In this document: positions 1-64,000 of the stretch, one piece after another | Layout: each line of letters begins with the position of its first letter | Position numbering within the stretch: the stretch's first letter is position 1 | Assembly (NCBI GenBank): GCA_016716265.1 | Contig: JADJWQ010000006.1 | Coordinates: 2,595,166-2,659,165, forward strand | Direction of reading: 5' to 3' | DNA length: 64,000 nucleotides | Source of the DNA: Planctomycetota bacterium | GTDB lineage: Bacteria > Planctomycetota > UBA1135 > UBA2386 | Notes under the pieces: generated by a model | What the model was told of the DNA's origin: nothing | Seen by the model: the letters and a program-made list of their open reading frames with translations, nothing else | Databases searched by the model: none | Program-made: the position numbers and the translations under genes

Positions 1-184
1 GCAGGGATCGACGCCCTCGGGATCACCCTGAACCAGGGGTCTCGGATCGGGACCGGTGGCCGGCCGCTGCCTGTCGAGAAACGCGACAGCCCGGGTGCCG
101 AAACCCGGCTGGGAATCGACCTTGGATCCACCGGGTCACCTGCGCTCCGGTCGTCGCCTCACCACCCGCCGGAGGACCACGACC

Positions 185-1447
185 ATGAGCCAACTGCCCC
201 GTCTGCTACACCGCCTCGCCCTCCTGACCACCGCCGCCGCCGCGCTCGCCAGCGCCGCCGCCGCCCAGTCCGGCCCGCTGATCGGCTTCGGTGCCGACCC
301 GCTCGGCGCCAACCCCGCGACGCTGCGCCAGGCGCTGTGCAATCCGGCGGCGACCGCGTGCCTCAACACGCTGCCCGCCCCCGCCGAGGCGTGGTCGGGC
401 GGCGCCGCGGTCGACCCGGTGCGCAACTCGCTGTGGCACTCGCAGGGCACCCGCCTGCTCGAGCTCGGCCTCGACACCTGCGCGACCGGCTGCGCGATGC
501 CCGCGGACCTCGTGCTCGGCCCGGTCTCGCGCGTCGGCGGCCTGACCTTCGATGCGACCGCCGGAACGCTGCTGCACGTCGAGTCGGTCCCGGGCATCGC
601 CGCGGTCGTCACCTACGGCTTCACGGCGACCGGCGGTTGCCCGACCCGCATCGGCGTGTGCCGGTTCCCGCTGCCGACCGCCGCGCACCACGCCGGAGCG
701 ATCGCGCTCGACCGCGCCGATGATCTGCTGTTCGTGGCGGCGTCCGACTTCGGCCCGGCCGGCCCGCAGAACCGCATCCTGGTCATCGACCGCAATGGCC
801 CGGGCTGCGATCCGATCTGCTACCTGCCGGCACTCGCGTGCAATCGCGGCACCCTGCAGGCGATCCGCGCGATGGCCTACGACGCCTGCGCGCGCCGCCT
901 CTACGTGTCGGACGGCCGGCAGACCGCCGTATTCGTCGTGCAGATGGGCTCGACGCGCTGCCCGACGCTGATCGCCGAGTCCTGCTGCCCCACCGCGGCG
1001 CCCGGCGGCCAGCTCTGGGCGGGCTTCGACCGCCTGCCGACCGCACCGCGCCAGCTCGGCGGCGGCTGCCTGCCACCGCGCGTCTGCCCGACCTGCCCGA
1101 CGGTGCCGCGCCTGACCGCGACCGGACTGCCGGTGCTCGGCAATGCCGGTTTCGGCTTCCGCATCGAGGATGCGCCGAACACTTCGACCGGCTTCGTGGT
1201 CGTCAACGTCGGTCCCTGCGGCAACGTCCCGTTCGGGTGCGGCACGCTGTTCGCGCAGCCGCCGGTGCTCGCGATCGGCCCGGCACCGATGCTCGGCGCC
1301 GCGTGCGGCGGCAGCGGCGCGTTCCCGCTCGCGCTGCCGGACAACGTCGCGCTCTGCAACCTGCTGCTGTGCGCGCAGGGTCTGGTCGTGTGCCAGGCCG
1401 GCGGGCTCGGCCTGACCAACGGGCTGGTCGTGCCGCTGAGCTACTGA
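185..1447 (+). CDS. secreted Cys-rich hypothetical protein with the shared C-terminal module
   Basis: ORF 56..1447. The internal ATG at 185 precedes a signal-peptide-like stretch MSQLPRLLHRLALLTTAAAALASAAAAQ. Composition is protein-like. The C-terminal 100 aa resemble the tails of other secreted proteins in the window. Confidence 0.55.
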   Translation: MSQLPRLLHRLALLTTAAAALASAAAAQSGPLIGFGADPLGANPATLRQALCNPAATACLNTLPAPAEAWSGGAAVDPVRNSLWHSQGTRLLELGLDTCATGCAMPADLVLGPVSRVGGLTFDATAGTLLHVESVPGIAAVVTYGFTATGGCPTRIGVCRFPLPTAAHHAGAIALDRADDLLFVAASDFGPAGPQNRILVIDRNGPGCDPICYLPALACNRGTLQAIRAMAYDACARRLYVSDGRQTAVFVVQMGSTRCPTLIAESCCPTAAPGGQLWAGFDRLPTAPRQLGGGCLPPRVCPTCPTVPRLTATGLPVLGNAGFGFRIEDAPNTSTGFVVVNVGPCGNVPFGCGTLFAQPPVLAIGPAPMLGAACGGSGAFPLALPDNVALCNLLLCAQGLVVCQAGGLGLTNGLVVPLSY

Positions 1448-1544
1448 CGCTCGACGCTCCCGAATCCGCGCGACGCTGTCCTGGGCGCCGGGCTTCTGCT
1501 TCGATCGGGAGCCGCCCCGGCGTGCACCGCCGCGAGATCCCACG

Positions 1545-2126
1545 ATGACGAAGCTCTGGATCGGCCTGCTGCTGTTCCTCCTGGCGATCGGCTCCTGCCT
1601 CGGCGCGCCGGTGCTCGGCCTGATCGAGAAGGGCCAGGAGGGTGTGCTCGCCGAGCTGGAGAAGGCGCTCCCGACGGTCGTCGCGACCCGGGCCGCCGAC
1701 TCGGCGGAGCCGTTCGAGCTCGGCGAGGCCGACTTCCACGGGGTCGGGATCGTCGCGCGCGATTCCGGCGGCGAGCACCCGACCGAGGGCGTGCCTCGCG
1801 ACGGCTTCGCGTTCGTCAACGACGCGGGCGGCCGGATCGAGGTCGTCGCCAGTGGCGACGGCTCGGCGTCCGGGACCCACGACGGCCTGAGCTACGAGCT
1901 GATCGGCCTCGCGCAGGTGAAGCCCGGCCGCTACCACCTCGACCACCCTGCGCTGCCGGACCAGGTGCAGCTCGTCGTGCTGCGCCTCGACATCCCGTCG
2001 CTGCTCGCGAACAGCATGATCGGCTTCGGCCTGTCGCTGCTGCTCGGGTTCGCCGGCGTGATCCTGGTGATCCTCGGCATCGCCGACGGCCGGCGGCGGC
2101 GGCGCGAGGAGCTCTACGAGGATTGA
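1545..2126 (+). CDS. hypothetical membrane/lipoprotein
   Basis: ORF with an N-terminal hydrophobic signal (MTKLWIGLLLFLLAIGSC) and a C-terminal TM helix. Composition is not Arg-rich. Convergent with the downstream lyase gene. Confidence 0.5.
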   Translation: MTKLWIGLLLFLLAIGSCLGAPVLGLIEKGQEGVLAELEKALPTVVATRAADSAEPFELGEADFHGVGIVARDSGGEHPTEGVPRDGFAFVNDAGGRIEVVASGDGSASGTHDGLSYELIGLAQVKPGRYHLDHPALPDQVQLVVLRLDIPSLLANSMIGFGLSLLLGFAGVILVILGIADGRRRRREELYED

Positions 2127-2127
2127 C

Positions 2128-3075
2128 TCACTCCGGCCCGCGCACCGACGCGCGCCGCGCCTCGTCGAGCCACTGGCGCACGCCGAGCGCATCGAGATCG
2201 CGGCGCAGCGCGTCGCGCTGCGCGGACGTCAGCGGTCGCAGCGGCGCGCGGACCGGACCGAGCTCGCAGCCGAGCATGCCGACCGTCGCCTTCGCGCTGC
2301 GCAGGTAGCCGTGCGCGACCAGCGCGTCGATCCACGCGATCGCACGCCGCTGCCAGCGCGCCGATTCCTCGTGCTCGCCACGCTCCTGTGCCGCGAGCGC
2401 GCAGCGGTACAACGGAGCCGCGAAGCCGTAGCTGCTGCCGACCGCGCCGCTGCAGCCGAGCGCCGCGGCCGCGAGCAGCGCCTCGTCGGTGCCGAACAGC
2501 ACGTCCTCGCCCGGCGCCGCCACGGCGAGGCAACGCTGCAGCTCGGCGAGGTCCGGGTTCGTGAACTTGACGCCGCCGAACGAGCGCAGGCGCTCGCGGC
2601 AGGCGACCATCACCTCGGCGGTCGGCAGCGCGACGCCGGTGAACGCCGGGATGTCGTAGTAGAGGAACGGCACGCGCGGCGCCGCCTCGGCGATCGCGGC
2701 GAGCCAGTCGACGAGCTCGTCGACGGTGCGGGGACGGAAGTAGCGGGGCGCGAGCGCGGCGATGCCGTCGGCACGGAGCTCGGCCGCGTGGGCCGCGAGC
2801 TGCCAGGCATCGCCCAGCGCATCGGCGCCGACGTGGATCCACAGCCCGAGGCCCTCGGCGCGGGCGGCCTTCGCCCACGCGGCGGCGAGGCGCTGCCGCT
2901 CGTCGCGGTCGAACGACGGCCCCTCGCCGGTGGTCCCCGCGACGAACACGCCGTCGACACCGAGCCCGCGCAGGAACCGCGCCTGCGCGGCGACGCGGTC
3001 CTCGGCCAGCGCGCCGTCGTCGCGGCAGGGCGTGTGCGGGGCGGCGATCAGCCGGAACGAAGCGCTCGGCACCAA
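2128..3075 (-). CDS. dihydrodipicolinate synthase / N-acetylneuraminate lyase family (class I aldolase) protein
   Basis: GTTGEG motif (VFVAGTTGEGPS), 315 aa, and the overall DapA/NAL pattern of a TIM-barrel aldolase. Confidence 0.8.
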   Translation of the reverse strand: MVPSASFRLIAAPHTPCRDDGALAEDRVAAQARFLRGLGVDGVFVAGTTGEGPSFDRDERQRLAAAWAKAARAEGLGLWIHVGADALGDAWQLAAHAAELRADGIAALAPRYFRPRTVDELVDWLAAIAEAAPRVPFLYYDIPAFTGVALPTAEVMVACRERLRSFGGVKFTNPDLAELQRCLAVAAPGEDVLFGTDEALLAAAALGCSGAVGSSYGFAAPLYRCALAAQERGEHEESARWQRRAIAWIDALVAHGYLRSAKATVGMLGCELGPVRAPLRPLTSAQRDALRRDLDALGVRQWLDEARRASVRGPE

Positions 3076-3383
3076 GGGTGTTCTCCTGCTGGGGAGCGCT
3101 CATGATCGGGTGCGCGTCGGCACTCGCAAGCTTCGGTACCCGAAAGGGCTGCGTCGGTCCGCGCGTGCCGGTTCGGGCGTCCCGGTCCGAGGAAACCGGC
3201 GCACGCCGGAACACCCGGGGCACCACGGCCGGCCGCATCCGTGGTAACAATGACGGATCAGGGAACCGGCGCCACCGCCCCCACGTTCCGATCGGCTCGC
3301 CGATCGGCGCGCGGAACTCTGGCTCCAGGGCCCCGTTGCCGGTCGCCTGCCCGACTCGAACCCGCAGCCCCTCTACGCTCGTC

Positions 3384-5363
3384 ATGCAACGCTACCTCGT
3401 TCCCGTCGCCGCAGCGCTGACCACGCTCGTGCTGAGTACCGGCGAAGCCCTCGCGCAGAGCCCCGCGACGCCACCGCACGTGTGGGTGTCGTCGAACGTC
3501 GACTCCGGCTACCTGCACAACCTCTCCAACCAGCCCGCGGTCGTGTTCAGCGAGCGCATCCGCTACGACCAGACGACCTGGCTGCAGCTGCAATTCGCGC
3601 CCGACGTCAGCCTGCCGGCCGGCTCGTTCCTGCGCATGACTGCAGCGCAGGACGGCGCGATCCAGCGCCACGACGCCCGTACGCTCATCGACTGGAGTCA
3701 CTACTCCGCCCGCTTCAACGGCAACGAGGTGCTGATCGAGCTCGTCGCCGGCCCGGGCACGCGCGGCAATCGCGTCGCCGTCGACCAGGTGGCGCGCGGT
3801 CTGGTGCTGGTGCCCCCGGAGAGCATCTGCGGCAACATCGACATGCGTGTCGCCAGCAACGATCCGCGTCAGGGTCGGCTGTTCATCGGCTGCACCGGCT
3901 GGATGGCGCACTACGAGATCATGCTGACGGCCGGCCACTGCATGAGCGCCGGCGGGCCGGACTTCATCGAGTTCAACGTGCCGCTGTCGACGTCGACGGG
4001 ACAGCCGGTCGCTTCGCACCCCGACGACCAGTATCCGTTCTCGCGCATCCAGTTCCTCGACGCCGGCATCGGTGCCGACTGGGCGGTGTGCCGCGTGCTG
4101 CCGAACAGCAATCACGGCATGCTCCCGACGGATCGCAACAACTTCCAATGGTACGCGCTCGGCCCGGTCCCCGGTGGCGCCGGCAGCAGCGTCATCCGCA
4201 TCACCGGCTACGGCACGACGACCGCGCCCGCGCCGGCCAACCTGAACCTCGCACAGAAGACCGGCATCGGCCCGCTGTCCGTCGTCGGCGTCGACTCGCT
4301 GTGCTACCAGACCGACTCGACCGGCGGCAATTCGGGCGGTCCGATCATCCTCGAGCAGACCGGTGAGTCGATCGGCATCCACACCCACGGCGGCTGCAAC
4401 ACGATCATCGGTTGCAATAGCGGCACGCGCATCGACCGCTCCGATCTCGCCGGCGTCGTCCGCAGCGTGACCTACCGGGCCGGCGCGTTCCAGACCTTCG
4501 GCCAGGGCTGCCAGGGCTCGGGCGTCTCGTTCAACGTCTGCGCCGGCCTCAACACGACCGGCGGCCCGCTGACGCAGCAGACCTCGCCGAACGAGTACGC
4601 CTACGAGTTCGACGCGACGAGCGCGGTGACGATGCTCGGCTTCCGGATCTACTCGTCGTCGTCGACCGGCCAGACCGAGACGGTCAACGCAGCGATCTAC
4701 GCTGCCGACATCCGCGGCAATCCGGTGACGACGCCGCTCGTCACGACGACGGTCGCCATCGGTGCGTCCGCCGGGTTCTACCAGGCGACGCTCGCGACGC
4801 CGCTCAGCCTCGCCGCCGGTCGCTACTTCCTCGCGATCGACCACACCGCGGGCACGACCTACGTCAGCAACATCACGTCGACGACGTTCGGCCGTGCGTT
4901 CCGCCGCCCGAACGCCTCGACCACCTGGTCGCTGTCGTCGCTCATCACGTCGCCGTCCTTCCAGATCCTCTGCACCGGCGGCACGCAGGGCGTCACGCCC
5001 GCGATCTCGGGCAGCGGCACGCCGGAGCTCGGTCAGACGTTCCGCGTCGTACTGAGCGGCGGCGCGCCGAACACGATCGCGACGAAGTTCACCGGCTTCT
5101 CGAACATGACCTGGGCGGCGGGCTCGCTGCCGTTCAACTTCGGCATCCTCGGCGCGCCGAACTGCAACCTGCTGGTCAGCACCGACGCCTACTTCAGCGT
5201 CGGCACCAATGCCGCCGGCGACGCGTCCGTGCCGTTCCTGGTCCCGAACATCTTCACGCTGGTGGGCCAGAAGCTCTACCACCAGTGGGTGATCGTCGAC
5301 CCGAGCGCGAACAACCTCGGCGCGTCGTTCTCGAACGCGCTCGAGACGACGCTCGGCGGCTGA
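3384..5363 (+). CDS. secreted trypsin-like (S1 family) serine protease with C-terminal extension
   Basis: ATG at 3384 precedes signal peptide MQRYLVPVAAALTTLVLSTGEALAQ. His active-site motif TAGHC and Ser motif GGNSGGPI are present. About 300 aa of C-terminal extension end in the shared secreted-protein tail module. Confidence 0.8.
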   Translation: MQRYLVPVAAALTTLVLSTGEALAQSPATPPHVWVSSNVDSGYLHNLSNQPAVVFSERIRYDQTTWLQLQFAPDVSLPAGSFLRMTAAQDGAIQRHDARTLIDWSHYSARFNGNEVLIELVAGPGTRGNRVAVDQVARGLVLVPPESICGNIDMRVASNDPRQGRLFIGCTGWMAHYEIMLTAGHCMSAGGPDFIEFNVPLSTSTGQPVASHPDDQYPFSRIQFLDAGIGADWAVCRVLPNSNHGMLPTDRNNFQWYALGPVPGGAGSSVIRITGYGTTTAPAPANLNLAQKTGIGPLSVVGVDSLCYQTDSTGGNSGGPIILEQTGESIGIHTHGGCNTIIGCNSGTRIDRSDLAGVVRSVTYRAGAFQTFGQGCQGSGVSFNVCAGLNTTGGPLTQQTSPNEYAYEFDATSAVTMLGFRIYSSSSTGQTETVNAAIYAADIRGNPVTTPLVTTTVAIGASAGFYQATLATPLSLAAGRYFLAIDHTAGTTYVSNITSTTFGRAFRRPNASTTWSLSSLITSPSFQILCTGGTQGVTPAISGSGTPELGQTFRVVLSGGAPNTIATKFTGFSNMTWAAGSLPFNFGILGAPNCNLLVSTDAYFSVGTNAAGDASVPFLVPNIFTLVGQKLYHQWVIVDPSANNLGASFSNALETTLGG

Positions 5364-5379
5364 GTCACCCGGTTCTCGG

Positions 5380-5415
5380 CCCGGGTGTGGCGGCTCGGGT
5401 GTGGCAGCCCGGGCG
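5380..5415. terminator. candidate bidirectional hairpin in convergent 3' intergenic region
   Basis: GCCCGGG ... CCCGGGC inverted repeat (7-bp stem, 22-nt loop) between the stop of the protease gene (5363) and the stop of the giant minus-strand gene (5423). No U-tract, but that is expected at this GC content. Confidence 0.2.
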
Positions 5416-5422
5416 TCGCGCG

Positions 5423-8400
5423 TCAGCGCGCGAACGCCGGGGCATTGGGATTGCCGCCCGACTCGAGCCAGGCCAGCAGGTCGAGCAGCGCGTCGAGCGG
5501 CAGCGCCGCGGTCAGTGCGATCGGCATCGGGGAGACCGGCGACGCCTGTCGCGAGACGATGTCGGTCAACGGCACCGTGCGGCGCTCGTCCTGGTAGCTG
5601 CCCTGCGCGATCTCGAGGCGTGACGCGTCCTCGCGCAGCACGCGCCCGACCACCGTGGTGCCGTCGCGCAACGTGAGCGTCGTGTAGCGGTAGACGTCCG
5701 GCACATCGGCCGACGGCTCGAGGATCGCGCGCAGCAGGTCGCCCCGCGCATAGCGGCTGCCGACCGCCGTCAGGTCGGGGCCGAGGTCGCCGCCGGCGCC
5801 GGCGAAGCGGTGGCACGCGACGCAGGCGCAGGTCTCGAACGCGCGCCGTCCCGCGGCGAAGTCACGGCCGCGACCGACCTCGGGCAATGCCGGCAGCAGC
5901 TCCGCCACCGTCCACAGGTGGGTGCCCGCCGCGCGCAGCGCGGTCAGGTCGGGGCGCACCGGCTCCGGTGCAGCGGCGAGCGCCCGCAGCTCGTCGCGGA
6001 GCTCCGCCGGAGCCCGCTCGAGCGCTGCGCTCTCGATCGCGTCGACGTAGCCGCGCAGGCTGAGGCCGCCCTCGAGCGCCTTGGCGCGGCCGAGCAACGC
6101 GAAGTAACGGCGGCGCGCGGGCTCCGACCAGCCGGTCTCGACGAGGCGCAGCGCGTGGGCCGGGTGCAGTGCGGCGGCGAGGTCCGCGGTCTCGGCCACG
6201 GCGAGCGCGCGGTCGACGACGTCCGGGGCGCCCAGCGCGACCAGCAGTTCGAGCAGCGTGCGGTCGGCGACGGCGTCGCCGGCGGGGTAGCGCGGGTCGA
6301 GCAGGTCGAGCAGCCGCGTGCGCAACGTGTCGTCGGGCGGCGCCGCGAGTCGCGCGAGTGCGACGGCCGTGGTGCGCAGCCGGTCGACGCCGAGCGTCCC
6401 GTCGCGCGCAACGAGCGCGCACAGGCGGTCGAGCACCGCGCGGCGGTCGGCGTCGTCGCCGACCCGGGCGAGCGCGAGCAGCGCGTGCGACGCGCGCGGC
6501 TCCGCGGTCTCCCCGAGCGCCCGCGCGCGCCAGACGGCGGGCGCCGCCCGCTCGAGCGCGACGCGCGCCGCGAACCGCACGAAGCGCTCCGGGCGCGCGA
6601 GCTCGCGCCACGCGGAGTCGACGTCGACGTCCGGGCGCTCGAGCGCACGGCGCGCGGCGAGCCCGGGGTCGTTCCACGCGCCGGGCAGGCCCGGCTCGGC
6701 GGCCGCTGTCCTGGTCATCCGGTACAGGCCCGACTGCGTGCCGCGCCCGCCGGTGACGAACCAGAGCGCACGCTCGTCGCCGCGGAACGCGAGGTCGGTC
6801 ACGTTGAGCGGCTTGCCGGTCGCGAGCGGCACGAAGCCGCGATCCGCGAAGCTGCCGCTGCCGTCCGGCACGAGCGGCACCGCCAGGATGCGACCGTACG
6901 CCCAATCCCCGAGCAGCACGGCTCGGCCGGGGAACGGCGCGAACCCGCGGTCGTCGAACAGCACGCCGGTCGGGGACGACAGCCCGACGTCGACGACCGG
7001 CGGCAGCGAGTCGCAATACGCGGTCGGCCATTTCGCCGCGCCGGTCCGCCAGCCGTACTCGCCGCCCGGCACGACGTGCACGACGCGCGTCGGCCGGTAC
7101 CACGGCAGGCCCAGGTCCCACTCCATGTCGGCGTCGAACGTGAACAGCTCGCCGTCCGGCGAGATGCCGACGTCGTACGCATTGCGGAAGCCGGCCGCGA
7201 CGAGCTGCGGTGCATCTGCGCCAGGAACCCAGCGGAGCAGGTGACCGCCCGGCGCGTGCACGCCATTGGCATGGCCTCGCGGGTCCTCGAGCGTCGGCAG
7301 CAGGACGTCCTCGGCGCCGTGGCGGAACGGCGAGTCCGCGGCGAACGTGCGCGGCCGGGCGGACATGTTCCCGTTCATCAGCCACAGCGCGCCGTCGGGG
7401 CCGGGCACGACCGCGTGCGCGCCATGCTCGCCGCCGCTGCCGAGCGCCAGGGCGAGCTCGCAGCGCTCGTAGCGCCCGTCGCCATCGGCGTCGGCGAGCC
7501 GGTACAGCCCGCGCCCATCGTCGCCGACCCCTTGCACCCACAGTGCACCATCCGCGAACGCGAAGCCCTGCGACTCGCGCGGCGTCCCGTCGAGCGGCTC
7601 GTAGCCGACGACGCTCGTCCCGGCGAGCCGCAGCCGCGCGAGCTGGCTGCGCTCGACGGAGACCAGGAGGTCGCCGCTCGGCTCGAAGCCCATCGCGATC
7701 AGGCTGCCCTCGCCCGGCTGCGCCGACCACACGAGCTCGACGGCGTAGCCCGCCGGGATCGTCAGCTGCTCGGCCGGCGTCGCCGTGCGCGGCGCGAGCG
7801 GATCGGGCCACGGCCCCGCCGGCGCCGCCGATGGTCCGAACGAGTGCGCCGGCCCCCACGCCGCCGCGTCGCCGGGCGGCTCGGCGCTCGCCTGCCAGGT
7901 CGAGTCGGTCACGAGCTCCAGCCGCGAGCCGTCGGCGCGCACGAAGCGGAGCCGCGCCAGCAATGCGGCCGGGCCGCCCTCGTTGCGCCCGGCGACGAGC
8001 AGCTGGTGGCGGCCGGGCGCGACCGGACGTCGCACGGTGCGGAGCACCGGCCGCTGCCAATCCTCGCCCCGCGCAAGCTCGTCGCCGTCGAGCGACAGCT
8101 CGAACCGGTTGTCGCAGGTCGCCACGATCTCGATCGCGACCGCGGCCGCCCCGTCGAGCTCGAAGTCCCGGCGCAGCCAGGCGCGCTCGCCATCGCGCGG
8201 CGACGCGTTCGACCAGATCCACTCCGGCGCCCCGCCGGATACGACCGGCGGTGCGGTGAGCGGCCGCACCGGGATCGCGAAGTCCGCCGGCAACGGCCGG
8301 TAGCGCAGGTCGCGATAGCGCACCTCCATCGGCGGCCCCTGGTGGAGCTGCAGCGCGATCGCGCCGCTGCGCAATGCGCCTGGGTGCTCGTCGACGACAT

Positions 8401-8962
8401 CGACGAACGTGTGCCCGTTGATCTCGTGCACGACGCGCGGGCCGACCGCCCACACGACGTAGTCGTTCCAGTCGCCGGGGCGCAGGGTCGCCTGCAGCGC
8501 GTCGGACGACCACCGCGCACCGCGCTCGGTGCGCTGACCGTCCGCCGCGATCGCGATCTGCTGGCCGCGCTGCGCGAGGATGCCGCGACCCTGCTCCTCG
8601 TAGAGGATCCCGGTGTAGCTCGCGCCGGCCTCGAGATCGGCCTGGTAGCCGCGCACGCGGAAGTCGCCGAGATCCGCGCTGCGGTACTGCACGCCCGAGT
8701 TCCCGCCGTCGATGCGGAACGAGAAGCGCAGCTCGAAGTCGGCGATCGTCACCCCGTCGCGCACGAGATAGGTGTTGCGGGTGCACGGCAGCGCGGCGGT
8801 CGAGCGGCCGACGATCGCACCGTCCTCGACCGACCAGTAGCGGGGATCGCCGTGCCAGCCGTCGAGCGAGCGGCCATCGAACAGCGGCACGAAGTCCACG
8901 GCGGGTTGCTGGGCGGGCGCCAGCGTGGCGAGGAACGCGAGGAGGGGCATCGACGCACGCAT
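5423..8962 (-). CDS. large DUF1080 / PVC-type membrane-bound dehydrogenase / HEAT-repeat / cytochrome c domain protein
   Basis: Signal peptide MRASMPLLAFLATLAPAQQ. N-terminal DUF1080-like region (LFDGRSLDGWHG...GNSGVQYRS). Central beta-propeller-like dehydrogenase region. C-terminal CxxCH (CVACHRFAGAGGDLGPDLTAVGSRY), typical of planctomycete giant dehydrogenase-cytochrome proteins. Confidence 0.85.
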   Translation of the reverse strand: MRASMPLLAFLATLAPAQQPAVDFVPLFDGRSLDGWHGDPRYWSVEDGAIVGRSTAALPCTRNTYLVRDGVTIADFELRFSFRIDGGNSGVQYRSADLGDFRVRGYQADLEAGASYTGILYEEQGRGILAQRGQQIAIAADGQRTERGARWSSDALQATLRPGDWNDYVVWAVGPRVVHEINGHTFVDVVDEHPGALRSGAIALQLHQGPPMEVRYRDLRYRPLPADFAIPVRPLTAPPVVSGGAPEWIWSNASPRDGERAWLRRDFELDGAAAVAIEIVATCDNRFELSLDGDELARGEDWQRPVLRTVRRPVAPGRHQLLVAGRNEGGPAALLARLRFVRADGSRLELVTDSTWQASAEPPGDAAAWGPAHSFGPSAAPAGPWPDPLAPRTATPAEQLTIPAGYAVELVWSAQPGEGSLIAMGFEPSGDLLVSVERSQLARLRLAGTSVVGYEPLDGTPRESQGFAFADGALWVQGVGDDGRGLYRLADADGDGRYERCELALALGSGGEHGAHAVVPGPDGALWLMNGNMSARPRTFAADSPFRHGAEDVLLPTLEDPRGHANGVHAPGGHLLRWVPGADAPQLVAAGFRNAYDVGISPDGELFTFDADMEWDLGLPWYRPTRVVHVVPGGEYGWRTGAAKWPTAYCDSLPPVVDVGLSSPTGVLFDDRGFAPFPGRAVLLGDWAYGRILAVPLVPDGSGSFADRGFVPLATGKPLNVTDLAFRGDERALWFVTGGRGTQSGLYRMTRTAAAEPGLPGAWNDPGLAARRALERPDVDVDSAWRELARPERFVRFAARVALERAAPAVWRARALGETAEPRASHALLALARVGDDADRRAVLDRLCALVARDGTLGVDRLRTTAVALARLAAPPDDTLRTRLLDLLDPRYPAGDAVADRTLLELLVALGAPDVVDRALAVAETADLAAALHPAHALRLVETGWSEPARRRYFALLGRAKALEGGLSLRGYVDAIESAALERAPAELRDELRALAAAPEPVRPDLTALRAAGTHLWTVAELLPALPEVGRGRDFAAGRRAFETCACVACHRFAGAGGDLGPDLTAVGSRYARGDLLRAILEPSADVPDVYRYTTLTLRDGTTVVGRVLREDASRLEIAQGSYQDERRTVPLTDIVSRQASPVSPMPIALTAALPLDALLDLLAWLESGGNPNAPAFAR

Positions 8963-9035
8963 GGCCGCGCACTCTACTGGCCCGGACCCGCGGAGCGCTG
9001 CGGCCCTCGGCCTCCGCAACGGAAGAAGAGGTCCG

Positions 9036-11720
9036 ATGCCTCGCCTCGCACTGATGCTCCTGCTGGCGCTGCTCGCGGCCGCGGTCGCGTGGCTCGCGCT
9101 GACCGGAGCGGGGTCCACTGGACCTGCGCCGGCGCCCGTCGACGCACCCGCGGTCGATGGCTCGACGGCGAGGGCGGGAGAGCACCGCGACGCGCACGTC
9201 GAGCCCGCACGCGATGCGCCGAGCCCGACGCCGACCGCACCGGTCCGCGAGCGGGTCGCGACTCCGGTCGTCGACGAGCCGGCCGGCGACGGCCTCGCGA
9301 CGATCGTCGGCCGCTGCGTCGACGAGGATGGCGCGCCGCTCGCCGGCGTCGCGCTCGAGCTGCGCGGCTACGGCGACGACCGGCATGCGGTCACGCTTCA
9401 CGAACTCGATCACGGTCCGATCGACTGGAGCGATCCGCCCCCGGCGCACTCGGACGATCACGGCCGCTTCGAGATCCGCTTCGCGCCGCCACCGCCGTAC
9501 GAGTTCGGCCTCGTCTCCCGCTCCCCCGGTCGGATCGCCGCGAGGACGCAATGGCCTTCGATCCCCGCCGGAGCCCGCATCGACCTCGGCGACGCGGTGC
9601 TGTCGCGCGGCGTGCTACTGCGCGGGATCGTCGTCGATCCGGCGGGGACCGCGCTGCCCGAGTGGCGCGTGTCGTTGATCGGCGCGGGCGGTCCGGGCCC
9701 GACGGCGTCCTCCCCGGTCACGCCGGGCTCCGCGCTCGTGCCGCGCAGGAACCTCGAGCTGACGACCGACGCGGCGGGGGCGTTCAGGAGCGACACGGCG
9801 CTGCCGCCCGGGGACTACGTCCTGTCGACCGCCGGAAAGCTGATCGACCCGCCGGGCCGGGTGGGGCTCGCAGCACCCACGACCGAGCTGCGGATCGTCG
9901 TCGAGCCGTTCCGGCGACCGGAGCAGGTCGGTCCACCGATCGCCGGGGTCGTCACGGACGGCCGCGGTACGCCGATCCCCGACGCGACGCTGCTCGCCGT
10001 GCGGCTCGACCGCCCCGACGGCCGGATCGGACCCGGAGGAATCGGCGTGGGCCGGACCGCGCCCGATGGCGGCTTCCGGATCCCGCAATACACGGGCGCC
10101 GACGAGCGCGGGCTGCGGCTTCGTGTTCTCGCCGATGGCTTCGAGCCCGCCGACACCGGCGAGCCGATCCCCTGGGGCGCGCCCGCCGTGCGCATTGCAT
10201 TGCTCGATGGCCCGAGCCTGACGGTCAACGTCCGCGACGCGACGAGCGGCGCACCGGTCGAGCGGTTCGGAGTGCAGCTCGACGGGCCGGACGCGGTCGA
10301 CACTTCCGGCTTCGTCCGCGGCGACGCCCGCATCCGTGCAGCCGGCCCCCATCCGGGCGGCACGGCGACGATCGAACGCCTGACTCCCGGCCCGTATTCG
10401 CTGCGGATCGTGCCCGCCCCGTCGCTGCAGCTTCCGAAGTCCGATTGGATCAGGCTCGAGATCGAAGCGGGCGTGCCGGCCGTCGTCGACGTCGTGCTCC
10501 TGCCAGACGTCGCGCGCACGATCGTGCTGCGCGATGCCGACGGCGCACCGATCGTGGGCTCGTCCCTCGAGCTCGTGCACCCGCTCGACACCGACCCGGT
10601 CGAGCTCGACACGACGGCCGTGGACCGCGACCAGCCTCCGTCGCGCGCGCCGCGCCGTGCCCGCAGGGTCGACGGCGAGATCCGCTTCGAGCGACAGGGA
10701 GCCGTTCGCGTCGCGACGGCGACGACCGACGCCGCCGGGCGCACGACCCTCGCCGGCCCCGGCGACACCGCCTTCGCGCTGCGCGTGCTGGGCCCCGGAC
10801 ACCCACCGTTCGTCGTGCAGCCGGTCCGGCTCGACGAGCCTGAGCCGCTCGAGATCACCGCACCGAGCGGCGCGACGCTCCGCATCCGCGCGACGCCGGT
10901 AGAGATCGCGACCGCGTACCGGGTCGCCGTCGGGCTCGTCGATCGCGCGGGCCGGCGCAGCTTCCCGAGCGCGCCGGAGTATCGCTTCGGCCCGACCGCG
11001 CCCGACTGGCTGCCTCTCGACGACGACGGCCGCGCGGTGCTGGTGGGCATCCCGCCCGGCCGCTGGGCGCTGCGCGTCGTCACCGTCGGCCACACCGGAG
11101 GATCGGACACCCGAACGCTGATCGAGGAGCTCGAGCTGGCGGCAGGCGAGGCGCGCGACGTCGCGCTCGACCTGAGCGGCGTGGCACCGGCGACCACGAC
11201 GCTCGTCCTCACCTGCAACGGTCGCCCGTTCGAAGGCACCGTCCAATTGCTCGGCTGGCTCGGCGGCGCGAACGACTGGTCGACGCGCAGCCTGGAGACC
11301 GGCGCCGACGGCCGCGTCGAGGTCGAACTCGCTCCCGGCACGTGGCGGACGACGTTGAAGGCCGAAGAAGCGGGCGGCATCGCCGACGTGCGCAGCGAGC
11401 CGTTCCAGATCGGCGCGACCCCGCCCGCCGAGGTCGCGATCCGCGTGCAGTCCGGCCACCGCGTCGTGCGCGTGCTGCGCGCGAACGGCGAGCCGGCCGC
11501 GAACCAGCCGCTCAGCTTCGAGGGCCCGATCGGCAGCAATGCGCGCGCGAACCTCGCCGCGGACGCCGATGGCCGGGCGACGCTGCGCGGCGGCGCCGGC
11601 GCGGTCCGCGTCTTCGGTTCCGTCGGCCGCGGCCCCGACCAGCTGCGCGTGCCGCTCGGCGACGTGCAGCTGCTGCCCGGCGGCGGCAGCGTCGTCGACC
11701 TGCAGCTCCCGCCGTACTGA
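9036..11720 (+). CDS. secreted protein with repeated carboxypeptidase-regulatory-like (CarboxypepD_reg) domains
   Basis: GGAAGAAGAGG RBS-like purine run upstream of the ATG. Signal/anchor MPRLALMLLLALLAAAVAWLALTG. Repeated G-x-V-x-D-x-x-G-x-P ... DG-x-F blocks. Confidence 0.7.
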   Translation: MPRLALMLLLALLAAAVAWLALTGAGSTGPAPAPVDAPAVDGSTARAGEHRDAHVEPARDAPSPTPTAPVRERVATPVVDEPAGDGLATIVGRCVDEDGAPLAGVALELRGYGDDRHAVTLHELDHGPIDWSDPPPAHSDDHGRFEIRFAPPPPYEFGLVSRSPGRIAARTQWPSIPAGARIDLGDAVLSRGVLLRGIVVDPAGTALPEWRVSLIGAGGPGPTASSPVTPGSALVPRRNLELTTDAAGAFRSDTALPPGDYVLSTAGKLIDPPGRVGLAAPTTELRIVVEPFRRPEQVGPPIAGVVTDGRGTPIPDATLLAVRLDRPDGRIGPGGIGVGRTAPDGGFRIPQYTGADERGLRLRVLADGFEPADTGEPIPWGAPAVRIALLDGPSLTVNVRDATSGAPVERFGVQLDGPDAVDTSGFVRGDARIRAAGPHPGGTATIERLTPGPYSLRIVPAPSLQLPKSDWIRLEIEAGVPAVVDVVLLPDVARTIVLRDADGAPIVGSSLELVHPLDTDPVELDTTAVDRDQPPSRAPRRARRVDGEIRFERQGAVRVATATTDAAGRTTLAGPGDTAFALRVLGPGHPPFVVQPVRLDEPEPLEITAPSGATLRIRATPVEIATAYRVAVGLVDRAGRRSFPSAPEYRFGPTAPDWLPLDDDGRAVLVGIPPGRWALRVVTVGHTGGSDTRTLIEELELAAGEARDVALDLSGVAPATTTLVLTCNGRPFEGTVQLLGWLGGANDWSTRSLETGADGRVEVELAPGTWRTTLKAEEAGGIADVRSEPFQIGATPPAEVAIRVQSGHRVVRVLRANGEPAANQPLSFEGPIGSNARANLAADADGRATLRGGAGAVRVFGSVGRGPDQLRVPLGDVQLLPGGGSVVDLQLPPY

Positions 11721-11745
11721 CCGCGCCTGGCGGGATCCTCCCCCG

Positions 11746-12795
11746 TCACGGGAAGCGCGGCAGCCACTCGAGCCGCGACACGCGGCCGCGGCTGTTCCAG
11801 TCGAGCACGTAGAGGTCGCCGTGCGAATCGAACGCGGCGCCGTGCGGCGACAGGAACACGCCGTCCTGCCACTTCTCGCGCGGCACGCCGTTCTGCGCGC
11901 GCAATGCGGCATCGGGCTGGTCGCCGAGGTGACAGACGAGCTCGTTCTTCTCGTCGAGGATCGTGACGCGCCCGGCGAGATCCGGCACGACGAGGTCGCG
12001 CCCGTTGGGGTGCGCGTAGACGTTGCACGGCCGCCGGAAGATGCCGGAGACGATGCCGCGCAGCCCGCCGTCGAGGTCGAAGATCTGCAGGCGGCCGTTC
12101 TCGCGGTCGGCGACGATCAGCCGCGGCTCGCTGCCGCGCGTGTCGAGCAGCAGCCCGTGCGGCGTGCGCATCTGCCCGGGCTCGGTGCCCATGCCACCGA
12201 ACGAGCGCACGTAGTGCCGGTCGCGGTCGAACTGGTGGACCCAGCTCTTGCCGTAGCCGTCGGCGACGAACAGCGAGCCATCGGGTGCGACGACCACGTC
12301 GGTCGGGCGGTACTCGCCGGCGTTCTGGTAGATGCCGGCCTCGGTGGGGTAGCCGAGCGTCCAGAGCACCTCGCCGTCGAGGGTGGTCTTGACGACCTCG
12401 TGCCGTCCGATGTGCGCGAGGTACAGATACTCCTGGTCACCCTCCCGCCGCAGCGTCATGCCGTGCAGGCCGCCGGCGAACTCGGCGCCCCAGGTCTTCA
12501 CGAGCGTGCCGTCGGGCCGGTAGACCATCACGGCGCGCTCGGTGTCGGTGTTGAAGTAGACGTTGCCGGCCGCGTCGACGGCGATGCAGCCGTGCGTGTT
12601 GCCCAGGTCCTGGCCGCCCTCGCGCACGGCGAAACCCGGCACCCAGCGGTAGGTGTGGCGCCCGGCACCGAGCAGCGGCGGGTCGCCGGGGCTGGCGAGC
12701 GCCGGCGGCGCGGCCGCGAGCGACGCTGTCTGCACGGCCTGGGCGGAGACGGGAGCGGCGGCGAGCGCGACGGCGACGGTGAGAGTCCGGCTCAT
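11746..12795 (-). CDS. NHL-repeat (six-bladed beta-propeller) protein, secreted
   Basis: Start MSRTLTVAVALAAAPVSAQA (signal peptide). Repeated motifs of the VAPDGSLFVAD / DSHGDLYVLD type are typical of NHL repeats. Confidence 0.7.
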   Translation of the reverse strand: MSRTLTVAVALAAAPVSAQAVQTASLAAAPPALASPGDPPLLGAGRHTYRWVPGFAVREGGQDLGNTHGCIAVDAAGNVYFNTDTERAVMVYRPDGTLVKTWGAEFAGGLHGMTLRREGDQEYLYLAHIGRHEVVKTTLDGEVLWTLGYPTEAGIYQNAGEYRPTDVVVAPDGSLFVADGYGKSWVHQFDRDRHYVRSFGGMGTEPGQMRTPHGLLLDTRGSEPRLIVADRENGRLQIFDLDGGLRGIVSGIFRRPCNVYAHPNGRDLVVPDLAGRVTILDEKNELVCHLGDQPDAALRAQNGVPREKWQDGVFLSPHGAAFDSHGDLYVLDWNSRGRVSRLEWLPRFP

Positions 12796-13029
12796 GGTGA
12801 TCGGCGGCGAGCGAGGGCGGAGAAGCGAGCGGGCGGCATCACACCGCAACCTGGGCGCTGGCGCCAGCGGCCGGGCCGCCGCTGCGGCTCGACCTCGGCA
12901 TCGCGTCCAACTGTCGATCCGGCGTCGGGCCGGAGTCCGGTGCAACGCGCACCGGGCAGATCCGCTCGGGTGACGACGCCGCCGCGGCACCGCGGCGGCA
13001 GCCATCGCCACCCCCGGAGCGCCCCCGTG

Positions 13030-14070
13030 ATGAGACCACTGATCCGCCCGACGACCGCCCTGCTGCTCGCGACCGGAACCTGCCTCGCCCAGACCGTCTC
13101 GCCCGCCCTGTTCCGCCTCGCGCCGGCGAACTCCTCGGACAGCCGCCCGTTCGCGGCGGCCGGCTCCCGCTGGCTGCAGGTGCACGACGACCTGCGCGGC
13201 CAGCCGATGACCGTGCGCAGCCTGTCGTTCCGACTCGAGGAGGCGCTGAGCGGTTCGCCGATCCCGGCGTTCCAGCTCAACGCGGACCTGTGGATGTCGA
13301 CGGCGGTGACGACCGCGACCGCGCCGAGCAGCACGTTCGCGCTGAACCACGGTGCCGACCGCACGCAGGTGCTCGCCCGCACGCAGATCGTGCAGTTTCC
13401 GGCGATGACCGTGTCGACGCCGCTGCCGGGATTCGAGTACCGCATTCCGCTCGCCACGCCGTTCGTGTTCGGCGGTCAGGGTCCGCTCGCGTGGGAGGCC
13501 CAGGTGCAGAGCACGACGAGCTTCGTGTCGTTCGACGCGGTGCTCGGCTCCCAGACCAATCCGCGACCTTTCGAGCGCGAGCTCGGGGACGGCTGCGTGC
13601 GCAGCGGCGGCGCTCTCGGAATGTCGCTGTTCGGCTACAGCACGGTGTCGTGGTCGTCCGGCGCGATGACGAACAACTACAGCGTGAGCCTCGCGCCGAC
13701 CGGAGCAACGCCCGTCCTGATGATCGGCCTCGGGTACGCACCCATCGTGCTGCCGGGAACGGCCAGCGGCGCGTCCGGGCCGTGTACGCTCGCGACGGTG
13801 CCGGTGAACGTCCTGCCGATGGCCAATCCTACGCGCTATGCGTTACCTCTCGCGCTGTCGCCGGCGTTCCACGGTGCGATCTTGACGAGCCAGGCCTTCG
13901 CGCTCGATCCCGGTGCCAACGCGCTCGGCGTCGTCTCCAGCAACGCATTCACGCAGGTCTTCGCGGCCCCCTACGGTCCGGCGCCGGTCGGCCGCGTGTC
14001 GAGCAGCAGCGCGTCGAGCGCGACCGGTCTCGCATTCGCCAACACCGGCCTCGTCATCGGCGTGCGCTGA
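13030..14070 (+). CDS. secreted hypothetical protein with the shared C-terminal module
   Basis: Signal peptide MRPLIRPTTALLLATGTCLAQ. Protein-like composition. Its last 130 nt are duplicated at 21620..21752. Confidence 0.6.
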   Translation: MRPLIRPTTALLLATGTCLAQTVSPALFRLAPANSSDSRPFAAAGSRWLQVHDDLRGQPMTVRSLSFRLEEALSGSPIPAFQLNADLWMSTAVTTATAPSSTFALNHGADRTQVLARTQIVQFPAMTVSTPLPGFEYRIPLATPFVFGGQGPLAWEAQVQSTTSFVSFDAVLGSQTNPRPFERELGDGCVRSGGALGMSLFGYSTVSWSSGAMTNNYSVSLAPTGATPVLMIGLGYAPIVLPGTASGASGPCTLATVPVNVLPMANPTRYALPLALSPAFHGAILTSQAFALDPGANALGVVSSNAFTQVFAAPYGPAPVGRVSSSSASSATGLAFANTGLVIGVR

Positions 14071-14073
14071 TGC
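13941..14073. repeat. copy A of a 133-bp imperfect direct repeat (3' end of CDS 13030..14070)
   Basis: About 92% identical to 21620..21752. The shared core is ccggtcggccgcgtgtcgagcagcagcgcgtcgagc.cgaccggtctcgcattcgccaacaccggcctcgtcatcggc.tgcgctgatgc. Confidence 0.85.
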
Positions 14074-14316
14074 GCCCGGGCTGCGCTTCGAGACCATTCC
14101 CGTGCTCGCACTTGCCGACACGCGGGGTGCGGTCTTGCGGTAACTCCGTGCTTGCCGACGCACTCCCGTCAGGCTGACCGCGTCCTCGCGTCACTCGCTG
14201 GCGGACGCGCGGCCGGGACGACATCGGGCCGTTGGTCCGGATTCCTGGTGCCGCGACGGCGCTTCGGGTGTGATGCCAAAGACACCGGACCGAGCCCGAG
14301 TCCAGGGGGCACCGCC

Positions 14317-14889
14317 ATGGACGAAACCCACGCCAGCACGGACGACGAGGGGACGCTCGCCGAGCGCGCGCGGCGCGGCGACCAGGGCGCGAAGGCCGAT
14401 CTCCTCGCAGCGTACCGCCAACGGCTCGTCCGCTTCTGCCACGGCTATCTCGGCCGGAGCGAGGACGCCGAGGACGCGGCGCAGGACGTGCTGGCGAAGC
14501 TGCTCGCCGCTCCGTGGCCGCAGGGCAAGTTCCGGCCGTGGCTGTTCTGCGTGGCGCGCAACCACTGCCTGAATCTGGAGCGCCGCGTGCGCGGCAGCCC
14601 GGTCGACTACCGCGGCGCATTCACGACGTCGCACCTGCCTTCCCCGCACACGGGCCCCGCTACCGCGCTCGGCCGGCACGAGCGCGACCGCCGGCTCGCC
14701 GAGGCGATGCAGTCGCTGTCGCGCCAGCACTCCGAGGTGCTGTTCCTGCGCTACTTCGAGGAGCTCGAGCGGGACGAGATCGCGGCGGTGCTCGGCGTGA
14801 CGGCGGCCGCCGTCAAGTCGCGGCTCGCGCACGCGCGCCGCGAGCTGTTCCGGCGCCTTGGCCCGCAGGGGATGGACGAGATGGGCTGA
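14317..14889 (+). CDS. ECF-type RNA polymerase sigma factor (sigma-70 family)
   Basis: Regions 2 and 4 are recognisable (AQDVLAKLL...; EVLFLRYFEELERDEIAAVLGVTAAAVKSRLAHARRELFRRL). 190 aa. Confidence 0.8.
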   Translation: MDETHASTDDEGTLAERARRGDQGAKADLLAAYRQRLVRFCHGYLGRSEDAEDAAQDVLAKLLAAPWPQGKFRPWLFCVARNHCLNLERRVRGSPVDYRGAFTTSHLPSPHTGPATALGRHERDRRLAEAMQSLSRQHSEVLFLRYFEELERDEIAAVLGVTAAAVKSRLAHARRELFRRLGPQGMDEMG

Positions 14890-14943
14890 CGCGCGAGGCG
14901 CCGGGTCGTCCTCCGTGGAGTGGAGATCCGTGACGCCATTGGC

Positions 14944-17931
14944 TCAACGGTCCACAGCGAGGATCTCCAGCCATGCCGCCTGCCGGCCGCGGATCCAGAC
15001 CGCGGCATTGCCGCCGGCGCTCCATCTCGGCAGCGAGGACATGCCGGGCACGCCCCGTGTCACGACCTGGCGCGCCTGCCGGTCGTAAACGTGCACCGGG
15101 CTGCCCTCCGCTGCGCCACCGTAGCTGAAGAAGTAGAACCGCTCGCCGTCCGGGGCCCACGCGCCGATCCAGTCCCAGGAGTCCGACTGCTGGATCGCGA
15201 CCTCGGTCGGCCGGCCGTCGAGCCACGCGAAGCGGATCTGCGAGTCGTTCGCCGGGCCATAGTCGACGTAGGTCACGAACTCCCCGCTCGGATGCCAGAC
15301 CAGACCTTCCTTGTAGCGGGCCTCCTCCGGTGGCGTCATGCGGGTCAGTTCGCCAACCGGGAACGCGATCGCGAACGCGGTGTTCACATGCGCTGCCAGG
15401 TCGGCGTCGGTCGCGTAGCCGAGCGCGGCGATGAAGTCACCGTTCGGCGACCACTCGAGTGTGCCGTCCCAGCGCGGAAGCCGGGCCAGCTCCCGCGGCG
15501 CGTCGCTGCCGTCGGCGGCCACCACGAGGACACTGCGGCCGTCGACGTACGCGAGCCAGCAGCTGTCGGGAGACCAGCGGATCCAGACCGGGCACGAGGT
15601 GCGCGCGAGCACGCGCAGGTCACCGCTGTCGATCGACTGCACGCAGACCTCCGCACGGTCCGGATCGCCCGTCGTCCAGGACGAGAACGCGATCCGCGTG
15701 CTGTCCGGCGCCACGTCGTAGAGCGTGCCGAAGGACATCACGCCCAGCGGGCCCGAGGCGTCGTAGGCAGCACTGGTGAGCAGACGAGCCGCCCCGCCGC
15801 CTCGCGGCATCGCGAACAGGCCGCGCTGGCCGGAGACCTCACCGATGAAGAACACGGTCCGTCCGTCCGCCGACAGGCGCGGGGCACGGCCGCGCGTGTG
15901 CTCCGTGCCTTCCTCGAAGCGGTCCCCCGTCGTCGTCCAGACCGTCGCGGTGTCACGGCGCACGCCGACGAGGAGCGCGCCATCCGACAGGAAGCGCGGC
16001 GCGACGAATCCCTCGTTGTGCAGGAACGTCACCCGTCGTGGTGCGGCGGTCGCGCGACCAGTCTCGCCGTCGACCGCCAGCCTCCAGATGTCGCTCCCGC
16101 TCGCCGCGGGAGTCGTGCCGCTCGCGACGAACCAGACCGAGCGACCGTCCGGTGCCCACACGGGCTGGTGGCAATCGTCCGGCGTCGTCGTGAGCTGCCG
16201 GCTCGAGCCGCCGACGCGTGGGACGAGCCAGAGGTCGCTCCGGGGCGGGCCCTCGGACCGAGTTGCGTCGACCACCAGCCAGCGGCCGTCGGCGGACCAG
16301 CCGCCGAGTGAGCTGACCGGTGGCAGGTCCGTCGGGTGCCGGCGAACCGTGCCGCCGACGAGCCGGATACTGTCGATGCGGTCCGTCAGGCACGTGATCT
16401 CGTGTCCGTCGGGCGTCCAGCAGACGTCTCGGATTCGCGCACCTCGCTCGGGTGCTGGCAGCGCCTGCTCGATCCGCGCCTCCGCAGCGTTCCAGACGAG
16501 CACGAACTGCTCCGCCTCGCCCTGCCGATTGCCGACCGCGGCAATCCGGAGGCCATCGGGTGACCAGCGCGGCGCAGTGCATCGGAACTCGGCGATGTCG
16601 TCGGGTCCGCCCCCGCCGCCGAGCGGCCGGCCGATTCCGGTCACGCGGTCCCAGACGCGCAGCCGAAAGCCCACCGCGTAGACGATCTGCGCTCCGTCCC
16701 CGAGCGCGTCGAACGTCCTTCGGCTGCCGGCATCGCTCAGAACGTCGGGGATGTCGATCGGCATCCGCTGCGCGAGTCGCGGTCGCGTATCGGTGTCCTC
16801 CGACGGGAGGAACAGAATCGCGGCGAGCACCGCAAGAGCGGAGGCGGCGAGCCAGGGCCACCGTCCTCGTCCGAACCACGAAGGCAGCCTGCGCGCCACT
16901 CTCGCTCGGACCGCCTCGCCGGCCAGGTGGCGGCGCAGGTCCGCCGCGAGATCGAGAGCGGAGCCGTAGCGCCGCGTCCGGTCGACGGCGATCGCCTGCA
17001 GCACGATGTCCCGGAGCGGTCGTGGGATCGAGTCGGCCCTCGCCACCGCATGGGCCACGTCGGGCGAGGCGAACGTCCGGACCGCCTCGGCGAGGCTCGT
17101 CGGCGCCCCGTACGGCAGTCGGCCGGTCAGCAGCTCGTGGAGCATCACGCCGAGCGAGTAGACGTCGCTCCGCCTGTCGATCGCCGGCGTGCCCCCGAGC
17201 TGCTCCGGGCTCATGTAGGGGATCGTCCCGCCCGGCGACGCGAGCACGGATCGGGACAACGAGACGTTGCCGTCCGGGCGCAGGAACCGCGCGAGCCCGA
17301 AGTCGAGCACGCGCGGCCGACCGTCGCCGTCGACGAGCACGTTGGTCGGCTTCACGTCCAGGTGGACCACGCCGCGCTCGTGCGCGTGGTGGATCGCCTC
17401 CGCGGTCTGCGCGATCAGCTCGAGGCGTCGCTGGAGCGACGCCGACGTACGCGCACAATGGCGATCGAGGGGTTCGCCCTCGACCAGCTCCATCACGAGA
17501 TACAAGAAGCCGCCGTCGCGTCCGGCGTCGTGGATCACGACGAGGCACGCGTGTCGCAGCTTCGCGAGCGCCTGGACCTCGCGCTCGAAGCGGCGCAGGT
17601 CGCCTGCCGTGGACGGGCCGACCGGTCGTAGGACCTTCAGCGCCACGCGGCGCGCGGGGTTCGGTTGCTCGGCCTCGTACACGACGCCCATGCCGCCCTC
17701 GCCGAGGCGACGGACGATGCGGTAGGGCCCGATCGATGCGGGCAGCGGGGTCGGGTCCGCGCTGCACAGCGCGGTCAGTCCTTCGTGGACGCGCCGCAGC
17801 CGCTCGAGGCATTCGCGGCACGATGGGCAGGACTCCACATGCGCCCGCAGCTCGCGCGGCGCGTCCGCGTCGGGGTCGTCCAGCAGGTCCCAGAGCTGAG
17901 CTTCGTCGATCGCACAACTCCGGGGTTCCAT
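14944..17931 (-). CDS. Ser/Thr protein kinase with N-terminal zinc-finger (anti-sigma-like) region, TM segment and C-terminal TolB/WD40-like beta-propeller
   Basis: HVESCPSCREC motif. Kinase subdomains GEGGMGVVYEA, VALK, HRDVKPTNVLV, DFGLAR and PYMSPEQ. Hydrophobic segment WLAASALAVLAAILFL. Long propeller-like C-terminus. Convergent with the ECF sigma gene. Confidence 0.85.
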   Translation of the reverse strand: MEPRSCAIDEAQLWDLLDDPDADAPRELRAHVESCPSCRECLERLRRVHEGLTALCSADPTPLPASIGPYRIVRRLGEGGMGVVYEAEQPNPARRVALKVLRPVGPSTAGDLRRFEREVQALAKLRHACLVVIHDAGRDGGFLYLVMELVEGEPLDRHCARTSASLQRRLELIAQTAEAIHHAHERGVVHLDVKPTNVLVDGDGRPRVLDFGLARFLRPDGNVSLSRSVLASPGGTIPYMSPEQLGGTPAIDRRSDVYSLGVMLHELLTGRLPYGAPTSLAEAVRTFASPDVAHAVARADSIPRPLRDIVLQAIAVDRTRRYGSALDLAADLRRHLAGEAVRARVARRLPSWFGRGRWPWLAASALAVLAAILFLPSEDTDTRPRLAQRMPIDIPDVLSDAGSRRTFDALGDGAQIVYAVGFRLRVWDRVTGIGRPLGGGGGPDDIAEFRCTAPRWSPDGLRIAAVGNRQGEAEQFVLVWNAAEARIEQALPAPERGARIRDVCWTPDGHEITCLTDRIDSIRLVGGTVRRHPTDLPPVSSLGGWSADGRWLVVDATRSEGPPRSDLWLVPRVGGSSRQLTTTPDDCHQPVWAPDGRSVWFVASGTTPAASGSDIWRLAVDGETGRATAAPRRVTFLHNEGFVAPRFLSDGALLVGVRRDTATVWTTTGDRFEEGTEHTRGRAPRLSADGRTVFFIGEVSGQRGLFAMPRGGGAARLLTSAAYDASGPLGVMSFGTLYDVAPDSTRIAFSSWTTGDPDRAEVCVQSIDSGDLRVLARTSCPVWIRWSPDSCWLAYVDGRSVLVVAADGSDAPRELARLPRWDGTLEWSPNGDFIAALGYATDADLAAHVNTAFAIAFPVGELTRMTPPEEARYKEGLVWHPSGEFVTYVDYGPANDSQIRFAWLDGRPTEVAIQQSDSWDWIGAWAPDGERFYFFSYGGAAEGSPVHVYDRQARQVVTRGVPGMSSLPRWSAGGNAAVWIRGRQAAWLEILAVDR

Positions 17932-18149
17932 CGTCGCACTCGTGGACTCGCCGACGTCCGCCGCGGCTCGCGACCACCGATCGCCAGCCGCGCGAGATGG
18001 TAGCGCGGTTCGGGCATCGGGAGAGGGCTCGCGTCCGGGCGGCCCGGTGGGGCGGGCCGGGATTCGAGGTCCGCGCCGGCTGCCCGGGTGTGCTGGTCTC
18101 CAGGTCGCGCGTAGGCGGCCGAGAACCACGAGTCACGAGGAGGATCCGC

Positions 18150-19113
18150 ATGAAAGTCGCGCGTCGAACACGGAACTGGCCGATCTGGTCGGCCTGTGCA
18201 GTCCTGCTGGTTGCCGGTGCGGCCAGAGCGCAGGGAAACGGCCGTGGTGGCGATGGCGGTGGCGGTAGTGGCAGCAACGGCGGCAACGCCGTCCAGTCGG
18301 ACATCCCGGCGGTCCTCGACGTGACGGACCCGTTCGTGCCGCCGAGCCCGCCGACCGTCGGGAGCCTGTCCGCGGACGTCGCCGGGCTGGGCTACGACTG
18401 CTGGGTGGGGCGCCGTCGGACGATCACATTGACGCTCGCCCGGCGCAGTCCGCGGTCGATGCGCCTGATCCTCGGACCGGAGCTGCCTCCGGACCCAAAC
18501 CCGCTCATGGACAACCCATGGAACAGCCCGCGCGTGTACTTCGGCGCTGGCATCCCGAATCCGTCCTTCGGTCCCGACGGCGTCGCGGACACCCCGGACG
18601 ATCACGAGATCACGGAGGTCTCGATGCAGATCGCGGGGTGGGAGAACGTGTCGGCACTCGGCGCCTTCGCGACGGACGCATCGAGCTACAGCGACGCGGA
18701 CGGCAATCCGATCGTCGTCGATCCGCAGGATCCTGCGACGTTCAGCCACATGGCGACGACGATGCGCATCAGCTTCAAGGTCGGACAGCACATGTGGCGG
18801 CTGGACTTTCGGGACACCGCGCCACGTCGGCACCGGCCGGTTGCCGACGCATCCGGACACCGGGCCGGTCGTCATCCGCCGGTGGTTCGGGAACGGACCC
18901 GCCGACCCGAACGACCCTGCGGTGCCGTGGGAGGTCCGCATCGAGCCGTGGTGGGGGAACGACCCCGCGGTTCCGCGCACCGGCATGGTCGTCGGTTTCC
19001 TGAACTACCTCGGAACCGGCGGGAACACGACGGGAGGGTATGCCGGCGCGTACGACATCCGCTGGTCGGCCGAAGACTGGCCGAGCTGCTGGACCGCCTG
19101 GGCTGCGCAGTAG
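18150..19113 (+). pseudogene. secreted protein gene interrupted by a frameshift (or sequencing error) near 18813..18863
   Basis: GAGGAGG RBS precedes ATG 18150. Signal peptide MKVARRTRNWPIWSACAVLLVAGAARAQ. Frame A is protein-like up to about ...MWRLDFRDT, then turns Arg-rich. The protein-like continuation (VVIRRWFGNGPADPNDPAVPWEVRIEPWWGND...AAQ*) sits in the +1 frame as ORF 18841..19113. Confidence 0.45.
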
Positions 19114-19311
19114 CGACGGCCGGCGCACGGATTCCGCGGGCCGCGGCTCGCGCTCGCGTGTGCTCCCGGACGGCGGGCGCCATGCCGCACCCGCAACGCC
19201 CGAATGACATCGGAGCCCGTGGATGACCTCGCTCTCGCGCGCGTCGCAATCGCGGTCCCCGCTGTCCGGCCGGCTGACGACGCTCTTCTCCGTCGCTGGC
19301 GATTCTCGGCT

Positions 19312-19325
19312 AATCGGCGCCGATT
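19312..19325. promoter_or_regulatory. perfect 14-bp palindrome AATCGGCGCCGATT in a low-GC upstream region
   Basis: It lies in the 428-bp intergenic region 19114..19541. That region has noticeably lower GC than its surroundings and precedes CDS 19542..21161. This is a candidate dimeric transcription-factor site. Confidence 0.25.
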
Positions 19326-19541
19326 GGCGGCACCTCCGGGGATCGAAAGAACCCGTACCGATCAACCCACGCAAACCGTCTCACCACGGAGGTCGATCTC
19401 ATGCGATCGTTCTCGAACTCGCGTCTCCGACTCGGCATCCCCCGGGGTGTATCCATCACGTTCACTGACAGGTCCTGCTACGAGGCTCAGGCACCAGCAC
19501 CTCACTCCTCGCGCCTCCGCTCTGCACGGTCGAGACCGACC

Positions 19542-21161
19542 GTGCGATGGTGGACGTGCCTACTGGTAGCCGTCCTGGCCCTCGCGTCTCCCGTGGCCGC
19601 GCAGAGCGCGTCGCTGACGACCACCTATCGATATGACGGCTTGGGCTACGGCGGCAACGGCGTCTTCTTCGATCTTCAGGTCCACGTGCCGGTCACGATA
19701 GACCGACTCGAGGCGAGCATAACGAATCGTCACCGGGTCGGCACCATCGAGCTGTGGTCGATCCCCGGCGGGCACTCCCTCGCCAACATCACGTCGACGA
19801 ACGGCTGGACCATGCAGGGATCGGCGACGGTGGTTTCCGAAGGCATCGGCGCGCCCTCCAGCGTCGTGTTCACCGACGGATCCGGAAATCCGGCGCCATT
19901 CACGCTGATGCCTGGACTGTACGGAATCGCCCTCTGCTACCAGAATCACGCCCCGGCCTACTCGACCTCCCCCCCGAACAATCGGGTCTACTCCAACAGC
20001 GACATGACCCTGACCGCAGGCTCGATACAGAGTGCCTACTTCGTCACCCCTAGGGCCGGTGCGGCCATATGGAACGGCACGATCTACTACACCGTCTCCC
20101 CGGCCTGGGCAACGTGGCAGTCGTACGGCACAGGCTGTCCGAGCACCTGGGCCGCGTTCTACGAGGGCTTCGGGGGTGCGGTCGATCTGGCCGGTGCGCC
20201 CGGCTCGGAGGGTGTCGTCCGGCTGGATCCGGTCGGGTCCGGATACCTCGTGACGATCGACAGTCCGGCGTGGCACACGCCGACGAGTGCTCCGCTATCT
20301 TTGGGAGACGACACGAACAGCGCACCCCAGTTGCTCCCGTTCACTCTGTCCTATCCGGGTGGGTCGACCAATCGCGTCATCGTCGGGTCCAATGGATATG
20401 TCTACCTCGGTTCAGGTGTGAGCGCACAGGCGTACTATGGGCGAAGGTCCCTGTTCCTCACCGATGGTCCCCGACTCGCAGCCTTCTGGGGCGATCTGAA
20501 TCCCGCCGCAGGTGGCTCGGTGCACTTCGACGTGGACCCGTCTGGCAATGCGGCGTACGTCACCTGGTTGGCGGTACCCGAATACGCGGTGCCGAACGCC
20601 GTGAGCACGTTCCAGATATGTATCCGGTCGAGTGGCATCATCGACTATCGGTACCGGTCCTGCGTGGTCGGTTTCGCCCAGGCGATCGCCGGCTGGAGTC
20701 CCGGCCGTGGCGTCCCCGAGCCCGAGCCGATCGACATCTCCGCAGCCGCCGCGGCGGGATTCGTCACCGGCCCGGATGCGAGGCCCATCACGCTGGGATG
20801 CACCGGCCGCCCGGTCCTCGGTCAGGGCATCAGCCTGGACGTCGCAGGCATACCCACCAACACCGCGCTCGCGGCCGTGTTGATGGGCTTCGGACGGACC
20901 CCGGCACCGGGTCTCTCGCTCGACAACCTGTTCGGCGGCACGGAGGGCTGCTTCCAGCACGTGACGGCCCCTCTGCTGACGGCCGGAGCGCTGGTCGGGC
21001 CCATGTCGACCGGCAGCATCGCGCTGACCGTCCCACTGGATCCGAGCTTCGCGGGCGGCCTGCTGTTCAACCAGGCCGTCGCAGCCATCAGTCCGCCGGC
21101 GTACACGACGAGCGGCCTGATCACCAGCAATGGTGTATGGCTCCTCCTCCAGGGTCTGTGA
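19542..21161 (+). CDS. secreted hypothetical protein with the shared C-terminal module
   Basis: In-frame GTG at 19542 gives signal peptide (V)RWWTCLLVAVLALASPVAAQ. The upstream ATG at 19401 would add a 47-aa Arg-rich leader. Protein-like composition over 540 aa. Confidence 0.6.
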   Translation: MRWWTCLLVAVLALASPVAAQSASLTTTYRYDGLGYGGNGVFFDLQVHVPVTIDRLEASITNRHRVGTIELWSIPGGHSLANITSTNGWTMQGSATVVSEGIGAPSSVVFTDGSGNPAPFTLMPGLYGIALCYQNHAPAYSTSPPNNRVYSNSDMTLTAGSIQSAYFVTPRAGAAIWNGTIYYTVSPAWATWQSYGTGCPSTWAAFYEGFGGAVDLAGAPGSEGVVRLDPVGSGYLVTIDSPAWHTPTSAPLSLGDDTNSAPQLLPFTLSYPGGSTNRVIVGSNGYVYLGSGVSAQAYYGRRSLFLTDGPRLAAFWGDLNPAAGGSVHFDVDPSGNAAYVTWLAVPEYAVPNAVSTFQICIRSSGIIDYRYRSCVVGFAQAIAGWSPGRGVPEPEPIDISAAAAAGFVTGPDARPITLGCTGRPVLGQGISLDVAGIPTNTALAAVLMGFGRTPAPGLSLDNLFGGTEGCFQHVTAPLLTAGALVGPMSTGSIALTVPLDPSFAGGLLFNQAVAAISPPAYTTSGLITSNGVWLLLQGL

Positions 21162-21619
21162 TCCTCGCGGACCGACGGCCGTGCAGAGCTGTGGCCCGCC
21201 CGCGTTCATGGGGATCGGCACGCAGCTCGACGACGTGAAGAGCGCCGACATCGCCTGGCTACCGTGACGGCGTATCCGGTGGCGGCCCATCGCATCGCGG
21301 AGCGACTCGATCTGCCTGGCGCCAACGGGTTTCGGCGCAGTGCTCGCCGTCACTTCGATCACGATCACGCGTCCACCGCCGAAACCGGCGAGCAGATCGA
21401 TCTCGAGGCGATCGCCCTGGTCACGTGACTGGTAGCGGCGGGGCCGACACCGGGACAGCGGGATCTCGGCACGCAGCCGCGACACGACGAGCGTCTCCGG
21501 CCTCCGGCCGCCTCCGTGGAGGTTCGGCCGACCATCGATGGACCGCCACGCGGGCCGGTGGCGCGGAGGTTGGCCCGGTTCACGCTCGGTTCCGAGGATC
21601 CGATCCAACACCGCCCTGG

Positions 21620-21752
21620 CAACGCATTCAGCCAGATCTCCGCGGCCCCGTTCGGATCGGCGCCGGTCGGCCGCGTGTCGAGCAGCAGCGCGTCGAGCCC
21701 GACCGGTCTCGCATTCGCCAACACCGGCCTCGTCATCGGCCTGCGCTGATGC
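21620..21752. repeat. copy B of the 133-bp direct repeat (orphan 3' gene fragment)
   Basis: Near-identical to 13941..14073. Upstream similarity extends weakly to about 21600 (NAFSQISAAPFGSAPVGRV versus NAFTQVFAAPYGPAPVGRV). No intact gene ends here. Confidence 0.85.
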
Positions 21753-21818
21753 CCACACGCCGCTGGCGCCGGCCGCGAGGCGGCGGGACGATGGCGGTCC
21801 CCGTCCCGCACGGCGCCC

Positions 21819-23057
21819 ATGCAGCGAGCCGATCCGCACCTCGACCGCCGCCACTTCCTCGGCCTGACGGCCGCCGCCGGTGCGGCAGCGCTCCGACCCG
21901 CACTGCGCGCAGGTGCCCGCGTGCAGGAGCCGCCGCCCCACCTGCGTGGCCATGCCGAGCTGTTCGCGCGCGACCCGCGCGCCGCAGCCGTCGCGTGGTT
22001 CGCTGAGGCGCGGTTCGGCCTGTTCATGCACTACGGGCTCTATGCGCTGCTCGGGCGCGGCGAGTGGGTGATGTTCCGGGAGCGGATCCCGGTCGAGCAG
22101 TATGCGAAGCTCCAGCAGCGCTTCGCGCCCGACGCGTTCGACGCCGACCGCATCACCGACCTCGCGCTACAGGCCGGCATGCGCTACGTGAACATGACGA
22201 GCCGCCACCACGACGGCTTCTGCCTGTTCCACTCGGCGATGACCGAGTTCACGAGCGTGCGTTGCCCGGCGCGGCGCGATCTCGTCGGCGAACTGGCGGA
22301 GCAATGCCAGCGCAAGGGCCTCGGCCTGTTCCTGTACTACAGCTACGCGCTCGACTGGCGCCACCCGTGGTACTACTCGCGCGCGCACAGCGACATCGCC
22401 CGGCCCGACTACGTCGAGCCCGATCCCGCCTACCGCTGGCAGCGCGACGCGGACTTCGCACGCTACATCGACTACGTGCACGCCCAGCTCCGCGAGCTGC
22501 TGACCGGCTACGGACCGCTCGCCGGCCTCTGGTTCGATCCGATCATGGGCTTCTATGCGCGCCCGGACCTGTTCCCGGTCACCGAGACCTACGCGCTGGT
22601 CCGCGCGCTGCAGCCGCATTGCCTGATCTCGTTCAAGCAGGGTGCGACCGGCACCGAGGACTTCGCGGCTCCGGAGCGCCACGGCCGGTCGCTCGCCGAC
22701 AACGTACAGCGCCGCTTCGGCGACCCGGAGCGCACGCGCGTCGCGGCCGCCGCCTGGGAGGCGAACCGCGACAAGCACAACGAGATCTGCGACACGCTGC
22801 AGCCGGGCGTGTGGGGTTACCGGGCGGCCGACGACGGCAATCACCGCGGCGCCGACGAGACCTGGACGATGCTGCGGCAGGCGGGCGCGGCGCGCTGCAA
22901 CCTGCTGCTGAACACCGGCCCGCTGCCCGACGGCTCGCTACACTCCGACGACGTCGCGACGCTGCACGCGGTCGGCCGACGGATCGCGGCCGAGGGCTAT
23001 CCGTCGGACCGAGCCGCCCGAGGACTCGATGCGAACCGATTCCGATCGAAGCCGTGA
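21819..23057 (+). CDS. alpha-L-fucosidase (glycoside hydrolase family 29), Tat-signal
   Basis: Twin-arginine-like DRRHFLGLTAAAGAAAL. GH29 N-terminal signature FGLFMHYGLYALLGRGEWVM. 412 aa. Confidence 0.85.
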   Translation: MQRADPHLDRRHFLGLTAAAGAAALRPALRAGARVQEPPPHLRGHAELFARDPRAAAVAWFAEARFGLFMHYGLYALLGRGEWVMFRERIPVEQYAKLQQRFAPDAFDADRITDLALQAGMRYVNMTSRHHDGFCLFHSAMTEFTSVRCPARRDLVGELAEQCQRKGLGLFLYYSYALDWRHPWYYSRAHSDIARPDYVEPDPAYRWQRDADFARYIDYVHAQLRELLTGYGPLAGLWFDPIMGFYARPDLFPVTETYALVRALQPHCLISFKQGATGTEDFAAPERHGRSLADNVQRRFGDPERTRVAAAAWEANRDKHNEICDTLQPGVWGYRAADDGNHRGADETWTMLRQAGAARCNLLLNTGPLPDGSLHSDDVATLHAVGRRIAAEGYPSDRAARGLDANRFRSKP

Positions 23058-23400
23058 GAGTGGACGACGGCTGCGCGCCGCGCTCCGCTGCGTCGCGCTG
23101 GGCGCGCTGCTCGCGTTGCCGAGCTGCTTCACCGCCGCGCTGTGGGGCGTCGACGTGTTCGGCGCCGACGAAGAGTTCCCCGACCCGCCGCCGGCCGCCG
23201 GAGCGGACGAGTCGGACGTCGACTGGTCCACCGAGGCGATCATGGGACGGGTCCTGCTGACCCCGATCGCGGTGGGTCTCGACCTGCTCACCTGCCCGAT
23301 CCAGGCCTGGCTGCTCGGCCTGGCCGACGACGACGACGAAGGTCACGATCGCCGGCGCCGGCGCCGCGACCCGGATCCGTGCATCCTACCCGCGCATTGA
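23029..23400 (+). CDS. small hypothetical membrane/lipoprotein
   Basis: Signal-like LRAALRCVALGALLALPSC and a second hydrophobic helix. A degenerate partial copy of this gene occurs at 23860..24010, which argues that it is a real coding sequence. Confidence 0.4.
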   Translation: MRTDSDRSRESGRRLRAALRCVALGALLALPSCFTAALWGVDVFGADEEFPDPPPAAGADESDVDWSTEAIMGRVLLTPIAVGLDLLTCPIQAWLLGLADDDDEGHDRRRRRRDPDPCILPAH

Positions 23401-23656
23401 GGCCCGCGCGTCAGCGCCCCGCGCCGGCCGGGTGCGCATGAGCACGGTCACCGTCCGCGACGACCGGCTCCAGCCGGCCGTGCCATGGCCGGGGACAAGG
23501 CGGATCGTGACCTGCGGATGCTGATCGAGGCTCGGTCCCCGGTTCCACCGCCCTGTCCCGATCGATGGCCTGGTTTCGATCCGCGACGCCCGCGATTTCA
23601 ATCTGCCGGGCTCCAAACCCGCAAACTGCAGGACGATCTGCCTGGGCTCCATCACC

Positions 23657-23880
23657 ATGGAAGCCGGGCGGATGTACCCGCGCCACATCGCCTGGCGCCT
23701 CGCCGAGGCGCTGGAAGACTCGCCGGTGGTGCTCATCCACGGCCCACGGCAGTGCGGCGAGACGACGCTGGCCCGAGTGTGGGGGGAGCCCGAGGGCCAC
23801 GCGTACCGTTCGCTCGACGAGGCAGTGACGCTCGAGGCCGCGCGCCGCTGCATCGCGCTGGTGCGCCAGGGGCGCTGCTC
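23657..23880 (+). pseudogene. N-terminal fragment of an AAA+ ATPase (COG1373 / AAA_14-DUF4143 family)
   Basis: YPRHIAWRLAEALEDSPVVLIHGPRQCGETTLARVW...YRSLDEAVTLEAARR matches the conserved N-terminus of this ATPase family (HGPRQCGETTL is a Walker A GxxxxGKT-like variant). Only about 75 aa are present, after which the sequence diverges. Confidence 0.45.
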
Positions 23881-24010
23881 GCATTGCCAAGCGGGTTCGC
23901 CGACGGCTTTGGGGCGTCGACGTGTGAGCCGACGACGACGACCGCCACGATCGACGGCACCGCCGCCGCGACCCCGATCCGTGCGTCGTCCCCGCGCATC
24001 GAGGCCGGCG
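23860..24010. repeat. degenerate partial duplicate of CDS 23029..23400 (5' and 3' parts, internal deletion)
   Basis: ggcgcgctgctcgc.ttgcc...ggggcgtcgacgtgt...gacgacgacga...cgcgaccc.gatccgtgc.tc...cccgcgcat.gaggcc.gcgcgtcagcgccc is shared with 23095..23440. Encoded peptide GALLALPSGF... versus GALLALPSCF... Confidence 0.7.
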
Positions 24011-24012
24011 CG

Positions 24013-24897
24013 TCAGCGCCCCTCGCCTGCCGCGTGCGCGTGACCGCGGTCGAACAGCAACGTCGCCAGCAGGCGTCGCGCGGCCCCGACGAGCGCGGCG
24101 TCGGCGGACGCCGGACCGTCGAGCAGGGCGGTCAGCTCGGCTGCAGCGCTGCGCGGCTCACCGTGGTCCGCGAGCGCGCGGGCGTGCAGCAGCCGCTCGT
24201 CGCCGCTGCGGTCCGCGGCCGGCACGGCGTCGAGCAGCGCGAGTGCATCGGCCGGGCGGCGCTCGGCGAGCAGTACGCGGGCGGCCAGTGCGCGGGGCGC
24301 CGGGTCGCCGCAGCCGGCGAGCGCTGCGCGCATCGCCCGCACATCACCGCGCGCCTCGTGCACGCGGACCGCGAGCTCGGCGTCGGCGGGCGCGCGCAGC
24401 AGCGACGCGGCCGCGGCGTCCGGCAGTCCGAGCTCGAGCTCGAGCCGCGCGCGGCGCAGCCAGTCGGCAGGCGTGAGGCGGGCACGCCGACGCAGCGCAT
24501 CGAGCTCCGGAGCCGCGCGGCGCGCCACCGCGACGAACGCAAGCCAGTCGGCGGCCGACGCGCCGGCGGGCAGGCGCGCGAGCAGCGCACCGTCGGCGGC
24601 GAGCGCGAAGGTGCCGCAGCCGCGTGCGACGGCGGCGAGTTCTGCCGGCAGCTCCGCGATGGTCAGCTCGGTGAGGTCGACGCGCTCGGCGAGCGCCCGG
24701 ACGTCGCGGCGCGCGAGCACCTCGCGGTCCATCGCGTCGCTGACCGGCCGGCCCGGCCAACGCACGTGCACGAAGCGCAGCGGCGCCGCCTGCGACCCGT
24801 CGCCAGCCGCGCCTTCGCTCCGAGCCGCACGTCCGCACGCGACGACCGCGCAGCACAACGCGATCGACGCCGCGCCTCGTGCGCGGCGCGCGATCAC
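24013..24897 (-). CDS. hypothetical Ala/Leu-rich (TPR-like) lipoprotein, translationally coupled to the upstream C45 gene
   Basis: GTG start overlaps the TGA stop of the C45 gene in the sequence GTGA. Lipoprotein-like signal RRARGAASIALCCAVVAC. Confidence 0.5.
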   Translation of the reverse strand: MIARRARGAASIALCCAVVACGRAARSEGAAGDGSQAAPLRFVHVRWPGRPVSDAMDREVLARRDVRALAERVDLTELTIAELPAELAAVARGCGTFALAADGALLARLPAGASAADWLAFVAVARRAAPELDALRRRARLTPADWLRRARLELELGLPDAAAASLLRAPADAELAVRVHEARGDVRAMRAALAGCGDPAPRALAARVLLAERRPADALALLDAVPAADRSGDERLLHARALADHGEPRSAAAELTALLDGPASADAALVGAARRLLATLLFDRGHAHAAGEGR

Positions 24898-26192
24898 CGC
24901 CCGCCGTCCCCCGCCGCCGCGACGCCCCCCCGCTCCGCCTCGCCGATCAGCGCGCGGATGTCGAGCCCGTCGGCGCGGTCCCAGGCATCCTCGGCCTCCC
25001 CACGCCGCATGCGGACGCCGAACGAGCCGGTGCCGAGGTCGGCGACGCACTGGTAGAGCGTCGTGTCGACCTGCGGCAGCCCGATCGTGCGCCAGGCGGC
25101 GGCCACGTCGAGCACGCTCGAATCACCGCCCGTCAGCGCCCGCTCCAGACGGTCGTAGCGCCAGCAGCGCGGATGCTGGCTCGCTCCGTTGCCCTGGCTC
25201 GGCAGGCGGTGGTGGTTCGTGCAGGCGATCCAATCCGCGCCATCCTGCGGCTCGCGGATCGTGAACTCGTGCTCCGCCGTCGATCGCGTGTCGATCTCGA
25301 GGACGACCGCGCCCGGCGCGTCACCGGCCCACGCGAGCATCACGTTGCCGCCCATGCCGACGCGGTAGCCATGCGCGATGCGCACGGCCTGCTCCGCGGC
25401 ATCGGCCGCCGGACCGAGGCGCTCGACGATCTCCTGCAGCACCAGCGGCCGCGGCGTCACGCGGCGCTCGCCACGGAGCTTCATGAACACGTCGTGCACG
25501 GCGACGGCGACGCCACGCTCGCTGACGGCGGTCAGCACGCCGACGCTGCCCGGCCAGCCGATCTCGACGAAGCCGGCGCGGCCCTCGGCGGGAGCGTGGA
25601 CCTTGACCATCGTCTGCTGCAGCAGCTCGGGCGTGCTGAAGTAGTCGAGATTGCGGCCGACGACGGGAGCGCCGGTCGCGGTGCGAGCCCCAAAGGCCGC
25701 GAACGACGAGCAGGCGAGGCCGGCGATGTCGGGAATCGCGGCCACGCCGAGCAGGTCGTCGACGGTCAGGTCGCGCCGGAGCTCGGGAATCTCGAGCAGG
25801 TCGACGTCGCGCGCGGCGACGCCGTCCAGCAAGCCTCGGCAGCGCTCCTGCACGCGCTCGGGGAAGGTCATGCCCGTGCGCACCTTCGGGAGCACGCCGA
25901 CGTTCCAGCCGGCTGCGCCCCCCGGGACCATGCCGCTCGCGAGCAGGCTGCGGAAGCCGCGGGCCGTCTCGGCGGCCATCAGGTAGCCCTCGGCGAAACC
26001 GCGCTCGTAGTCGGTGCCACGCAGGAACAGGACCTCGACGCCGTCGATCGTGCGGCGGTGGCCGGTCAGCTCGACGGTCGCCGGGGTGGCCTGCGCGACC
26101 AGCTGCGGCACGCACTGCACCGCGAAGGACAGCGCGAGGGCGGCGGCGAACGCATGGGCACGGAGCGGCGGCAGATGGTGACTTGGCTTCAT
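24894..26192 (-). CDS. peptidase C45 family Ntn-hydrolase (acyl-CoA:6-APA acyltransferase-like), secreted
   Basis: Signal peptide [35 protein letters not shown]. Conserved Gly-Cys nucleophile context [11 protein letters not shown]. 432 aa. Confidence 0.75.
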
Positions 26193-26308
26193 GGTCCTCG
26201 GGATTCCCCGCGCGCGGCAGCAGGGCGGGGGCAGACGGGCCAGCAGGCTATCGCCGACTCGCGCGTGTCGGTAGGTGCACCCGCCCCGCTATCCTGCGCG
26301 GTGTCGCC

Positions 26309-28462
26309 ATGACCACCCCCGACTTCACGTCCCTGCGCTACGAGGACTTCGCCGCTCTCCCGCAGCCCGCCGCCGACCCCAACGCGGCACCCGGCCGCGT
26401 GACGACGACGCCGGAGGGCATCGACGTCCAGGGGGCATACGGGCCCGCCGACGTCGCCGGGCTCGACGCGCAGCTCGACTCCCTGCCGGGGTTCCCGCCG
26501 TTCGTGCGCGGGCCGTACCCGTCGATGTACGCGGGCCGGCCGTGGACGATCCGCCAGTACGCGGGGTTCTCGACCGCCGAGGAGTCGAACGCGTTCTACC
26601 GCCACAATCTGGCGATGGGCCAGCAGGGCCTGTCGATCGCGTTCGACCTCGCGACGCACCGCGGCTACGACTCGGACCACCCGCGCGTGATCGGCGACGT
26701 CGGCATGGCGGGGGTCGCAATCGACTCGATCCGCGACATGCGGATCCTGTTCGACGGGATCCCGCTCGATCGGGTGTCGGTGTCGATGACCATGAACGGC
26801 GCAGTGATCCCGATCATGGCGCTCTACGTCGTCGCTGCGGAGGAGCAGGGCGTGCCGCCGGAGCGGCTCAGCGGGACCATCCAGAACGACATCCTGAAGG
26901 AGTTCATGGTCCGCAACACCTACATCTACCCGCCCGGGCCCTCGATGCGGATCATCGGCGACATCTTCGCATGGTGTGCCGAGCACATGCCGAAGTTCAA
27001 TTGCATATCGGTCAGCGGCTATCACATGCAGGAGGCCGGCGCGACCGCGGACATCGAGCTCGCCTACACGCTCGCCGATGGCATGGAGTATCTGCGACAG
27101 GGCGTGAAGGCCGGTCTGGCGGTCGACGACTTCGCGCCCCGCATCTCGTTCTTCTGGGCGATCGGCATGGACTTCTTCATGGAGGTCGCCAAGCTGCGCG
27201 CCGCACGGCTGCTGTGGGCACGCATCGTGAGCTCGTTCGGCAGCACCAATCCCAAGTCGCTCGCGCTGCGCACGCACTGCCAGACTTCCGGCTGGTCGCT
27301 CACCGAGCAGTCGCCGTGGAACAACGTGGCGCGCACCTGCGTCGAGGCGCTCGCCGCCGCCAGCGGCGGCACGCAGAGCCTGCACACCAATGCCCTCGAC
27401 GAAGCCATCGCGCTGCCGTCGAACATGTCGGCGCGCATCGCCCGCAACACGCAGCTCGTCCTGCAGAACGAGAGTGAGCTGTGCCGGGCAATCGATCCGT
27501 TCGGCGGTTCGTACCACGTCGAGCGGCTGACCGCCGACCTCGCGGAACGCGCCTGGTCGCTGATCCAGGAGGTCGAAGAGCGCGGCGGCATGGCGGCGGC
27601 GATCGAGACCGGCCTGCCGAAGCTCCGTATCGAGGAGGCCGCGGCACGGCGACAGGCGCGCATCGATGCCGGCAAGGACGTCATCGTCGGCGTCAATCGC
27701 TACCAGGGTGCCGGTGACGAGCCGATGGACATCCTGTCGGTCGACAACCGGAAGGTGCGCGAGGCGCAGCTGCGCAGGCTCGCGGAGCTGAAGGCGGAAC
27801 GCGACACAGCCGCGGTCGGGTCGAAGCTCGCAGCATTGACCGACGGTGCGCGCGGCCACGCGAACCTGCTCGGACTCGCGATCGACGCGGCGCGCGCCGG
27901 CGCGACCGTGGGCGAGATCAGCTCCGCGATGGAAGAGGTGTTCGGTCGCTACCAGGCCCAGGTGCGCACGATCGGCGGCGTCTACGCGAGCGAGGTGCAG
28001 GACCTCGAGCCGGTGCGCCGCGTGCAGGCATCGACCCGCGAGTTCGCACAGCGGGAAGGACGCCGCCCGCGGATCCTGGTCGCCAAGATGGGCCAGGACG
28101 GTCACGATCGCGGTGCGAAGGTGATCGCGACCGCGTTCGCCGATCTCGGCTTCGACGTCGACGTCGGACCGCTGTTCCAGACGCCCGAGGAGGTCGCGCG
28201 TCAGGCGGTCGACAACGACGTGCACATCGTCGGCGTGTCGTCCCTCGCGGGTGGTCACCGCGAGCTGGTGCCCGCCCTGGTCGCGGAGCTGCGGCGGCAG
28301 GGCGCCGACGACGTGCTGGTGGTCGTCGGCGGTGTGATTCCGCGGCAGGACCATGCGGCCCTCGAGGCCGCCGGGTGCGCCGCGGTGTTCGGCCCCGGTA
28401 CGGTGATCCCGGAAGCCGCGGAGCGCCTGCTGAAGATCCTCGCCCGGCGCCCCGCCGACTGA
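26309..28462 (+). CDS. methylmalonyl-CoA mutase (fused catalytic + B12-binding domains)
   Basis: Conserved MCM substrate-domain motifs ([30 protein letters not shown]; [15 protein letters not shown]; [10 protein letters not shown]). C-terminal cobalamin-binding domain ([23 protein letters not shown]...[13 protein letters not shown]). 717 aa. Confidence 0.9.
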
Positions 28463-28524
28463 CGGCCGGCGCTCCGTTACGATCGAGTTCTCGCCGCCTG
28501 CCCCGCGCCCGCATCCTCCCCTCC

Positions 28525-30285
28525 ATGTCGCTACGGCTCCTCTGGGCGATCCCGACCCTCGGAACGCTCGCGCTCGCGCAATCGCGCGGCTGGGACCTCC
28601 CGCCGCACGGCGCGGCACTGTTCGACCAGACCCGCCGCCTCGAGGTGCGCCCGCCCGAACCCGGCGTCGCCGGGCTGCCGGTGCTCGACCAGGCCGGCAT
28701 CCTGTTCGCGGACGACCTCGATCGCCGCGGTGAGCGCATCGACGCGGTGCCGCTGTCGCTGGTCGAGCTGGTGCCGTTCCTCGCGCTCGACCTGTCGAGC
28801 GCGCGCGGGGCCCGGGCCGTCAAGCTCGATCTGCCGGCGCTCGCACCCGCGGGGCTGCTGCGGCTCGACGGCGACTGGAGCCGTCCCGACGAGCGCGGGG
28901 TGCAGACGTTCGACGGCCGCCTGACGTCGGTCGACCGCGTGCGCGGCGGCCGCTTCGAACTGGACCCGCGGAGCGCGCCGTGGCACCGCTGCACACTCCG
29001 CGCGCAGCTCGGGATCGAGCGCCTGATCGAGGCGTCGACGGGGCGCGTGGCGCGCTTCTCGCTGACGCTGCGGGGTGAGCTGGGTCGCAGCGACGACCGC
29101 GCCGCACCGACCCAGGAGCTGCTGCTCGAGGAGACCTGGACGTTCCGCGAGCTGACGTCCGCCGACGGCGCGTTCAAGGAGCGGGTCGCCAAGGCGATCG
29201 TCGCCGGCCGCGAGCGCTTGCTCAGGGGCCTCGACGAGCACCTCGGCGGGTTGCAGCCGATGGACTGGGAGAAGGGCGGAGGGGTCGACCACATCGGTGG
29301 CGAGCTCGCACTCGTTCTGCTGACGCTCGTCAAGGCCGGGCTGCCGTGCGACGACGAGCTGCTGCAGCGCGGCTTCCGCGAGCTGCGCGCGCGGGAGCAT
29401 CGCGACTCGTACACGCTCGGCGTCGCGCTGATGGCGCTCGAGGCGCTGTACGCGGATCCCAACGAGCGGGACCACCTCGCCAGCGGATTGCTCGATCGGC
29501 CGCAGCCGCGCGACGTCCCCGCAGAGGACCGCGCGCTGATGACCGAGTGGGCACAGCGGCTACTCGGCAATCGGGACTCGAGCGTCGACCCGGCCTACCT
29601 CAGCCGCTGGACCTATACGGGCGGGCCGTACTACGACAACTCCAACACCCAGTACGCGCTGCTCGGCCTGTACTCGGCATCGCTGTGCGGCGTCGAGATC
29701 ACGCCGACCGTCTGGTGGGCCGCGGGCAAGCACTTCGTCACCGCGCAGTGCCCGCTCGAGGCGCCGGCGCGGCTGTCGCTGCTCACGCACCGGCAGGTCG
29801 ACCGGCTCGCCGCCGGGGACCGTCCCACGTCCACCGGTCTGCGCATCGAGCCGGCCGGCTGGTCGTACCGCGGGCCCGACGAACCACCCTACGCGAGCAT
29901 GACCGCGGGCGGCGTCTCGAGCCTCACGATCTGCCTCGCCGCCCTGCGCGGGATGAACGCGCGCGGCGAGGGCATCCGCGACATGGAGATCGCCCGGCAG
30001 CGCGGCCTCGCGTGGCTCGCGGTGCATCACACCGTGCGGCGCAACGAGGGCCACCCGGACCCCGACGCCTGGCACTTCTACCACCTCTACGGTCTCGAAC
30101 GGGCGTGTGAACTCGGGCAGATCGCCCGCCTCGACGAGCACGACTGGTACTTCGAGGGGGCGACGCTCCTGTGCGAGCACCAGAATCCGGACGGCTCGTT
30201 CCGCTTCGCGAGACTCGAAGACGACTGCTTCGCGATCCTGTTCCTCAAGAAGGCTTCGCTGCCCGTCTACACGGGCGGGCGTTGA
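28525..30285 (+). CDS. secreted prenyltransferase/squalene-cyclase-like (terpenoid cyclase fold) repeat protein
   Basis: Signal peptide MSLRLLWAIPTLGTLALAQS. Repeated alpha/alpha-toroid-like motifs (GGW..., YTLGVALMALEAL, QYALLGLYSASLCG, FYHLYGLERA). Confidence 0.65.
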   Translation: MSLRLLWAIPTLGTLALAQSRGWDLPPHGAALFDQTRRLEVRPPEPGVAGLPVLDQAGILFADDLDRRGERIDAVPLSLVELVPFLALDLSSARGARAVKLDLPALAPAGLLRLDGDWSRPDERGVQTFDGRLTSVDRVRGGRFELDPRSAPWHRCTLRAQLGIERLIEASTGRVARFSLTLRGELGRSDDRAAPTQELLLEETWTFRELTSADGAFKERVAKAIVAGRERLLRGLDEHLGGLQPMDWEKGGGVDHIGGELALVLLTLVKAGLPCDDELLQRGFRELRAREHRDSYTLGVALMALEALYADPNERDHLASGLLDRPQPRDVPAEDRALMTEWAQRLLGNRDSSVDPAYLSRWTYTGGPYYDNSNTQYALLGLYSASLCGVEITPTVWWAAGKHFVTAQCPLEAPARLSLLTHRQVDRLAAGDRPTSTGLRIEPAGWSYRGPDEPPYASMTAGGVSSLTICLAALRGMNARGEGIRDMEIARQRGLAWLAVHHTVRRNEGHPDPDAWHFYHLYGLERACELGQIARLDEHDWYFEGATLLCEHQNPDGSFRFARLEDDCFAILFLKKASLPVYTGGR

Positions 30286-30433
30286 GCCCGATCGCGCGCG
30301 CCGCCCCCTCGGCACCGACGGCTCCGGCGAATCCGGCTGCGGCCGGGGGACCGCGTGCACCTATGCTCTCGGAGGCTGCCCCCGTGAATGCCACGGGCCC
30401 TGGCCGTTAGCGGACCCGCACCAGGAGACCCTC

Positions 30434-31066
30434 ATGGACACGTTGTTCTTCTACGCAGCCGTCATCGGTGGAACGCTCCTGGGGATCCAGACGCTGCTCG
30501 CGCTGTTCGGGATCGGCGTCGACGCGGACGTCGGCGCAGACCATGGCTTCGGCGGGCACGGCGATCCCGGTGGCCATGCCGGCGCCGGAGCGAACGCCGA
30601 CTTCGGCGACGGTGGCGCTCACACGGACGCCAGCGCACACGGTCACAGCGACGCGAGCCTGCTCAAGAAGCTGTCGGTACAGACGATCACGGCCTTCACG
30701 ACGTTCTTCGGCCTGACCGGTCTCGCGCTACGGCATTCCGACATCGGCATCGCCACGAGCTCGGTGCTGGCGCTCGGCGCGGGACTCTCCGCGATCTGGA
30801 TCGTCGGCCTGCTGATGGGCTCGCTCGCGCGGCTGCAGTCGAGCGGCAACCTGAAGCTCGAGAACGCCGTGGGCAGCCCGGCACGCGTGCATGTGCGGGT
30901 ACCGGCCAACGGCGGTGGCACCGGCCTCGTGCACCTGACGCTGCAGGGCCGCCGGGTCGAACGCAAGGCGCGCACCGACGGTCCGGAGCTCCCGACCGGC
31001 AGCAGCGTGTTGATCGCCAACCTCGACGCCGACGGCGTGTTCCACGTCACGGCGTCGACCGAGTGA
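30434..31066 (+). CDS. NfeD-like membrane protein (flotillin-associated, OB-fold C-terminus)
   Basis: N-terminal TM helices, Gly/His/Asp-rich linker and C-terminal beta-rich domain. Sits immediately upstream of the flotillin gene, the conserved nfeD-flotillin arrangement. Confidence 0.6.
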   Translation: MDTLFFYAAVIGGTLLGIQTLLALFGIGVDADVGADHGFGGHGDPGGHAGAGANADFGDGGAHTDASAHGHSDASLLKKLSVQTITAFTTFFGLTGLALRHSDIGIATSSVLALGAGLSAIWIVGLLMGSLARLQSSGNLKLENAVGSPARVHVRVPANGGGTGLVHLTLQGRRVERKARTDGPELPTGSSVLIANLDADGVFHVTASTE

Positions 31067-31142
31067 ACACCGGACCCCCCGCGGCGCGCGGGACCCCGTA
31101 CCTCGTCCATCTTCCGCAATCCCCTGGAGAGAGCCAAGCCTC

Positions 31143-32858
31143 ATGCCCGGAGCAGCCAGCCTGTCCCTGGCGACGTCGTGGATCGCAGCGCCGATCCTCG
31201 CCGCCGACACGGATCCGTTCGTGACGCTGATCATCGTCGCCGCGGTCGCGACGTTGTTCGGCTTCTTCGCATTGATCGTCAAGCGCTACAAGCGCTGCCC
31301 GTCGAACCGGATCCTCGTGATCTACGGCAAGGTGCAGGAGGGGCGCTCCGCGCGGTGTCTGCACGGTGGCGGTGCGTTCGTCTGGCCGCTGATCCAGGAC
31401 TACGAGTTCCTGTCGCTGGATCCGATGCAGATCGAGATTCCGCTGCGCGGCGCGCTGTCGATGGAGAACATCCGCGTCAACGTGCCGAGCGTGTTCACGG
31501 TCGCCATCGGCACCGAGCAGAGCGTCATGCAGAGCGCGGCAGAACGCCTGCTCGGGCTCGCCGCGAAGGACATCATGAAGCAGGCCGAGGACATCATCTT
31601 CGGCCAGCTCCGCCAGGTGATCGCCTCGATGGCGATCGAGGACATCAATCGCGACCGCGAGAAGTTCCTCGAGAGCATCCACTCCTCGCTCGCACCGGAG
31701 CTCGAGAAGATCGGCCTGATCCTGCTGAACGTCAACATCACCGACATCACGGACGAGTCGGGCTACATCGAGGCGATCGGCCGCAAGGCCGCCTCCGAGG
31801 CGATCCAGCAGGCCGAGATCGACGTCGCCGAGCAGACCAAGCGCGGTGCGATCGGCGTCGCCGAGGCCAATCGCGAGCAGATGGTGCAGGTCGCGCTGGC
31901 TGAGAAGCTGCGGTCGATCGGCATCAAGGAGGCGGAGCGCGACAAGCTCGTTCGACTCGCCGATCTGGACCGCGACACGCAGGTCGGCCAGCGCACGGCG
32001 GAGCTGCAGAAGGACGCGCAGATCGCCGACGCCGATCGCCACAAGCGCGTGCAGGTCGCCGAAGCCAATGCGTCCGCGGTCACCGGCGAGAACGAGGCGA
32101 AGAAGCAGATCGCCGACACCAACGCGGCGCTGCGCGTGCGCGAAGCCGAGGCGTTCCAGCTCGCCGAGACCAAGGCGCGCGAGGCGGACGCGGCGGTGCG
32201 CCGCGCCCAGTACGTCGCCGAGGCGAAGGCCGCCGAGGCGCTCGCCGGGAAGATCGAGGCCGAGAAGCGCGCCGAGCTCGAGGCGGTCGCCCGCGCCGAG
32301 AAGGCCAAGCTGATCGTCGACGCCGAGGCTGCCGCCGAGCGCGTGCGCATCGACGCGCTGGCGCGAGCCGCCGCGACGTTCGCTCAGCTCGAGGCCGAAG
32401 CGCGCGGTGAATTCGAGCGCCTCGCAAAGAAGGCCGAGGGTCTGCAGCGGATCGTCGAGGGCTGCGGCGGCGCACCCGAGGCGTTCCAGATGCTGATGCT
32501 CGAGCAGCTCCCGCGCCTCGCCGAGACCGCGGCGACCGCGATCTCCAACATCCGCTTCGACAAGGTCGTCGTCTGGGACGGCGGCATGGGCGGTACGGGC
32601 GGCAAGGGTGGCGCGGCCGGCTTCCTGCAGAGCCTCGCCGGCTCGCTGCCGCCGATGCTGCAGATGATGAAGGACGTCGGCGGCGTCGAGATGCCCGAGT
32701 TCCTCGGCAGGCTGGTCAGCACCGAGGCGTCCCCGCCCGACCAGGACGGCGACACCCCGAAGACCGGCGATGGCGGCTCCGCCAAGGCGACCCCCGACCC
32801 GAAGCGCACCCCGAAGCGCAAGCCCGATTCGCGCACGCCGGACGCCGGCGCGAGCTGA
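31143..32858 (+). CDS. flotillin-like SPFH/band-7 domain protein
   Basis: N-terminal TM (FVTLIIVAAVATLFGFFALIV), SPFH domain, and a long coiled-coil region with EA/AEA repeats (KAREADAAVRRAQYVAEAKAAEALAGKIEAEKRAELEA). 571 aa. Confidence 0.85.
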   Translation: MPGAASLSLATSWIAAPILAADTDPFVTLIIVAAVATLFGFFALIVKRYKRCPSNRILVIYGKVQEGRSARCLHGGGAFVWPLIQDYEFLSLDPMQIEIPLRGALSMENIRVNVPSVFTVAIGTEQSVMQSAAERLLGLAAKDIMKQAEDIIFGQLRQVIASMAIEDINRDREKFLESIHSSLAPELEKIGLILLNVNITDITDESGYIEAIGRKAASEAIQQAEIDVAEQTKRGAIGVAEANREQMVQVALAEKLRSIGIKEAERDKLVRLADLDRDTQVGQRTAELQKDAQIADADRHKRVQVAEANASAVTGENEAKKQIADTNAALRVREAEAFQLAETKAREADAAVRRAQYVAEAKAAEALAGKIEAEKRAELEAVARAEKAKLIVDAEAAAERVRIDALARAAATFAQLEAEARGEFERLAKKAEGLQRIVEGCGGAPEAFQMLMLEQLPRLAETAATAISNIRFDKVVVWDGGMGGTGGKGGAAGFLQSLAGSLPPMLQMMKDVGGVEMPEFLGRLVSTEASPPDQDGDTPKTGDGGSAKATPDPKRTPKRKPDSRTPDAGAS

Positions 32859-32894
32859 GCCGTCCCGACCCTCGAGTGAGTGCGAGCTCCGGCG

Positions 32895-33353
32895 ATGACC
32901 GACACCGACCCAGGCACACTGCACGGAATCCTGCACGGCTCGTGTGCGTGCGGTGCATCGCGCTTCGAGTGCGACGCGCCGCCGCGCTTCGTCTGCCATT
33001 GCCATTGCGGCAACTGCCGCAAGGCACACGGTGCCGCGTTCGTCACGTGGGCCGGCTTCCGCGACGAGCAGTTCCGGTGGACGAGCGAGTCGGCGCAGCT
33101 CGGCCGCTGGCTGACGGACACCGGCGCCACGCGGACGTTCTGCACGGTGTGCGGCACGACGATGCTCTATGCGTCACCCCGCTGGCCCGGCGAGGTGCAC
33201 GTCGCCGTCGCCGTGCTCGACGACGCCGAGGACCTGGTGCCGAAGCTGCACGTCTACGCCGATCGCGCGCCGCGCTGGTGTCCGATCACCGACGCACTCC
33301 CGCGCTACGGCGGCCCGACCGGCACCGAGCCACTCGTTCCGCCCTCTGCGTAG
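32895..33353 (+). CDS. GFA (glutathione-dependent formaldehyde-activating / CENP-V) family protein
   Basis: Cys-rich zinc-site pattern CACGASRFEC ... CHCHCGNCRKAHGAAF ... CTVCG. About 150 aa. Confidence 0.7.
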   Translation: MTDTDPGTLHGILHGSCACGASRFECDAPPRFVCHCHCGNCRKAHGAAFVTWAGFRDEQFRWTSESAQLGRWLTDTGATRTFCTVCGTTMLYASPRWPGEVHVAVAVLDDAEDLVPKLHVYADRAPRWCPITDALPRYGGPTGTEPLVPPSA

Positions 33354-33385
33354 CGCCACGCGCCGGCCGCCGCGACACTGGGCGC

Positions 33386-35962
33386 GTGCGACCCGCTCCG
33401 AATTACCGGCGATCGCTGCTCGCCGCCGCCACGCTGCTCGCGCTCCCCGCCACGGCCCAGGCCCCGCTCGCGTGGCGGACGCTGCCCCCGCTTCCCGATC
33501 CGGTCGGTGTGGCAGGCGCGTTCGCCGGCGTCTCGGACGGCGCACTACTGGTCGCCGGCGGCGCCAACTTCCCGGGCGCGGCGCCGTGGGACGGTGGCCC
33601 GAAGATCTGGCACGATCGGGTCTGGATGCTGGCGGCACCCGACGACACCTGGCGGGAGGTCGGCAGGCTACCCGCGCCGCGCGCCTACGGCGCTTCGTTC
33701 GACACGCCGCAGGGCGTGCTGTGCGCCGGCGGCAGCGATGCGGGGTCGCATTCCACCGACTGCATGCTGCTGCGCGCGCGCGGCGGCGGCCTCGAGATCA
33801 CGCCCGCGGCACCGCTGCCGTTCCCGCTCGCGAACGCCGCGGGCGCCGTCGTCGGGAGCACCGCCTACGTCGTCGGTGGTAGCCGCGCGCCGACCGCGAC
33901 CACCGCGGCGGCGGAGCTGCTCGCGATCGACCTCGACCGGCTGGAGGCGGGGTGGCGGCAGCTCGAGCCGTTGCCGGGCGAAGGCCGCATCCTGCCGGTG
34001 GCCGCGGCGCAGGGCGGCACCTTGCTGGTGCTGTCGGGCGCTGCATTGAGCGCCGGTCCGGACGGCACACCGCAGCGCCGCTATCTGACCGAGGCCTGGA
34101 GCTACACGCCGGGTCGCGGCTGGCGGCGCCTTGCCGACCTGCCGCGCGCCGCGGTCGCGGCACCATCGCCCGGTCCGATCGTCGGCGCGAGCCACGTGCT
34201 CGTGCTCGGCGGCGACGACGGGAGCCGCGCAGGACAGCCGGCCGGCCCGGCGCACCCGGGCTTCCGCCGCGACGTGATCGCCTACCACACGATCACCGAC
34301 ACCTGGACGTCGCTCGCGACGATCCCTGCCCCGCTCGACGCAGCCGTCACCGCGCCGGTCGCGCGTTGGAACGACCGGTTCGTGATCGCCAGTGGCGAGA
34401 TCCGCCCGGGTGTGCGCACGCCGCAGGTCGCCACCGTCACCATCGAGAGCTCGCGCGCGTCGTTCGCGTGGCTCGACTGGCTGGTGGTCGTCGTCTACCT
34501 CGGCGGCATGGTCTGGATCGGCGTGTGGTTCATGCGCCGCGACGCCGCGGCGTCCACGGACGCCTGGTTCCGCGGCGGCCAGCGCGTTCCCGCCTGGGTC
34601 GCCGGATTGTCGATCTTCGCGACCATGCTCAGCGCGCTGACCTTCATGGGCATCCCGGCGCGCGCCTACCAGACCGATTGCTCGTGGTACCTCGGACAGC
34701 TGCCGCTGCTCGTCATCGTGCCACTCGTGGTGTTCTGCTACCTGCCGTTCTTCCGTCGCCTCGACGTGACATCGGCGTACGAGTACCTCGAGCGCCGCTT
34801 CGGGCTCGCCTGCAGGCTGTTCGCCTCGCTGTCGTTCATGCTGTTCCACATCGGCCGAATCGCGCTGGTGCTGTACCTGCCGGCGCTCGCCCTCGCGGCC
34901 GTGTCCGACATCGACGTCACCACATCGATCCTCGTCATCGGTGTTCTGTGCCTCGTCTACACTGTGCTCGGTGGCATCCAGGCCGTGATGTGGGCCGACG
35001 CAGTGCAGGCCGCCGTGCTGCTGCTCGGCGCCGGGCTGTGCGTCGTGCTCGCCGTCACCCGCGTCGACGGGGGGCTCGGCGGCGTCGTCGACATCGCGCT
35101 GCGCGACGACAAGCTGCTGCAGGGCGTCGATTGGACCTCGCTCGACATCCGCGACGGCACGGCGTCGGGGCTCGTGATCTTCGTCGCGTTCGGCTTCAAC
35201 TCGCTGGTCTCGTACACATCGAGCCAGGACGTCGTACAGCGCTACGTGACGACGCGAGATCTCCCCGCCGCACGGCGCTCGCTGTGGATCAACATGTGGA
35301 TGTCCCTGGCCGGCTCCGCGTTGTTCTTCGTGCTCGGCGTCGCGATCTACGCGTTCTACAAGATGCAGCCAGCCGAGCTCGACCCGGCGCTCACGGCGAC
35401 CGACTCGATCCTGCCGCACTTCATCGTCGCCGAGCTGCCGACCGGCATCGCCGGCCTCGTCATCGCGGCGATCTTCGCGGCATCGCAGTCGACGATCTCA
35501 TCGTCGCTCAACAGCATCGCGACGGCGTTCGTGACCGACATCGACAAGCGACTGTTGCGGCCGGCACGCGACGACCGCGCCTACCTGCGCAGCGCACAGG
35601 TCGTCGCGGTGGTCGTCGGGCTCGCTGCGATCGGCGTCGCGCTGTGGATGGCGACGGCGCGGATCGAGTCGGCGTTCAAGACGTTCAACACGCTGATCGG
35701 CCTGACCGCCGGCTCGCTCGGCGGTCTGTTCGCGCTCGGCGTGTTCACGCGCCGGGCCAACGCCTCCGGCGCATTGGCCGGTGCGCTGCTCGGGCTCGCG
35801 GTCGTCGTCGCGCTGGAGCTGTCGAACGCCGCGGTCACCGGGATCCTCTACGCGTTCGTCGGGCTCTCGACCTGCGTCGGTGCGGGGCTGCTCCTCAGCT
35901 TCGTGCTTCCCGGACGCGCCGATGCGAGCCTGTCGCTGCGCACCCGCGTCACGCGCCGCTGA
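33386..35962 (+). CDS. fusion protein: N-terminal Kelch/NanM-like beta-propeller (sialic acid mutarotase-like) + C-terminal sodium:solute symporter (SSS family) transporter
   Basis: GTG start at 33386 precedes signal peptide [18 protein letters not shown]. Six Kelch-like repeats ([52 protein letters not shown]). Then 13 TM helices with SSS features ([32 protein letters not shown]). 858 aa. The start codon is uncertain. Confidence 0.75.
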
Positions 35963-37559
35963 AGAAGTCGTTGCCCTTGTCGTCGACGACCAGGAACGCC
36001 GGGAAGTCCTCGACGTCGATCCGCCAGATCGCCTCCATCCCGAGCTCCGGGAACTCGACGACCTCGACCTTCTTGATGTTCTCCTGCGCGAGGATCGCCG
36101 CCGGACCACCGATCGAACCGAGGTAGAAGCCCCCGTGCTTCCTGCACGCGTCGGTGACCGCCTGCGAGCGATTGCCCTTCGCGAGCATCACGAAGCTGCC
36201 GCCGTGCTGCATGAACAGATCGACGTAGCTGTCCATGCGGCCGGCGGTCGTCGGCCCGAACGAGCCGGACGCGTAGCCGGCGGGCGTCTTCGCGGGTCCG
36301 GCGTAGTAGACGATGCTCTGCTTGAAGTAGTCGGGCAGCCCGCGCCCGGCGTCGATGCGCTCCTTCAGCTTCGCGTGCGCGATGTCGCGCGCGACGATCA
36401 ACGACCCGCTCAGCGAGAAGCGCGTCTTGATCGGGTACTTGGACAGCTCGGCACGGATCTCCTCCATCGGCCGCCGCAGGTCGAGTCGGACGACCTCGCC
36501 GCCGAGCTCCGCCTCGTCGATGTCCGGCAGGTATTGCGCCGGCTGCGTCTCGAGCTGCTCCAGAAACACGCCGTCGCGGGTGATCTTCGCCAGGATCTGC
36601 CGGTCTGCCGAGCACGACACGCCCATGCCGATCGGACAGGACGCGCCGTGGCGCGGTAGCCGCACGACGCGCACGTCGTGGCAGAAGTACTTGCCACCGA
36701 ACTGCGCCCCGATACCGAGCCGCTGCGTCATCTGGAGGACCTGCTTCTCGAGACCGGTGTCGCGGAACGCGCGGCCCAGCTCGTTACCGGTCGTCGGCAG
36801 CCCGTCCAGGTAGCGGGCACTGGCGAGCTTCACGGTCTTCAGCGTCGCTTCCGCCGACGTGCCGCCGATCACGATCGCGAGGTGGTAGGGCGGGCACGCC
36901 GCGGTGCCGAGCGAGCGCACCTTCTCCTCCAGGAAGGCCAGCAGCGAGCGTTCGTTGAGCACCGCGCGCGTCTGCTGGAACAGGAAGGTCTTGTTCGCGG
37001 AGCCGCCACCCTTCGTCATGAACAGGAAGCGGTACTCGCTGCCCTTCGTCGCGTACAGCTCGACCTGTGCCGGCAGGTTGGTGCCGGTGTTCTTCTCGTC
37101 GTAGGTCGTCAGCGCCGCCATCTGCGAATAGCGCAGATTGGTGCCGACGTAGGTGTCGAACACACCGCGCGACAGCGCCGCCTCGTCGTCGCCGTTCACC
37201 AGCACACGGTCGCCACGCTTGCCGATCACGATCGCGGTGCCGGTGTCCTGGCACGACGGCAGCACCATGGCAGCGGAGACGTTCGCGTTCTTCAGCATCT
37301 GCAATGCGACGAAGCGGTCGTTCGCCGATGCCTCCGGATCCTCGAGGATCGCACGGAGCTGCGCGAGGTGACCGGGCCGGAACAGGTGCGAGACGTCGCG
37401 GATCGCCTCGCTCGCGAGACGGGTCAGCACGGCCGGCTCGACCTCGAGGAACTCGACCCCCCCGTGCGTCGCGATGCGCACGCCGTCGGCCCCGAGGCTT
37501 CGATACGGCGTCGCGTCCGGCGCGGACTCGAACAGCGTCTGGTGCTGGAACGCGGTCAT
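35949..37559 (-). CDS. fumarate hydratase class I (Fe-S dependent)
   Basis: Start [11 protein letters not shown]. Conserved class I fumarase blocks ([13 protein letters not shown]; KGGGSANKT; [12 protein letters not shown]; TGDARD-like C-terminal domain with [17 protein letters not shown]). 536 aa. Confidence 0.9.
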
Positions 37560-37718
37560 GCGCGCACCGTACGCACGGCACCGCAGCGAAGCGAGCGCGG
37601 CGATTCCCGGGGTGCCACCGGCCTCGCCCTCACGAGCGGGGCGCCGCGCAGCTCCCGTCGTGGTCGGGATCCCGGAGCCGCCGCCGGCCTGCATGGCGGG
37701 CCGAGACCGCCCGGCGCG

Positions 37719-39206
37719 TCACTCCGGCTCCGACGCCAGTGCCCGGATCCGCTCCCAGGTGGCACGGACGTGACGCTCTTCCGTCGCCGCTGCGCCGATC
37801 GCCATGCGCAGCACGAAGCGCGGCGAGCCGGCGGGATCCGGCAGCGTCGTGTGGCTCAGGTAGGCGTGACCGGAGGCATTGAGACACTCGAGCAGCTCGC
37901 GGTTGCGGTCGTCGTCGCCGCGCAGCCGGAAACAGACCAGCGACAGCGTCGTCGGGGCCGCGATCTCGAAGCGCGCGTCGGCACGCACCAGCGACTCGAA
38001 CAGCCGCGCCAGCTCGACGTGGTGGCGGATGTGGGCACGGAGGCCATCCAGCCCGAAGTGGCGTAGGACGAGCCAGAGCTTCAGCGCGCGGAAGCGACGG
38101 CCGAGCGGAATCTGCCAGTCGCGGTAGTCGATGACGTCGCCGCTCTCGGTAGCACGATTGCGGAGGTACTCGGGCGTGACGCTCAGCGCGTCGACCAGGC
38201 TCGCCCGGTCCCGCGTCCAGAACGAGCTGCAGTCGAAGTTCGTCAGCAACCACTTGTGCGGATTGAAGCAGACCGAGTCTGCGTGCTCGACGCCGGTGAG
38301 CAGGTGCCGGTGCTCCGGGCAGATGCACGCCGCGCCCGCGAACGCGGCGTCGACGTGCAGCCAGCCACCCTGGCCGAAGAACGGCGTTCCGGACAGCGCT
38401 TCGGCGACCGGGCCGAGCGGGTCCATCGCGGTCGACGACGTCGTGCCGACCGTCGCACACACGAAGAACGGCGTGCGTCCCGCCGCCACGTCTGCGCGAA
38501 CGGCTGCGGCGAGCGCGGCAGGATCCATAGCCAACCTGGCATCGACGCCGACGAACCGGACGGTCTGCATGCCGTCCTCGTTGCAGCCGCCGGCGTCAGT
38601 GCACAAACCCGCGATCATCGCTGCCTTGACGATCGACGAGTGGCCCTGCGTCGATGTGTAGGCGACCAGCGCACGCGGGTCGCCTCCGGCAGCGCGCTGC
38701 AGGACCCGCCGGCGCGCCGCAACCATCGCGACCAGCGTCGACTCGCTCGCCGTGCCCTGGATGCAGCCACCGCCGGCCGACCCGCGGAACGTCGCCGGCA
38801 GCCCGATCGCCTCACCGAGCCAATCGAGCACGCGCGTCTCCAGCTCGGTCGCGGCCGGGCTCGTCGCCCACAGCATGCCTTGGATGCCGAGTCCGGCCGA
38901 GAGGAGCTCGCCGACGATCGCAGGCCCCGACGCGCTGCACGGGAAGTAGGCGTAGAAGTTCGGCGATTGCCAGTGGGTGACGCCCGGCAGGATCAGCCGG
39001 TCGAGATCGGCGAACACGGCGTCCCAGCTCTCGGCGCGATCGCCCGACGCAGCGAGCCCGCGCTCCGGCGCATGCTCGGGCAGCGCGCGCAGCAGCTCGC
39101 CGGGCGCCTGCTGCGACCGCACCGGGAACGACTCGACGCGCGCGAGATAGTCCGCGACCCAATCCACGGCGCGGTGGCCGAGGGCACGGAAGGTCTCGGG
39201 GTCCAT
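37719..39206 (-). CDS. pyridoxal-phosphate-dependent aromatic-L-amino-acid decarboxylase family (group II decarboxylase)
   Basis: NPHKW PLP-lysine motif (SVCFNPHKWLLTNFDCS). N-terminal METEFR-like stretch (MDPETFRALGHRAVDWVADYL). Conserved block HWQSPNFYAYFPCSAS. About 495 aa. Confidence 0.85.
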   Translation of the reverse strand: MDPETFRALGHRAVDWVADYLARVESFPVRSQQAPGELLRALPEHAPERGLAASGDRAESWDAVFADLDRLILPGVTHWQSPNFYAYFPCSASGPAIVGELLSAGLGIQGMLWATSPAATELETRVLDWLGEAIGLPATFRGSAGGGCIQGTASESTLVAMVAARRRVLQRAAGGDPRALVAYTSTQGHSSIVKAAMIAGLCTDAGGCNEDGMQTVRFVGVDARLAMDPAALAAAVRADVAAGRTPFFVCATVGTTSSTAMDPLGPVAEALSGTPFFGQGGWLHVDAAFAGAACICPEHRHLLTGVEHADSVCFNPHKWLLTNFDCSSFWTRDRASLVDALSVTPEYLRNRATESGDVIDYRDWQIPLGRRFRALKLWLVLRHFGLDGLRAHIRHHVELARLFESLVRADARFEIAAPTTLSLVCFRLRGDDDRNRELLECLNASGHAYLSHTTLPDPAGSPRFVLRMAIGAAATEERHVRATWERIRALASEPE

Positions 39207-39271
39207 GCGGCCGGGCGGCGGGCTCATGCCCCGTGAGTGTACCGACGGGGCCGGACGCTACGCTGCCCGAC

Positions 39272-41027
39272 ATGCGACCTTCGCACCGCCCGACTCCTCC
39301 CGCGAACCGGCGGAGCTTCGGTCCACGCCGGCGTCGCGCCGTCGCATCGCTGCTGATCGCCGTGGCGCAGGCTGGCGCGCAGGACCGGCCCCCGACGCTC
39401 CCGGCGGGACTGTTCGACGAGCTGGAGCTGCTGTATCCGGACACGCCGGTGGCGAGCGGCGCAGACACGCTCCACGTCGACGTTCCGCGCGGCAGCTTCG
39501 CGGCGGCACACGTGCTGATCGCGCCGGGCGCACCGGCCGACCAGCCGGCCGACGCGCTGCTCGAGGTCCGCTTGGACGTGACCGGCCTGCCGCTCGGAGC
39601 ACCCGTCCTGTATCGCCTCGTCAGCGTCCCGGTCGAGGAGAACACCGGCATCGAGAGCCGCACCGAGCGCTGGGACGGTCGCACCAATCCGTTCGTCGTG
39701 CGGCGCGCGCCGTTCCGAGTGTTCGAGGCGATGGCCCCCGCGACCTCGCCATTGCGAGGCGAGGACTCGACGCTCGCGCTACGCATCGAGCTGACGGTCC
39801 CGCCCGACAGCGACCCGGGCAGCCGATCGGTGTCCGTGACCTTGCAGCGCGGGAGCTCCCGCGCCGAGCTGGAGCTCGACGTGACCGTATACGCGTTCGT
39901 CGTACCGCCCACGGGCCGCGATACGACTCGCTACACGAACTGGTTCAGCCTCGGCCGGATCGCCACGGACCGTGGCGTCGAGCCGTGGAGCGAGCCGTTC
40001 TGGGACGCGCTCCAGAGCTGCGCGCGGCTGATGGCCCGCGGGCGGCAGAACACCTTCTGGGTGCCGTGGAGCGCGATCTTCGAACGTGGCGCGGACGGCC
40101 GCCCGCGCCTGCTCACCGAGCGATTGGCACGCTACGTCGCGACGTTCGAGACCGCCGGCCTGTGGTGGATCGAGGGCGCACCGTTCGCGCGACGGCCCGG
40201 CGGCGACTGGTCGCGGCCCGATCTCGAGCTGTCGATCGTCGACCTGCCCGCTGCGAGCGAGGCGGGCCGTGCCGCGCTCGCCGACATGGCGGGTCAGCTC
40301 GCTCGCATGATCGAGGCACGTGGCTGGCGTGACCGCTGGCTCCAGCACATTGCCGACGAGCCGACCGACACCAATGCCGTCGCATATCGCGAACTCGCAG
40401 ACGTGTTGCGCGAGCACCTGCCCGGCGTGCCGATCGTCGAGGCGACGATGTGTCGGACAGTGGCCGGCGCCGTCGACATCTGGTGCCCGCAGGTGCACCG
40501 GTTCCAGGCGCACCGGGACTTCTTCGCGGAGCGGCGCGCGCTCGGGGAGCGCGTGTGGGTCTACACCTGCCTCGTGCCCGGCGGACCCTGGCTCAACCGG
40601 CTCCTCGACCAGGAGCGGCTGCGGCCGGTGCTGATCGGCTGGGCGCTCGACCGCTTCGACCTCGACGGGTTCCTGCACTGGGGCTTCAACCACCAGCGCA
40701 CCGACCCGTTCGCGCAGAGCGTCGTGCCCCACGGCTCCGAGCCGAACAACCGGCTGCCGGCGGGCGACAGCCACATCGTCTTCCCGGGTCCGGGCGGCCC
40801 ATGGTCCGGCCAGCGCTTCGAGGCGCACCGCATCGGGCTTCGAGGACCGCGAGTGCCTGCGCGCACTGCGCGCGCGCGATCCTCGGCGGGCGGACGCGAT
40901 CGTCGGCTCGGTGCTGCGCGGCTTCGACGACTACACGACGAGCGTCGCCGACTACCGCGCGGCGCGCCGGAAGCTGCTGGAGGCAGCCAGCGAGGCCGGG
41001 CGCCGGGCCGGCGGGTGACCCCGCCCC
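39272..41027 (+). pseudogene. secreted (Tat-like signal) hypothetical protein, reading frame broken near 40816..40845
   Basis: Signal RRRRAVASLLIAVAQAGAQD. Frame 1 is protein-like up to ...WSGQRFE, then Arg-rich. The protein-like continuation GFEDRECLRALRARDPRRADAIVGSVLRGFDDYTTSVADYRAARRKLLEAASEAGRRAGG* is in the +1 frame and ends at the TGA at about 41025. Confidence 0.45.
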
Positions 41028-41094
41028 GCGGCCGCGCCGGTCTGGTAGCTTGTCCGCCCGAACCCGCCCGGGTGGGCGGGTCGACGCCCCCGTC

Positions 41095-42165
41095 ATGAAC
41101 GAACTCCTCCGCACCGCCGTCCGCGCGGTGGCCGTGGCACTGGCGTGTGCCGTGGCCGCACCCGCGCAGCGCCCGCAGCCGACGCCCGAAGAGCTGCAGA
41201 AGAAGTACGACGAGGAGCTCGCGCTCCCGTTCGTGCAGAAGGGCAACTGGATCGTCGACTACGACGAGGCCCGCGCCCGCGCCCGGCGGGAGGGCAAGCT
41301 GATCTTCGCCTACTTCTCACGCAGCTACGCCTATTGAGGGCCCTGCAAGGCCCTGGAGAGCCGTGCGCTCTCCGACGATCGCATCACCGCATTCACCGCC
41401 ACCGTCGTGCCGTTCCTGCACGTGACGACGCACATTCCGGGTAGGCCCTACGACGACCTGCTGCGGCAGAAGGGCTTCGGTGGCTTCCCGACGCTCTGCG
41501 TGATGGACGCAGACGGCGAGGTGCTGTACCAGCTGCCCGGAAGCGACCGCTCGATCGAGGGCTTCTACGCCGCGGTCGACCGCACCGAGCGCCTGCTGCG
41601 CGCCCGCAAGGCGGTCGAGACCGGCGAGCCCGGCGCACGCAACAAGCTCCTGCTGCTGTTGCTCGACATGGGACAGGTCGGCTTCGACGACGCGCTCGCG
41701 CAGGCGAAGGAGCTGACGCTCGATCCGGACGAGCAGATCGTCTTCCAGGTGCGCCTCGTCGAGACGCTGCGGCGGTTCCGCGGCGCGGACCTCGACGCGG
41801 CGATCGAGCGCGTCGACTGGCTGCCGGCGCCGCGGGCGCGCGCCGCGGAGATCCGCAGCGACACCCGCCTGATGGAAGACCTCGCCCCGCTGATGGCGCC
41901 GATCCGCGCTGTGCGACCGGGCGAGACGCCGGAGCCGCGGCCGTACGGAATCGCCTACGAGCTGTGGCAGCAGGGTCGCAAGCCGAGCCCGTCGTCGCCG
42001 GTCGAGATGCTGTATTGGGACGCCGTCCGGCGCGCGAGCGTGGAGCGGAAGGACCTCGCGGGGTTCGAGGACGCGGCAGCGGTGCTGCGCAAGCGGTTCG
42101 CCGACAACGCGGCCTACCTCGAAGGGCTGGACAAGGACCTCGCAACGCTCCGCGGCGGGCAATGA
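41095..42165 (+). CDS. secreted thioredoxin-fold protein with in-frame TGA (candidate selenocysteine, U-G-P-C redox motif)
   Basis: Signal peptide MNELLRTAVRAVAVALACAVAAPAQ. ORFs 40450..41337 and 41407..42165 are in the same frame and are separated only by the TGA at 41335..41337. Read-through gives ...KLIFAYFSRSYAY-U-GPCKALE...VVPFLHVTT...GFGGFPTLCVMDADGEVL, a canonical thioredoxin motif with the TGA at the first Cys position. The stop TGA overlaps the ATG of the downstream sigma factor (ATGA). Confidence 0.6.
41337..41373 (+). promoter_or_regulatory. SECIS-like hairpins immediately downstream of the in-frame UGA
   Basis: Hairpin 1, AGGGCC/CUGCAA/GGCCCU, spans 41337..41354. Hairpin 2, GGAGAGC/CGUGC/GCUCUCC, spans 41355..41373. 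Its apical loop lies about 25-30 nt after the UGA and contains GU, which fits the spacing of bacterial SECIS elements. Confidence 0.4.
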
Positions 42166-42726
42166 CCGACCGCAAGCCGGCGAGCCCTGATGTAAAAATC
42201 GTACGCGGTACCGATCTGAAGTCTGCGGGGCAGCTGTTGCCGGTGGTGTACGACGAGCTGCGGCGGCTCGCGCGGAAGCGGTTGCGTAGTGGCGGGGCGG
42301 TGACGCTCGATGCGACGGCGCTCGTGCACGAGGCATACGCCAGGCTGGTCGTCGACGATGGCGCGTCGTTCCGTGGGCGCGACCACTTCTTCGCTGCGGC
42401 GGCGCTCGCGATGCGGCACGTGCTGGTCGACTGCGCGCGGCGCCGGTCCCGGCTGCGGCACGGCGAGGGGCGGCGACCGGTGACGCTGTCGGGCCACGAC
42501 CTGACGGCCCGCGACATCGACCTGCTCGAGCTCGTGGCACTGGACGACGCATTGAAGAAGCTCGAGAAGCTCGCTGAGCGCAAGGCCAAGGTCGTCGAGC
42601 TACGCTTCTTCGGCGGGCTCTCCAATGCCGAGATCGCACGCGCACTCGACATCAGCGACGCGACCGTCGAGCGCGACTGGCAGTTCGCCCGCGCCTGGCT
42701 GTCGCGGGAGCTGGCCGGAGACCCGA

Positions 42727-42737
<11 letters not shown>
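42162..42737 (+). CDS. ECF-type sigma factor (Ser/Thr-kinase-associated ECF group)
   Basis: LPVVYDELRRLARKRL ... LDATALVHEAYARL ... LSNAEIARALDISDATVERDWQFARAWL are hallmarks of planctomycete-type ECF sigma factors. The ATG overlaps the upstream stop (ATGA). Confidence 0.8.
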
Positions 42738-45576
<2,839 letters not shown>

Positions 45577-45683
45577 CGTTGCCCGCCCGCGTTTTTTCCG
45601 GCTCCGCGTGAGGGTCCCTGCGACGTCGCGGCGTGTCCGAGGTCGAAGCGCGCGGAATGGTCCGCGCCCGATCGAGACCTCCG

Positions 45684-46256
45684 ATGCACACCGTACTCCT
45701 GCCCCGCGTCCTGACGCTCCTGACCCTCGCGACACTCGGCGCCCTCGCCGGCTGCTCGAGGGACGGAGCGGCGAGCACCCAGAAGTCCGACCTCCTGGCC
45801 CGCGGCCGCTACCTCGTGCAGACGATGGGCTGCGCCGACTGCCACTCACCGCACGGGCCGGACGGCGCCGTGCTGCCCGGCCGGGAGCTCTCCGGCCACC
45901 CCGAGTCGGCCCCGCTGCCGCACTGGACCCCGGACATGCTCGAGCAGCACACGCTGGCGACGACCGCCCCGACCGGCACCGCCTTCGCCGGCCCGTTCGG
46001 TCTCAGCGTCGCGTGCAACCTGACGCCGGACCCCGAGACCGGCATCGGCGCGATGACCGCCGACCAGCTCGTCGCGAGCTGGCGCAGCGGCCGCCACTGG
46101 AAGGAGGACCGCAACGTGCTGCCGCCGATGCCGATCCCGGCACTCGCGCACTGCGAGGAGAGCGACATCCGCGCGATTCACGCCTATCTGCACTCGCTGC
46201 CGCCGGTCCGCAACATGTGCCCGCCATCGCGGGTTGCGGGTGCGACCTCGGACTGA
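45684..46256 (+). CDS. c-type cytochrome lipoprotein (single CxxCH)
   Basis: Lipoprotein signal MHTVLLPRVLTLLTLATLGALAGC. Heme-binding CADCH. About 190 aa. Confidence 0.7.
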   Translation: MHTVLLPRVLTLLTLATLGALAGCSRDGAASTQKSDLLARGRYLVQTMGCADCHSPHGPDGAVLPGRELSGHPESAPLPHWTPDMLEQHTLATTAPTGTAFAGPFGLSVACNLTPDPETGIGAMTADQLVASWRSGRHWKEDRNVLPPMPIPALAHCEESDIRAIHAYLHSLPPVRNMCPPSRVAGATSD

Positions 46257-46278
46257 CGGCGAGGCGTCCGAGCCACGC

Positions 46279-47262
46279 TCAATGATTGGCGACAGCCTTG
46301 CGGACGTACGCCTCGGCGGCGTCCAGCGCGGCCTGCACGATCGACAGGCTGCGGGTCGGCGGGGTGTGATAGCCGGCGGTCTTCGTCGTCTTCTGGCGCA
46401 CGATCACGACGTCGATGTCGTCCTTGCGCTGCGTCTCGCGCACGACTCCATTCGGTAGCTTCATATGGGCGGTCGCCTCGAACAGCCGCGCACCGGAGCG
46501 GGCGACGAGGACGGCGTAGCAGTACGGGTACGGCGTCCCCTGCACGCGGTTGATCACGACCTGTGCCTGCAGCCCGTAGAAGGCGGCGGGGCCGTCGGGG
46601 AAGGTGACCGCCAGCTTCACGCCGATCGGTGTGCGCCGCTCGTCGCCACCCGCCATCAGCAGCTGCGCGCCGAGCTTGCCACCGGTCCGGCCGTCGATCT
46701 GCAGCGCCTCGCCGATTGGCTTCAGGCTCCGGGCCTGCAGCACGAGGTCTGGCTTCCGGCTGACCGTGCGCATGCCGCTGAACCACTGCGAGGCCAGCAG
46801 CAGCACTCCGTCCATCCCGACGATCCACGCGAGGTCCGCGGAGAAGCTCCCCGCAGCCACCGTGGCGATGCCGAGCACGAGCAGCGCGACGAGCCACGAC
46901 ACGACGCCCGCACCACTGGTGATGTCGAGGGCGCTCTCGTCCCAGCGACGCATCCGACCGTCGACGAGGAGGATCTCCTGGACCCGGTCGAACGCACAGC
47001 TCTCCCACGCAGCTCCCGAGCGGAAGCCGCGCGGGTCGGTGCGCACGTCGAAGCCGACGACCCACGTCATCAGCAATGCGGCGACCAGCAGTGGCACACC
47101 GATCCACACCGACAGCGTCGCGACCTGCAGGATGACGCCACCTGCGGCCAGCACGAGCGCCCACCGCGTCCGCGCACCGTAGCCGAGCTTGCGGAACCAC
47201 GCGAACTGCAGCAGCGGCTCCGCCCGCTCGGCGGCGACCAGCGATCCGGGCTCTGCGCTCAT
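46279..47262 (-). CDS. hypothetical integral membrane protein (4 TM + soluble domain), third gene of the rSAM operon
   Basis: ATG overlaps the stop of the upstream rSAM gene (ATGA). GGAGGAGA RBS upstream. Hydrophobic helices are followed by a 150-aa soluble domain. Confidence 0.55.
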   Translation of the reverse strand: MSAEPGSLVAAERAEPLLQFAWFRKLGYGARTRWALVLAAGGVILQVATLSVWIGVPLLVAALLMTWVVGFDVRTDPRGFRSGAAWESCAFDRVQEILLVDGRMRRWDESALDITSGAGVVSWLVALLVLGIATVAAGSFSADLAWIVGMDGVLLLASQWFSGMRTVSRKPDLVLQARSLKPIGEALQIDGRTGGKLGAQLLMAGGDERRTPIGVKLAVTFPDGPAAFYGLQAQVVINRVQGTPYPYCYAVLVARSGARLFEATAHMKLPNGVVRETQRKDDIDVVIVRQKTTKTAGYHTPPTRSLSIVQAALDAAEAYVRKAVANH

Positions 47263-48617
47263 CGATCGTCTCCTCCGCCCTGCCGGACGGCGCGCAGCTC
47301 CTCGCAGCCGAGCTGGCGCCAGTACAGCGGACAGGCACCGTTGCAGATGTCGAAGTTGTCGCAACCGCGACAGGTGACGGGCGCCCGCGCCTTCGCCCGG
47401 AAGGCCCGCGCCCGCGGGCTCTGCCAGACGGCGTCGAAGCCGTCGCGCAGCAGGCTGCCGAGCGGCTCGTCGTAGCTGGCGCACGGCAGGACGCTGCCGT
47501 CGGCGCCGATCGACAGCAGCCCGTCGCAGGCCGAGCATCCCTTGTTGCCGAGGCCGTGCGTGATCGGATTGAAGATGCACATCGGCGTCGGCGAGTACCA
47601 CTTGAACTCGACGCCCTCCGCGCGCGCCGCACGTTGCACGGCATCGATGACCGGTCCGACTTCCGCGTAGCGCACGACCAGCGCGTCATCGCGGGCCGCC
47701 GTACCGGTCGGGATCATCAGGTTCATCGAGATCGTGCGGAGCCCGAGCTCGCGGCGCGCGAAGCCGGGAAACCGTGCGGCCTCGCCGACGTTGTGGCGGT
47801 CGAGCGTCGTGTTGGTATTGACGTTCAGGCCAGCGGCCAGGTAGCGCCGCACCGCGGCAGTCGCCTTCTCGAACGACCCCGGGATGCCGGTGATCCGATC
47901 GTGCGTGGCGTCGGTCACGCCCTCGATGCTGACCTGCACCGACTGCAGCCCCGCCTCGACCAGCTCCGTGACACGCCGCTCGTCGCTCAGGATCCCGTTG
48001 GTGATCAGGTTGACGCGCAGGCCGATCGACCGCGCGTATTGCACCATCTCGGCGAGGTCCCTACGCAACGTCGCCTCGCCCCCGGTGAAGCTGACGCTCG
48101 GCACCTGCGCGTCGTTTCGGATCGCGTCGAGCACCCGCCGCACGTCGTCGAGCGTCATCTCGACATCGCTGCCGACCGGATTGCAGGTGCAGTTGCAGCC
48201 GGCGTAGCAGAACTCGCAGCGGGCGTTGCAGCGGTACGTCACCGCGACCTCCGCCATGACCGGCAGCGGCGAGAAGCTCGCCGCGAACGGCTGCTTGTCG
48301 ACCGCCGGCGACTCGTAGGTGTCCGCGAGCCCGTCCTGCAGCAGCTTGCGGACGTCGAGCAGGAACCGCTCGACGTCGCACCAGACGTCCGCGCGGCGAC
48401 CCCAGGGTGCGAGCACCTCGGCGATCGGCACGCCGCGCAGCAGCGGCTCCAGCACGGCGACACCACGCTCGTTGAGGTGCACGGCGCGGTTCGGCCGCTG
48501 GATGAACACGCGATCGACCGCGCGCACGAAGACGTGATCGCGGACGTTCGCAGCCCAGTCATCGACCCAGGCGAGATCGGGAAGTCCGGGCTGCACCGGC
48601 TCGCATCGCACGTCCAT
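47259..48617 (-). CDS. radical SAM / SPASM-domain peptide-modifying enzyme with N-terminal PqqD-like RiPP recognition element
   Basis: CX3CX2C (CNARCEFC). GGE motif FTGGEATL. C-terminal twin-cluster Cys pattern (CSACDGLLSIGADGSVLPC ... CRGCDNFDICNGAC). The N-terminal 110 aa resemble a PqqD/RRE domain (RAVHLNERGVAVLEPLLRGVPIAEV). The ATG overlaps the stop of the upstream gene by 1 nt (TGATG). Confidence 0.85.
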   Translation of the reverse strand: MDVRCEPVQPGLPDLAWVDDWAANVRDHVFVRAVDRVFIQRPNRAVHLNERGVAVLEPLLRGVPIAEVLAPWGRRADVWCDVERFLLDVRKLLQDGLADTYESPAVDKQPFAASFSPLPVMAEVAVTYRCNARCEFCYAGCNCTCNPVGSDVEMTLDDVRRVLDAIRNDAQVPSVSFTGGEATLRRDLAEMVQYARSIGLRVNLITNGILSDERRVTELVEAGLQSVQVSIEGVTDATHDRITGIPGSFEKATAAVRRYLAAGLNVNTNTTLDRHNVGEAARFPGFARRELGLRTISMNLMIPTGTAARDDALVVRYAEVGPVIDAVQRAARAEGVEFKWYSPTPMCIFNPITHGLGNKGCSACDGLLSIGADGSVLPCASYDEPLGSLLRDGFDAVWQSPRARAFRAKARAPVTCRGCDNFDICNGACPLYWRQLGCEELRAVRQGGGDDR

Positions 48618-50320
48618 CAGAACGACCCTCCGCTGTGGCAGGCCGAGTGACACGCGGAATGGCAGGCCGAGTGGCACGCCGAGTGACAGGCCGAGTGACA
48701 CGCTGAATGGCACGCCGAGTGGCAGGCCGAGTGGCACACGTTGACGGGCACCGAGTCGCCCAGGAACGCCTCGTACGACACGTGGTCGACCGCGACGTCG
48801 ATGCCACGGGCGAAGCGGTCGGGTCGCAGCGAACGGTCGTAGTCGGTGTAGCCGTACTGCCAGAAGTACCAGTGATGCCAGCCGTGGTGCCGGTCGATGT
48901 AACGACGCGCGTCGTCGTCGGCGCGCGCCTCGTGCCCTTCGCGTGCGCGCTCCTCCCACACCGGGCCGATCTGCCCGCGCCAGTACTGCTTGGTTGCCTC
49001 GATATCGCAGTCCCAGGCCTTCTTCTGCACGTTCTCGACGACCATGTCGAGCAGGTCCTCGAGCTCGGCCCGGGAGAACGCGCCGTCGTCCTCCGCAGCC
49101 TGGATCATCGCGATCTCGTAGTTCTCGAGCTTCGCGCGGTCGTTCGGGTGTCGCTCGAGCACGCGGACGAGCAAGGGCTCCTCCCGCACCACCTCGAGGA
49201 AGCCGGCCTGCAGCAGTCGCTGCAGCATGACGCTCAGGATGCGCCGGTACGGAATCTCGAGGAAGAACGCGACCTCGATCGGCGTCAGGTCGGTGCAGAC
49301 CTTGCCGGGCTTGCGGAAGGTCGACAGCACGAGCTTCGGCGGCGTCCAGTCGACGCTCGCCCAGCTCACGTCGTCGATCGTGGCCCGTGCGTGCCGCGTC
49401 TCGCGGTGCTTGCTCCGGACGAGGAGCACGAACGCCCCGACCACGATGCCGCCGAGCAGGGCGGCCAGCGCGCGCGTGGTCGCGCGATCTTCGACCGGTT
49501 CACGCGTCGGCGGGCGCGGCGGGCGCGGCGCAGCGGGCTGGATCGGTCCGCGGACCGGTGCACGGGCCGGCGCCGGGCCGGCCGCGCCGGCGGCGCGCGT
49601 CCACGTCGCGGGCTCGAACACCGACGCCCGCACGTACTGCTGGATGTCGAACCGCGCGTCCTTGGCGAGGTTCTCCTGGTGCAGGAGCACCTCGAAACGA
49701 CCGTCTTCCGCCGTTCGGTAGTCGATCCGGTAGCGGTCGTTCATGAACTTCTCGGTGCGGAAGTGCAGCCCGTCGAGGAACGCGGGAGACCGCGGATCGC
49801 CGATCACCTCGGTCGGATAGCGCACGCGCACCGTGGCGTGCTGTAGCGCGTGATCCCAGGTCGACGGCGCCCAGTGGAACACCGCCAGCTCGGTGCCATC
49901 CGCGTCGGTCGTCCGCGCCAGGAAGCCGTGCGCCGCGAAGTCGGTCGCGAAGCGGAACCGGAAGATCACCTCGCCCTCGCGCACTCCGGCGCCGCCGGCC
50001 AGCTCGATGGTCTGCCGGCCGTTCCGATTACCCCGGATCAGGCGGTACTCGAGGCCGGAGGTCGTCGTCGCGCGCCCGAACCCGTCGTCCCAAACCGGCG
50101 CCAGCGAGTCGATCTGCGGCCCCGCGAACCAGAACCCGTGCAGCTCGCCGGTCGCCGCGTAGCACACGGTGTAGGTGACCGACGAGCGGCCGTCGGTGCC
50201 GACGTCGACGTCGACCTCGCACCACACCGGATGGCCCTGCTGCGCCGGCAGCCGCCCGCCGGAAAGGCCGAGAGCGACGATGGCGATGCCAGCCCGGAGA
50301 ACGCTGCCCGAGGACCCCAT
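48617..50320 (-). CDS. bitopic membrane protein (signal peptide, periplasmic domain, Pro-rich linker, TM, cytoplasmic domain) ending in a (Cys-His-Ser-Ala)x9 tail
   Basis: Signal MGSSGSVLRAGIAIVALGLSG. TM ALAALLGGIVVGAFVLLV. The C-terminus is VNV-CHSACHSACHSACHSACHSACHSACHSACHSACHS-GGSF*. Architecture resembles DUF2207-type proteins, but with a Cys/His repeat tail in place of a Gly-rich tail. Confidence 0.65.
   Translation of the reverse strand: MGSSGSVLRAGIAIVALGLSGGRLPAQQGHPVWCEVDVDVGTDGRSSVTYTVCYAATGELHGFWFAGPQIDSLAPVWDDGFGRATTTSGLEYRLIRGNRNGRQTIELAGGAGVREGEVIFRFRFATDFAAHGFLARTTDADGTELAVFHWAPSTWDHALQHATVRVRYPTEVIGDPRSPAFLDGLHFRTEKFMNDRYRIDYRTAEDGRFEVLLHQENLAKDARFDIQQYVRASVFEPATWTRAAGAAGPAPARAPVRGPIQPAAPRPPRPPTREPVEDRATTRALAALLGGIVVGAFVLLVRSKHRETRHARATIDDVSWASVDWTPPKLVLSTFRKPGKVCTDLTPIEVAFFLEIPYRRILSVMLQRLLQAGFLEVVREEPLLVRVLERHPNDRAKLENYEIAMIQAAEDDGAFSRAELEDLLDMVVENVQKKAWDCDIEATKQYWRGQIGPVWEERAREGHEARADDDARRYIDRHHGWHHWYFWQYGYTDYDRSLRPDRFARGIDVAVDHVSYEAFLGDSVPVNVCHSACHSACHSACHSACHSACHSACHSACHSACHSGGSF
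48632..48739. repeat. 12-bp tandem repeat x9 encoding (CHSA)n
   Basis: On the minus strand, units follow the pattern TGY CAY TCN/AGC GCS. The units differ at synonymous third positions (tgc/tgt, cac/cat, tcg/tca/tcc/agc, gcc/gcg). Confidence 0.9.
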
Positions 50321-50371
50321 GCGGCGAAGAACCCCGCCGCGCCGCCCGTGTTTCTCGAGGTTCGGCCGGCT

Positions 50372-52600
50372 TCAGTAGTCGAGCCGCGCGTGCAGCTGCG
50401 GCGTGGCTCCCCAGCCCGCGATGCAGCTCGCGGTCAGCGACGGCTCGTTGACCAGCCACTGGAACGTCACGCGCGCGCCGATCATCGTCAGCAGGCACGG
50501 CACCTCGAACACGTACGAGGCGGAGCCGAGCACGATCGGGCTGCCGCTGATCAACACCGGTTGCGTGATGACGCAGGCGCCGCACGGGATGTCGAGCCCC
50601 GGCACACCGACCAGGGCGAGCGCGATGTTGCCGGTCGAACCGCTCAGCGTGACGCGGAAGTCCCGGTTGCCGATCGCGAACGGGCCGTCCGTCCCGATCG
50701 TCCCCACCGTCCGAGCCGAGCCGCACTGACCACCGGCGGTCACGATCGAACCACCCGCGCCGAACGCCGAGAAGCGCGTTGCCAGGATCCCCTGGTCTTG
50801 CCCGACAAGTCCGGTTTGGGTGAACAGCAGCAGCGCATCGTTCGAGCTCGCTCCGGATGACCGCTGCGACGCGATGCATGCTCCGCTCACGGCGATTCCA
50901 AACGGACCGACGGGCGTGATCGTGATCGGGAGACCACACGGCATGCAGCGCGGATCGAGCTCCCGCCCCTCGATGCGCGCGGTGCTCGAGGTGGCGACCA
51001 AGAAGAATACGCCATACTTCGAGCCGAGCCATCCGACCGAAGGATAACGCTCCGAGTAGGTCGGATCGGTAGCGATCGCGAGAACGGGGCTCGCGGTCAC
51101 CGGTGGGCGACCAGGGTCCGCGAAGACCAGCCGTCCGTACAGATTATAGTCGCCGGTGCCGTCATCGCGCTTCGCCCACAGGACGAGGCCGCCACTGGTG
51201 GAGGATTCCACCGAGACCTCGTAGAAGATGCGATTGACGCTCGTGAACGAATCGAGGTAGAGCGGGTTGGAGACAGGAGCGCCCCGTGCGTCCACCTCGA
51301 TGACGACTACGGCCGACTGCAGGAAGTTGAACTGACTCCAGGCGATCAGCGCCCGATCACGGTCGTATCCCACATCGACGTCCAGATAATCGAGAGCTCC
51401 GCTCGCGAGGATGCTGGTCTGCCAAGGAACCGGCGCGGACAGACCGACCGTGACCGCGGTGCTGTAGACTCCCATCGCCTGGCCCGTGGTGGGATTCTTG
51501 GGGATCCACGCAACGCGGGCCCGATCGGATTGCGGGTCGCCACCCGCAGCCAGCTGGAGGATCGGCGAGAGCGACAGCGTCACCTGACCCGAACGCAAAG
51601 GTGATCTGGGATCGACGGACTGGCAGTACAGCCCGGTGTCGCCGCCGTACACGACCAGGAATCTGCTGTATGCGGCGACGTACACCACCTGCACGACGGG
51701 GGAAGCGTTCGGTCCGAACTGGGCAAGCCGGATCGGTGACCCTGCCGACTGGCCGGTCCAGTCCAGCTTCATGATCCAGACCTCCGGGTTCTGGCCAAGG
51801 AACGGATTCCCCGAACGCGTCCACCCAACGAGGTAGTTGTTTCCCGACGGCGCGTAGGCGCAGTCGATTTCCGCGGGCGCGTAGCCGGGGTTGATCGACG
51901 TCACGATCGAGCCGACCAGCGGATCGAGCGTCAGGGGGTAGCTCGCCGCGTCGACGAAGCTCCCTGGCAGCTCGAGCCGCAGCGTCCGACCGTCGAGCCG
52001 CAGGAGGCCCGCGACCGACGCGCCCTGGGCGTCGACCCCGGTGACCGCGCCGATCGACACACCGCCACCGTCCTCACCGCGGAGCTGCAGCGTCCCGTCC
52101 GTGGCGAGCTCGGTCTGGAGCTCGGTGTGCAGCGACGCCTCGACGATCAGGTCGCCGGAGCCCGCGGGCCGTTGCTCGAACACCAGCGTCCACTCGAGCC
52201 CGTCCGGCCGCACTTCGAAGCACTCGCGCACGCCTTCCGTGCGCTCGAACACCGCGCACGCACCGTCCTCGGCCGGCTCGACGCCGGCCGGCACCCCGGC
52301 GACCCGCGTGCCGTCCGCTCGCCGGATCTCACCCAGCTCGATGTCGAGCGCCGCGCTGCGGCCGCCATCGACGCCGGCCGACGCAAACGCCACGACGCCC
52401 GCGCCGAACCTGGCGGCGTAGTCCTGGCCGCGGGCAGTCAGCGCGCCGGCCGGATTCCGCTCGAGCGTCACCGGCGGCACCCAGGATCCGTTGATCCGGA
52501 CCGGGTCGAGCGCACGCTGCGCGAGCGCGGGGCAGGTCAGCAGAAGGATCGTCAACGCGATGGCATCGCGCTGAACCGTGCGATGGGGAGATCTGGCCAT
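50372..52600 (-). CDS. secreted hypothetical beta-rich protein with the shared C-terminal module
   Basis: Signal MARSPHRTVQRDAIALTILLLTCPALAQ at the internal ATG 52600. Protein-like composition over 740 aa. Confidence 0.6.
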   Translation of the reverse strand: MARSPHRTVQRDAIALTILLLTCPALAQRALDPVRINGSWVPPVTLERNPAGALTARGQDYAARFGAGVVAFASAGVDGGRSAALDIELGEIRRADGTRVAGVPAGVEPAEDGACAVFERTEGVRECFEVRPDGLEWTLVFEQRPAGSGDLIVEASLHTELQTELATDGTLQLRGEDGGGVSIGAVTGVDAQGASVAGLLRLDGRTLRLELPGSFVDAASYPLTLDPLVGSIVTSINPGYAPAEIDCAYAPSGNNYLVGWTRSGNPFLGQNPEVWIMKLDWTGQSAGSPIRLAQFGPNASPVVQVVYVAAYSRFLVVYGGDTGLYCQSVDPRSPLRSGQVTLSLSPILQLAAGGDPQSDRARVAWIPKNPTTGQAMGVYSTAVTVGLSAPVPWQTSILASGALDYLDVDVGYDRDRALIAWSQFNFLQSAVVVIEVDARGAPVSNPLYLDSFTSVNRIFYEVSVESSTSGGLVLWAKRDDGTGDYNLYGRLVFADPGRPPVTASPVLAIATDPTYSERYPSVGWLGSKYGVFFLVATSSTARIEGRELDPRCMPCGLPITITPVGPFGIAVSGACIASQRSSGASSNDALLLFTQTGLVGQDQGILATRFSAFGAGGSIVTAGGQCGSARTVGTIGTDGPFAIGNRDFRVTLSGSTGNIALALVGVPGLDIPCGACVITQPVLISGSPIVLGSASYVFEVPCLLTMIGARVTFQWLVNEPSLTASCIAGWGATPQLHARLDY

Positions 52601-52864
52601 GGCAGCTTCGTCGAGGGAGTCGAGACCGCGCTCCCGCCGCGCGCCGGGACCGGGCCGAGCCAACGGCTCCGACCGGTCCCATCAGCGCTACGTGCGGTCG
52701 CGCGAGGTCCCAGCGCGGCAGCGCCGCCGATCCGTCATCCCGTCCGCAAGTTTTTCCTCCTGACGACCGCCGACCGGGCCGGGTCGCCGCGAGGCCCTCA
52801 CCTCCCACGATCCCGTGAGGGTGGCGCGACCCGGAGCGCGTGTGCCCCGGCGGAGCACGTCGAG

Positions 52865-55800
52865 ATGACCATCACCCCGCCCCCACCGCAGAGCCGCTGG
52901 CTAACCGCCGCCCTCGCAGCGAGCTGTGTCGCGCTCGCCCCCGCCCAGTCGATCGTCCGCGACATCCGCACCACGCCGGGCCCGCTCGTTCCGCAAAGCA
53001 ACCCGGGCGAGTTCGTCGCGCTCGGGTCCATCGCGGTGTTCGTCGCGACCAGCGAGTACGGCACCGAGCTGTGGCGGACCGACGGCACCGATGCCGGCAC
53101 CTACGTGCTGCGCGACATCGAGCCGGGTCCTGGCTCGTCGAACCCGCGCGACCTCCGCCGCGTCGGGAATCGCGTGTTCTTCAGCGCCGAGGTCCAGGGC
53201 CTCGGCCGCGAGCCATGGAGCACCGACGGCACGCCGGCGGGCACCGTGCTGCTCGGCGACCTGCAGCCTGGCGCGGGAACCTCGCAGCCGACCCCGGCAA
53301 TCGAGTTCCGCGGTCGCGCGGTGTTCGCCGCCCTCGACGGCGTGCACGGCTTCGAGTACCGGATCAGCGACGGCACGCCCGCCGGGACCTCGCTGATGTT
53401 CGACCTCGTGCCCGGCAACGGCAGCGGCGCATCGGCCTCGTTCTGCGCACTCGGCGACCGCCTGATCCTCAGCGCGGGGCTGCCGGGCGTCGGCCAGGAG
53501 CTGCTCAGCTCCGACGGCACGCTCGCCGGCACGTCCGTGCTGTTCGACATCCAGCCCGGCCCGAGCGCGAGTCGGCCGGCGGCATTGACCGTCGCCGGCG
53601 ATCGCGTGTTCTTCGTGGCCACGACGCCCGACGCGCTCGGCGTCGAGCTCTACGTGACCGACGGCACGCCTGCTGGCTCCCGCTTCATCGCCGACGTGCG
53701 TCCGGGCGGAGCGAGCCCGGGCATCACCGCGATGACAGCACTCGGCCGCGGCGTCGTGTTCGCGGCCGACGACGGCACCCACGGCGTCGAGCCCTGGTTC
53801 TCCGACGGCACTGCCGCGGGCAGCTTGCTGCTGGCCGACCTCGAGCCCGGCAGCGGCAGCAGCAACCCGGAGCAGCTCGTGGCGATCGCGGCCGGCCGCG
53901 CGGTGTTCCGCGCGACGACGACCGCCACCGGCGGCGAGCTGTTCGCGACCGACGGCACGCCGCAGGGCACCGCTCTCGTCGCCGACCTCCTGGCCGGCCG
54001 CGGTGGCTCGAGTCCCTCCGCGCTGGTCCCCGCGCTGGGCGGCGCCGTGTTCGCCGCCGCGGACACCGCGGCCGGCATCGAGCCATGGTTCACCGACGGC
54101 ACCGCTGCGGGAACGCGCCGGATCGTCGACCTGCGGCCGGGGACGTCCGGCAGCGCACCGACCGCGTTCGCCCCGGCACTCGGCGGCGTCGTGTTCCGGG
54201 CGGTCGCGCCGGACGGCGGCACCGAGCCGTTCTTCACCGACGGCACCACCGCCGGCACGCGGATGATCGCCGACGCCTACGCGCGCGTCGGCAATGGCGA
54301 CCCGGTGCTGCTCGGCGCGGCCGCCGGCGACCGCCTGCTGTTCGAGGTCGTCGACGAGACCGGCAGCCGCCAGGTGTGGAGCACCGACGGCACCGGTCCC
54401 GGCACGTTCGCCATCTCGATGCCGCCCGGCAGTCCGCAGGTCGCCAGCTCCAAGCCAGTGACGTTCCGCAACGAGCTGTGGATGGGCTGGACCAGCAACC
54501 AGGGCGGCCGCGAGCTGTGGGCGAGCGACGGCACCGTGGCCGGGACGCGGCGCATGGTCGACGTCTGGGTCGGGCCGAGCTCGTCGGAGGTGTCGGCGCT
54601 GCGCACGGCGGGCGACCGCTTGTGGTTCCAGGCGCGCGACGGCCTGCTGCCGGGCTACGGACCGTTCGTGTCCGACGGCACGCAGGCCGGCACGACGCGC
54701 ATCGGTCCGCTGTCCGGCCCGGAGGTGCTGACCGCGGCCGAGGAGTTCACCGCCTTCGCCGGTCGCGTCGTGTTCCGCGGCACCGACAATGCAATGGGCC
54801 CCGAGCTGTGGCAGAGCGACGGCACGCAGGCCGGAACGGTGCGCTGCTTCGACCTGGTGCCCGGCTACTTCGGCTCGAGCCCGGGCTCGTTCGCGGTGCT
54901 CGGCGGGCAGCTCCTGTTCGCCGCGCGCGACAACAGCGTGTCGACCGAGCTGTTCGCCTGGGACGGCGTCGCGAGCCTGCCGACGCTGGTCCGCGACATC
55001 TTGCCGGGCAGCGGCAGCTCCGAGCTCGCCGAGCTGACACCGGTGCTCGACCGCGTCGTGTTCCGCGCGCGCACGCTCACGGACGGCGAAGAGCTGTGGG
55101 TGACCGATGGAACGACCGCCGGCACGGTCCTGATCGCGGATCTCGCGCCGGGCAGCGCGAGCTCTCGTCCGCGCGAGCTGACGCGCTCGGGAGCACGCGT
55201 GTTCTTCTTCGCGGACGACGGCCGGAGCGGCGTCGAGCTGTTCGTGACCGACGGCACGCCGCAGGGCACGTCGCAAGTCGTCGATCTGTGGCCCGGCCTC
55301 GCGTCGGGCGTGCGCACCGGCTCGCTGACGCCGGTCGGCGACACCGGGCTGGTCGCGTTCGCCGGCACCGACGGCGTGAGCGGGTTGCAGGTGTGGCTGT
55401 CCGACGGCACCGCCGCCGGCACGCGCGCGGTCGGCCCGGTGCGCCCGCGGCCCGGTGCCGGCTTCGCGTGGATCGGTCAGCTGCGCGCGGTCGGCGCGTG
55501 GCTCCTGTTCACCGCCGACGACGGCATCCACGGCCGCGAGCTGTGGCGCATGTCGTTGACCGGCCAATCGGTCGCCGCCGCACGCAACTTCGGCGTCGGC
55601 TGCGTCGGCTCGACCGGCACCGACCCGCGGATCGGAGCGGTCGCGACGCCGACGGTCGGCGAGGCCGGCTTCGGCGTCACGCTCGACCGCGCGCTGCCGA
55701 ATGCACCCGCCGTCCTGAACGGCGCCGTCGCCGCCGGCGCGCTGCCGATCGGCACATGCACGCTGCTGGTCGCGCCGCCGGTCCTGCCGCTCGCGACGGT

Positions 55801-55966
55801 CGCGACCGACGGCTCCGGCCGCGCGCTGTTCGCATTGCCGATCCCGAACGACCCCGCACTGCTCGGCGGGACGTTCCACGCGCAGTGGATCGTCGCCGAT
55901 CCGGGTGGCCCGCTGTTCGGCGTCGCGACATTGAGCGACGGACTGCAGGTGCTGATCGGGCGCTGA
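52865..55966 (+). CDS. secreted ELWxxDGT-repeat protein with the shared C-terminal module
   Basis: Signal MTITPPPPQSRWLTAALAASCVALAPAQS. About 17 tandem units of the (E/Q)LW(R/S/T)(T/S)DGT(A/P)AGT type. Confidence 0.75.
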   Translation: MTITPPPPQSRWLTAALAASCVALAPAQSIVRDIRTTPGPLVPQSNPGEFVALGSIAVFVATSEYGTELWRTDGTDAGTYVLRDIEPGPGSSNPRDLRRVGNRVFFSAEVQGLGREPWSTDGTPAGTVLLGDLQPGAGTSQPTPAIEFRGRAVFAALDGVHGFEYRISDGTPAGTSLMFDLVPGNGSGASASFCALGDRLILSAGLPGVGQELLSSDGTLAGTSVLFDIQPGPSASRPAALTVAGDRVFFVATTPDALGVELYVTDGTPAGSRFIADVRPGGASPGITAMTALGRGVVFAADDGTHGVEPWFSDGTAAGSLLLADLEPGSGSSNPEQLVAIAAGRAVFRATTTATGGELFATDGTPQGTALVADLLAGRGGSSPSALVPALGGAVFAAADTAAGIEPWFTDGTAAGTRRIVDLRPGTSGSAPTAFAPALGGVVFRAVAPDGGTEPFFTDGTTAGTRMIADAYARVGNGDPVLLGAAAGDRLLFEVVDETGSRQVWSTDGTGPGTFAISMPPGSPQVASSKPVTFRNELWMGWTSNQGGRELWASDGTVAGTRRMVDVWVGPSSSEVSALRTAGDRLWFQARDGLLPGYGPFVSDGTQAGTTRIGPLSGPEVLTAAEEFTAFAGRVVFRGTDNAMGPELWQSDGTQAGTVRCFDLVPGYFGSSPGSFAVLGGQLLFAARDNSVSTELFAWDGVASLPTLVRDILPGSGSSELAELTPVLDRVVFRARTLTDGEELWVTDGTTAGTVLIADLAPGSASSRPRELTRSGARVFFFADDGRSGVELFVTDGTPQGTSQVVDLWPGLASGVRTGSLTPVGDTGLVAFAGTDGVSGLQVWLSDGTAAGTRAVGPVRPRPGAGFAWIGQLRAVGAWLLFTADDGIHGRELWRMSLTGQSVAAARNFGVGCVGSTGTDPRIGAVATPTVGEAGFGVTLDRALPNAPAVLNGAVAAGALPIGTCTLLVAPPVLPLATVATDGSGRALFALPIPNDPALLGGTFHAQWIVADPGGPLFGVATLSDGLQVLIGR

Positions 55967-56012
55967 GCGGACGCCGGGCCCGGCTGATCGACGGGGTCCC
56001 GCCGCGAGATGG

Positions 56013-57713
56013 CTATCTCCCGTCGCCGCTCACGAACGGCGCCACCAGCTCCGCCATGAGCGCATACCCGCGATCGGTGCAGTGGATCTCGTCGACGAAC
56101 CAGTCCGACCAGGCCGTCGTGGCGAGCTCGCGCTCGAAGCGCGCGTGCATGCTGACGAACGGGACGCGCAGCTCCGCGGCGAGCGCGGCCACCACGTCCT
56201 CGTGGCGCGGCATCGCGAACGGGTAGCCGAGCAGGACCACGCGCGCGCCGGCGGCGCGCCCGAGCCCGACGATCATCCGCAGATGACCATCGAGGACACG
56301 GAACACGTCGTCCTCGCCCGCAGTCGCGCGGCGCAGGTCCTGGCCGAGCGCGGCGCGGATCGGCGCCGCCACCGGCGCCCGGTCGACGGCACGCTGCAGC
56401 GCCGTCACGTCGGCACCGGCCGCCACCGCGCGGCGCAGCGCGGCGAGCACCTCGTCCTGCCCGGCGCCGTGCTCACGCGCGCTTGCGGCGTCCGCGATCG
56501 CGCCAGCGGGGTCGAGCGGTGCCTCGGCGACCGCGCGCTCGAGCAGCAGCAACGCACGGGTCCACGCCGAGCCCTCGGCGGCGATGGCGGGGCCGAGCGC
56601 CGCGGCCGTCGCGCTGCGCGCCGCCGGGTCGGGATCCGTATCGACCACGATGCGCCAGCAGCCGACCGACCCGGGCCTGCTCGCCACGACCTCCCGCGCG
56701 ACGCGCCGGGCCCCAGTGCTCGAGCCGGTCCAGGACTCCGCGATCGCGAGCTGCTCCCCCACCTCCGGATCGGCCCCCGATGCGTACGCCGTCCGCAATG
56801 CCGTGACGTGCACGTCGGCTGCATCGCGGTCGCCGCGGTCCGCGCGGATCATCGCCAGTCGCGCATGCGCGCGCGCCGCGTCGGCGCCGTCGAGCGCCGC
56901 CTCGAGCCGGGCGACCGCCTCGTCGACACGGCCGTCGTCGAGCAGGTCCTCGGCGGCCTCGAGACCCGAGCTGTCCTGGGCCAGCCCCCGCCGGGCACGC
57001 TTCAGCGCCGGCCAGCCGACGATGCCGAACCACAGCTCGCCGGCGGCCATCCGCCAACGCACGGGCACGACCTCGCCGTCCGGACGCGTGACGAGGATGC
57101 GATCGCCGGCGAGCGTCCACGGCATCGGTAGCCCACCGATCACGGCCGTGCCGTCCGGGCCGAAGTAGAAGTCCTGCGCGCCGACGTGCCAGGCACCGAC
57201 GAACGGCGTCGCGCTCGCGCGCTCGGCCGGCGCACCCTGGAGCTGTCCTTCGACGTCGGCGGACAGCAGCGCCAGGAGGCGCCGCGTGCGCCACCGGAGC
57301 GGGAAGGCATCGCCGCCGAGCGCAGGCGGGGCCGACGGCAGGGGCCGGCTCCACCCGTCGTTCCAGCCGACGAGCACGCACAGCACGTCGGGGCGCAGCG
57401 ACGCGAGCTGGTCGGGCAGCCGTCGCAACACGTCGGCCGAGTTCTGGCCGGGCCAGGCGCCGCCGACGACGCTCGTGTCGCCGCCGCGATCGCTCAGCAG
57501 TCGGCCGAGACAGGCCGGCCAGGCCCGGTCGCGCGAGGTCGCGCCGAGGCCGTAGGTCAACGAGTCGCCGACACAGAGCACGACGCGGCCTGCCGGTCGC
57601 GTCGCTTCGCGCTCCCGGCTCCACTGCACGTAGGCGAGCACCTGGAGCGCCGCCTCGAGCACGACGAGCGTCGCCGCGACGCAGACGAGGATCGCTACCG
57701 CACGGCGTCGCAT
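56013..57713 (-). CDS. SGNH/GDSL-family hydrolase with inserted TPR-like helical region
   Basis: N-terminal TM. GDS block VLCVGDSLTYG. C-terminal DxxH block (FVDEIHCTDRGY). A 300-aa Ala-rich helical insert lies between them. Confidence 0.65.
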   Translation of the reverse strand: MRRRAVAILVCVAATLVVLEAALQVLAYVQWSREREATRPAGRVVLCVGDSLTYGLGATSRDRAWPACLGRLLSDRGGDTSVVGGAWPGQNSADVLRRLPDQLASLRPDVLCVLVGWNDGWSRPLPSAPPALGGDAFPLRWRTRRLLALLSADVEGQLQGAPAERASATPFVGAWHVGAQDFYFGPDGTAVIGGLPMPWTLAGDRILVTRPDGEVVPVRWRMAAGELWFGIVGWPALKRARRGLAQDSSGLEAAEDLLDDGRVDEAVARLEAALDGADAARAHARLAMIRADRGDRDAADVHVTALRTAYASGADPEVGEQLAIAESWTGSSTGARRVAREVVASRPGSVGCWRIVVDTDPDPAARSATAAALGPAIAAEGSAWTRALLLLERAVAEAPLDPAGAIADAASAREHGAGQDEVLAALRRAVAAGADVTALQRAVDRAPVAAPIRAALGQDLRRATAGEDDVFRVLDGHLRMIVGLGRAAGARVVLLGYPFAMPRHEDVVAALAAELRVPFVSMHARFERELATTAWSDWFVDEIHCTDRGYALMAELVAPFVSGDGR

Positions 57714-57777
57714 CGACAGACGGAGCGCTCGAGGATCGACTGCGTGACGCCGGATCGACAGGCCGCGGGACGGCCGA

Positions 57778-58734
57778 TCAATCGCCGATCACCGCGACGC
57801 CGTAGTCGCTGGCGATCAGGCCGAGCGGGTTGGTTCCCGGCGAGAGCTGGAACCACTGCGCGAAGACCGGATTGCCGACGATCGCGGGGATCGCCGGAAC
57901 CGGCAGCGAGAACGACGCATTGCCGCTGCCGTTGGTCATCGCGGTGCCGCTCGCCTGGACGTCGATGAACAGCGAGCAGCTCGTCGCGCCGATCGGCGTC
58001 AGGTCGATCGGCAGCGGGACGCCACCGGAGGTCACGGTGTCGCTGAAGCCGATCGCGAGAACGGCAGTCGTGTTCGCCTCACCGCGCGTCAGCGTGAGAT
58101 CCAATGAGCCGCCGATCGTGGCGATGCAGCCGGCGATCCGCGGATTCAGCGTGCGGCTGCCGAGCGGGCAGTACGAGCCCAGCGTGATGAACGAGCCGGG
58201 GAACTTCGGCCCGCAGTAGAGTCGGAACTTGTGGTCGTAGCGCACGAATGGACCGTTCCAGCTCTGGCCGCCGTCGAAGCTGCCGCGATACTGCTGCGTC
58301 GACGCGGTGTTGACCCGTTCGATCGGCGACTGCGCGCCATTGGGAGGCCCGAACACGATCCAGAAGTCCGTGTTCGGCGCGAGCAACACCGGTGACGGCA
58401 GCAGGGCACCCTGCCAGCAATCGAGCTGCGTCATCTGCCAGGTGCCGGTGCCGAGGTCCTGCTGCGGGCGGTTGTTGACCGCATCGTGGGACCAGATGCC
58501 GAGCGACGCGGTGGCGACGCGTTCGCCGGAGAACACCTCGGCGGCGAACACGGCGAGACCAGCGCCGCTGTTGAACTTCACCGCGTAGAGCAGGTTCGGT
58601 CCGCCCATCGAGATGTTGTCGTCGAACACGTTGTTCGGCGACGTGTCGAAGCAGGGCACGGACTGGGCCGGCAAGGCAGCTGCGGCGGCCAGAGCGAGGG
58701 AGACGACGAACGGAATGGAGCGCATGGAGTGCAC
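57778..58734 (-). CDS. secreted hypothetical protein with the shared C-terminal module
   Basis: Signal MHSMRSIPFVVSLALAAAAALPAQS. The tail ...GSGNASFSLPVPAIPAIVGNPVFAQWFQLSPGTNPLGLIASDYGVAVIGD* matches the tail pattern of the other secreted proteins. Confidence 0.6.
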   Translation of the reverse strand: MHSMRSIPFVVSLALAAAAALPAQSVPCFDTSPNNVFDDNISMGGPNLLYAVKFNSGAGLAVFAAEVFSGERVATASLGIWSHDAVNNRPQQDLGTGTWQMTQLDCWQGALLPSPVLLAPNTDFWIVFGPPNGAQSPIERVNTASTQQYRGSFDGGQSWNGPFVRYDHKFRLYCGPKFPGSFITLGSYCPLGSRTLNPRIAGCIATIGGSLDLTLTRGEANTTAVLAIGFSDTVTSGGVPLPIDLTPIGATSCSLFIDVQASGTAMTNGSGNASFSLPVPAIPAIVGNPVFAQWFQLSPGTNPLGLIASDYGVAVIGD

Positions 58735-58907
58735 CGAGGTGGAGGCCCGAGGGGATCTGGGGCGAGCAGACTACAGGCTCGACGCCCACGACGATCTCCG
58801 CAAGCTCCCGCCAGGGGCGGAGCGCGAAGCGTCGCATTCTCGTGACCTGGGCGCCGCAGGGCCGTCCCGCCGCCGGCCGCGCACCCGATCGCCCGCTGCC
58901 GTCGGCG

Positions 58908-60530
58908 TCAGTCGCCGAGCTGCTCGCGGAGCTGCGGCGTGAAGCGCGGGTGGAACGCCGACGAGCCCTGCATCTTCGTTCCCGACGTCAGGTCGACGAC
59001 CGTGACGGTCACGCCGAACTCGTCGAGGAAGCGGCGCAGGCGCGTCGTGACCAGCATCCCGGTGCCCTGCTGCTCGAAGAAGGCGATCGATTCCGGAGCG
59101 ATCGCGCCGTCCTCGGTGCTGGCCGCCGCCTCGAGGCGGATGAACGACAGCGCGCGGTCGCGGTCGTGCGGCAGCGGCTGGACCTGCAGGCCGTCGTCGG
59201 ACACCTTCCGGAGCTCGTTGCCGACGATCTCGCCGATCTTGACCGCGAGCTCGCCCTCGCTGCTCTCGTAGAACGACTCCTCGAGGTCGAGCAGCTTGCT
59301 CTTGGCCGCCGCCAGGTTCTCGTAGACGACGTCCTGGATCTGCACGGTACCGGAGTCGGTCAGTGGATCGGCGGCAGGACGGTTGGCGTTCTGCAGCCGC
59401 GCCTCGGTCGAGTCGTAGGCCTGCTGGAAGGCGCGCCGGAACGACGCGAGCTCGGCCGCCGGGCCGCGCGCCGCCGCGATGGAGGCCGGCAGCACGGTCA
59501 GGCGCTGGCCGGCGAGCACGTTGCCGTAGCGGCGGTAGACCGTGTCGACCGCCTCGCCGGTGACGCGCTGCACCTCGTCCGCGAGAGCCGCGACCGACGG
59601 GCTCGCCTTGATCACGACGTCGAGGCGGCGCCCCGACGCGATGACGACCGGCCGCAGGTCGATGCCGTGCTCCTGCTCGAGCGCCGGCGCGACGCTGCGC
59701 AGGGCCCCGAGGATCGTCGACTGGAGGCCGGCGACGCTGCCGCGGAAGCGGATGCGCGACTCGTTGCAGGTGCCGCGCTCGCCGTCGGCCATCGCGGCAC
59801 CCGGGTAGGTCCGGAGCGGCGTGTAGCTGCCGGGCACGACGCCATCCGCGGTCGCCACCGCATTGGACAGCGCTTCGAGCACCTCGCCGAATCGATTGTC
59901 CACGTAGAGCGCGACGGTCATCCGCGCGCCGTTCGCCGCTTCGTCGTTGCGGACCGACGTCAAGGCGGCGACGACCCGCTGGCCGAGGCTGCCGTCGGCC
60001 GCCGGGTCGCACAGCGCCTCGAGGGCCTGGCGGTGGGCGCTGTCATAGCCGTCCATCGTGCGACCGTCGCCGAGACCCTCACCGTTCGCGACGCGCTCGC
60101 CGGCGTCGACGAAGGTCACCCGGAACGCGCCGCGCTGCTGGACGACGTAGCGCCCCTGCTGCTTGCGCTGCCGCACCGGCTGCACCTCGACGCGCACGAC
60201 GACCTCGCACTGCGACAGCATGGCGAGCTCCGCGTCCTCGACCAGCCCTTCCCGGTCACCGAGCCACGACCGCATGATCGACTCCCCGCGCTGGGCGAGC
60301 AGCCGCGCCTGCTCCGCGTCGGTCACCGCGAAACCGGCCGCCTGGATGACCTCCTCGAGCTTGCCGACGGCCTGCTCCGCGTACTGGGCGGGCGTGTCAC
60401 CGGACACGTCGGGAAGCACGAGCACGCGGAACGACGGCAATGCGGAGGCCGGCGCCGCGGCGGGATCGATCTGACCACTCAGGAGGGCAGTCAGGCCGAG
60501 GGACGCGATGGCGAGAAGCGTTGGACGCAT
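58908..60530 (-). CDS. secreted hypothetical protein
   Basis: Internal ATG at 60530 gives signal MRPTLLAIASLGLTALLSGQ. Protein-like composition over 540 aa. Confidence 0.55.
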   Translation of the reverse strand: MRPTLLAIASLGLTALLSGQIDPAAAPASALPSFRVLVLPDVSGDTPAQYAEQAVGKLEEVIQAAGFAVTDAEQARLLAQRGESIMRSWLGDREGLVEDAELAMLSQCEVVVRVEVQPVRQRKQQGRYVVQQRGAFRVTFVDAGERVANGEGLGDGRTMDGYDSAHRQALEALCDPAADGSLGQRVVAALTSVRNDEAANGARMTVALYVDNRFGEVLEALSNAVATADGVVPGSYTPLRTYPGAAMADGERGTCNESRIRFRGSVAGLQSTILGALRSVAPALEQEHGIDLRPVVIASGRRLDVVIKASPSVAALADEVQRVTGEAVDTVYRRYGNVLAGQRLTVLPASIAAARGPAAELASFRRAFQQAYDSTEARLQNANRPAADPLTDSGTVQIQDVVYENLAAAKSKLLDLEESFYESSEGELAVKIGEIVGNELRKVSDDGLQVQPLPHDRDRALSFIRLEAAASTEDGAIAPESIAFFEQQGTGMLVTTRLRRFLDEFGVTVTVVDLTSGTKMQGSSAFHPRFTPQLREQLGD

Positions 60531-60586
60531 CGGAGGACTCGTGGATGGGAAGGGACGGTGGGACGGCGGGAGGCCCCGCACGGGGG

Positions 60587-60892
60587 TCAGCGGATCGGCC
60601 GCAGCACGAGCTTGCGGGTGTTGTTGGAGACCCGAGTCACTTCACCGAGCGTGCCACGCCAGGTCTCGAAGCCCGGCTTGCTGACCTCGATCTCCTCGTC
60701 CTCGTCGATGTCGTAGTTCAGGTCGGCTGGCGTCCGCAGCGACAGGTTGCGCTCGACGAGAAACAGCGCGGCCCCGGGCGGATCGGTCTCGAGTCGCGAG
60801 ATCGGCGGTGACGCCTGGCTGTTCGTGGAGTTGCTGTAGCTGCAGCCGGTGAGGAGCAGCAGTGCAGAGGACAGGACGGCGAGAGTTCTCAT
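60587..60892 (-). CDS. small lipoprotein (about 100 aa)
   Basis: MRTLAVLSSALLLLTGCS lipobox. Its start lies 18 nt downstream of the stop of the 488-aa lipoprotein gene. Confidence 0.5.
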   Translation of the reverse strand: MRTLAVLSSALLLLTGCSYSNSTNSQASPPISRLETDPPGAALFLVERNLSLRTPADLNYDIDEDEEIEVSKPGFETWRGTLGEVTRVSNNTRKLVLRPIR

Positions 60893-60909
60893 GACGGTTC
60901 GGGGGATGG

Positions 60910-62376
60910 TCAGAGCCGTGGCTTCTCGAAGCGCGGATTCGACGGTTCGGCCGGATCGCCAGCGCCGACGTCGAGCTGCCGCGACAGCAGCGGGGGACCG
61001 CCCGCGGCCGTCGGCACGACCGCGAGCACGTAGGTGGGGCGACGCGGATCGACCTGCACCTGGATGGAGATCTGCGCGCCGCTGGGATAGCCGCCCTTCT
61101 CGGCCTGCACGACCACCTCGTGCACGCCGGGATCGAGCTCGAGGCGGAGCGCCTGGCACGTCGCCGGCAGCAGGCTCCAGCAGCGCAGGTCGGCGACCTC
61201 GGCAGCCTGCCAGACCGCGCCGAGCAGCATGATGCCGATGTCGATGAGCTGATCCTCGGCGTTCAGGTTGCCGCTCTCGTCCTGCCGCGCGGCGCGCACA
61301 CCGGCGCGCACGCCCTCGACGATCGCGAACTTGAACGCACGGCGGATCAGTGCGCGCGCGACCCGGTAGTCGTAGGTCGCGTCGTACTCGGCCTGCGCGA
61401 CCTGCTCGACGTCGGTCACGGTGTTCGTCTGGCCGTACTCCTGACCGTCGACCGACACGAGCAGCGCGTCGGGATTGTCGGGGTGGAAGGTCAGGACGTC
61501 GATCGGCACGCCCTTCAGGCTGATCTGCGGCAGCGACTCGTTCGCGATCGCGACGATGATGCCGGCCAACGCCAGGGCCGCCTGGCTCGCCTCGACCTGC
61601 TGCTCCACGCGGTACGGACCGCGGCCGACGAGGCCGAGCACGTGCACCACGCCCTTGCCGGGCTGCGTGACGGGGCCGCGTTCGAGCCGCTGCAGCTCCT
61701 GCTGTAGCCAGGTGCGGTCGGGCTCGAGTTCGACGACCTTGCGCATCTGGAAACGCGCCTCGTCGCGGTTGATCGGGTCGGCCTCGCGCACGATCGCGAC
61801 GACGTAGCTGCCGAACGCGACGTATTTGAAGGCCGCCGACGGCGCCACCAGCGACTTGCCACCCAGGTCGTCGCGCCCCTCGCGGAGCTGCTCCGTGATC
61901 CGGATGTGCTCGTCCAGGATCTGGTTCGCGTAGGCGACGGCGTCGTCGCCGAACATGCGATCCGGCGCGACCAGCTCGGCTGCGGCCAGCAGCGCACGCA
62001 CGAGCACACGCTCGTAGGTCGAGCCTTCGTAGTCGAGCTCGGTGTCGTCGGACATCCACGCGGCGACCGTCTCACCGAAGCCCTCGCCCGCGAGCTCGTC
62101 GAACTTGTCGCGGGCGGCGCGCCAGCACGAGATCGCCGCGTCGGGGTCACCCAGCGCGAGCTCGGTCATGCCCTGCTCGAGCTGGTAGACGTGCGCGTCG
62201 GAGCCCCCGTCGGCGACGAGCTCCTCCACGAGCTGATTGGCACGGACGTAGTCGCCCGCCGAGTAGACCTGCCGCGCCTCGATCATCTCGTCGGTCGCAG
62301 CGCAGCCGGCGGACCACGACACGACGACGGCGAGCAGGGCCCCGCGGACTGCGTTTCGACCAGGGTTCCGGAGCAT
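60910..62376 (-). CDS. hypothetical lipoprotein (488 aa)
   Basis: Lipobox LAVVVSWSAGCAAT. Protein-like composition. Confidence 0.6.
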   Translation of the reverse strand: MLRNPGRNAVRGALLAVVVSWSAGCAATDEMIEARQVYSAGDYVRANQLVEELVADGGSDAHVYQLEQGMTELALGDPDAAISCWRAARDKFDELAGEGFGETVAAWMSDDTELDYEGSTYERVLVRALLAAAELVAPDRMFGDDAVAYANQILDEHIRITEQLREGRDDLGGKSLVAPSAAFKYVAFGSYVVAIVREADPINRDEARFQMRKVVELEPDRTWLQQELQRLERGPVTQPGKGVVHVLGLVGRGPYRVEQQVEASQAALALAGIIVAIANESLPQISLKGVPIDVLTFHPDNPDALLVSVDGQEYGQTNTVTDVEQVAQAEYDATYDYRVARALIRRAFKFAIVEGVRAGVRAARQDESGNLNAEDQLIDIGIMLLGAVWQAAEVADLRCWSLLPATCQALRLELDPGVHEVVVQAEKGGYPSGAQISIQVQVDPRRPTYVLAVVPTAAGGPPLLSRQLDVGAGDPAEPSNPRFEKPRL

Positions 62377-62456
62377 GATTCTCGGGGTTCCTGTGGGCTC
62401 GCCCCCGGTGGCGGCGCGAGCCGGGGTTCAGAGACGCGCAGCCGGCCGTCCGCCGC

Positions 62457-63065
62457 TCAGCGGTTGTATTCCTTGCGAACCTCGGCGTCGGCCTTGAGGT
62501 TCTTGCCGGTCTCCGAGTCGACCATGTCGAGCGTCAGGCGGTAGCGCTGCTGGCGCGTCTGGCCCTGCTGCTGGCTACCGCCGGTCAGCCTCGCCCAGAC
62601 GATCGCCTTCACCGGATTGCCGGCCTGGATCTCGAGCACACGGAAGAACTCGCGCCGCTTGGCCGGGATGAACAGGTCCTCGGTCGTCAGGCCGGTCTCG
62701 TTGAGCGCCGCGCGGACGTAGCGCTGACTGACGGTCGAGAAGCCACGGAAGTCGTTGATCGACGTGTCGATGATCTCGTTGAGCTCGTCGCGCCATTCGC
62801 CGAGCTCCTCGCGCGTCGCGTTCTCGATGCCGGCGAACGCGACGTTCAGCCCGCCCGGCTGGCTGCCGGCGAGCACCTGATCGGTGTACTTCTCGAGCAG
62901 CTCCTGGACGGCGCCCTTGACGAGGCGGTCGTAGGTCGCCGAGCCGGCGCGATCACCGCCGACGAGGTCGTCCTCGTTGTCGTCCATGATGCGCGCCTGC
63001 GGACCGGCGCAGGCTGCGAACGTGAGGCAGGCGAGGAAGAACGCGTGCAGAGGATGACGCTTCAT
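62457..63065 (-). CDS. LpoB-like / COG3417-type lipoprotein
   Basis: Lipobox FFLACLTFAACAG. The C-terminal domain pattern (AIVWARLTGGSQ...RYRLTLDMVDSETGKNL) resembles LpoB/TolB-N-like lipoproteins. Assignment is tentative. Confidence 0.45.
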   Translation of the reverse strand: MKRHPLHAFFLACLTFAACAGPQARIMDDNEDDLVGGDRAGSATYDRLVKGAVQELLEKYTDQVLAGSQPGGLNVAFAGIENATREELGEWRDELNEIIDTSINDFRGFSTVSQRYVRAALNETGLTTEDLFIPAKRREFFRVLEIQAGNPVKAIVWARLTGGSQQQGQTRQQRYRLTLDMVDSETGKNLKADAEVRKEYNR

Positions 63066-63205
63066 CGTGGTCGGATGTCTCTCAGGGGGATCGTGATCAG
63101 GACTGCAGCCGGATCGGCCCGCCCCACGTCTCTTCGACGTGCGCGCCGACCCGGCTGAAACGGACGGAGCTCCCGCCGCGCCGCAGGCGGGGCGGGACAG
63201 GCTTG

Positions 63206-64000
63206 TCAACCACCCAGGATCCTGCGCACCGGCTCGATCATCCACGGCTCGAGCGGGACCATCTCGGTCGCGCTGCGGTTCGGGTTGGCGAGATCGAACA
63301 CGCGGACCGTCAGCACGAAGTCCTCGATGCGCGGGCGCAGCGACGAGCGCACGACGACGTCGGCGGCGCGCGCGTTGACGGTGCCGATCGACGACGACTC
63401 GATGCTGCCCTCGACCTGGAACTCGAGCATGTCGGCCTTGACGAGGCTGAGCGCGACGAGGCGATCGTCGTTCGCGACCAGCTCGACGCGGCCGCCGGAG
63501 ATCAGCTTCAGGGTCTCGCCCATGACGTCGCTGAGGTCGGACGACAGCGCCCCGGCGCGGGTGCCGAACACGTCGGCGCGGCGCGAACGGTAGTCGACGA
63601 GCGCCTCGGCGCCGGTCGCGTAGTCGCGGCCGAGCACCGTCAGCCGGTGGTCGAGCGCGAACTGCAGCGGGTCGGCCTCGCCGGCGTTCTGCGCGGCGCG
63701 CTCGGCGCCTTCGAGCGCGGTCTGGAACGCGTCCTGCCACTTCGCGAGCTCGCGCGCGGCTGCGGCGGTCGCCGGCACCTCGAGCGGCAGCACGACCGCG
63801 CGGCGGTCGATCACCAGCTCGGGCTGGCGGTCGAGGATCCGCGCGAGCGCCATCGTCGCCAGCACGTCGAACTCGCGATCGACGGTCGGCTCGAACGGAT
63901 CGGCCGCGTCCCCGATGCGCCAGTTGCCCGGCTTGCGCAGGTCGTCGAGCAGCGGCGCGACGTTGCGCGCGCCCTCGAAGCGGTGCCGGGCCCGTGCGAG
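63206..64000 (-). CDS. hypothetical protein, 5' end beyond the window edge (partial)
   Basis: The minus-strand frame stays open from 63206 to the end of the window and has protein-like composition. It is the first gene of the co-directional lipoprotein cluster. Confidence 0.45.
   Translation of the reverse strand, partial: LARARHRFEGARNVAPLLDDLRKPGNWRIGDAADPFEPTVDREFDVLATMALARILDRQPELVIDRRAVVLPLEVPATAAAARELAKWQDAFQTALEGAERAAQNAGEADPLQFALDHRLTVLGRDYATGAEALVDYRSRRADVFGTRAGALSSDLSDVMGETLKLISGGRVELVANDDRLVALSLVKADMLEFQVEGSIESSSIGTVNARAADVVVRSSLRPRIEDFVLTVRVFDLANPNRSATEMVPLEPWMIEPVRRILGG

Follow-up and report, generated by a model that had tools for sequence, protein, structure and literature searches.

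A C-terminal tail on seven secreted proteins

The window analysed here is a stretch of 64,000 nucleotides from a Planctomycetota metagenome-assembled genome (MAG; contig JADJWQ010000006.1). Seven of its genes encode proteins that end in a similar tail, and in the source genome these tail-bearing proteins are annotated as hypothetical. All seven CDSs are free of stops on translation, and each product begins with a hydrophobic Sec-type signal peptide ending A-x-A|Q. An eighth tail copy lies just upstream of the window, and there are no further copies inside it. Part of the contig is contained in sequencing run SRR11674018. The genes and their tails are listed below, with bit scores taken from an independent profile (see next section).

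CDS 1, 185..1447, + strand: 420 aa; signal peptide, Cys-rich unannotated passenger, divergent tail; MBK8979649.1, 'hypothetical protein', 0 Pfam/NCBIfam matches
CDS 1 tail, 1043..1444, + strand: divergent and Cys-rich, second conserved Cys replaced; 24.8 bits; BLASTP 1e-8 to the ELW tail; translation checked
CDS 2, 3384..5363, + strand: 659 aa; signal peptide, trypsin-like S1 protease (Pfam Trypsin, 2.6e-8), DUF4082-like module (3.4e-4), tail
CDS 2 tail, 4950..5360, + strand: top-scoring copy, 161 bits; leave-one-out E 4.5e-13; translation checked
CDS 3, 13030..14070, + strand: 346 aa; signal peptide, unannotated passenger, tail, 37-aa extension; MBK8979656.1
CDS 3 tail, 13570..13956, + strand: 29.5 bits; leave-one-out E 4e-5; translation checked
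CDS 3 C-terminal extension VFAAPYGPAPVGRVSSSSASSATGLAFANTGLVIGVR, 13957..14067, + strand: member of the 'extended' subfamily, by alignment with 11 extended tails (loci L012-L043)
CDS 4, 19542..21161, + strand: 539 aa; signal peptide, unannotated passenger, tail
CDS 4 tail, 20748..21158, + strand: 48.5 bits; translation checked
CDS 5, 50372..52600, - strand: 742 aa; signal peptide, unannotated passenger, divergent tail; MBK8979683.1
CDS 5 tail, 50375..50779, - strand: 26.1 bits; leave-one-out E 4.6e-6; translation checked
CDS 6, 52865..55966, + strand: 1033 aa; signal peptide, 17 ELWxxDGT repeats, tail
CDS 6 tail, 55577..55963, + strand: 98.9 bits; copy used for the 3D model
CDS 7, 57778..58734, - strand: 318 aa; signal peptide, lectin/CBM-like beta-sandwich passenger, tail; MBK8979686.1 starts 3 codons later
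CDS 7 tail, 57781..58194, - strand: 126.5 bits; leave-one-out E 2.3e-14; translation checked

The initial annotation had described the passengers as unrelated to each other. This holds for the trypsin-like protease of CDS 2 and for the repeats of CDS 6, which match NCBIfam TIGR04534 in 17 stretches (640.9 bits against a cut-off of 65), but not for every pair, as the passengers of CDS 2 and CDS 7 have a weak DUF4082-like module in common. The architecture of CDS 7, about 310 aa long, is common among the top-scoring representatives of the family. In CDS 4 an FGxGC-type motif (YGTGCPS) is found at residue 195, about 200 aa upstream of the tail; the NCBI model of this protein (P0007, 522 aa) uses a later start and thereby loses the signal peptide. 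Three members are divergent, CDS 1 by its Cys-rich character, CDS 5 in sequence and CDS 3 by its additional 37-aa C-terminal extension.

The tails are homologous

The recurrent C-terminal module proposed in the initial annotation proved to be real, a single homologous domain being present in all seven proteins. Its length, given there as 90-110 aa, is corrected here to about 125-135 aa, beginning at the FGxGC strand. The seven tails can be aligned with one another, and the other copies are 26-37% identical to the ELW copy. Leave-one-out HMMs recovered five of the seven tails with E values of 4e-5 to 1e-14 and gave no false match among 607 six-frame segments; CDS 4 was the weakest tail in this within-window comparison. 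An independent profile was built from 144 database members, each less than 50% identical to any window tail, with 1,400 shuffled tails as the control. All seven tails were recognised, scoring 161, 126, 99, 48.5, 29.5, 26.1 and 24.8 bits, while the best shuffled tail reached 10.0 bits. Since every real tail exceeds the shuffle maximum, the similarity reflects homology and not composition.

A resemblance by composition or chance might be expected among Ala/Gly/Pro-rich proteins of a 72% G+C genome, and both the G+C content of the window (69-74%) and the low pairwise identity to the ELW copy would fit such an origin. The shuffle control, the clean six-frame result, the database matches at E<=1e-10 and the confident fold prediction (both below) all argue against it. 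We therefore reject a compositional artefact, whose probability we regard as negligible.

A very large family found in uncultured Planctomycetota

In a full HMMER scan with the seven-tail profile, 12,486 cluster representatives matched at E<=1e-3, of which 3,325 also passed E<=1e-10. The full scan was needed, a word-index search with the same profile having returned only 4 matches. At E<=1, none of 58 tails (the 7 from the window and 51 from the family) matched any Pfam-A or NCBIfam model, and a literature search found no published description of the domain. The tails thus belong to a very large family that is not modelled in Pfam-A or NCBIfam.

The domain ended 0-3 residues from the C-terminus in 146 of the 150 best representatives, with one significant copy per protein, and a hydrophobic N-terminus was present in 77 of 109 representatives that looked full-length. 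Genome loci were recovered with a 10-sequence sub-alignment of close family members. The hosts of all 43 were Planctomycetota or unclassified MAGs, so that the family was found here only in uncultured Planctomycetota and unclassified MAGs. Paralogues are locally dense, as in the window with its seven copies and the one just upstream, and tandem copies occur at many loci.

Some members depart from this architecture. Stand-alone genes encode little more than a signal peptide and the domain (P0049, P0129), and in one protein (P0041) the domain is N-terminal. In the 'extended' subfamily, the domain is followed by a conserved 35-45 aa with the pattern P..R[IV][YF]...ATTG...G[LI]VT. Given these conserved residues past it, the domain need not be followed at once by a free C-terminus.

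A predicted Ig-like beta-sandwich

The structure of the tail was predicted with AlphaFold2 from the CDS 6 copy. The model is all-beta with ten beta-strands and is of high confidence (pLDDT 96, pTM 0.88), in keeping with an independently folding unit, and a full-length model of a tail-bearing protein shows two domains with a dip in confidence at their junction. The tail model forms a two-sheet Greek-key sandwich that can be superposed on Ig, FN3 or macroglobulin domains, and its structural neighbours are adhesin, invasin, macroglobulin and FN3 domains. By this model, the tail is an autonomous Ig-like beta-sandwich domain of about 130 residues. A match to a well-characterised Ig-like domain would have spoken for a tail with no sorting role; although the fold is Ig-like, no characterised Ig family was matched, so the tail is not such a domain.

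Conservation of the Cys pair, noted in the initial annotation, is seen in most copies: 129 of 157 sequences have both residues and 2 have neither, and CDS 1 is the window member that lacks the second. The sandwich is probably stapled by a disulfide. Further conserved polar and aromatic positions are an N, a D, a Q-W and an S-N-G. The tails end in a beta-strand, ...[IVL]G[RGDN], with neither a TM helix nor a basic cluster.

Passengers and apparent module swapping

Across the family, the passenger domains include FG-GAP, DUF4082, trypsin-like, subtilase, Kelch, beta-lactamase and reprolysin domains, as well as CHRD, CARDB, LamG, Calx-beta and DUF5060. Carbohydrate-active enzymes are a minority, and several passengers are themselves lectin/CBM-like or adhesin-like. 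The ELWxxDGT proteins allowed the module attached to one type of passenger to be compared across phyla. [quoted passage not shown] By analogy with the T9SS CTD, RTX and SLH modules of homologues in other phyla, the tail would occupy what looks like a 'choice of anchor' position. A similar search with the lectin-like passenger of CDS 7, for homologues bearing other tags, returned only 5 close relatives.

Comparison with known sorting signals

A close parallel is the T9SS CTD. Like the tail, it folds as an Ig-like beta-sandwich, forms the very C-terminus of proteins exported by Sec and occurs in one copy per protein on many unrelated passengers, with dozens of cargo proteins per genome. The two modules are apparently alternatives at the C-terminus of ELWxxDGT-repeat proteins. 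In the T9SS, translocation across the outer membrane depends on the CTD, which PorU then removes. Very small proteins carrying the domain occur in both families, those with a T9SS CTD including PorA (246 aa) and Fjoh_0547 (112 aa) (PMC7712824). The analogy drawn in the initial annotation thus stands as to position, at the C-terminus of signal-peptide proteins with mixed passengers, but does not extend to homology.

Divergent T9SS CTDs, or another described tag such as PEP-CTERM, might escape annotation, and the position, the logic and the Ig-like fold class (PMC4804311) are those of CTDs. However, PF18962 and TIGR04183 failed to match the 7 window proteins and the 51 family tails at thresholds up to E<=1, and no further Pfam or NCBIfam model matched the tails either. 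When the tail profile was compared by hhalign with one built from 12 PF18962-annotated CTDs, the probability was 0.1%, on which homology to the T9SS CTD was rejected. The T9SS CTD is a compact seven-stranded (3+4) Ig-like beta-sandwich (PMC11285876), whereas the tail has ten predicted strands, about 130 aa and a conserved Cys pair. The hosts also differ, those of the 43 genome loci being Planctomycetota or unclassified MAGs, while published accounts restrict the T9SS to Bacteroidetes, with none described in Planctomycetota (PMC11611037, PMC5445135). A PEP-CTERM-like tag was rejected on the absence of a TM helix and basic cluster, and the analogy to PEP-CTERM made in the initial annotation falls with it, the tail being a predicted folded beta-sandwich. 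A described tag in divergent form is therefore highly improbable.

Other systems resemble the tail in part. Tripartite tags are short, about 25-40 aa, and consist of a signature motif followed by a TM helix and then a basic cluster; the tail instead folds as a soluble domain that lacks a hydrophobic helix, and no tail matched any NCBIfam sorting-signal model. What these tags (PEP-CTERM/exosortase, MYXO-CTERM/myxosortase, GlyGly-CTERM/rhombosortase, LPXTG/sortase) have in common with the tail is a many-to-one logic, by which one lineage-specific C-terminal element recurs on dozens of secreted proteins that are unrelated in other respects (PMC11980579, PMC3237569). PPC (PF04151) and similar domains are, like the tail, C-terminal, all-beta and appended to secreted proteases, but PF04151 matched none of the tails, and the passengers of the tail extend far beyond proteases. 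Among the passengers of the family, trypsin-like, subtilase and reprolysin domains are common, and one member has a PPC domain as well as the tail.

Search for partner machinery

Genes that could export or anchor the tail-bearing proteins were sought in the window, where unannotated ORFs were also screened against NCBIfam, and at 91 related loci covering 602 kb (±3 kb at 43 genome loci, ±10 kb at 44 metagenome loci, plus extra loci). The window contained no candidate translocon, sortase, exporter or peptidase and no Por/Spr genes of the T9SS machinery (PorK/L/M/N, Sov/SprA, PorV, PorU). The co-occurring sortase- or exporter-like genes anticipated in the initial annotation were absent from both the window and the 91 loci, and no recurrent neighbour at these loci pointed to machinery. 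The only recurring neighbours were Ser/Thr kinases (6 loci) and ECF sigma factors (3 loci), both of which are generally abundant in planctomycetes. A tail gene followed by an ECF sigma factor gene, seen in the window and at L047, was considered as a linked pair and rejected, as it does not recur. The window ORFs at 23485, 30388 and 46184 look like Arg-rich shadow ORFs.

Possible functions of the tail

We consider the best reading of the tail to be a common C-terminal localisation module, with a probability of about one half. Its placement suggests a role as an address label for the cell surface, and in position and logic it would correspond to the T9SS CTD without being homologous to it. The signal peptides indicate that the proteins would first be exported across the inner membrane by Sec. 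The tail would then fold and become oxidised in the periplasm, and the folded tail would direct unrelated passengers, such as proteases, putative beta-propeller or repeat adhesins and lectin-like domains, to the cell surface or retain them there. We infer this sorting role from the almost invariably terminal position, the single significant copy per protein, the signal peptides and the diversity of passengers, together with the apparent exchange of the tail for PF18962, RTX or SLH modules among ELWxxDGT homologues. To this extent the sorting or secretion tag proposed in the initial annotation is upheld; its partner machinery did not emerge from the window or the 91 loci, which counts against the reading. 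Against it stand also the N-terminal domain of P0041, the conserved residues beyond the domain in the extended subfamily, the larger size of the domain relative to the seven-stranded T9SS CTD, and the divergence among the seven copies of one genome. The stand-alone genes might be added to this list, but they do not contradict a tag, because very small proteins containing a T9SS CTD exist.

A serious rival, which we judge possible but the less probable account, is that the tail binds a ligand or substrate, as a CBM, a lectin or an adhesin Ig domain does, and tethers its passengers to a polymer or particle with no role in sorting or export. The stand-alone genes, the N-terminal occurrence and the extended subfamily are just as compatible with a domain for binding or tethering, as they point to a domain able to work alone whose C-terminus need not be free. 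The Ig-like fold with its adhesin, invasin, macroglobulin and FN3 neighbours also favours binding, as does the lack of machinery at the 91 loci, and the conserved N, D, Q-W and S-N-G positions could form a binding site. However, CBMs and adhesin Ig domains can be located at both protein termini, internally and in tandem, unlike this single and nearly always terminal domain. Most passengers are not carbohydrate-active enzymes, several already have a lectin/CBM-like or adhesin-like domain of their own, and the extra domains of ELWxxDGT proteins in other phyla are sorting or anchor modules. Docking, by analogy with dockerin and cohesin, is an unlikely alternative, in which the tail would mediate protein-protein contacts or self-association and assemble the passengers on a scaffold or surface lattice. 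Dockerins are likewise single, mostly C-terminal modules on heterogeneous secreted enzymes, whose destination they set; the clustered paralogues would suit such an assembly, and stand-alone copies could serve as caps or competitors. But the dockerin is a small calcium-binding helical module with a duplicated loop-helix motif and cohesin partners, whereas the tail model is all-beta. The dockerin family was absent among the Pfam matches, and neither the window nor the related loci showed a cohesin-like scaffold or any other scaffold-like protein in which partner domains are repeated.

A more specific form of the localisation reading, which we put forward only as a doubtful extension, is that the tail marks proteins for export or attachment by an undescribed outer-membrane secretion or surface-anchoring pathway restricted to one clade of uncultured Planctomycetota. 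Such a pathway would have evolved independently of the Bacteroidota T9SS as its functional counterpart, and the family would then define the cargo set of the pathway, consisting of thousands of proteases, adhesins and lectin-like proteins.

Implications

[quoted passage not shown] The tail family offers a concrete handle on it. The family can be recognised by HMM, comprises more than 3,000 clusters at E<=1e-10, was found in one phylum only and is nearly always at the extreme C-terminus. The proteins that bear the tail, among them proteases, repeat adhesins and lectin-like proteins from many different metagenome-derived genomes, make up a candidate cargo set. If the tail sorts its passengers, phylogenetic profiling against the family should reveal the machinery; if it only binds, a major domain would still have gained recognition that annotation has so far missed. 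A model of the tail would annotate thousands of 'hypothetical proteins' and merits a Pfam or NCBIfam entry.

A C-terminal domain common to seven secreted proteins

Open reading was confirmed for all seven coding sequences (CDSs) that end in the shared C-terminal domain, here called the tail. G+C is 69–74% across the window, and each CDS opens with a hydrophobic signal peptide ending A-x-A|Q[ST/R].

Tail-bearing CDSs in the window
185-1447, + strand
3384-5363, + strand
13030-14070, + strand
19542-21161, + strand
50372-52600, − strand
52865-55966, + strand, ELWxxDGT-repeat protein
57778-58734, − strand

Four of the seven proteins stand verbatim in NCBI as hypothetical proteins of a 'Planctomycetes bacterium' MAG (locus tags IPM29_27435 to IPM29_27620). 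For 19542-21161 the NCBI model (522 aa, start MAAQSAS) opens inside the signal peptide, which is restored in full by the upstream GTG at 19542; for 57778-58734 the deposited start is an ATG three codons downstream of the GTG of the initial annotation.

The proposal that the seven CDSs have a tail in common was borne out. The tails (last 129–166 residues) aligned mutually, with 26–37% identity to the copy in the ELWxxDGT-repeat protein (the ELW tail). When HMMs were built from six tails and the seventh was sought among six-frame segments of the window, it was recovered in 5 of 7 cases (E 4e-5 to 1e-14), with no other match among the 607 segments; no additional copy was found within the window. 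The 185-1447 tail was linked to the ELW tail by BLASTP (1e-8), and that of 19542-21161 was the weakest in the within-window comparison. An independent profile, made from 144 family members from the database, none reaching 50% identity with any window tail, scored the seven at 161, 126, 99, 48.5, 29.5, 26.1 and 24.8 bits, against a top score of 10.0 bits among 1,400 shuffled tails. Because the real tails score so far above the shuffled ones, their similarity is homology, not composition, and the chance of a compositional artefact is negligible.

The unit measures ~125–135 aa, with FGxGC as its first strand, rather than the 90–110 aa first estimated. An AlphaFold2 model of the ELW tail, from a 51-sequence alignment, has ten beta-strands (mean pLDDT 96, pTM 0.88). 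Foldseek of the model against the PDB returned nothing at E<1e-3 (TM<=0.47), and searching every PDB sequence with a profile gave no match below E=0.6. The conserved cysteines sit in the FGxGC and GAPGC motifs; of 157 aligned tails, 129 keep both and two have lost both. This pattern fits a disulfide. The tail is one homologous, autonomously folding and probably disulfide-bonded Ig-like domain.

A large planctomycete family

The seven-tail profile was run with HMMER against all 1.84 billion cluster representatives; it matched 12,486 proteins at E<=1e-3, of which 3,325 reached E<=1e-10. The domain ends 0–3 residues from the C-terminus in 146 of the 150 best representatives, none of which has more than one significant copy. 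Every source-named member is a 'hypothetical protein [Planctomycetota bacterium]', and no UniRef source was listed for those looked up. When each GTDB species was represented by a single genome and scanned with a pattern, 43 loci emerged, of which 41 carry the label Planctomycetota or a sub-taxon of it and the other two only 'bacterium'; G+C of the related loci ranges from 54 to 74%. Pfam-A and NCBIfam left the tail unmatched in the seven window proteins and, at E<=1, in 51 family tails, and a description of the domain was not found in the literature searched. The family is very large, phylum-restricted in what was sampled and absent from the libraries searched.

Most of the 102 full-length representatives carry a passenger (the region ahead of the tail) without a Pfam match. 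The Pfam matches were FG-GAP (7), DUF4082 (5), trypsin-like (4–5), subtilase (3), Kelch (3), beta-lactamase (2), reprolysin (2) and, once each, CHRD, CARDB, LamG, cytochrome c7 and PPC. Within the window, the S1 protease carries a DUF4082-like module; a second passenger consists of 17 ELWxxDGT repeats, a third is a lectin-like sandwich, and the remaining four are unannotated. Tail placement is strictly C-terminal, with signal peptides and diverse passengers.

To see which anchor such proteins use ('choice of anchor'), the 120 best homologues of the ELWxxDGT passenger, from many phyla, were scored for domain presence regardless of position. [quoted passage not shown] Since homologues of one passenger bear PF18962, PF00353, PF00395 or the tail, the tail would thus be, by domain presence and position aside, an alternative to the sorting or anchoring modules of other phyla.

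Comparison with known sorting systems

The initial annotation had likened the tails to T9SS CTDs and PEP-CTERM. The T9SS CTD is indeed the closest functional analogue, being likewise a folded Ig-like sandwich with which cargo exported by Sec ends (PMC4804311, PMC11285876). The likeness does not extend to homology: no model matched, and hhalign gave a probability of 0.1% when the tail profile was compared with one made from 12 CTDs annotated as PF18962. The CTD has seven strands, whereas the tail has ten and ~130 aa, and the tail hosts lie outside Bacteroidota, the phylum to which published accounts confine the T9SS (PMC11611037, PMC5445135). Identity with the T9SS CTD fails on all these points. 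The PEP-CTERM analogy was not upheld, as the tails have neither a TM helix nor a basic cluster, which excludes a tag of that type; PPC and dockerin identities were excluded by Pfam and by fold. That the tail is an already-known tag is, given the missing Pfam-A/NCBIfam match and the hhalign result, very improbable.

Gene neighbourhood

The window is ordinary chromosome. Its genes include a DHDPS-family enzyme, a 3-keto-disaccharide-hydrolase/cytochrome c protein, two Ser/Thr kinases, an ECF sigma factor, fucosidase, methylmalonyl-CoA mutase, class I fumarase, PLP decarboxylase, GH123, GDSL lipase and a radical SAM/SPASM enzyme; no sortase-, secretin- or T9SS-like gene was found within it. All non-cargo ORFs of 91 loci (602 kb, 128 tail ORFs) were clustered. 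Only Ser/Thr kinases neighboured tails in more than three loci (6), and ECF sigma factors and a few unannotated ORF families did so in 3 of 91. Both kinases and ECF sigma factors are taken to be generally abundant in Planctomycetota. The expected exporter- or sortase-like genes thus did not appear in the window or as recurrent neighbours in the 91 loci. This negative is of limited weight because, to our knowledge, T9SS and exosortase cargo genes do not usually adjoin their machinery.

Other features of the neighbourhood
L044 (Logan contig overlapping the window start) 7519-9813, − strand: eighth, divergent tail on a DUF5060/Collagen_bind_2 (glycosidase-like) protein, directly upstream of the window
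23485-25056 (+), 30388-31224 (+) and 46184-47689 (−): long Arg/Ala/Pro-rich ORFs without family matches
47259-48959, − strand: radical SAM/SPASM ORF, no specific NCBIfam equivalog matched
48617-50320, − strand: 567-aa protein with signal peptide and a mid-protein hydrophobic stretch resembling a TM helix, ending in nine tandem CHSA repeats (DNA 48635-48737, 12-nt period, 8.6 copies)
58908-63740, − strand: unannotated envelope-type genes directly downstream of tail gene 57778-58734, encoding a 557-aa signal-peptide protein, a 488-aa lipoprotein-like protein (…SAGCAA) and a ~200-aa lipoprotein (…FAACAG), with no Pfam/NCBIfam match where tested

Cargo genes are locally concentrated, with 8 tail proteins in roughly 40–45 neighbouring genes, and tandem tail genes also occur in related loci L001-L003, L014, L017, L023, L026, L031 and L036. 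The 567-aa gene lies immediately upstream of the radical SAM/SPASM ORF on the same strand; the two resemble a maturase paired with its Cys-rich substrate, and adjoin tail protein 50372-52600. The Arg/Ala/Pro-rich ORFs resemble high-G+C shadow ORFs more than genes.

Variant architectures and possible functions

Some members depart from a simple tag. Two are complete stand-alone genes with intergenic gaps on both sides, on contigs of 46 and 23 kb, and a third representative, P0041 (761 aa), has the domain directly behind the signal peptide, followed by ~600 more residues.

Stand-alone domain genes and the C-terminal extension
L045 10001-10486: P0049, 161 aa, signal peptide and domain only
L047 10001-10483: P0129, 160 aa, signal peptide and domain only
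Window 13957-14067, + strand: C-terminal extension of 13030-14070, a member of the extended subfamily

An ECF sigma factor lies downstream of P0129, and a Ser/Thr kinase-FGE-sulfatase fusion downstream of P0049; in the window, an ECF sigma factor (14152-14889) and then a kinase (14944-18129) come after CDS 13030-14070. This adjacency did not recur in the remaining related loci.

One subfamily, including 13030-14070 and members in L012, L014, L017, L028, L032, L036, L037, L039 and L041-L043, has a conserved 35–45-aa extension beyond the domain (P..R[IV][YF]..s..ATTG......G[LI]VT[RL].., last residue often aromatic or basic), which may add two strands or serve as a second signal. In 24 of 98 representatives the FGxGCxG motif is displaced 145–210 aa upstream of the tail remainder, as in 3384-5363 (residue 372) and 19542-21161 (residue 195), with a DUF4082-like module of ~150 aa between, and in several of these proteins the tail proper is missing its first Cys. 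Such an arrangement suggests a nested domain insertion in the first loop of the tail or a shared strand, or alternatively a disulfide stapling the tail to the DUF4082-like module.

Once exported by Sec, the proteins would rely on the tail as a common localisation module that targets them to the surface and/or retains them there, a reading to which we give a probability of about 0.5. The stand-alone genes weaken the tag reading yet do not refute it, because the T9SS, too, has small proteins with a CTD (PorA, 246 aa; Fjoh_0547, 112 aa; PMC7712824). A pure ligand-binding or adhesion module is a tentative possibility, and a docking or self-assembly module is improbable. It is doubtful that the tail serves as the signal for a planctomycete pathway of outer-membrane secretion or attachment that is yet to be described.

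The sorting role proposed in the initial annotation is unproven, though it is a reasonable reading from which a testable prediction follows. As a kind, the tails fall among C-terminal cargo domains, and the finding exceeds what could be seen from the sequence of the window: a very large domain family outside the searched libraries.

Follow-up and report, generated by a model that had tools for sequence, protein, structure and literature searches.

The analysed stretch of DNA, here referred to as the window, is 64 kb long with a G+C content of 72%. It contains two genes that change reading frame in mid-course (Table 1). The first, whose frame change is called site 1 below, encodes a signal-peptide-bearing protein of unassigned function. 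Its product matches no Pfam family, and no relatives of it were found in GTDB representative genomes. The protein family is very small, as a search with the protein reconstructed in the first-pass annotation of this DNA found 3 proteins among 5.8 billion. Divergent from this gene is one on the minus strand (14944-18129) for a 1061-aa Ser/Thr protein kinase fused to PD40 (TolB-like) beta-propeller repeats, and its neighbour on the plus strand (19401-21161) encodes 586 aa with a signal-peptide-like N-terminus and no Pfam domain.

The second gene, with site 2, encodes a GH123-family glycoside hydrolase. Its start is either ATG 39272 or GTG 39362, the latter being called on an independently assembled contig described below, and its stop is TGA 41016-41018. 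Two other plus-strand genes of the window have unusual products. At 33386-35962, one 858-aa ORF has an N-terminal NanM-like Kelch propeller (PF24996, N-acetylneuraminate epimerase) and also carries a complete sodium:solute symporter (PF00474, residues 394-803), an arrangement that suggests a fusion of an epimerase with a transporter that would take up sialic acid. At 52840-55966, a protein of >1000 aa consists almost entirely of ELWxSDGTxAGT...DLxPG repeats, and has no Pfam match at E <= 0.001.

Table 1 Features of the two frameshifted genes, in window coordinates
Feature	Position	Strand	Evidence
Gene for a signal-peptide-bearing protein, function unassigned, 320 aa if intact	18150..19113	+	L001 gene 474-1436; third-position GC
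One extra base splitting the 18150..19113 gene into two frames	TTT 18807..18809	+	L001 has TT
First GGACACCG copy; true frame (G)GG ACA CCG = Gly-Thr-Pro	18812..18819	+	Unchanged in intact allele
35 nt mistaken for an insert, genuine coding sequence (RHVGTGRLPTHP)	18820..18854	+	Retained in P0001, aligned to P0003
Second GGACACCG copy; true frame (CC)G GAC ACC G(GG) = Pro-Asp-Thr-Gly	18855..18862	+	
GH123-family glycoside hydrolase gene with one-base frameshift	39272..41018	+	PF13320 on L002 product
TT holding one extra T	40839..40840	+	Window GGGCTTCGAGG, L002 single T (GGGCTCGAGG)
9-bp direct repeat GCTTCGAGG, two copies, spacing 22	40815-40823 and 40837-40845	+	

The frame change in the first gene is evident from base composition. 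Up to ~18810, third-position GC in the frame that begins with ATG 18150 is 0.80-1.00; from there on it is the +1 frame that has high values (0.85-0.92), so that the coding frame moves from one to the other between about 18810 and 18860. An HMM-style frame segmentation of the whole window places the switch at 18818/18819 in the first gene and at 40839/40840 in the GH123 gene. The first-pass annotation had described a switch from frame A to the +1 frame in the gene starting at 18150, and both measures confirm it.

The annotation explained this switch by a 43-bp out-of-frame insert flanked by 8-bp direct repeats of GGACACCG, which it placed at 18813..18820 and 18856..18863. The repeat pair is there on the plus strand, its copies being 43 nt apart, but the coordinates were one base too high. 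A looser form of the repeat extends to 15 nt at 87% identity (TCGGGACACCGCGCC / TCCGGACACCGGGCC); nothing beyond the 8-mer and this 15-nt form matches at site 1, where tandem duplication is absent. The two copies of GGACACCG differ in codon phase. When 18820-18862 (43 nt) is removed, an open frame reading ...MWRLDFRDTGPVVIRRWFGNGP... is obtained, and the arithmetic by which a 43-bp deletion restores the frame is therefore correct.

What the intact gene looks like was seen in a Logan assembly of run SRR11674018. A 4010-bp contig of this assembly (L001) aligns to window positions 17677-21687 over 4011 columns with 0 mismatches and 1 gap. The single gap sits at 18807-18809, where the window has TTT (GGACTTTCGGG) and the contig TT (GGACTTCGGG), and the extra T lies three bases upstream of the first GGACACCG copy. 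The protein encoded by the contig (P0001) is uninterrupted and has 320 aa, not 306, reading ...MWRLDFGTPRHVGTGRLPTHPDTGPVVIRRWF... across the site. It follows frame 0 through LDF and then the +1 frame, with the 14 residues of the supposed insert included.

A homologue of 338 aa with 48% identity (P0003) aligns continuously across the same junction (HRWRLFFGADNGYPADH-PTPPGTGPIFLQRIF). The residues of the supposed insert pair with ADNGYPADH-PTPP of this homologue, with a single 1-aa gap. Because the 35-nt segment is kept in P0001 and matched in P0003, the ‘43-bp insert’ is ancestral coding sequence. The true lesion at site 1 is one extra T, which lies outside the supposed insert. The comparison with orthologues for an uninterrupted frame, which the annotation had suggested as a check, was thus decisive, both proteins being encoded by single in-frame ORFs; an out-of-frame insert, a duplication and an excision footprint are all contradicted.

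The GH123 gene has the same kind of lesion. Another contig of the same run (L002, 4995 bp) aligns to window positions 37218-42213 over 4996 columns with 0 mismatches and 1 gap, which corresponds to the one extra T at site 2. Its gene (1196-2851) encodes 551 aa with PF13320, and the match covers 324/324 profile positions at 126.8 bits (cut-off 23.1). The match of the window product ends at 315/324, exactly at the frameshift, with 119.9 bits. Completion of the GH123 domain here and the alignment of the 48%-identical homologue at site 1 contradict the possibility, which the annotation named as one that could overturn its proposal, that the downstream frame is not homologous.

The direct repeat at site 2 has a peculiar origin. 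With the extra T, GCTCGAGG becomes GCTTCGAGG and so matches, at every position, the 9-mer located 22 nt upstream. Without it, the two places of the intact allele have TCGAGG in common at a spacing of 21, and both copies are read in one codon phase (F-E and L-E). Since the repeat is perfect and out of frame only with the extra T, the ‘signature’ of site 2 is a by-product of the lesion. The annotation reported the same signature in a gene at 39272..41027; a repeat and a frame switch are indeed present, while the perfect form of the repeat is made by the extra T. Its suggestion that the two genes share a mechanism agrees with the finding of one kind of lesion in both, a single extra T. In each gene, then, the lesion is one base; there is an intact allele that is otherwise identical, and it is this allele that shows the homology.

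How far such repeats exceed chance was estimated by counting. The window has 292 exact direct repeats of at least 8 nt with a spacing of 9-60 nt (4.6 per kb), compared with 155 (2.4 per kb) in block shuffles, and the spacing is in frame in 209 of the 292. For 8-mers, 7.4% of positions have a repeat pair with a spacing of 1 mod 3 no more than 70 nt away on either side; the share rises to 24% with 7-mers and to 58% with 6-mers. Borders will often be found by anyone searching for them, as a +1 insertion is compensated by the removal of any stretch with a length of 1 mod 3. The repeat at site 1 is accordingly a mild rather than a trivial coincidence, with a chance expectation of ~7%, and that at site 2 is self-made. 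Repeats at both sites are not far from chance. Incidentally, a hairpin in the 35 nt (CGTCGGCA / TGCCGACG, 8 bp) was considered as a structural element and rejected, as its energy is no better than that of shuffles (z = -0.82).

The comparison was extended to other contigs. Two of them are 100% identical to the window, one over 4856 bp (L003, window 21711-26566) and the other over 6880 bp (L004, window 43589-50468). The base-by-base comparison, which covers the 20,741 bp of L001-L004, shows 2 single-T insertions, each of which breaks a gene, and no substitution. A fifth contig of 13.8 kb (L005) lies outside this total, and was compared by gene coordinates and one product: the ends of all its genes correspond linearly to window 53060-64000, and one partial product of 968 aa has 100% identity with its counterpart in the window.

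Across all 64 kb, frame segmentation with a check of stop codons revealed no further place where the frame changes on one strand without a stop codon. A third frameshift at ~33337 was considered and rejected, as a GFA-family gene ends at 33353 and a separate gene starts at GTG 33386. The frame signal is messy at 23400-24900, and an error there was also rejected, as L003 is identical in this region. Exact-pattern scans for either allele gave no match in GTDB representative genomes or JGI metagenome contigs.

The lesion at site 1 is also found in a deposited protein. NCBI lists ‘MAG: hypothetical protein IPM29_27485 [Planctomycetes bacterium]’ (P0002) from a contig of 4,121,898 bp, and this protein is letter for letter the frame-0 read-through of the window from 18459 to the stop at 19226 on the plus strand. 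The window thus comes from the deposited MAG or does not differ from it, and the MAG carries the same TTT lesion. The protein (255 aa) begins at an internal Met and turns into Arg/Pro-rich, out-of-frame nonsense after about residue 120, the out-of-frame tail making up the last ~135 residues. The call of the GH123 gene is wrong in a similar way.

We consider that both extra T's are most likely long-read consensus errors, with a probability of about 0.85, the Logan contigs serving as a proxy for accurate reads. Each gene differs from its intact allele by a single inserted T, which lengthens TT to TTT at 18807-18809 in one case and gives TT in place of T at 40839-40840 in the other; this T would be a consensus error that survived the polishing of a long-read metagenome-assembled genome. 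Such residual indels would fragment gene calls or drive read-through in a wrong frame, as in IPM29_27485, and nearby short repeats in coding DNA of 72% G+C would supply the apparent borders of 43-bp and 22-bp inserts. The ‘systematic assembly artifact’ that the annotation listed last among its alternatives is thus the best-supported explanation.

The pattern of differences points the same way. Two indels with 0 substitutions in 20.7 kb are the pattern of sequencing error and not of divergence, which would naturally give substitutions well before two frameshifts. The Logan contigs cross both sites unbroken, indicating that the intact allele dominates run SRR11674018. The MAG contig, being 4.12 Mb long, is presumably from a long-read assembly, and probably based on Nanopore. 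One large set of activated-sludge MAGs was produced with CANU, Racon, medaka in two rounds and Racon once more with Illumina data (PMC8012365). Such a pipeline would fit the present MAG, whose IPM29 locus tag may belong to the series of that project. Indels are known to persist in Nanopore consensus sequences and to lead to frameshifted gene calls, also where a MAG is rated as high-quality (PMC9262707).

Several traits of residual Nanopore indel errors are recognized at the two sites. There is a one-base homopolymer difference from an independent assembly with no substitutions, the gene call is split or in a wrong frame, correction gives full-length homology, and the assembly is highly contiguous. 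What differs is the length of the T runs, which are just 2-3 long, shorter than the long homopolymers where Nanopore errors classically concentrate. Both extra T's directly precede CG(G/A)GGAC, in TT[T]CGGGAC (18807-18817) and T[T]CGAGGAC (40839-40849). This shared context could be one in which errors recur, or it could be coincidental, two cases being too few to judge. An error at a CTCGAG methylation motif was considered for site 2, where the intact sequence is GCTCGAGG, and rejected as unlikely, as 101 CTCGAG in the window are called intact.

Other explanations take the frame changes or the extra segments at face value. Insertion or duplication of 43-bp and 22-bp segments between short direct repeats, whether by template switching, by illegitimate insertion or as an excision footprint, would account for the presence of the repeats and for the restoration of the frame by deleting one repeat with its spacer. 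It is scarcely credible, however, when neither the intact allele nor the 48%-identical homologue lacks the segment, so that there is no empty site, and when the window departs from the intact allele solely by one T that is not part of the segment. Moreover, the perfect repeat at site 2 is created by the extra T, and such repeats are common in this DNA. A search for other copies of the 35-nt segment, proposed by the annotation, found none when up to 3 mismatches were allowed across the 64-kb window, and plasmid records searched with the surrounding 261 bp gave no match. The likeness to a target-site duplication or excision footprint of a MITE- or IS-like element is only superficial, consisting of flanking repeats and a frame restored by removal; unlike such an insertion, the segment here is ancestral coding sequence, single-copy in the window and without significant terminal inverted repeats. 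Equally hard to credit is that the full-length protein is made through programmed +1 ribosomal frameshifting or through slippage during transcription of the T run. Short T runs are present at both sites and the downstream frame is intact and coding, and, as in +1 frameshifting of the prfB type, a full-length product would need a +1 shift at a short pyrimidine run. But the shift is conserved neither in the otherwise identical Logan sequence nor in the distant homologue, which are in frame; the two sites have no known shift motif, no shared slippery heptamer and no stimulatory structure, the local fold being no better than that of shuffles. For transcriptional slippage, runs of 2-3 T are far too short.

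The remaining explanations concern which of the two alleles is the true one. If the window were right, the Logan contigs would each have dropped one T. Nothing favors this beyond the formal symmetry of a pairwise difference, and it is very improbable, as with the Logan alleles the frame is open again and homologous to either side of each site (the 48%-identical homologue at site 1 and the GH123 domain at site 2), and two random deletions would not both repair genes. Alternatively, both alleles could be real, the T insertions belonging to a strain that dominates the long reads, with both genes being recent pseudogenes, and the Logan contigs coming from a sister clone or another sample. The TTT allele in the deposited MAG fits this explanation, but we regard it as unlikely, because two frameshifts would have arisen with no substitutions in 20,741 bp, the intact allele dominates SRR11674018 with contigs unbroken at both sites, and the read-through products of the window are encoded by no contig on record. 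Thus, that the version in the window is an error in the consensus rather than a real mutation is most likely.

The supposed insert is not real as a biological feature, and the case most likely belongs to a known class, that of residual long-read homopolymer indel errors. If the T insertions were real after all, which we think improbable, a natural clone of this uncultured planctomycete would only just have become unable to make two proteins, one rare and secreted and the other a GH123 glycosidase, and the shared context would hint at a sequence-specific mutational process. With consensus errors as the preferred reading, the MAG still holds single-base indels, at ~1 per 10 kb where checked and with 2 visibly broken genes in the 64 kb. 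There is also a trap for interpretation, in that near any +1 insertion in GC-rich DNA, a short direct repeat that ‘explains’ the frame is usually findable. In this genome, apparent pseudogenes, genes that are split and long ‘hypothetical’ tails such as that of IPM29_27485 are best taken for assembly errors unless reads prove them real.

Follow-up and report, generated by a model that had tools for sequence, protein, structure and literature searches.

The forward strand of a planctomycete contig carries a gene that joins, in a single polypeptide, a beta-propeller resembling a sialic acid mutarotase and a membrane domain resembling a sialic acid transporter. The questions raised by this locus are whether the two halves truly belong to one protein, what each of them is related to, and which sugar acid the joined protein would handle. 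The gene was analysed within a window of 64,000 nucleotides, which is the whole stretch of DNA considered here. The favoured reading, to which a probability of roughly 0.78 is assigned, is that the gene is of the SiaF type and encodes an inner-membrane, Na+-coupled ST5/SSS sialic acid symporter with an N-terminal periplasmic propeller of the permuted NanM mutarotase type. The architecture of the protein, its homology, the conservation of its functional residues and the linkage of its orthologs to nan genes carry this reading.

One reading frame for a propeller and a symporter

The open reading frame runs uninterrupted from a GTG start codon to a TGA stop codon (Table 1). Its product is 100% identical to an entry from a 4.12-Mb contig of a Planctomycetes MAG at NCBI, which is annotated as "sodium/solute symporter [Planctomycetes bacterium]". 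In the AlphaFold2 model of the whole chain (pLDDT 89.9, pTM 0.89), about 24 strands arranged in six blades (residues 28-353) are followed by 13 long helices, and the pTM over the entire two-domain chain suggests that propeller and transporter have a defined mutual arrangement. At the N-terminus, inspection revealed a basic n-region, then a hydrophobic core (residues 11-29) and an A-x-A (AQA) site; the model of this region has a pLDDT below 60. An RR motif lies on the cytoplasmic side of TM0 and, together with the leader, fits a 13-helix domain with its N-terminus outside. Domain search, model and inspection therefore agree with the original prediction of a secreted propeller and a 13-TM SSS transporter in one polypeptide. 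Scans for promoters and terminators, Rfam families and tRNAs found no features.

Table 1. Positions of the fusion gene, its domains and sites, and two further genes in the window.
Feature	Position	Strand	Basis or remark
siaF-type gene	33386..35962	+	single 858-aa ORF: signal peptide, NanM-like propeller and SSS symporter
Predicted Sec-type signal peptide, residues 1-26 (...PATAQA/PLAW)	33386..33463	+	sequence inspection
Six-bladed Kelch/NanM-type beta-propeller, residues ~27-353	33464..34444	+	Pfam, PDB alignment, model
Putative catalytic motif G337-E338-I-R-P341-G-V-R344-T345	34394..34420	+	aligns to E. coli NanM G208-E209...R215-T216
13-helix sodium:solute symporter domain, residues ~358-845	34457..35920	+	SSF/sss matches, PmSiaT alignment, Foldseek, model
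Unwound TM1 segment A412-T-M414-L415-S416-A-L-T419	34619..34642	+	equivalent to PmSiaT A56, T58, L59, S60, T63
R491 codon, PmSiaT Arg135 equivalent	34856..34858	+	alignment
Candidate N-acetylneuraminate lyase (NanA-like, DHDPS family)	2128..3099	-	Pfam, NCBIfam, PDB matches; 30 kb from fusion
GH29 alpha-L-fucosidase	21750-23054	+	10 kb from fusion

A protein of this kind might be produced artificially, when a nanM gene and an adjacent siaT gene are run together through an error in sequencing or assembly, or through a missed stop codon. The sole hint in this direction is a locus (L031) with an unfused SSS gene that is 65% identical to residues 356-851 of the fusion, which means that unfused relatives of the symporter half exist; nothing else of the kind was found. 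Against an artefact, the identical 858-aa protein is encoded on an independent Logan short-read contig of 4.2 kb from SRR11674018, and a short, conserved junction connects the last strand of the propeller with TM0. Homologous fusions, which the original prediction had proposed to look for in related taxa, were counted in at least 597 species-level genomes, and hundreds of them, from different phyla and projects, are full-length (query residues ~10-850) and read in a single frame. The two-domain architecture recurs in over 100 protein clusters with identities of 52-66%, and both Pfam domains were detected in 119 of the best 120 homologous clusters. An assembly join or missed stop was thus rejected and can practically be dismissed.

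The two domains and their conserved residues

The Pfam family NANM (PF24996) matches residues ~28-350 above its gathering score (E = 2.9e-37), in three stretches. The sole significant sequence relative of the propeller in the PDB is the E. coli mutarotase YjhT/NanM (2UVK; E = 4e-14), and the alignment runs in permuted order, query residues 28-132, 139-228 and 293-349 corresponding to NanM residues 229-341, 3-81 and 166-220, respectively. Judged by this alignment, the blade order of the propeller is a cyclic permutation of that in E. coli NanM. The kinship with NanM and the permuted mutarotases, as first proposed, is borne out. In Foldseek, the N-terminal half matches six-bladed Kelch domains with a TM score of ~0.8. 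The curated mutarotase models were all matched below their cut-offs: NCBIfam mutarot_permut (TIGR03548) with 127.9 bits against 243.2, its best stretch being collinear (query 40-227 on profile positions 2-188 of 323) but also sub-threshold; NCBIfam YjhT (TIGR03547) with 112.1 bits against 256.35, in three permuted stretches; and PRK14131 with 124 bits against 416. These scores, together with the permuted stretches, indicate at the sequence level a NanM homolog that stands outside the canonical YjhT family.

The putative catalytic motif is strongly conserved: G337, E338, P341 and R344 are invariant in a 44-sequence alignment of the fusion family, and across species genomes from several phyla the glutamate is kept in 84/84 and the arginine in 82/83. 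Their counterparts E209 and R215 are presumably the NanM residues picked out by mutagenesis, which Severi and co-workers reportedly performed on both in 2008. The mutagenesis of NanM placed the catalytic site at the central cavity of the propeller.

The transporter half is matched by Pfam SSF (PF00474) at residues 394-803 (E = 3.8e-49) and by NCBIfam sss with 241.5 bits against a cut-off of 184. Its best solved relative is the Na+/sialic acid symporter PmSiaT (5NV9; E = 4e-112, 42% identity over 473 aa), and the second-best solved SSS relative is SMVT (E = 3e-51). Foldseek aligned the C-terminal half to SiaT (5NVA) with a TM score of 0.94 on the target, an rmsd of 2.3 Å and 40% identity. By sequence, the symporter half is therefore placed with the sialic acid transporters and not with other SSS subfamilies, and the relation to SiaT pointed out at first is borne out.

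The likeness to PmSiaT covers the whole 13-helix domain and extends to the binding, Na+ and gate residues. In PmSiaT, the unwound TM1 segment with A56, T58, L59, S60 and T63 provides backbone ligands of Na2 and ligands of the Neu5Ac carboxylate, Arg135 forms a salt bridge to that carboxylate, and mutation of S60, T63, Q82 or R135 abolishes transport (PMC5931594). All four of these transport-essential residues are kept in the fusion, and the position of R491 is occupied by arginine in 120/120 close homologs and in 84/84 species genomes. The Na2 site (S342, with S343 replaced by Thr), the Na3 site (D182, S345, S346) and the inner-gate R260 are likewise kept (PmSiaT numbering). The pocket differs from that of PmSiaT by T58M, F78W, N247S and Q250S. 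The first of these is systematic, with methionine at this position in 117 of 120 close homologs; in PmSiaT, T58 contacts the anomeric OH and is the least conserved of the binding residues and non-essential (PMC5931594).

Neighbourhood of the gene and of its orthologs

A GFA-family gene and a convergent class I fumarase gene flank the fusion gene, and a flotillin gene is also among its immediate neighbours. Scavenging of host glycans or sialoglycans had been suggested from a DapA/NAL-family lyase and a GH29 fucosidase in the same window; both genes are present, but as genomic context they were overstated, since the lyase gene lies 30 kb and the fucosidase gene 10 kb from the fusion gene, and neither forms an operon with it. 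The lyase gene matches Pfam DHDPS (E = 1.2e-39), its best NCBIfam models are two NanA equivalogs, both below cut-off, and its best PDB relatives are the N-acetylneuraminate lyase 6H4E (8e-53), followed by 5AFD and 6ARH. The product is also 45-48% identical to those of the DHDPS genes located after siaF in the nan clusters of Verrucomicrobia. An assignment as DapA was rejected on these matches and identities. The motifs GTTGE, YYDIP (not followed by Arg), VKFT and GTDE can be read in the sequence, and we take them to discriminate NAL from DapA. The lyase is accordingly listed as a candidate downstream pathway enzyme without linkage to the fusion gene. Pfam scans of ~35 ORFs across the 64 kb, and tblastn with Verrucomicrobia nan-cluster queries, found no epimerase, sialidase or SASA esterase, and a local nan operon was rejected. 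Neither a second copy of the fusion nor an unfused NanM or SSS paralog was found within the 64 kb.

The orthologs have different surroundings. In Haloferula and Akkermansiaceae, genes for proteins with 62-63% identity are found in clusters of GntR, GH33 sialidase, siaF, DHDPS (NanA), GlcNAc-2-epimerase and SASA esterase, with a 4-bp overlap of siaF and nanA. The closest homologs thus sit in sialic acid clusters, and the link to sugar-acid transport withstood this check. Taking 86 fusion loci together, a nan gene lies within 8 kb at 53. The pocket signature of the present protein (G81, Q82, F243, R135, S60, T63) resembles SiaT more closely than those of the other subgroups do, and of the 21 loci that share it, 16 are nan-linked; for the Q58 subgroup the figure is just 6 of 21. 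From the wide variation of pocket signatures and the low linkage of the Q58 subgroup, substrate specificity has probably diversified within the fusion family.

Proposed action, alternatives and known systems

In the proposed mechanism, the signal peptide would direct the propeller across the inner membrane. Only ~8 residues separate its last strand from TM0, so that it would rest immediately against the periplasmic side of the transporter. Retaining sialidases would release alpha-Neu5Ac, and the propeller, through its conserved Glu338/Arg344 site, would speed its conversion into the beta-anomer, the form in which SiaT has been seen to bind Neu5Ac. The symporter may then hold the carboxylate of Neu5Ac by Ser416, Thr419 and Arg491 and the glycerol tail by Gln438, and import the sugar with Na+ at the conserved Na2 and Na3 sites. 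Inside the cell, Neu5Ac would presumably be cleaved by a NanA-type lyase, for which the distant gene in the window is a candidate. Mutarotase activity, substrate, Na+ coupling and cleavage of the signal peptide are here predicted from homology and conserved residues.

The propeller shares with E. coli NanM the six-bladed Kelch fold, the predicted periplasmic location, the GE(x)2PG(x)RT motif and a place upstream of an inner-membrane sialic acid transporter. NanM is a soluble homodimer, whereas the domain is tethered here and its blade order is permuted, which sets the strand with Glu338 and Arg344 ~15-20 residues before TM0. The active-site face could for this reason lie above the outward-open vestibule, and we infer that the beta-anomer might be handed over directly from propeller to transporter. 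The near-invariant T58M replacement could be a co-adaptation for accepting substrate delivered in this way. It is nevertheless rather doubtful that the fusion achieves genuine channelling, beyond mere co-localisation of its two activities. In a weaker variant of this idea, subgroups such as the Q58 group in Acidobacteriota might have been re-targeted to non-sialic substrates.

The same architecture might also serve a related 2-keto-3-deoxy or nonulosonic acid (KDN, Neu5Gc, O-acetylated forms, or bacterial or algal nonulosonates) instead of Neu5Ac. Such a substrate would fit an environmental planctomycete without obvious host association, in which the fusion gene is unlinked to nan genes and the pocket residues on the side of the N-acetyl group and the hydration layer depart from PmSiaT (the four changes listed above); the variable signatures and weak nan linkage among other fusions point the same way. 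However, the signature of this very protein is the one closest to SiaT, loci that share it mostly lie beside GH33 sialidase, NanA and GlcNAc-2-epimerase genes, and a NanA-like lyase is encoded within the window, so that another substrate is considered unlikely.

A further question is whether the propeller is catalytic at all, or is a tethered capture or lectin-like domain, or a regulatory lid, that raises the local concentration of sialic acid at the mouth of the transporter, much as a binding protein would. Kelch propellers often serve as binding modules, the majority of the Foldseek matches are Kelch domains that bind proteins, the scores fall below the curated mutarotase cut-offs, and no fused propeller has been assayed so far (PMC8461474). 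But the only significant relative of solved structure is a mutarotase, and the Glu/Arg motif equivalent to NanM E209/R215 is essentially invariant across 84 genomes of several phyla, which fits conserved chemistry better than mere binding. A non-catalytic propeller is accordingly regarded as very improbable, and a mutarotase tethered to a sialic acid symporter is the reading retained.

Although the fusion was at first described as unusual, it corresponds to a published clade. Severi et al. (2021; Microb Genom, PMC8461474) gave the name SiaF to ST5/SSS sialic acid transporters with an N-terminal permuted NanM domain, reported them from Bacteroidetes, Planctomycetes and Verrucomicrobia, and represented them by the Alistipes timonensis protein A0A1H4AP10. 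The feeding of the beta-anomer straight into the transporter was already proposed for SiaF in that study, which graded the family as not characterised and its substrate as "Neu5Ac(?)", and which noted that the fusions lack the dimerisation hairpin of NanM. No experimental work on any SiaF protein was found in the literature searched, including that after 2021. The present protein shares with SiaF the order of leader peptide, permuted NanM propeller (CPM) and 13-TMH SSS domain with N-out/C-in topology, the phyla (Planctomycetes and Verrucomicrobia), the orthologs in nan clusters and the proposed role in supplying beta-Neu5Ac. It differs in being solitary, while the published tree took only transporters adjoining a nan gene. 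The Bacteroidetes fusions retrieved are 38-43% identical to it, and the assignment to SiaF was made by architecture and pairwise identities. The architecture, its taxonomic range and its rationale were thus published in 2021, and the gene is one more planctomycete example, a solitary one.

The findings are of modest value, as supporting data on whether tethering a mutarotase speeds the uptake of freshly released alpha-sialic acid. Bearing on this question are the spread of the fusion over the species counted above, including Acidobacteriota, a phylum absent from the list of Severi et al. (PMC8461474), the essentially invariant transport residues and Glu/Arg motif, the systematic replacement of Thr58 and the pocket subgroups with very different nan linkage. 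When a SiaF protein is first studied biochemically, constructs could be chosen with these points in mind.

Among the known systems, PmSiaT differs from the present protein in having neither an N-terminal propeller nor a signal peptide, in addition to the residue replacements given above. Another N-terminal, leader-bearing fusion of NanM to a transporter is NanM–NanZ (ST4, MFS) of Akkermansia muciniphila and A. glycaniphila (PMC8461474), which represents an independent case, and in which the transporter is an MFS protein with an extra N-terminal helix and not an SSS protein.

Architecture and homology of the fusion protein

A domain search of the siaF-type gene with Pfam, as the original prediction had advised, found both halves of the protein: NANM (PF24996, N-acetylneuraminate epimerase domain) on the N-terminal ~350 residues (E = 2.9e-37) and SSF (PF00474) on residues 394-803 (E = 3.8e-49). 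The 26 N-terminal residues, ahead of PLAW, resemble a Sec signal peptide and have a predicted hydrophobic core at residues 11-29. The AlphaFold2 model, for which 44 homologs served as input, is confident (pLDDT 89.9, pTM 0.89); in it residues 28-353 form about 24 strands in six blades, followed by a junction of ~8 residues and 13 long helices. Foldseek aligns the N-terminal half with six-bladed Kelch domains (TM ~0.8) and the C-terminal half with SiaT 5NVA (TM 0.94, rmsd 2.3 Å, 40% identity). The single open reading frame, the domain matches and the model bear out the prediction of a Kelch/NanM-like propeller and a 13-TM SSS transporter in one polypeptide.

The sole significant solved sequence relative of the propeller is E. 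coli YjhT/NanM (2UVK, E = 4e-14). Its matching segments come in permuted order (residues 28-132 correspond to NanM 229-341, 139-228 to 3-81 and 293-349 to 166-220), and the propeller is therefore of the cyclically permuted type, in line with the predicted kinship to NanM and permuted mutarotases. In NCBIfam, the cyclically permuted mutarotase and YjhT subfamily models both match below threshold, so by sequence comparison the domain is a NanM homolog short of these curated cut-offs; the transporter half scores above the cut-off of the sss model (241.5 bits). The propeller motif G337-E338-x-x-P341-x-x-R344, aligned to NanM G208-E209...R215, is invariant across 44 homologs, and the species genomes keep its Glu in 84/84 and its Arg in 82/83. 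The counterparts of E338 and R344 are E209 and R215, which we take to be the NanM catalytic residues defined by mutagenesis. According to a review, mutagenesis placed the NanM catalytic site at the central cavity of the propeller. The cyclic permutation brings the Glu338/Arg344 motif onto the last blade, only ~15-20 residues ahead of the first symporter helix, TM0 (window 34394-34480), a closeness of which no mention was found in the available part of the SiaF paper (PMC8461474).

As proposed, the transporter half is closely related to Proteus mirabilis SiaT (42% identity over 473 residues, E = 4e-112). The SiaT numbering was rebuilt from the alignment and verified at 19 published positions, and all residues whose mutation abolishes SiaT transport (PMC5931594) are conserved in the fusion. 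Conserved are Ser60 (S416 in the fusion), Thr63 (T419), Gln82 (Q438), Arg135 (R491), Ser342 of the Na2 site (S702), and Asp182 (D538) and Ser345/Ser346 (S705/S706) of the Na3 site. Four pocket positions differ: Thr58 is replaced by Met, Phe78 by Trp, Asn247 by Ser and Gln250 by Ser. Thr58 contacts the anomeric hydroxyl and is the least conserved SiaT ligand, and the T58A substitution doubled the uptake rate (PMC5931594). The equivalent position is Met in 117/120 close homologs of the fusion.

Assignment to SiaF and proposed function

The fusion agrees in architecture and topology, and likewise in transporter subfamily and binding residues, with SiaF, a clade that Severi et al. (2021; PMC8461474) defined among ST5 transporters, and we assign it there on these features. 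The available text of that paper describes SiaF as not characterised and gives the substrate as 'Neu5Ac(?)'; a literature search found no later experimental work on SiaF. In the best-supported reading, the fusion is a symporter that takes up sialic acid with Na+ and has a periplasmic mutarotase tethered to it (probability about 0.78). At the entrance to the permease, the mutarotase would turn alpha-Neu5Ac released by sialidases into the beta-anomer, the form that is transported. The analysis demonstrates the architecture, the homology, the conservation of residues and the context of the orthologs, while catalysis, substrate, ion coupling and channelling are inferred from them.

Set beside both the four pocket changes and the intact essential residues, a related but different acidic sugar as the substrate is unlikely. 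Set beside the sub-threshold subfamily matches and the invariant Glu/Arg motif, a propeller acting as a non-catalytic capture domain is more improbable still. An artefact is scarcely conceivable: an assembly join or a missed stop is ruled out by the identical protein in independent assemblies and by fused relatives across species. An NCBI Planctomycetes MAG (4.12-Mb contig) has an annotated protein identical to this one, and an independent Logan assembly contig encodes it too, with the same GFA-family gene upstream there. Homologous fusions in related taxa are also present, since 119/120 best protein clusters carry both domains (52-66% identity, 95-100% coverage) and relatives are encoded in at least 597 genomes of a set with one genome for each species; nearly all of the best 80 span query residues ~10-850 in one frame. 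The first interpretation, a symporter with its own mutarotase, is essentially correct, but the architecture is already published and common rather than unusual. The remaining interest lies in the channelling question and in the pocket-signature subgroups.

Gene neighbourhoods in the window and in relatives

Features of the window around the fusion gene
Feature	Position	Strand	Remarks
siaF-type fusion gene	33386..35962	+	858 codons, GTG start, TGA stop, uninterrupted frame
Flotillin/SPFH gene	31143-32855		upstream of fusion
GFA-family gene	32880-33350		directly upstream of fusion
Class I fumarase	35952-37694	-	convergent, downstream of fusion
DHDPS-family gene	2131-3099	-	
3-keto-disaccharide hydrolase + cytochrome c domains	5426-9367	-	1314-aa protein
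GH29 alpha-L-fucosidase	21750-23054	+	
GH123-like hydrolase	38981-41095	+	
GDSL/SGNH esterase	56016-57788	-	591 aa; possible sialate O-acetylesterase candidate
Large Ser/Thr protein kinase	14947-18132	-	
Large Ser/Thr protein kinase	42556-45573	+	
Long high-GC3 ORF	32-1444	+	
Long high-GC3 ORF	48620-50371	-	
Long high-GC3 ORF	51740-55963	+	
Long high-GC3 ORF	58911-60641	-	
Long high-GC3 ORF	60913-62427	-	

The 3' ends of the fusion and the fumarase gene overlap by 14 bp (35949-35962), and a PLP decarboxylase gene lies beyond the fumarase. A scan for promoter-like or terminator-like sites, including a hairpin at these 3' ends, found none. Among proteins of solved structure, N-acetylneuraminate lyases match the DHDPS-family gene best (6H4E, 8e-53), and the lyases adjoining siaF in Verrucomicrobia share 45-48% identity with it. 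GlcNAc-2-epimerase, GH33 sialidase and SASA esterase were searched for in the 64 kb and are not present. The lyase and fucosidase, put forward as a scavenging context, are both in the window, and this context is real but dispersed, with no operon including the fusion, because the glycan genes are scattered and the epimerase, GH33 and SASA genes absent. The GH29, GH123-like, GDSL/SGNH and 3-keto-disaccharide hydrolase genes are likewise unclustered. One of the two kinases carries PD40/WD40-like repeats and the other a long TPR array; for the long high-GC3 ORFs (up to 1408 aa), neither Pfam nor NCBIfam gives a match even at E 0.1.

Closest homologs unrelated to sugar-acid transport would have contradicted the prediction; instead, orthologs of 62-63% identity sit in textbook sialic acid catabolism (nan) clusters of Haloferula helveola, an Akkermansiaceae MAG and a third Verrucomicrobia genome. 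These clusters begin with a GntR regulator, followed in order by GH33 sialidase, (unknowns), siaF, DHDPS(NanA), GlcNAc-2-epimerase and (SASA esterase). The siaF stop and nanA start overlap by 4 bp (L003:10532-10535, L004:10544-10547, L006:10520-10523), and nanA likewise overlaps the epimerase gene, an arrangement that suggests that the transporter and the catabolic enzymes are translationally coupled. In 53/86 loci, one or more of the genes for NanA, epimerase, GH33 and SASA lie within 8 kb, and 44/86 have the lyase. Orthologs are solitary, as in the window, in a Planctomycetaceae MAG and at loci L005 and L007.

At one locus, an unfused 517-aa SSS gene (L031:7944-9497, +) is 65% identical to fusion residues 356-851, and no propeller was matched anywhere in the 11-kb locus. 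This gene may represent a natural form that either lost the propeller domain or predates the fusion. Its contig was assigned to an Akkermansia muciniphila bin, probably wrongly in view of its GC of 65.7%.

Pocket-signature subgroups

The fusions of loci L002-L087 were classed by ten SiaT-equivalent positions (58, 60, 63, 78, 81, 82, 135, 243, 247 and 250) and form distinct subgroups. S60 and R135 are universal, and positions 58, 78, 81, 82 and 243 vary. The fusion of the window belongs to the group that most resembles SiaT (M58, G81, Q82, F243), in which 16/21 loci are linked to nan genes, against 6/21 in the Q58 group. The latter consists mostly of Acidobacteriota Bryobacterales (L038, L041-L043, L055 and others) with some Planctomycetota; Acidobacteriota are absent from the SiaF phyla given in the accessible text of the 2021 paper (PMC8461474). 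The Q58 subgroup may have a different substrate.

What the first reader, a model, noticed from the sequence alone, without database searches (positions are those of the whole stretch)
41095..42165. Candidate selenoprotein: thioredoxin-fold protein with in-frame UGA at the CGPC nucleophile position plus SECIS-like hairpins
Two adjacent same-frame ORFs are separated only by the TGA at 41335..41337. Read-through yields one continuous secreted thioredoxin-like protein: ...GKLIFAYFSRSYAY-[TGA]-GPCKALE...TATVVPFLHVTT...GFGGFPTLCVMDADGEVL. The TGA aligns exactly with the first Cys of the canonical W-C-G-P-C-K motif, giving U-G-P-C. Immediately after the UGA are two stable hairpins: AGGGCC-CUGCAA-GGCCCU, then GGAGAGC-CGUGC-GCUCUCC. 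The second has its apical loop about 25-30 nt downstream, compatible with a bacterial SECIS element. Without read-through there would be an 80-aa signal-peptide stub with a thioredoxin motif cut in the middle, which is implausible.
Basis: partly seen in the sequence, partly recalled or inferred. Interest (0 to 1): 0.8.

Follow-up and report, generated by a model that had tools for sequence, protein, structure and literature searches.

The report
Misannotated exported thioredoxin-like selenoprotein gene
One gene for a secreted thioredoxin-like enzyme almost certainly reads its internal UGA "stop" as selenocysteine, and it belongs to a large planctomycete family that databases routinely split into two "hypothetical proteins".

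Summary
Window 41095-42165 (+) is one 356-codon frame broken only by TGA 41335-41337. A Pfam Thioredoxin_7 domain straddles that codon, which sits at the first position of a U-G-P-C redox motif.

Sixteen independent homologous loci, 35-50% identical and all Planctomycetota where named, carry TGA in the same column. Eleven full-length relatives carry Cys there. dN/dS is below 1 on both sides. An independent short-read assembly of the same organism also has the TGA.

The first hairpin is not conserved.

A profile search finds about 850 cluster representatives. About 90% of the best 151 begin just after this codon, so most look like truncated Sec forms.

The protein is a signal peptide, a DsbH/DsbD-gamma-like thioredoxin domain, and a TPR-like helical domain.

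GenBank annotates it as two hypothetical proteins. It is absent from a 2026 inventory of 119 prokaryotic selenoprotein families and from NCBIfam.

Not shown: selA/B/C/D in this genome (untestable here), selenium incorporation, and substrate. Verdict: a real selenoprotein gene and a new member of a known kind.

The parts
41095..42165 (+). Complete selenoprotein gene of 356 codons: ATG 41095, Sec-UGA at codon 81, stop TGA 42163-42165.
   Evidence: Single open frame apart from one TGA. GenBank splits it into MBK8979675.1 (80 aa, IPM29_27565) and MBK8979676.1 (247 aa, IPM29_27570), both 'hypothetical'.
41095..41169 (+). Predicted N-terminal signal peptide (about residues 1-25, MNELLRTAVRAVAVALACAVAAPAQ).
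   Evidence: Read from the sequence: a basic n-region, a hydrophobic core and an A-x-A-like end. All full-length homologs have a comparable N-terminus. No signal-peptide predictor was available, so this is inferred.
41248..41511 (+). Thioredoxin_7 (DsbH / DsbD-gamma-like) thioredoxin-fold domain, residues 52-139, which spans the UGA.
   Evidence: Pfam PF13899, E 2.3e-7. The profile hits Chlamydia DsbH 2ju5 at E 3e-10, with U aligned to the first Cys of CMWC. Foldseek best hits are DsbH and DsbD-gamma.
41335..41337 (+). In-frame TGA, the predicted selenocysteine codon (U81), first position of the U-G-P-C motif.
   Evidence: TGA sits in the same column in 17 gene copies from 16 independent loci. 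Eleven full-length relatives have Cys there. The TGA is confirmed in an independent assembly.
41344..41346 (+). TGC, the resolving Cys84 of the UxxC motif.
   Evidence: C84 is at least 90% conserved in alignment A4.
41355..41373 (+). SECIS-like hairpin: 7-bp stem GGAGAGC/GCUCUCC, with an optional U41354-G41374 pair, and apical loop CGUGC (41362-41366). The loop starts 24 nt after the UGA.
   Evidence: Conserved with compensatory changes, GC<->CG in 3 sequences and GC<->AU in 4. The loop G-U is at least 90% conserved although the amino acid there varies among R, G and S, always through an NGT codon. The hairpin meets all four published bSECIS criteria here and in 15 of 16 loci.
41337..41354 (+). 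It is specific to this window and probably incidental.
   Evidence: Only 47.9% of cells are paired across homologs, below the shuffle mean.
41488..41490 (+). Codon for Pro132 of the invariant G-F-P motif, the cis-proline loop typical of thioredoxin folds.
   Evidence: F131 and P132 are invariant in alignment A4.
41545..42162 (+). C-terminal all-alpha, TPR-like / alpha-solenoid domain (residues 151-356).
42162..42737 (+). ECF sigma factor gene. Its ATG overlaps the selenoprotein stop (ATGA), so it is probably co-transcribed. This is context, not part of the selenoprotein.
   Evidence: Pfam Sigma70_ECF, E 1e-46. The overlap is read from the sequence. This context is not conserved in other loci.
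42727..45576 (+). Ser/Thr protein kinase with TPR repeats that overlaps the end of the sigma gene. This is context.
   Evidence: Pfam Pkinase E 1e-39 and TPR_12 E 2e-57.

Best explanation
Window 41095-42165 is one gene for an exported selenoprotein.

Proposed recoding mechanism. The ribosome reaches UGA 41335-41337. The hairpin 41355-41373, whose NGUNY loop starts 24 nt downstream, is bound by SelB-GTP-Sec-tRNA(Sec). Selenocysteine is inserted instead of termination, and translation continues to the true stop at 42163.

Domain plan of the product:
- a signal peptide;
- a DsbH/DsbD-gamma-like thioredoxin domain whose nucleophile is Sec in a U-G-P-C motif, with resolving Cys84 and a cis-Pro loop at G-F-P132;
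- a roughly 200-residue TPR-like helical domain.

Proposed function. It most likely acts outside the cytoplasm as a thiol-disulfide oxidoreductase, probably a reductase. It would cycle through a selenenylsulfide, and the helical domain would hold client proteins or a redox partner.

What is shown: the conserved TGA, the Sec/Cys pairs, purifying selection on both sides of the TGA, the covarying SECIS-like hairpin, and the fold.

What is inferred: dependence on SelB, export, the direction of the redox reaction, and the role of the helical domain.
For: - One in-frame TGA lies inside a Thioredoxin_7 domain.
- TGA, never TAA or TAG, occupies the same column in 17 gene copies from 16 independent loci at 35-50% identity.
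- All six loci found in the genome collection are titled Planctomycetota.
- Eleven full-length relatives have Cys at the same column.
- dN/dS is 0.07-0.58 both upstream and downstream of the TGA.
- The hairpin is 95.5% paired, with GC<->CG and GC<->AU compensatory changes at synonymous sites. No shuffle out of 500 did as well.
- The loop G-U is kept through R, G and S codons.
- 15 of 16 loci meet the published bSECIS criteria: loop 3-9 nt, stem 4-16 bp, G in the first two loop positions, 16-37 nt spacing, MFE <= -7.5 (criteria from PMC13188914).
- 136 of the 151 best family representatives start within about 30 residues after this column.
- TGA is also the ordinary stop of this gene and of its neighbour, so the codon is not reassigned.
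- An independent assembly has the same TGA.
- The fold evidence points to DsbH and DsbD-gamma.
- Complete Sec machinery is reported in some Planctomycetes (PMC4807772).
Against: - No selA, selB, selD or tRNA-Sec lies in the 64-kb window, and the rest of the genome could not be read.
- Rfam has no matching SECIS model.
- One homolog (L005) has a stable hairpin whose loop (CCAC) lacks the G.
- The hairpin overlaps conserved codons (L-E-S-x-x-L-S), so part of its conservation could be at the protein level.
- The control in non-Sec relatives rests on one sequence only (L022, where the hairpin has decayed to -5.7 kcal/mol).
- There is no experimental evidence for selenium incorporation, export or activity.
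Confidence: 0.9

Rival explanations
1. SelB-independent read-through. The UGA is decoded at low level by a near-cognate tRNA (Cys, Trp or Arg), or by a suppressor. The downstream hairpin merely slows the ribosome or release-factor action, so the product carries an ordinary amino acid at position 81.
For: A stable hairpin just 3' of a stop codon can stimulate read-through in general (established knowledge, not tested here). The Sec machinery of this genome was not seen.
Against: - The UGA sits exactly on the catalytic Cys column of a CxxC motif, which is the classic Sec/Cys pair.
- The hairpin keeps the SelB-type features, G-U in a small apical loop at fixed spacing, rather than stability alone.
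- About 90% of the best family representatives carry the stop. That would be a heavy cost if decoding were merely leaky.
Confidence: 0.05
2. Two separate genes: an 80-aa secreted stub and an independently initiated protein of about 250 aa, as GenBank annotates them.
For: This is how automated annotation calls the region here and in most homologs.
Against: - The split cuts a thioredoxin fold between strand beta-1 and the active-site helix.
- The annotated downstream starts differ from locus to locus (MES.., LES.., MLS.., VLS.., MPFLH..) and are simply the first available ATG, GTG or TTG.
- The codons between the TGA and those starts are conserved and under purifying selection.
- The two halves are always adjacent and in the same frame.
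- Cys-form relatives are single polypeptides.
Confidence: 0.03
3. Pseudogene or assembly error: a nonsense mutation or a miscalled base in this long-read MAG.
For: The window does contain at least one assembly indel, an extra T near 40839 that frameshifts the upstream GH123 gene and is absent from the short-read assembly.
Against: - The TGA is identical in the independent Logan assembly.
- It recurs in 16 divergent loci.
- Sequence downstream of it is under purifying selection.
Confidence: 0.02

Closest known systems
Bacterial thioredoxin-fold UxxC selenoproteins with an in-ORF SECIS, for example Sec-thioredoxin (PF00085), 'thiol:disulfide interchange protein' (PF13098), DsbA-like, DsbG-like and SaoT, as listed in Table 1 of PMC13188914.
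   Same: Sec replaces the N-terminal nucleophilic Cys of CxxC in a thioredoxin fold. Cys-form homologs exist. A small hairpin with G-U in the apical loop lies 16-37 nt after the UGA.
   Different: The domain family differs (Thioredoxin_7, PF13899), and there is an added TPR-like domain of about 200 residues. No family with this architecture appears in the 119-family inventory. No NCBIfam model reaches its cutoff.
Chlamydia DsbH (PDB 2ju5; NCBIfam NF043050) and the C-terminal (gamma) domain of DsbD.
   Same: These are the best sequence and structure matches for the thioredoxin domain: hmmsearch E 3e-10, with U aligned to the first Cys of CMWC, and Foldseek E 2e-4. All are extracytoplasmic and are described as reductase-type thioredoxin domains.
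   Different: The score is 17 bits against a 190-bit equivalog cutoff. Those proteins use Cys, not Sec. DsbH has no helical C-terminal domain, and DsbD-gamma is tethered to a membrane electron-transfer domain.
Trx7/PDZ domain-containing (seleno)protein (NF041199) and the other Trx7-type selenoprotein families (VPGUxxT type 2, NF041383; TsoB, NF045694).
   Same: They share the thioredoxin_7-like superfamily and are also selenoproteins. They give weak cross-hits, with a best E of 1e-7 to 1e-8 among 20 members.
   Different: Scores are far below the cutoffs. Sec is at the second position (CxxU) in Trx7/PDZ. This family has no PDZ or rhodanese domain and uses a different motif (F[ST]RSYxxUxxC).
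CnoX/YbbN 'chaperedoxins' (thioredoxin domain plus TPR domain). This comparison comes from general knowledge, not from a test here.
   Same: The domain logic is the same: a thioredoxin fold followed by TPR-like helical repeats, which suggests redox chemistry coupled to client binding.

Membership tests
Bacterial selenoprotein gene (Sec-UGA recoding) | In-frame UGA with conserved coding sequence under purifying selection on both sides. | tested here: met
   TGA occupies the same column in 17 copies from 16 loci. dN/dS is 0.07-0.58 on both sides.
Bacterial selenoprotein gene (Sec-UGA recoding) | Homologs with Cys aligned to the UGA (a Sec/Cys pair). | tested here: met
   Eleven full-length Cys forms (CGPC, CPPC, CAPC, CEPC, CGFC, CPAC). 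Distant Trx7 proteins have CTNC there. DsbH has CMWC there.
Bacterial selenoprotein gene (Sec-UGA recoding) | bSECIS model: 3-9 nt apical loop, 4-16 bp stem, G in the first two loop positions, 16-37 nt between the UGA and the loop, MFE <= -7.5 kcal/mol (PMC13188914). | tested here: met
   In the window the stem is 8 bp, the loop is CGUGC, the spacing is 24 nt and the MFE is -13.0 kcal/mol. 15 of 16 loci pass all four criteria. Covariation supports the stem. No bSECISearch program was available, so the criteria were applied by script.
Bacterial selenoprotein gene (Sec-UGA recoding) | selA, selB, selC (tRNA-Sec) and selD present in the same genome. | not testable with these tools
   Only 64 kb of a 4.12-Mb contig is visible. 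The window holds no tRNA, and the scanned ORFs include no Sec gene. Complete sets are reported in other Planctomycetes (PMC4807772).
Bacterial selenoprotein gene (Sec-UGA recoding) | Selenium actually incorporated at the UGA. | not testable with these tools
   This needs 75Se labelling or mass spectrometry.
Thioredoxin fold / Pfam Thioredoxin_7 (PF13899) | The profile match exceeds the gathering score. | tested here: met
   31.3 bits against a cutoff of 27, E 2.3e-7, residues 52-139, with Cys substituted for U.
Thioredoxin fold / Pfam Thioredoxin_7 (PF13899) | The redox motif lies at the N-terminus of helix alpha-1 after strand beta-1, and a cis-Pro loop is conserved. | tested here: met
   The AF2 model of relative P0009 has strand 69-75 followed by helix 81-88, which carries the motif. 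G-F-P132 is invariant.
DsbH disulfide reductase (NCBIfam NF043050, equivalog) | The score exceeds the curated cutoff of 190 bits. | tested here: not met
   The window protein scores 17 bits. The best E among 20 members is 6.8e-10. The thioredoxin domain is related, but the protein is not a DsbH.
Trx7/PDZ (seleno)protein (NF041199) | The score exceeds the cutoff (300 bits), a PDZ domain is present, and the motif is CxxU. | tested here: not met
   The score is 12 bits. No PDZ domain is detected. Sec is at the first position of the motif, not the second.
GOS_C hypothetical selenoprotein (NF045500, UxxC) | A match to the NCBIfam model. | tested here: not met
   NF045500 is absent from the hits at E <= 1 and at E <= 0.01 for 20 members.

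The most novel reading that the evidence does not exclude
This gene may represent a large and so far uncatalogued selenoprotein family that is essentially confined to Planctomycetota.

- The family has about 600 cluster representatives at 50% identity with E <= 1e-10.
- The Sec form appears to outnumber the Cys form roughly 9 to 1.
- It couples a Sec-containing DsbH-like thioredoxin domain to a TPR-like client-binding domain outside the cytoplasm.
- That would make it a periplasmic, selenium-dependent 'chaperedoxin-like' disulfide reductase.

In this genome the gene is translationally coupled to an ECF sigma factor and a Ser/Thr kinase pair. It might therefore also feed envelope redox state into signalling.
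Probability: 0.5. Interest if true: 0.6.

Novelty: new member of a known kind. Interest (0 to 1): 0.5.

Why it matters
- Annotation. This gene and hundreds of relatives are deposited as two 'hypothetical proteins'. Here they are MBK8979675.1 and MBK8979676.1. A family model would repair these records and add a Planctomycetota-centred family to the prokaryotic selenoproteome. That catalogue is dominated by Desulfobacterota and Pseudomonadota.
- Biology. A family in which Sec forms greatly outnumber Cys forms, and which is exported, implies a real selenium demand in these organisms and a selenium-dependent step in envelope thiol-disulfide chemistry.
- RNA. The compact covarying hairpin (7-9 bp stem, NGUNY loop, fixed spacing of 24-25 nt) is a clean lineage-specific SECIS example. 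It could help train bacterial SECIS models.

None of this changes the known principles of Sec decoding.

Tried and rejected
- Rfam: no SECIS or other family matched, either at gathering scores on the whole window or at E <= 10 on 41300-41420.
- First hairpin (41337-41354): tested on the 16-sequence alignment and not conserved, so it was dropped from the element.
- Other in-frame TGA candidates from a GC3 scan. The TGA at 50374 on the minus strand is only the junction of two same-frame genes. The one at 5035 on the minus strand lies in a non-coding or antisense frame. Neither is a selenoprotein.
- Conserved gene neighbourhood: neighbours in L001, L003, L005, L006, L008 and L009 differ (TPR, FG-GAP, HEAT, unknown). 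The ECF sigma/kinase linkage is specific to this genome.
- Word-indexed protein search: it returned only 3-4 hits even with a 20-sequence profile. The exhaustive profile search was the one that revealed the family.
I modelled the closest full-length relative, P0009, and the window's own C-terminal domain instead.
- The AFDB50 fold library was unavailable.
- DNA of Cys-form P0152 could not be fetched. The check for hairpin loss in non-Sec forms therefore rests on one locus, L022.
- Sec machinery: the window was scanned for tRNAs and Pfam domains without result. I ran no further search on SelD, because a query distant from this lineage would not surface this genome's copy.
- Literature: searches for PF13899, DsbH or Planctomycetota together with selenoprotein found no description of this family.

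Full report
**1. The observation**

Window 41095-42165 (+) is one 356-codon reading frame. It runs from ATG 41095 to TGA 42163-42165 and is interrupted only by TGA 41335-41337 at codon 81. With Cys substituted at that codon, Pfam Thioredoxin_7 matches residues 52-139 (E 2.3e-7, 31.3 bits against a cutoff of 27), so the domain straddles the stop. The local sequence is ...LIFAYFSRSYAY-U-GPCKALESRALS.... This puts the UGA at the first position of a CxxC-type motif.

GenBank annotates the region as two hypothetical proteins: MBK8979675.1 (80 aa, IPM29_27565) and MBK8979676.1 (247 aa, IPM29_27570). They come from a Planctomycetes MAG, on a 4.12-Mb contig.

**2. The TGA is not an error**

An independent Logan assembly of run SRR11674018 carries the same locus. 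It is identical to the window over 4119 bp except for one base elsewhere, and it has the same TGA. The one difference is an extra T near 40839 in the window. That base frameshifts the upstream GH123-like gene, which is intact (551 aa) in the short-read assembly. The window therefore does contain an assembly indel, but not at the TGA.

**3. Comparative evidence for recoding**

The first two homologs found were both annotated as starting just after the equivalent position. In both, the upstream DNA continues the frame through a TGA in the same column. Scans of genome and metagenome collections raised this to 16 independent loci and 17 gene copies, because L014 holds two tandem paralogs. These loci are 35-50% identical to the window protein. 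Every one has TGA there, never TAA or TAG, within the motif F[ST]RS[YF][AS]x-TGA-xxC. All six loci from the genome collection are titled Planctomycetota.

More distant Trx7 proteins align CTNC at the motif.

An exhaustive profile search of 1.84 billion cluster representatives gave these counts:

| Category | Count |
|---|---|
| Hits at E <= 1e-3 | 848 |
| Hits at E <= 1e-10 | 600 |
| Best representatives examined | 151 |
| ...starting within about 30 residues after the U column, at whatever ATG, GTG or TTG comes first | 136 |
| ...full-length with Cys at the column (CGPC, CPPC, CAPC, CEPC, CGFC, CPAC) | 11 |
| ...full-length with a degenerate motif | 4 |

That the 136 truncated entries all hide a TGA is an inference. 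It was verified directly only for the 16 loci.

dN/dS is below 1 on both sides of the TGA for all pairs tested. It is 0.07-0.14 for the closest pairs and up to 0.58 for distant ones. TGA is the normal stop of this gene and of the upstream gene, so the codon is not reassigned genome-wide.

**4. The RNA element**

No shuffle out of 500 reached that value or the observed covariation score, and slid controls give 36-73%.

Two base pairs show compensatory double changes: GC<->CG in three sequences and GC<->AU in four. These fall at synonymous sites of conserved Leu, Glu and Ser codons.

The apical loop is N-G-U-N-Y, and its G and U are at least 90% conserved. The amino acid encoded there varies among Arg, Gly and Ser but is always written NGT. 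This points to selection on the RNA rather than the protein.

*Published SECIS criteria.* The bacterial SECIS model requires a 3-9 nt loop, a 4-16 bp stem, a G in the first two loop positions, 16-37 nt between the UGA and the loop, and an MFE of -7.5 kcal/mol or lower (PMC13188914). The window element passes with an 8-bp stem, loop CGUGC, 24-nt spacing and -13.0 kcal/mol. So do 15 of the 16 loci. L005 has a stable hairpin but a CCAC loop.

*Controls.* The first hairpin (41337-41354) is paired in only 47.9% of cells, below the shuffle mean, and is not part of the element. In the single non-Sec relative whose DNA could be read (L022), the equivalent hairpin has decayed to -5.7 kcal/mol. Rfam has no matching model.

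**5. What the protein is**

All full-length family members begin with a signal-peptide-like N-terminus. This is inferred from the sequence, because no predictor was available.

An AF2 model of the closest full-length relative (P0009, 37% identical, pLDDT 92.7) shows a thioredoxin fold. The motif lies at the start of the helix that follows strand beta-1. An all-alpha domain comes next.

The invariant G-F-P132 is the usual cis-Pro loop.

The thioredoxin domain is closest to Chlamydia DsbH and to DsbD-gamma. Foldseek gives E 2e-4 for 2ju5. hmmsearch gives E 3e-10, with U aligned to the first Cys of CMWC.

The best-supported reading is an extracytoplasmic thiol-disulfide oxidoreductase. Sec81 would be the attacking residue and Cys84 would resolve a selenenylsulfide. 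The helical domain probably binds clients or a redox partner. The reductase direction is inferred from the resemblance to DsbH and DsbD-gamma and is not shown.

**6. Genomic context**

The stop codon overlaps the ATG of an ECF sigma factor gene (ATGA at 42162-42165). That gene in turn overlaps a Ser/Thr kinase gene with TPR repeats, which suggests one operon in this genome. Neighbours differ in the other loci, so this linkage is not a family trait.

No Sec-machinery gene or tRNA-Sec lies in the window. The rest of the genome could not be accessed. Complete selA/B/C/D sets are documented in other Planctomycetes (PMC4807772).

**7. Comparison with what is known**

The kind is well known. Most bacterial selenoproteins are thioredoxin-fold proteins with UxxC or CxxU motifs and an in-ORF hairpin (PMC13188914).

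This particular family is not among the 119 families and subfamilies in that 2026 inventory. It reaches no NCBIfam cutoff. The weak hits are DsbH at 17 bits against 190, Trx7/PDZ at 12 against 300, plus VPGUxxT type 2 and TsoB; GOS_C does not match at all. Full-text searches found nothing on it.

A 2016 supplement lists 'thiol-disulfide isomerase-like thioredoxin' Sec candidates in a planctomycete. Whether they belong to this family is unknown.

**8. Verdict**

- It is a new member of a known kind.
- It probably represents a large, mostly-Sec, Planctomycetota-centred family that annotation pipelines split in two.
- The rivals are SelB-independent read-through, two separate genes, and a pseudogene or sequencing error. 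They are unlikely for the reasons given under each.
- The open points are the Sec machinery of this genome, actual selenium incorporation, export, and the substrate.

Noticed in passing
window 40839 (approx.), within 39233-41018 (+): The upstream GH123-like glycoside hydrolase gene is frameshifted in the window by one extra T (GGGCTTCGAG against GGGC-TCGAG). The independent Logan assembly has an intact 551-aa gene ending 76 nt before the selenoprotein ATG. This is a long-read assembly indel, not a pseudogene.
   Followed up: yes
window 48617-48740 (-): A 584-aa ORF with no Pfam match ends in a tandem (CHSA)x9 tail: ...[40 protein letters not shown]. A Cys/His-rich repeat of this sort could bind metal.
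   Followed up: no
L014 636 and 1605 (Ga0265309_10100394): Two tandem paralogs of the family sit head to tail. Each has its own in-frame TGA and its own conserved hairpin.
   Followed up: partly
L016 3161-3165 (Ga0316209_1001032): The family gene shows an apparent frameshift just upstream of its TGA, seen as two tblastn segments in different frames. It is probably a sequencing error.
   Followed up: no
window 14071-14889 (+) and 14944-18132 (-): A second ECF-type sigma factor lies next to a second Ser/Thr kinase, this one with PD40/WD40-like repeats. The arrangement echoes the sigma/kinase pair downstream of the selenoprotein gene.
   Followed up: no
L001 6886-9726 and L005 3894-6551 (-): FG-GAP repeat proteins adjoin the family gene in two unrelated loci. 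A 2016 study (PMC4807772, Table S9) lists FG-GAP/ASPIC-UnbV proteins as selenoprotein candidates in planctomycetes. A possible functional link was not examined.
   Followed up: no
window 50372-50374 (-): A TGA separates two same-frame coding regions with high GC3 on both sides. It looked like a second Sec candidate, but it is only the stop of one gene followed in frame by the start (MGSSGSVLRAG...) of the next.
   Followed up: yes
window 41018-41094 (+): The 76-nt gap before the selenoprotein ATG contains a G+C-rich inverted repeat (CCCGCCC-GGGT-GGGCGGG, about 41062-41079). There is no obvious Shine-Dalgarno sequence before the ATG.
   Followed up: no
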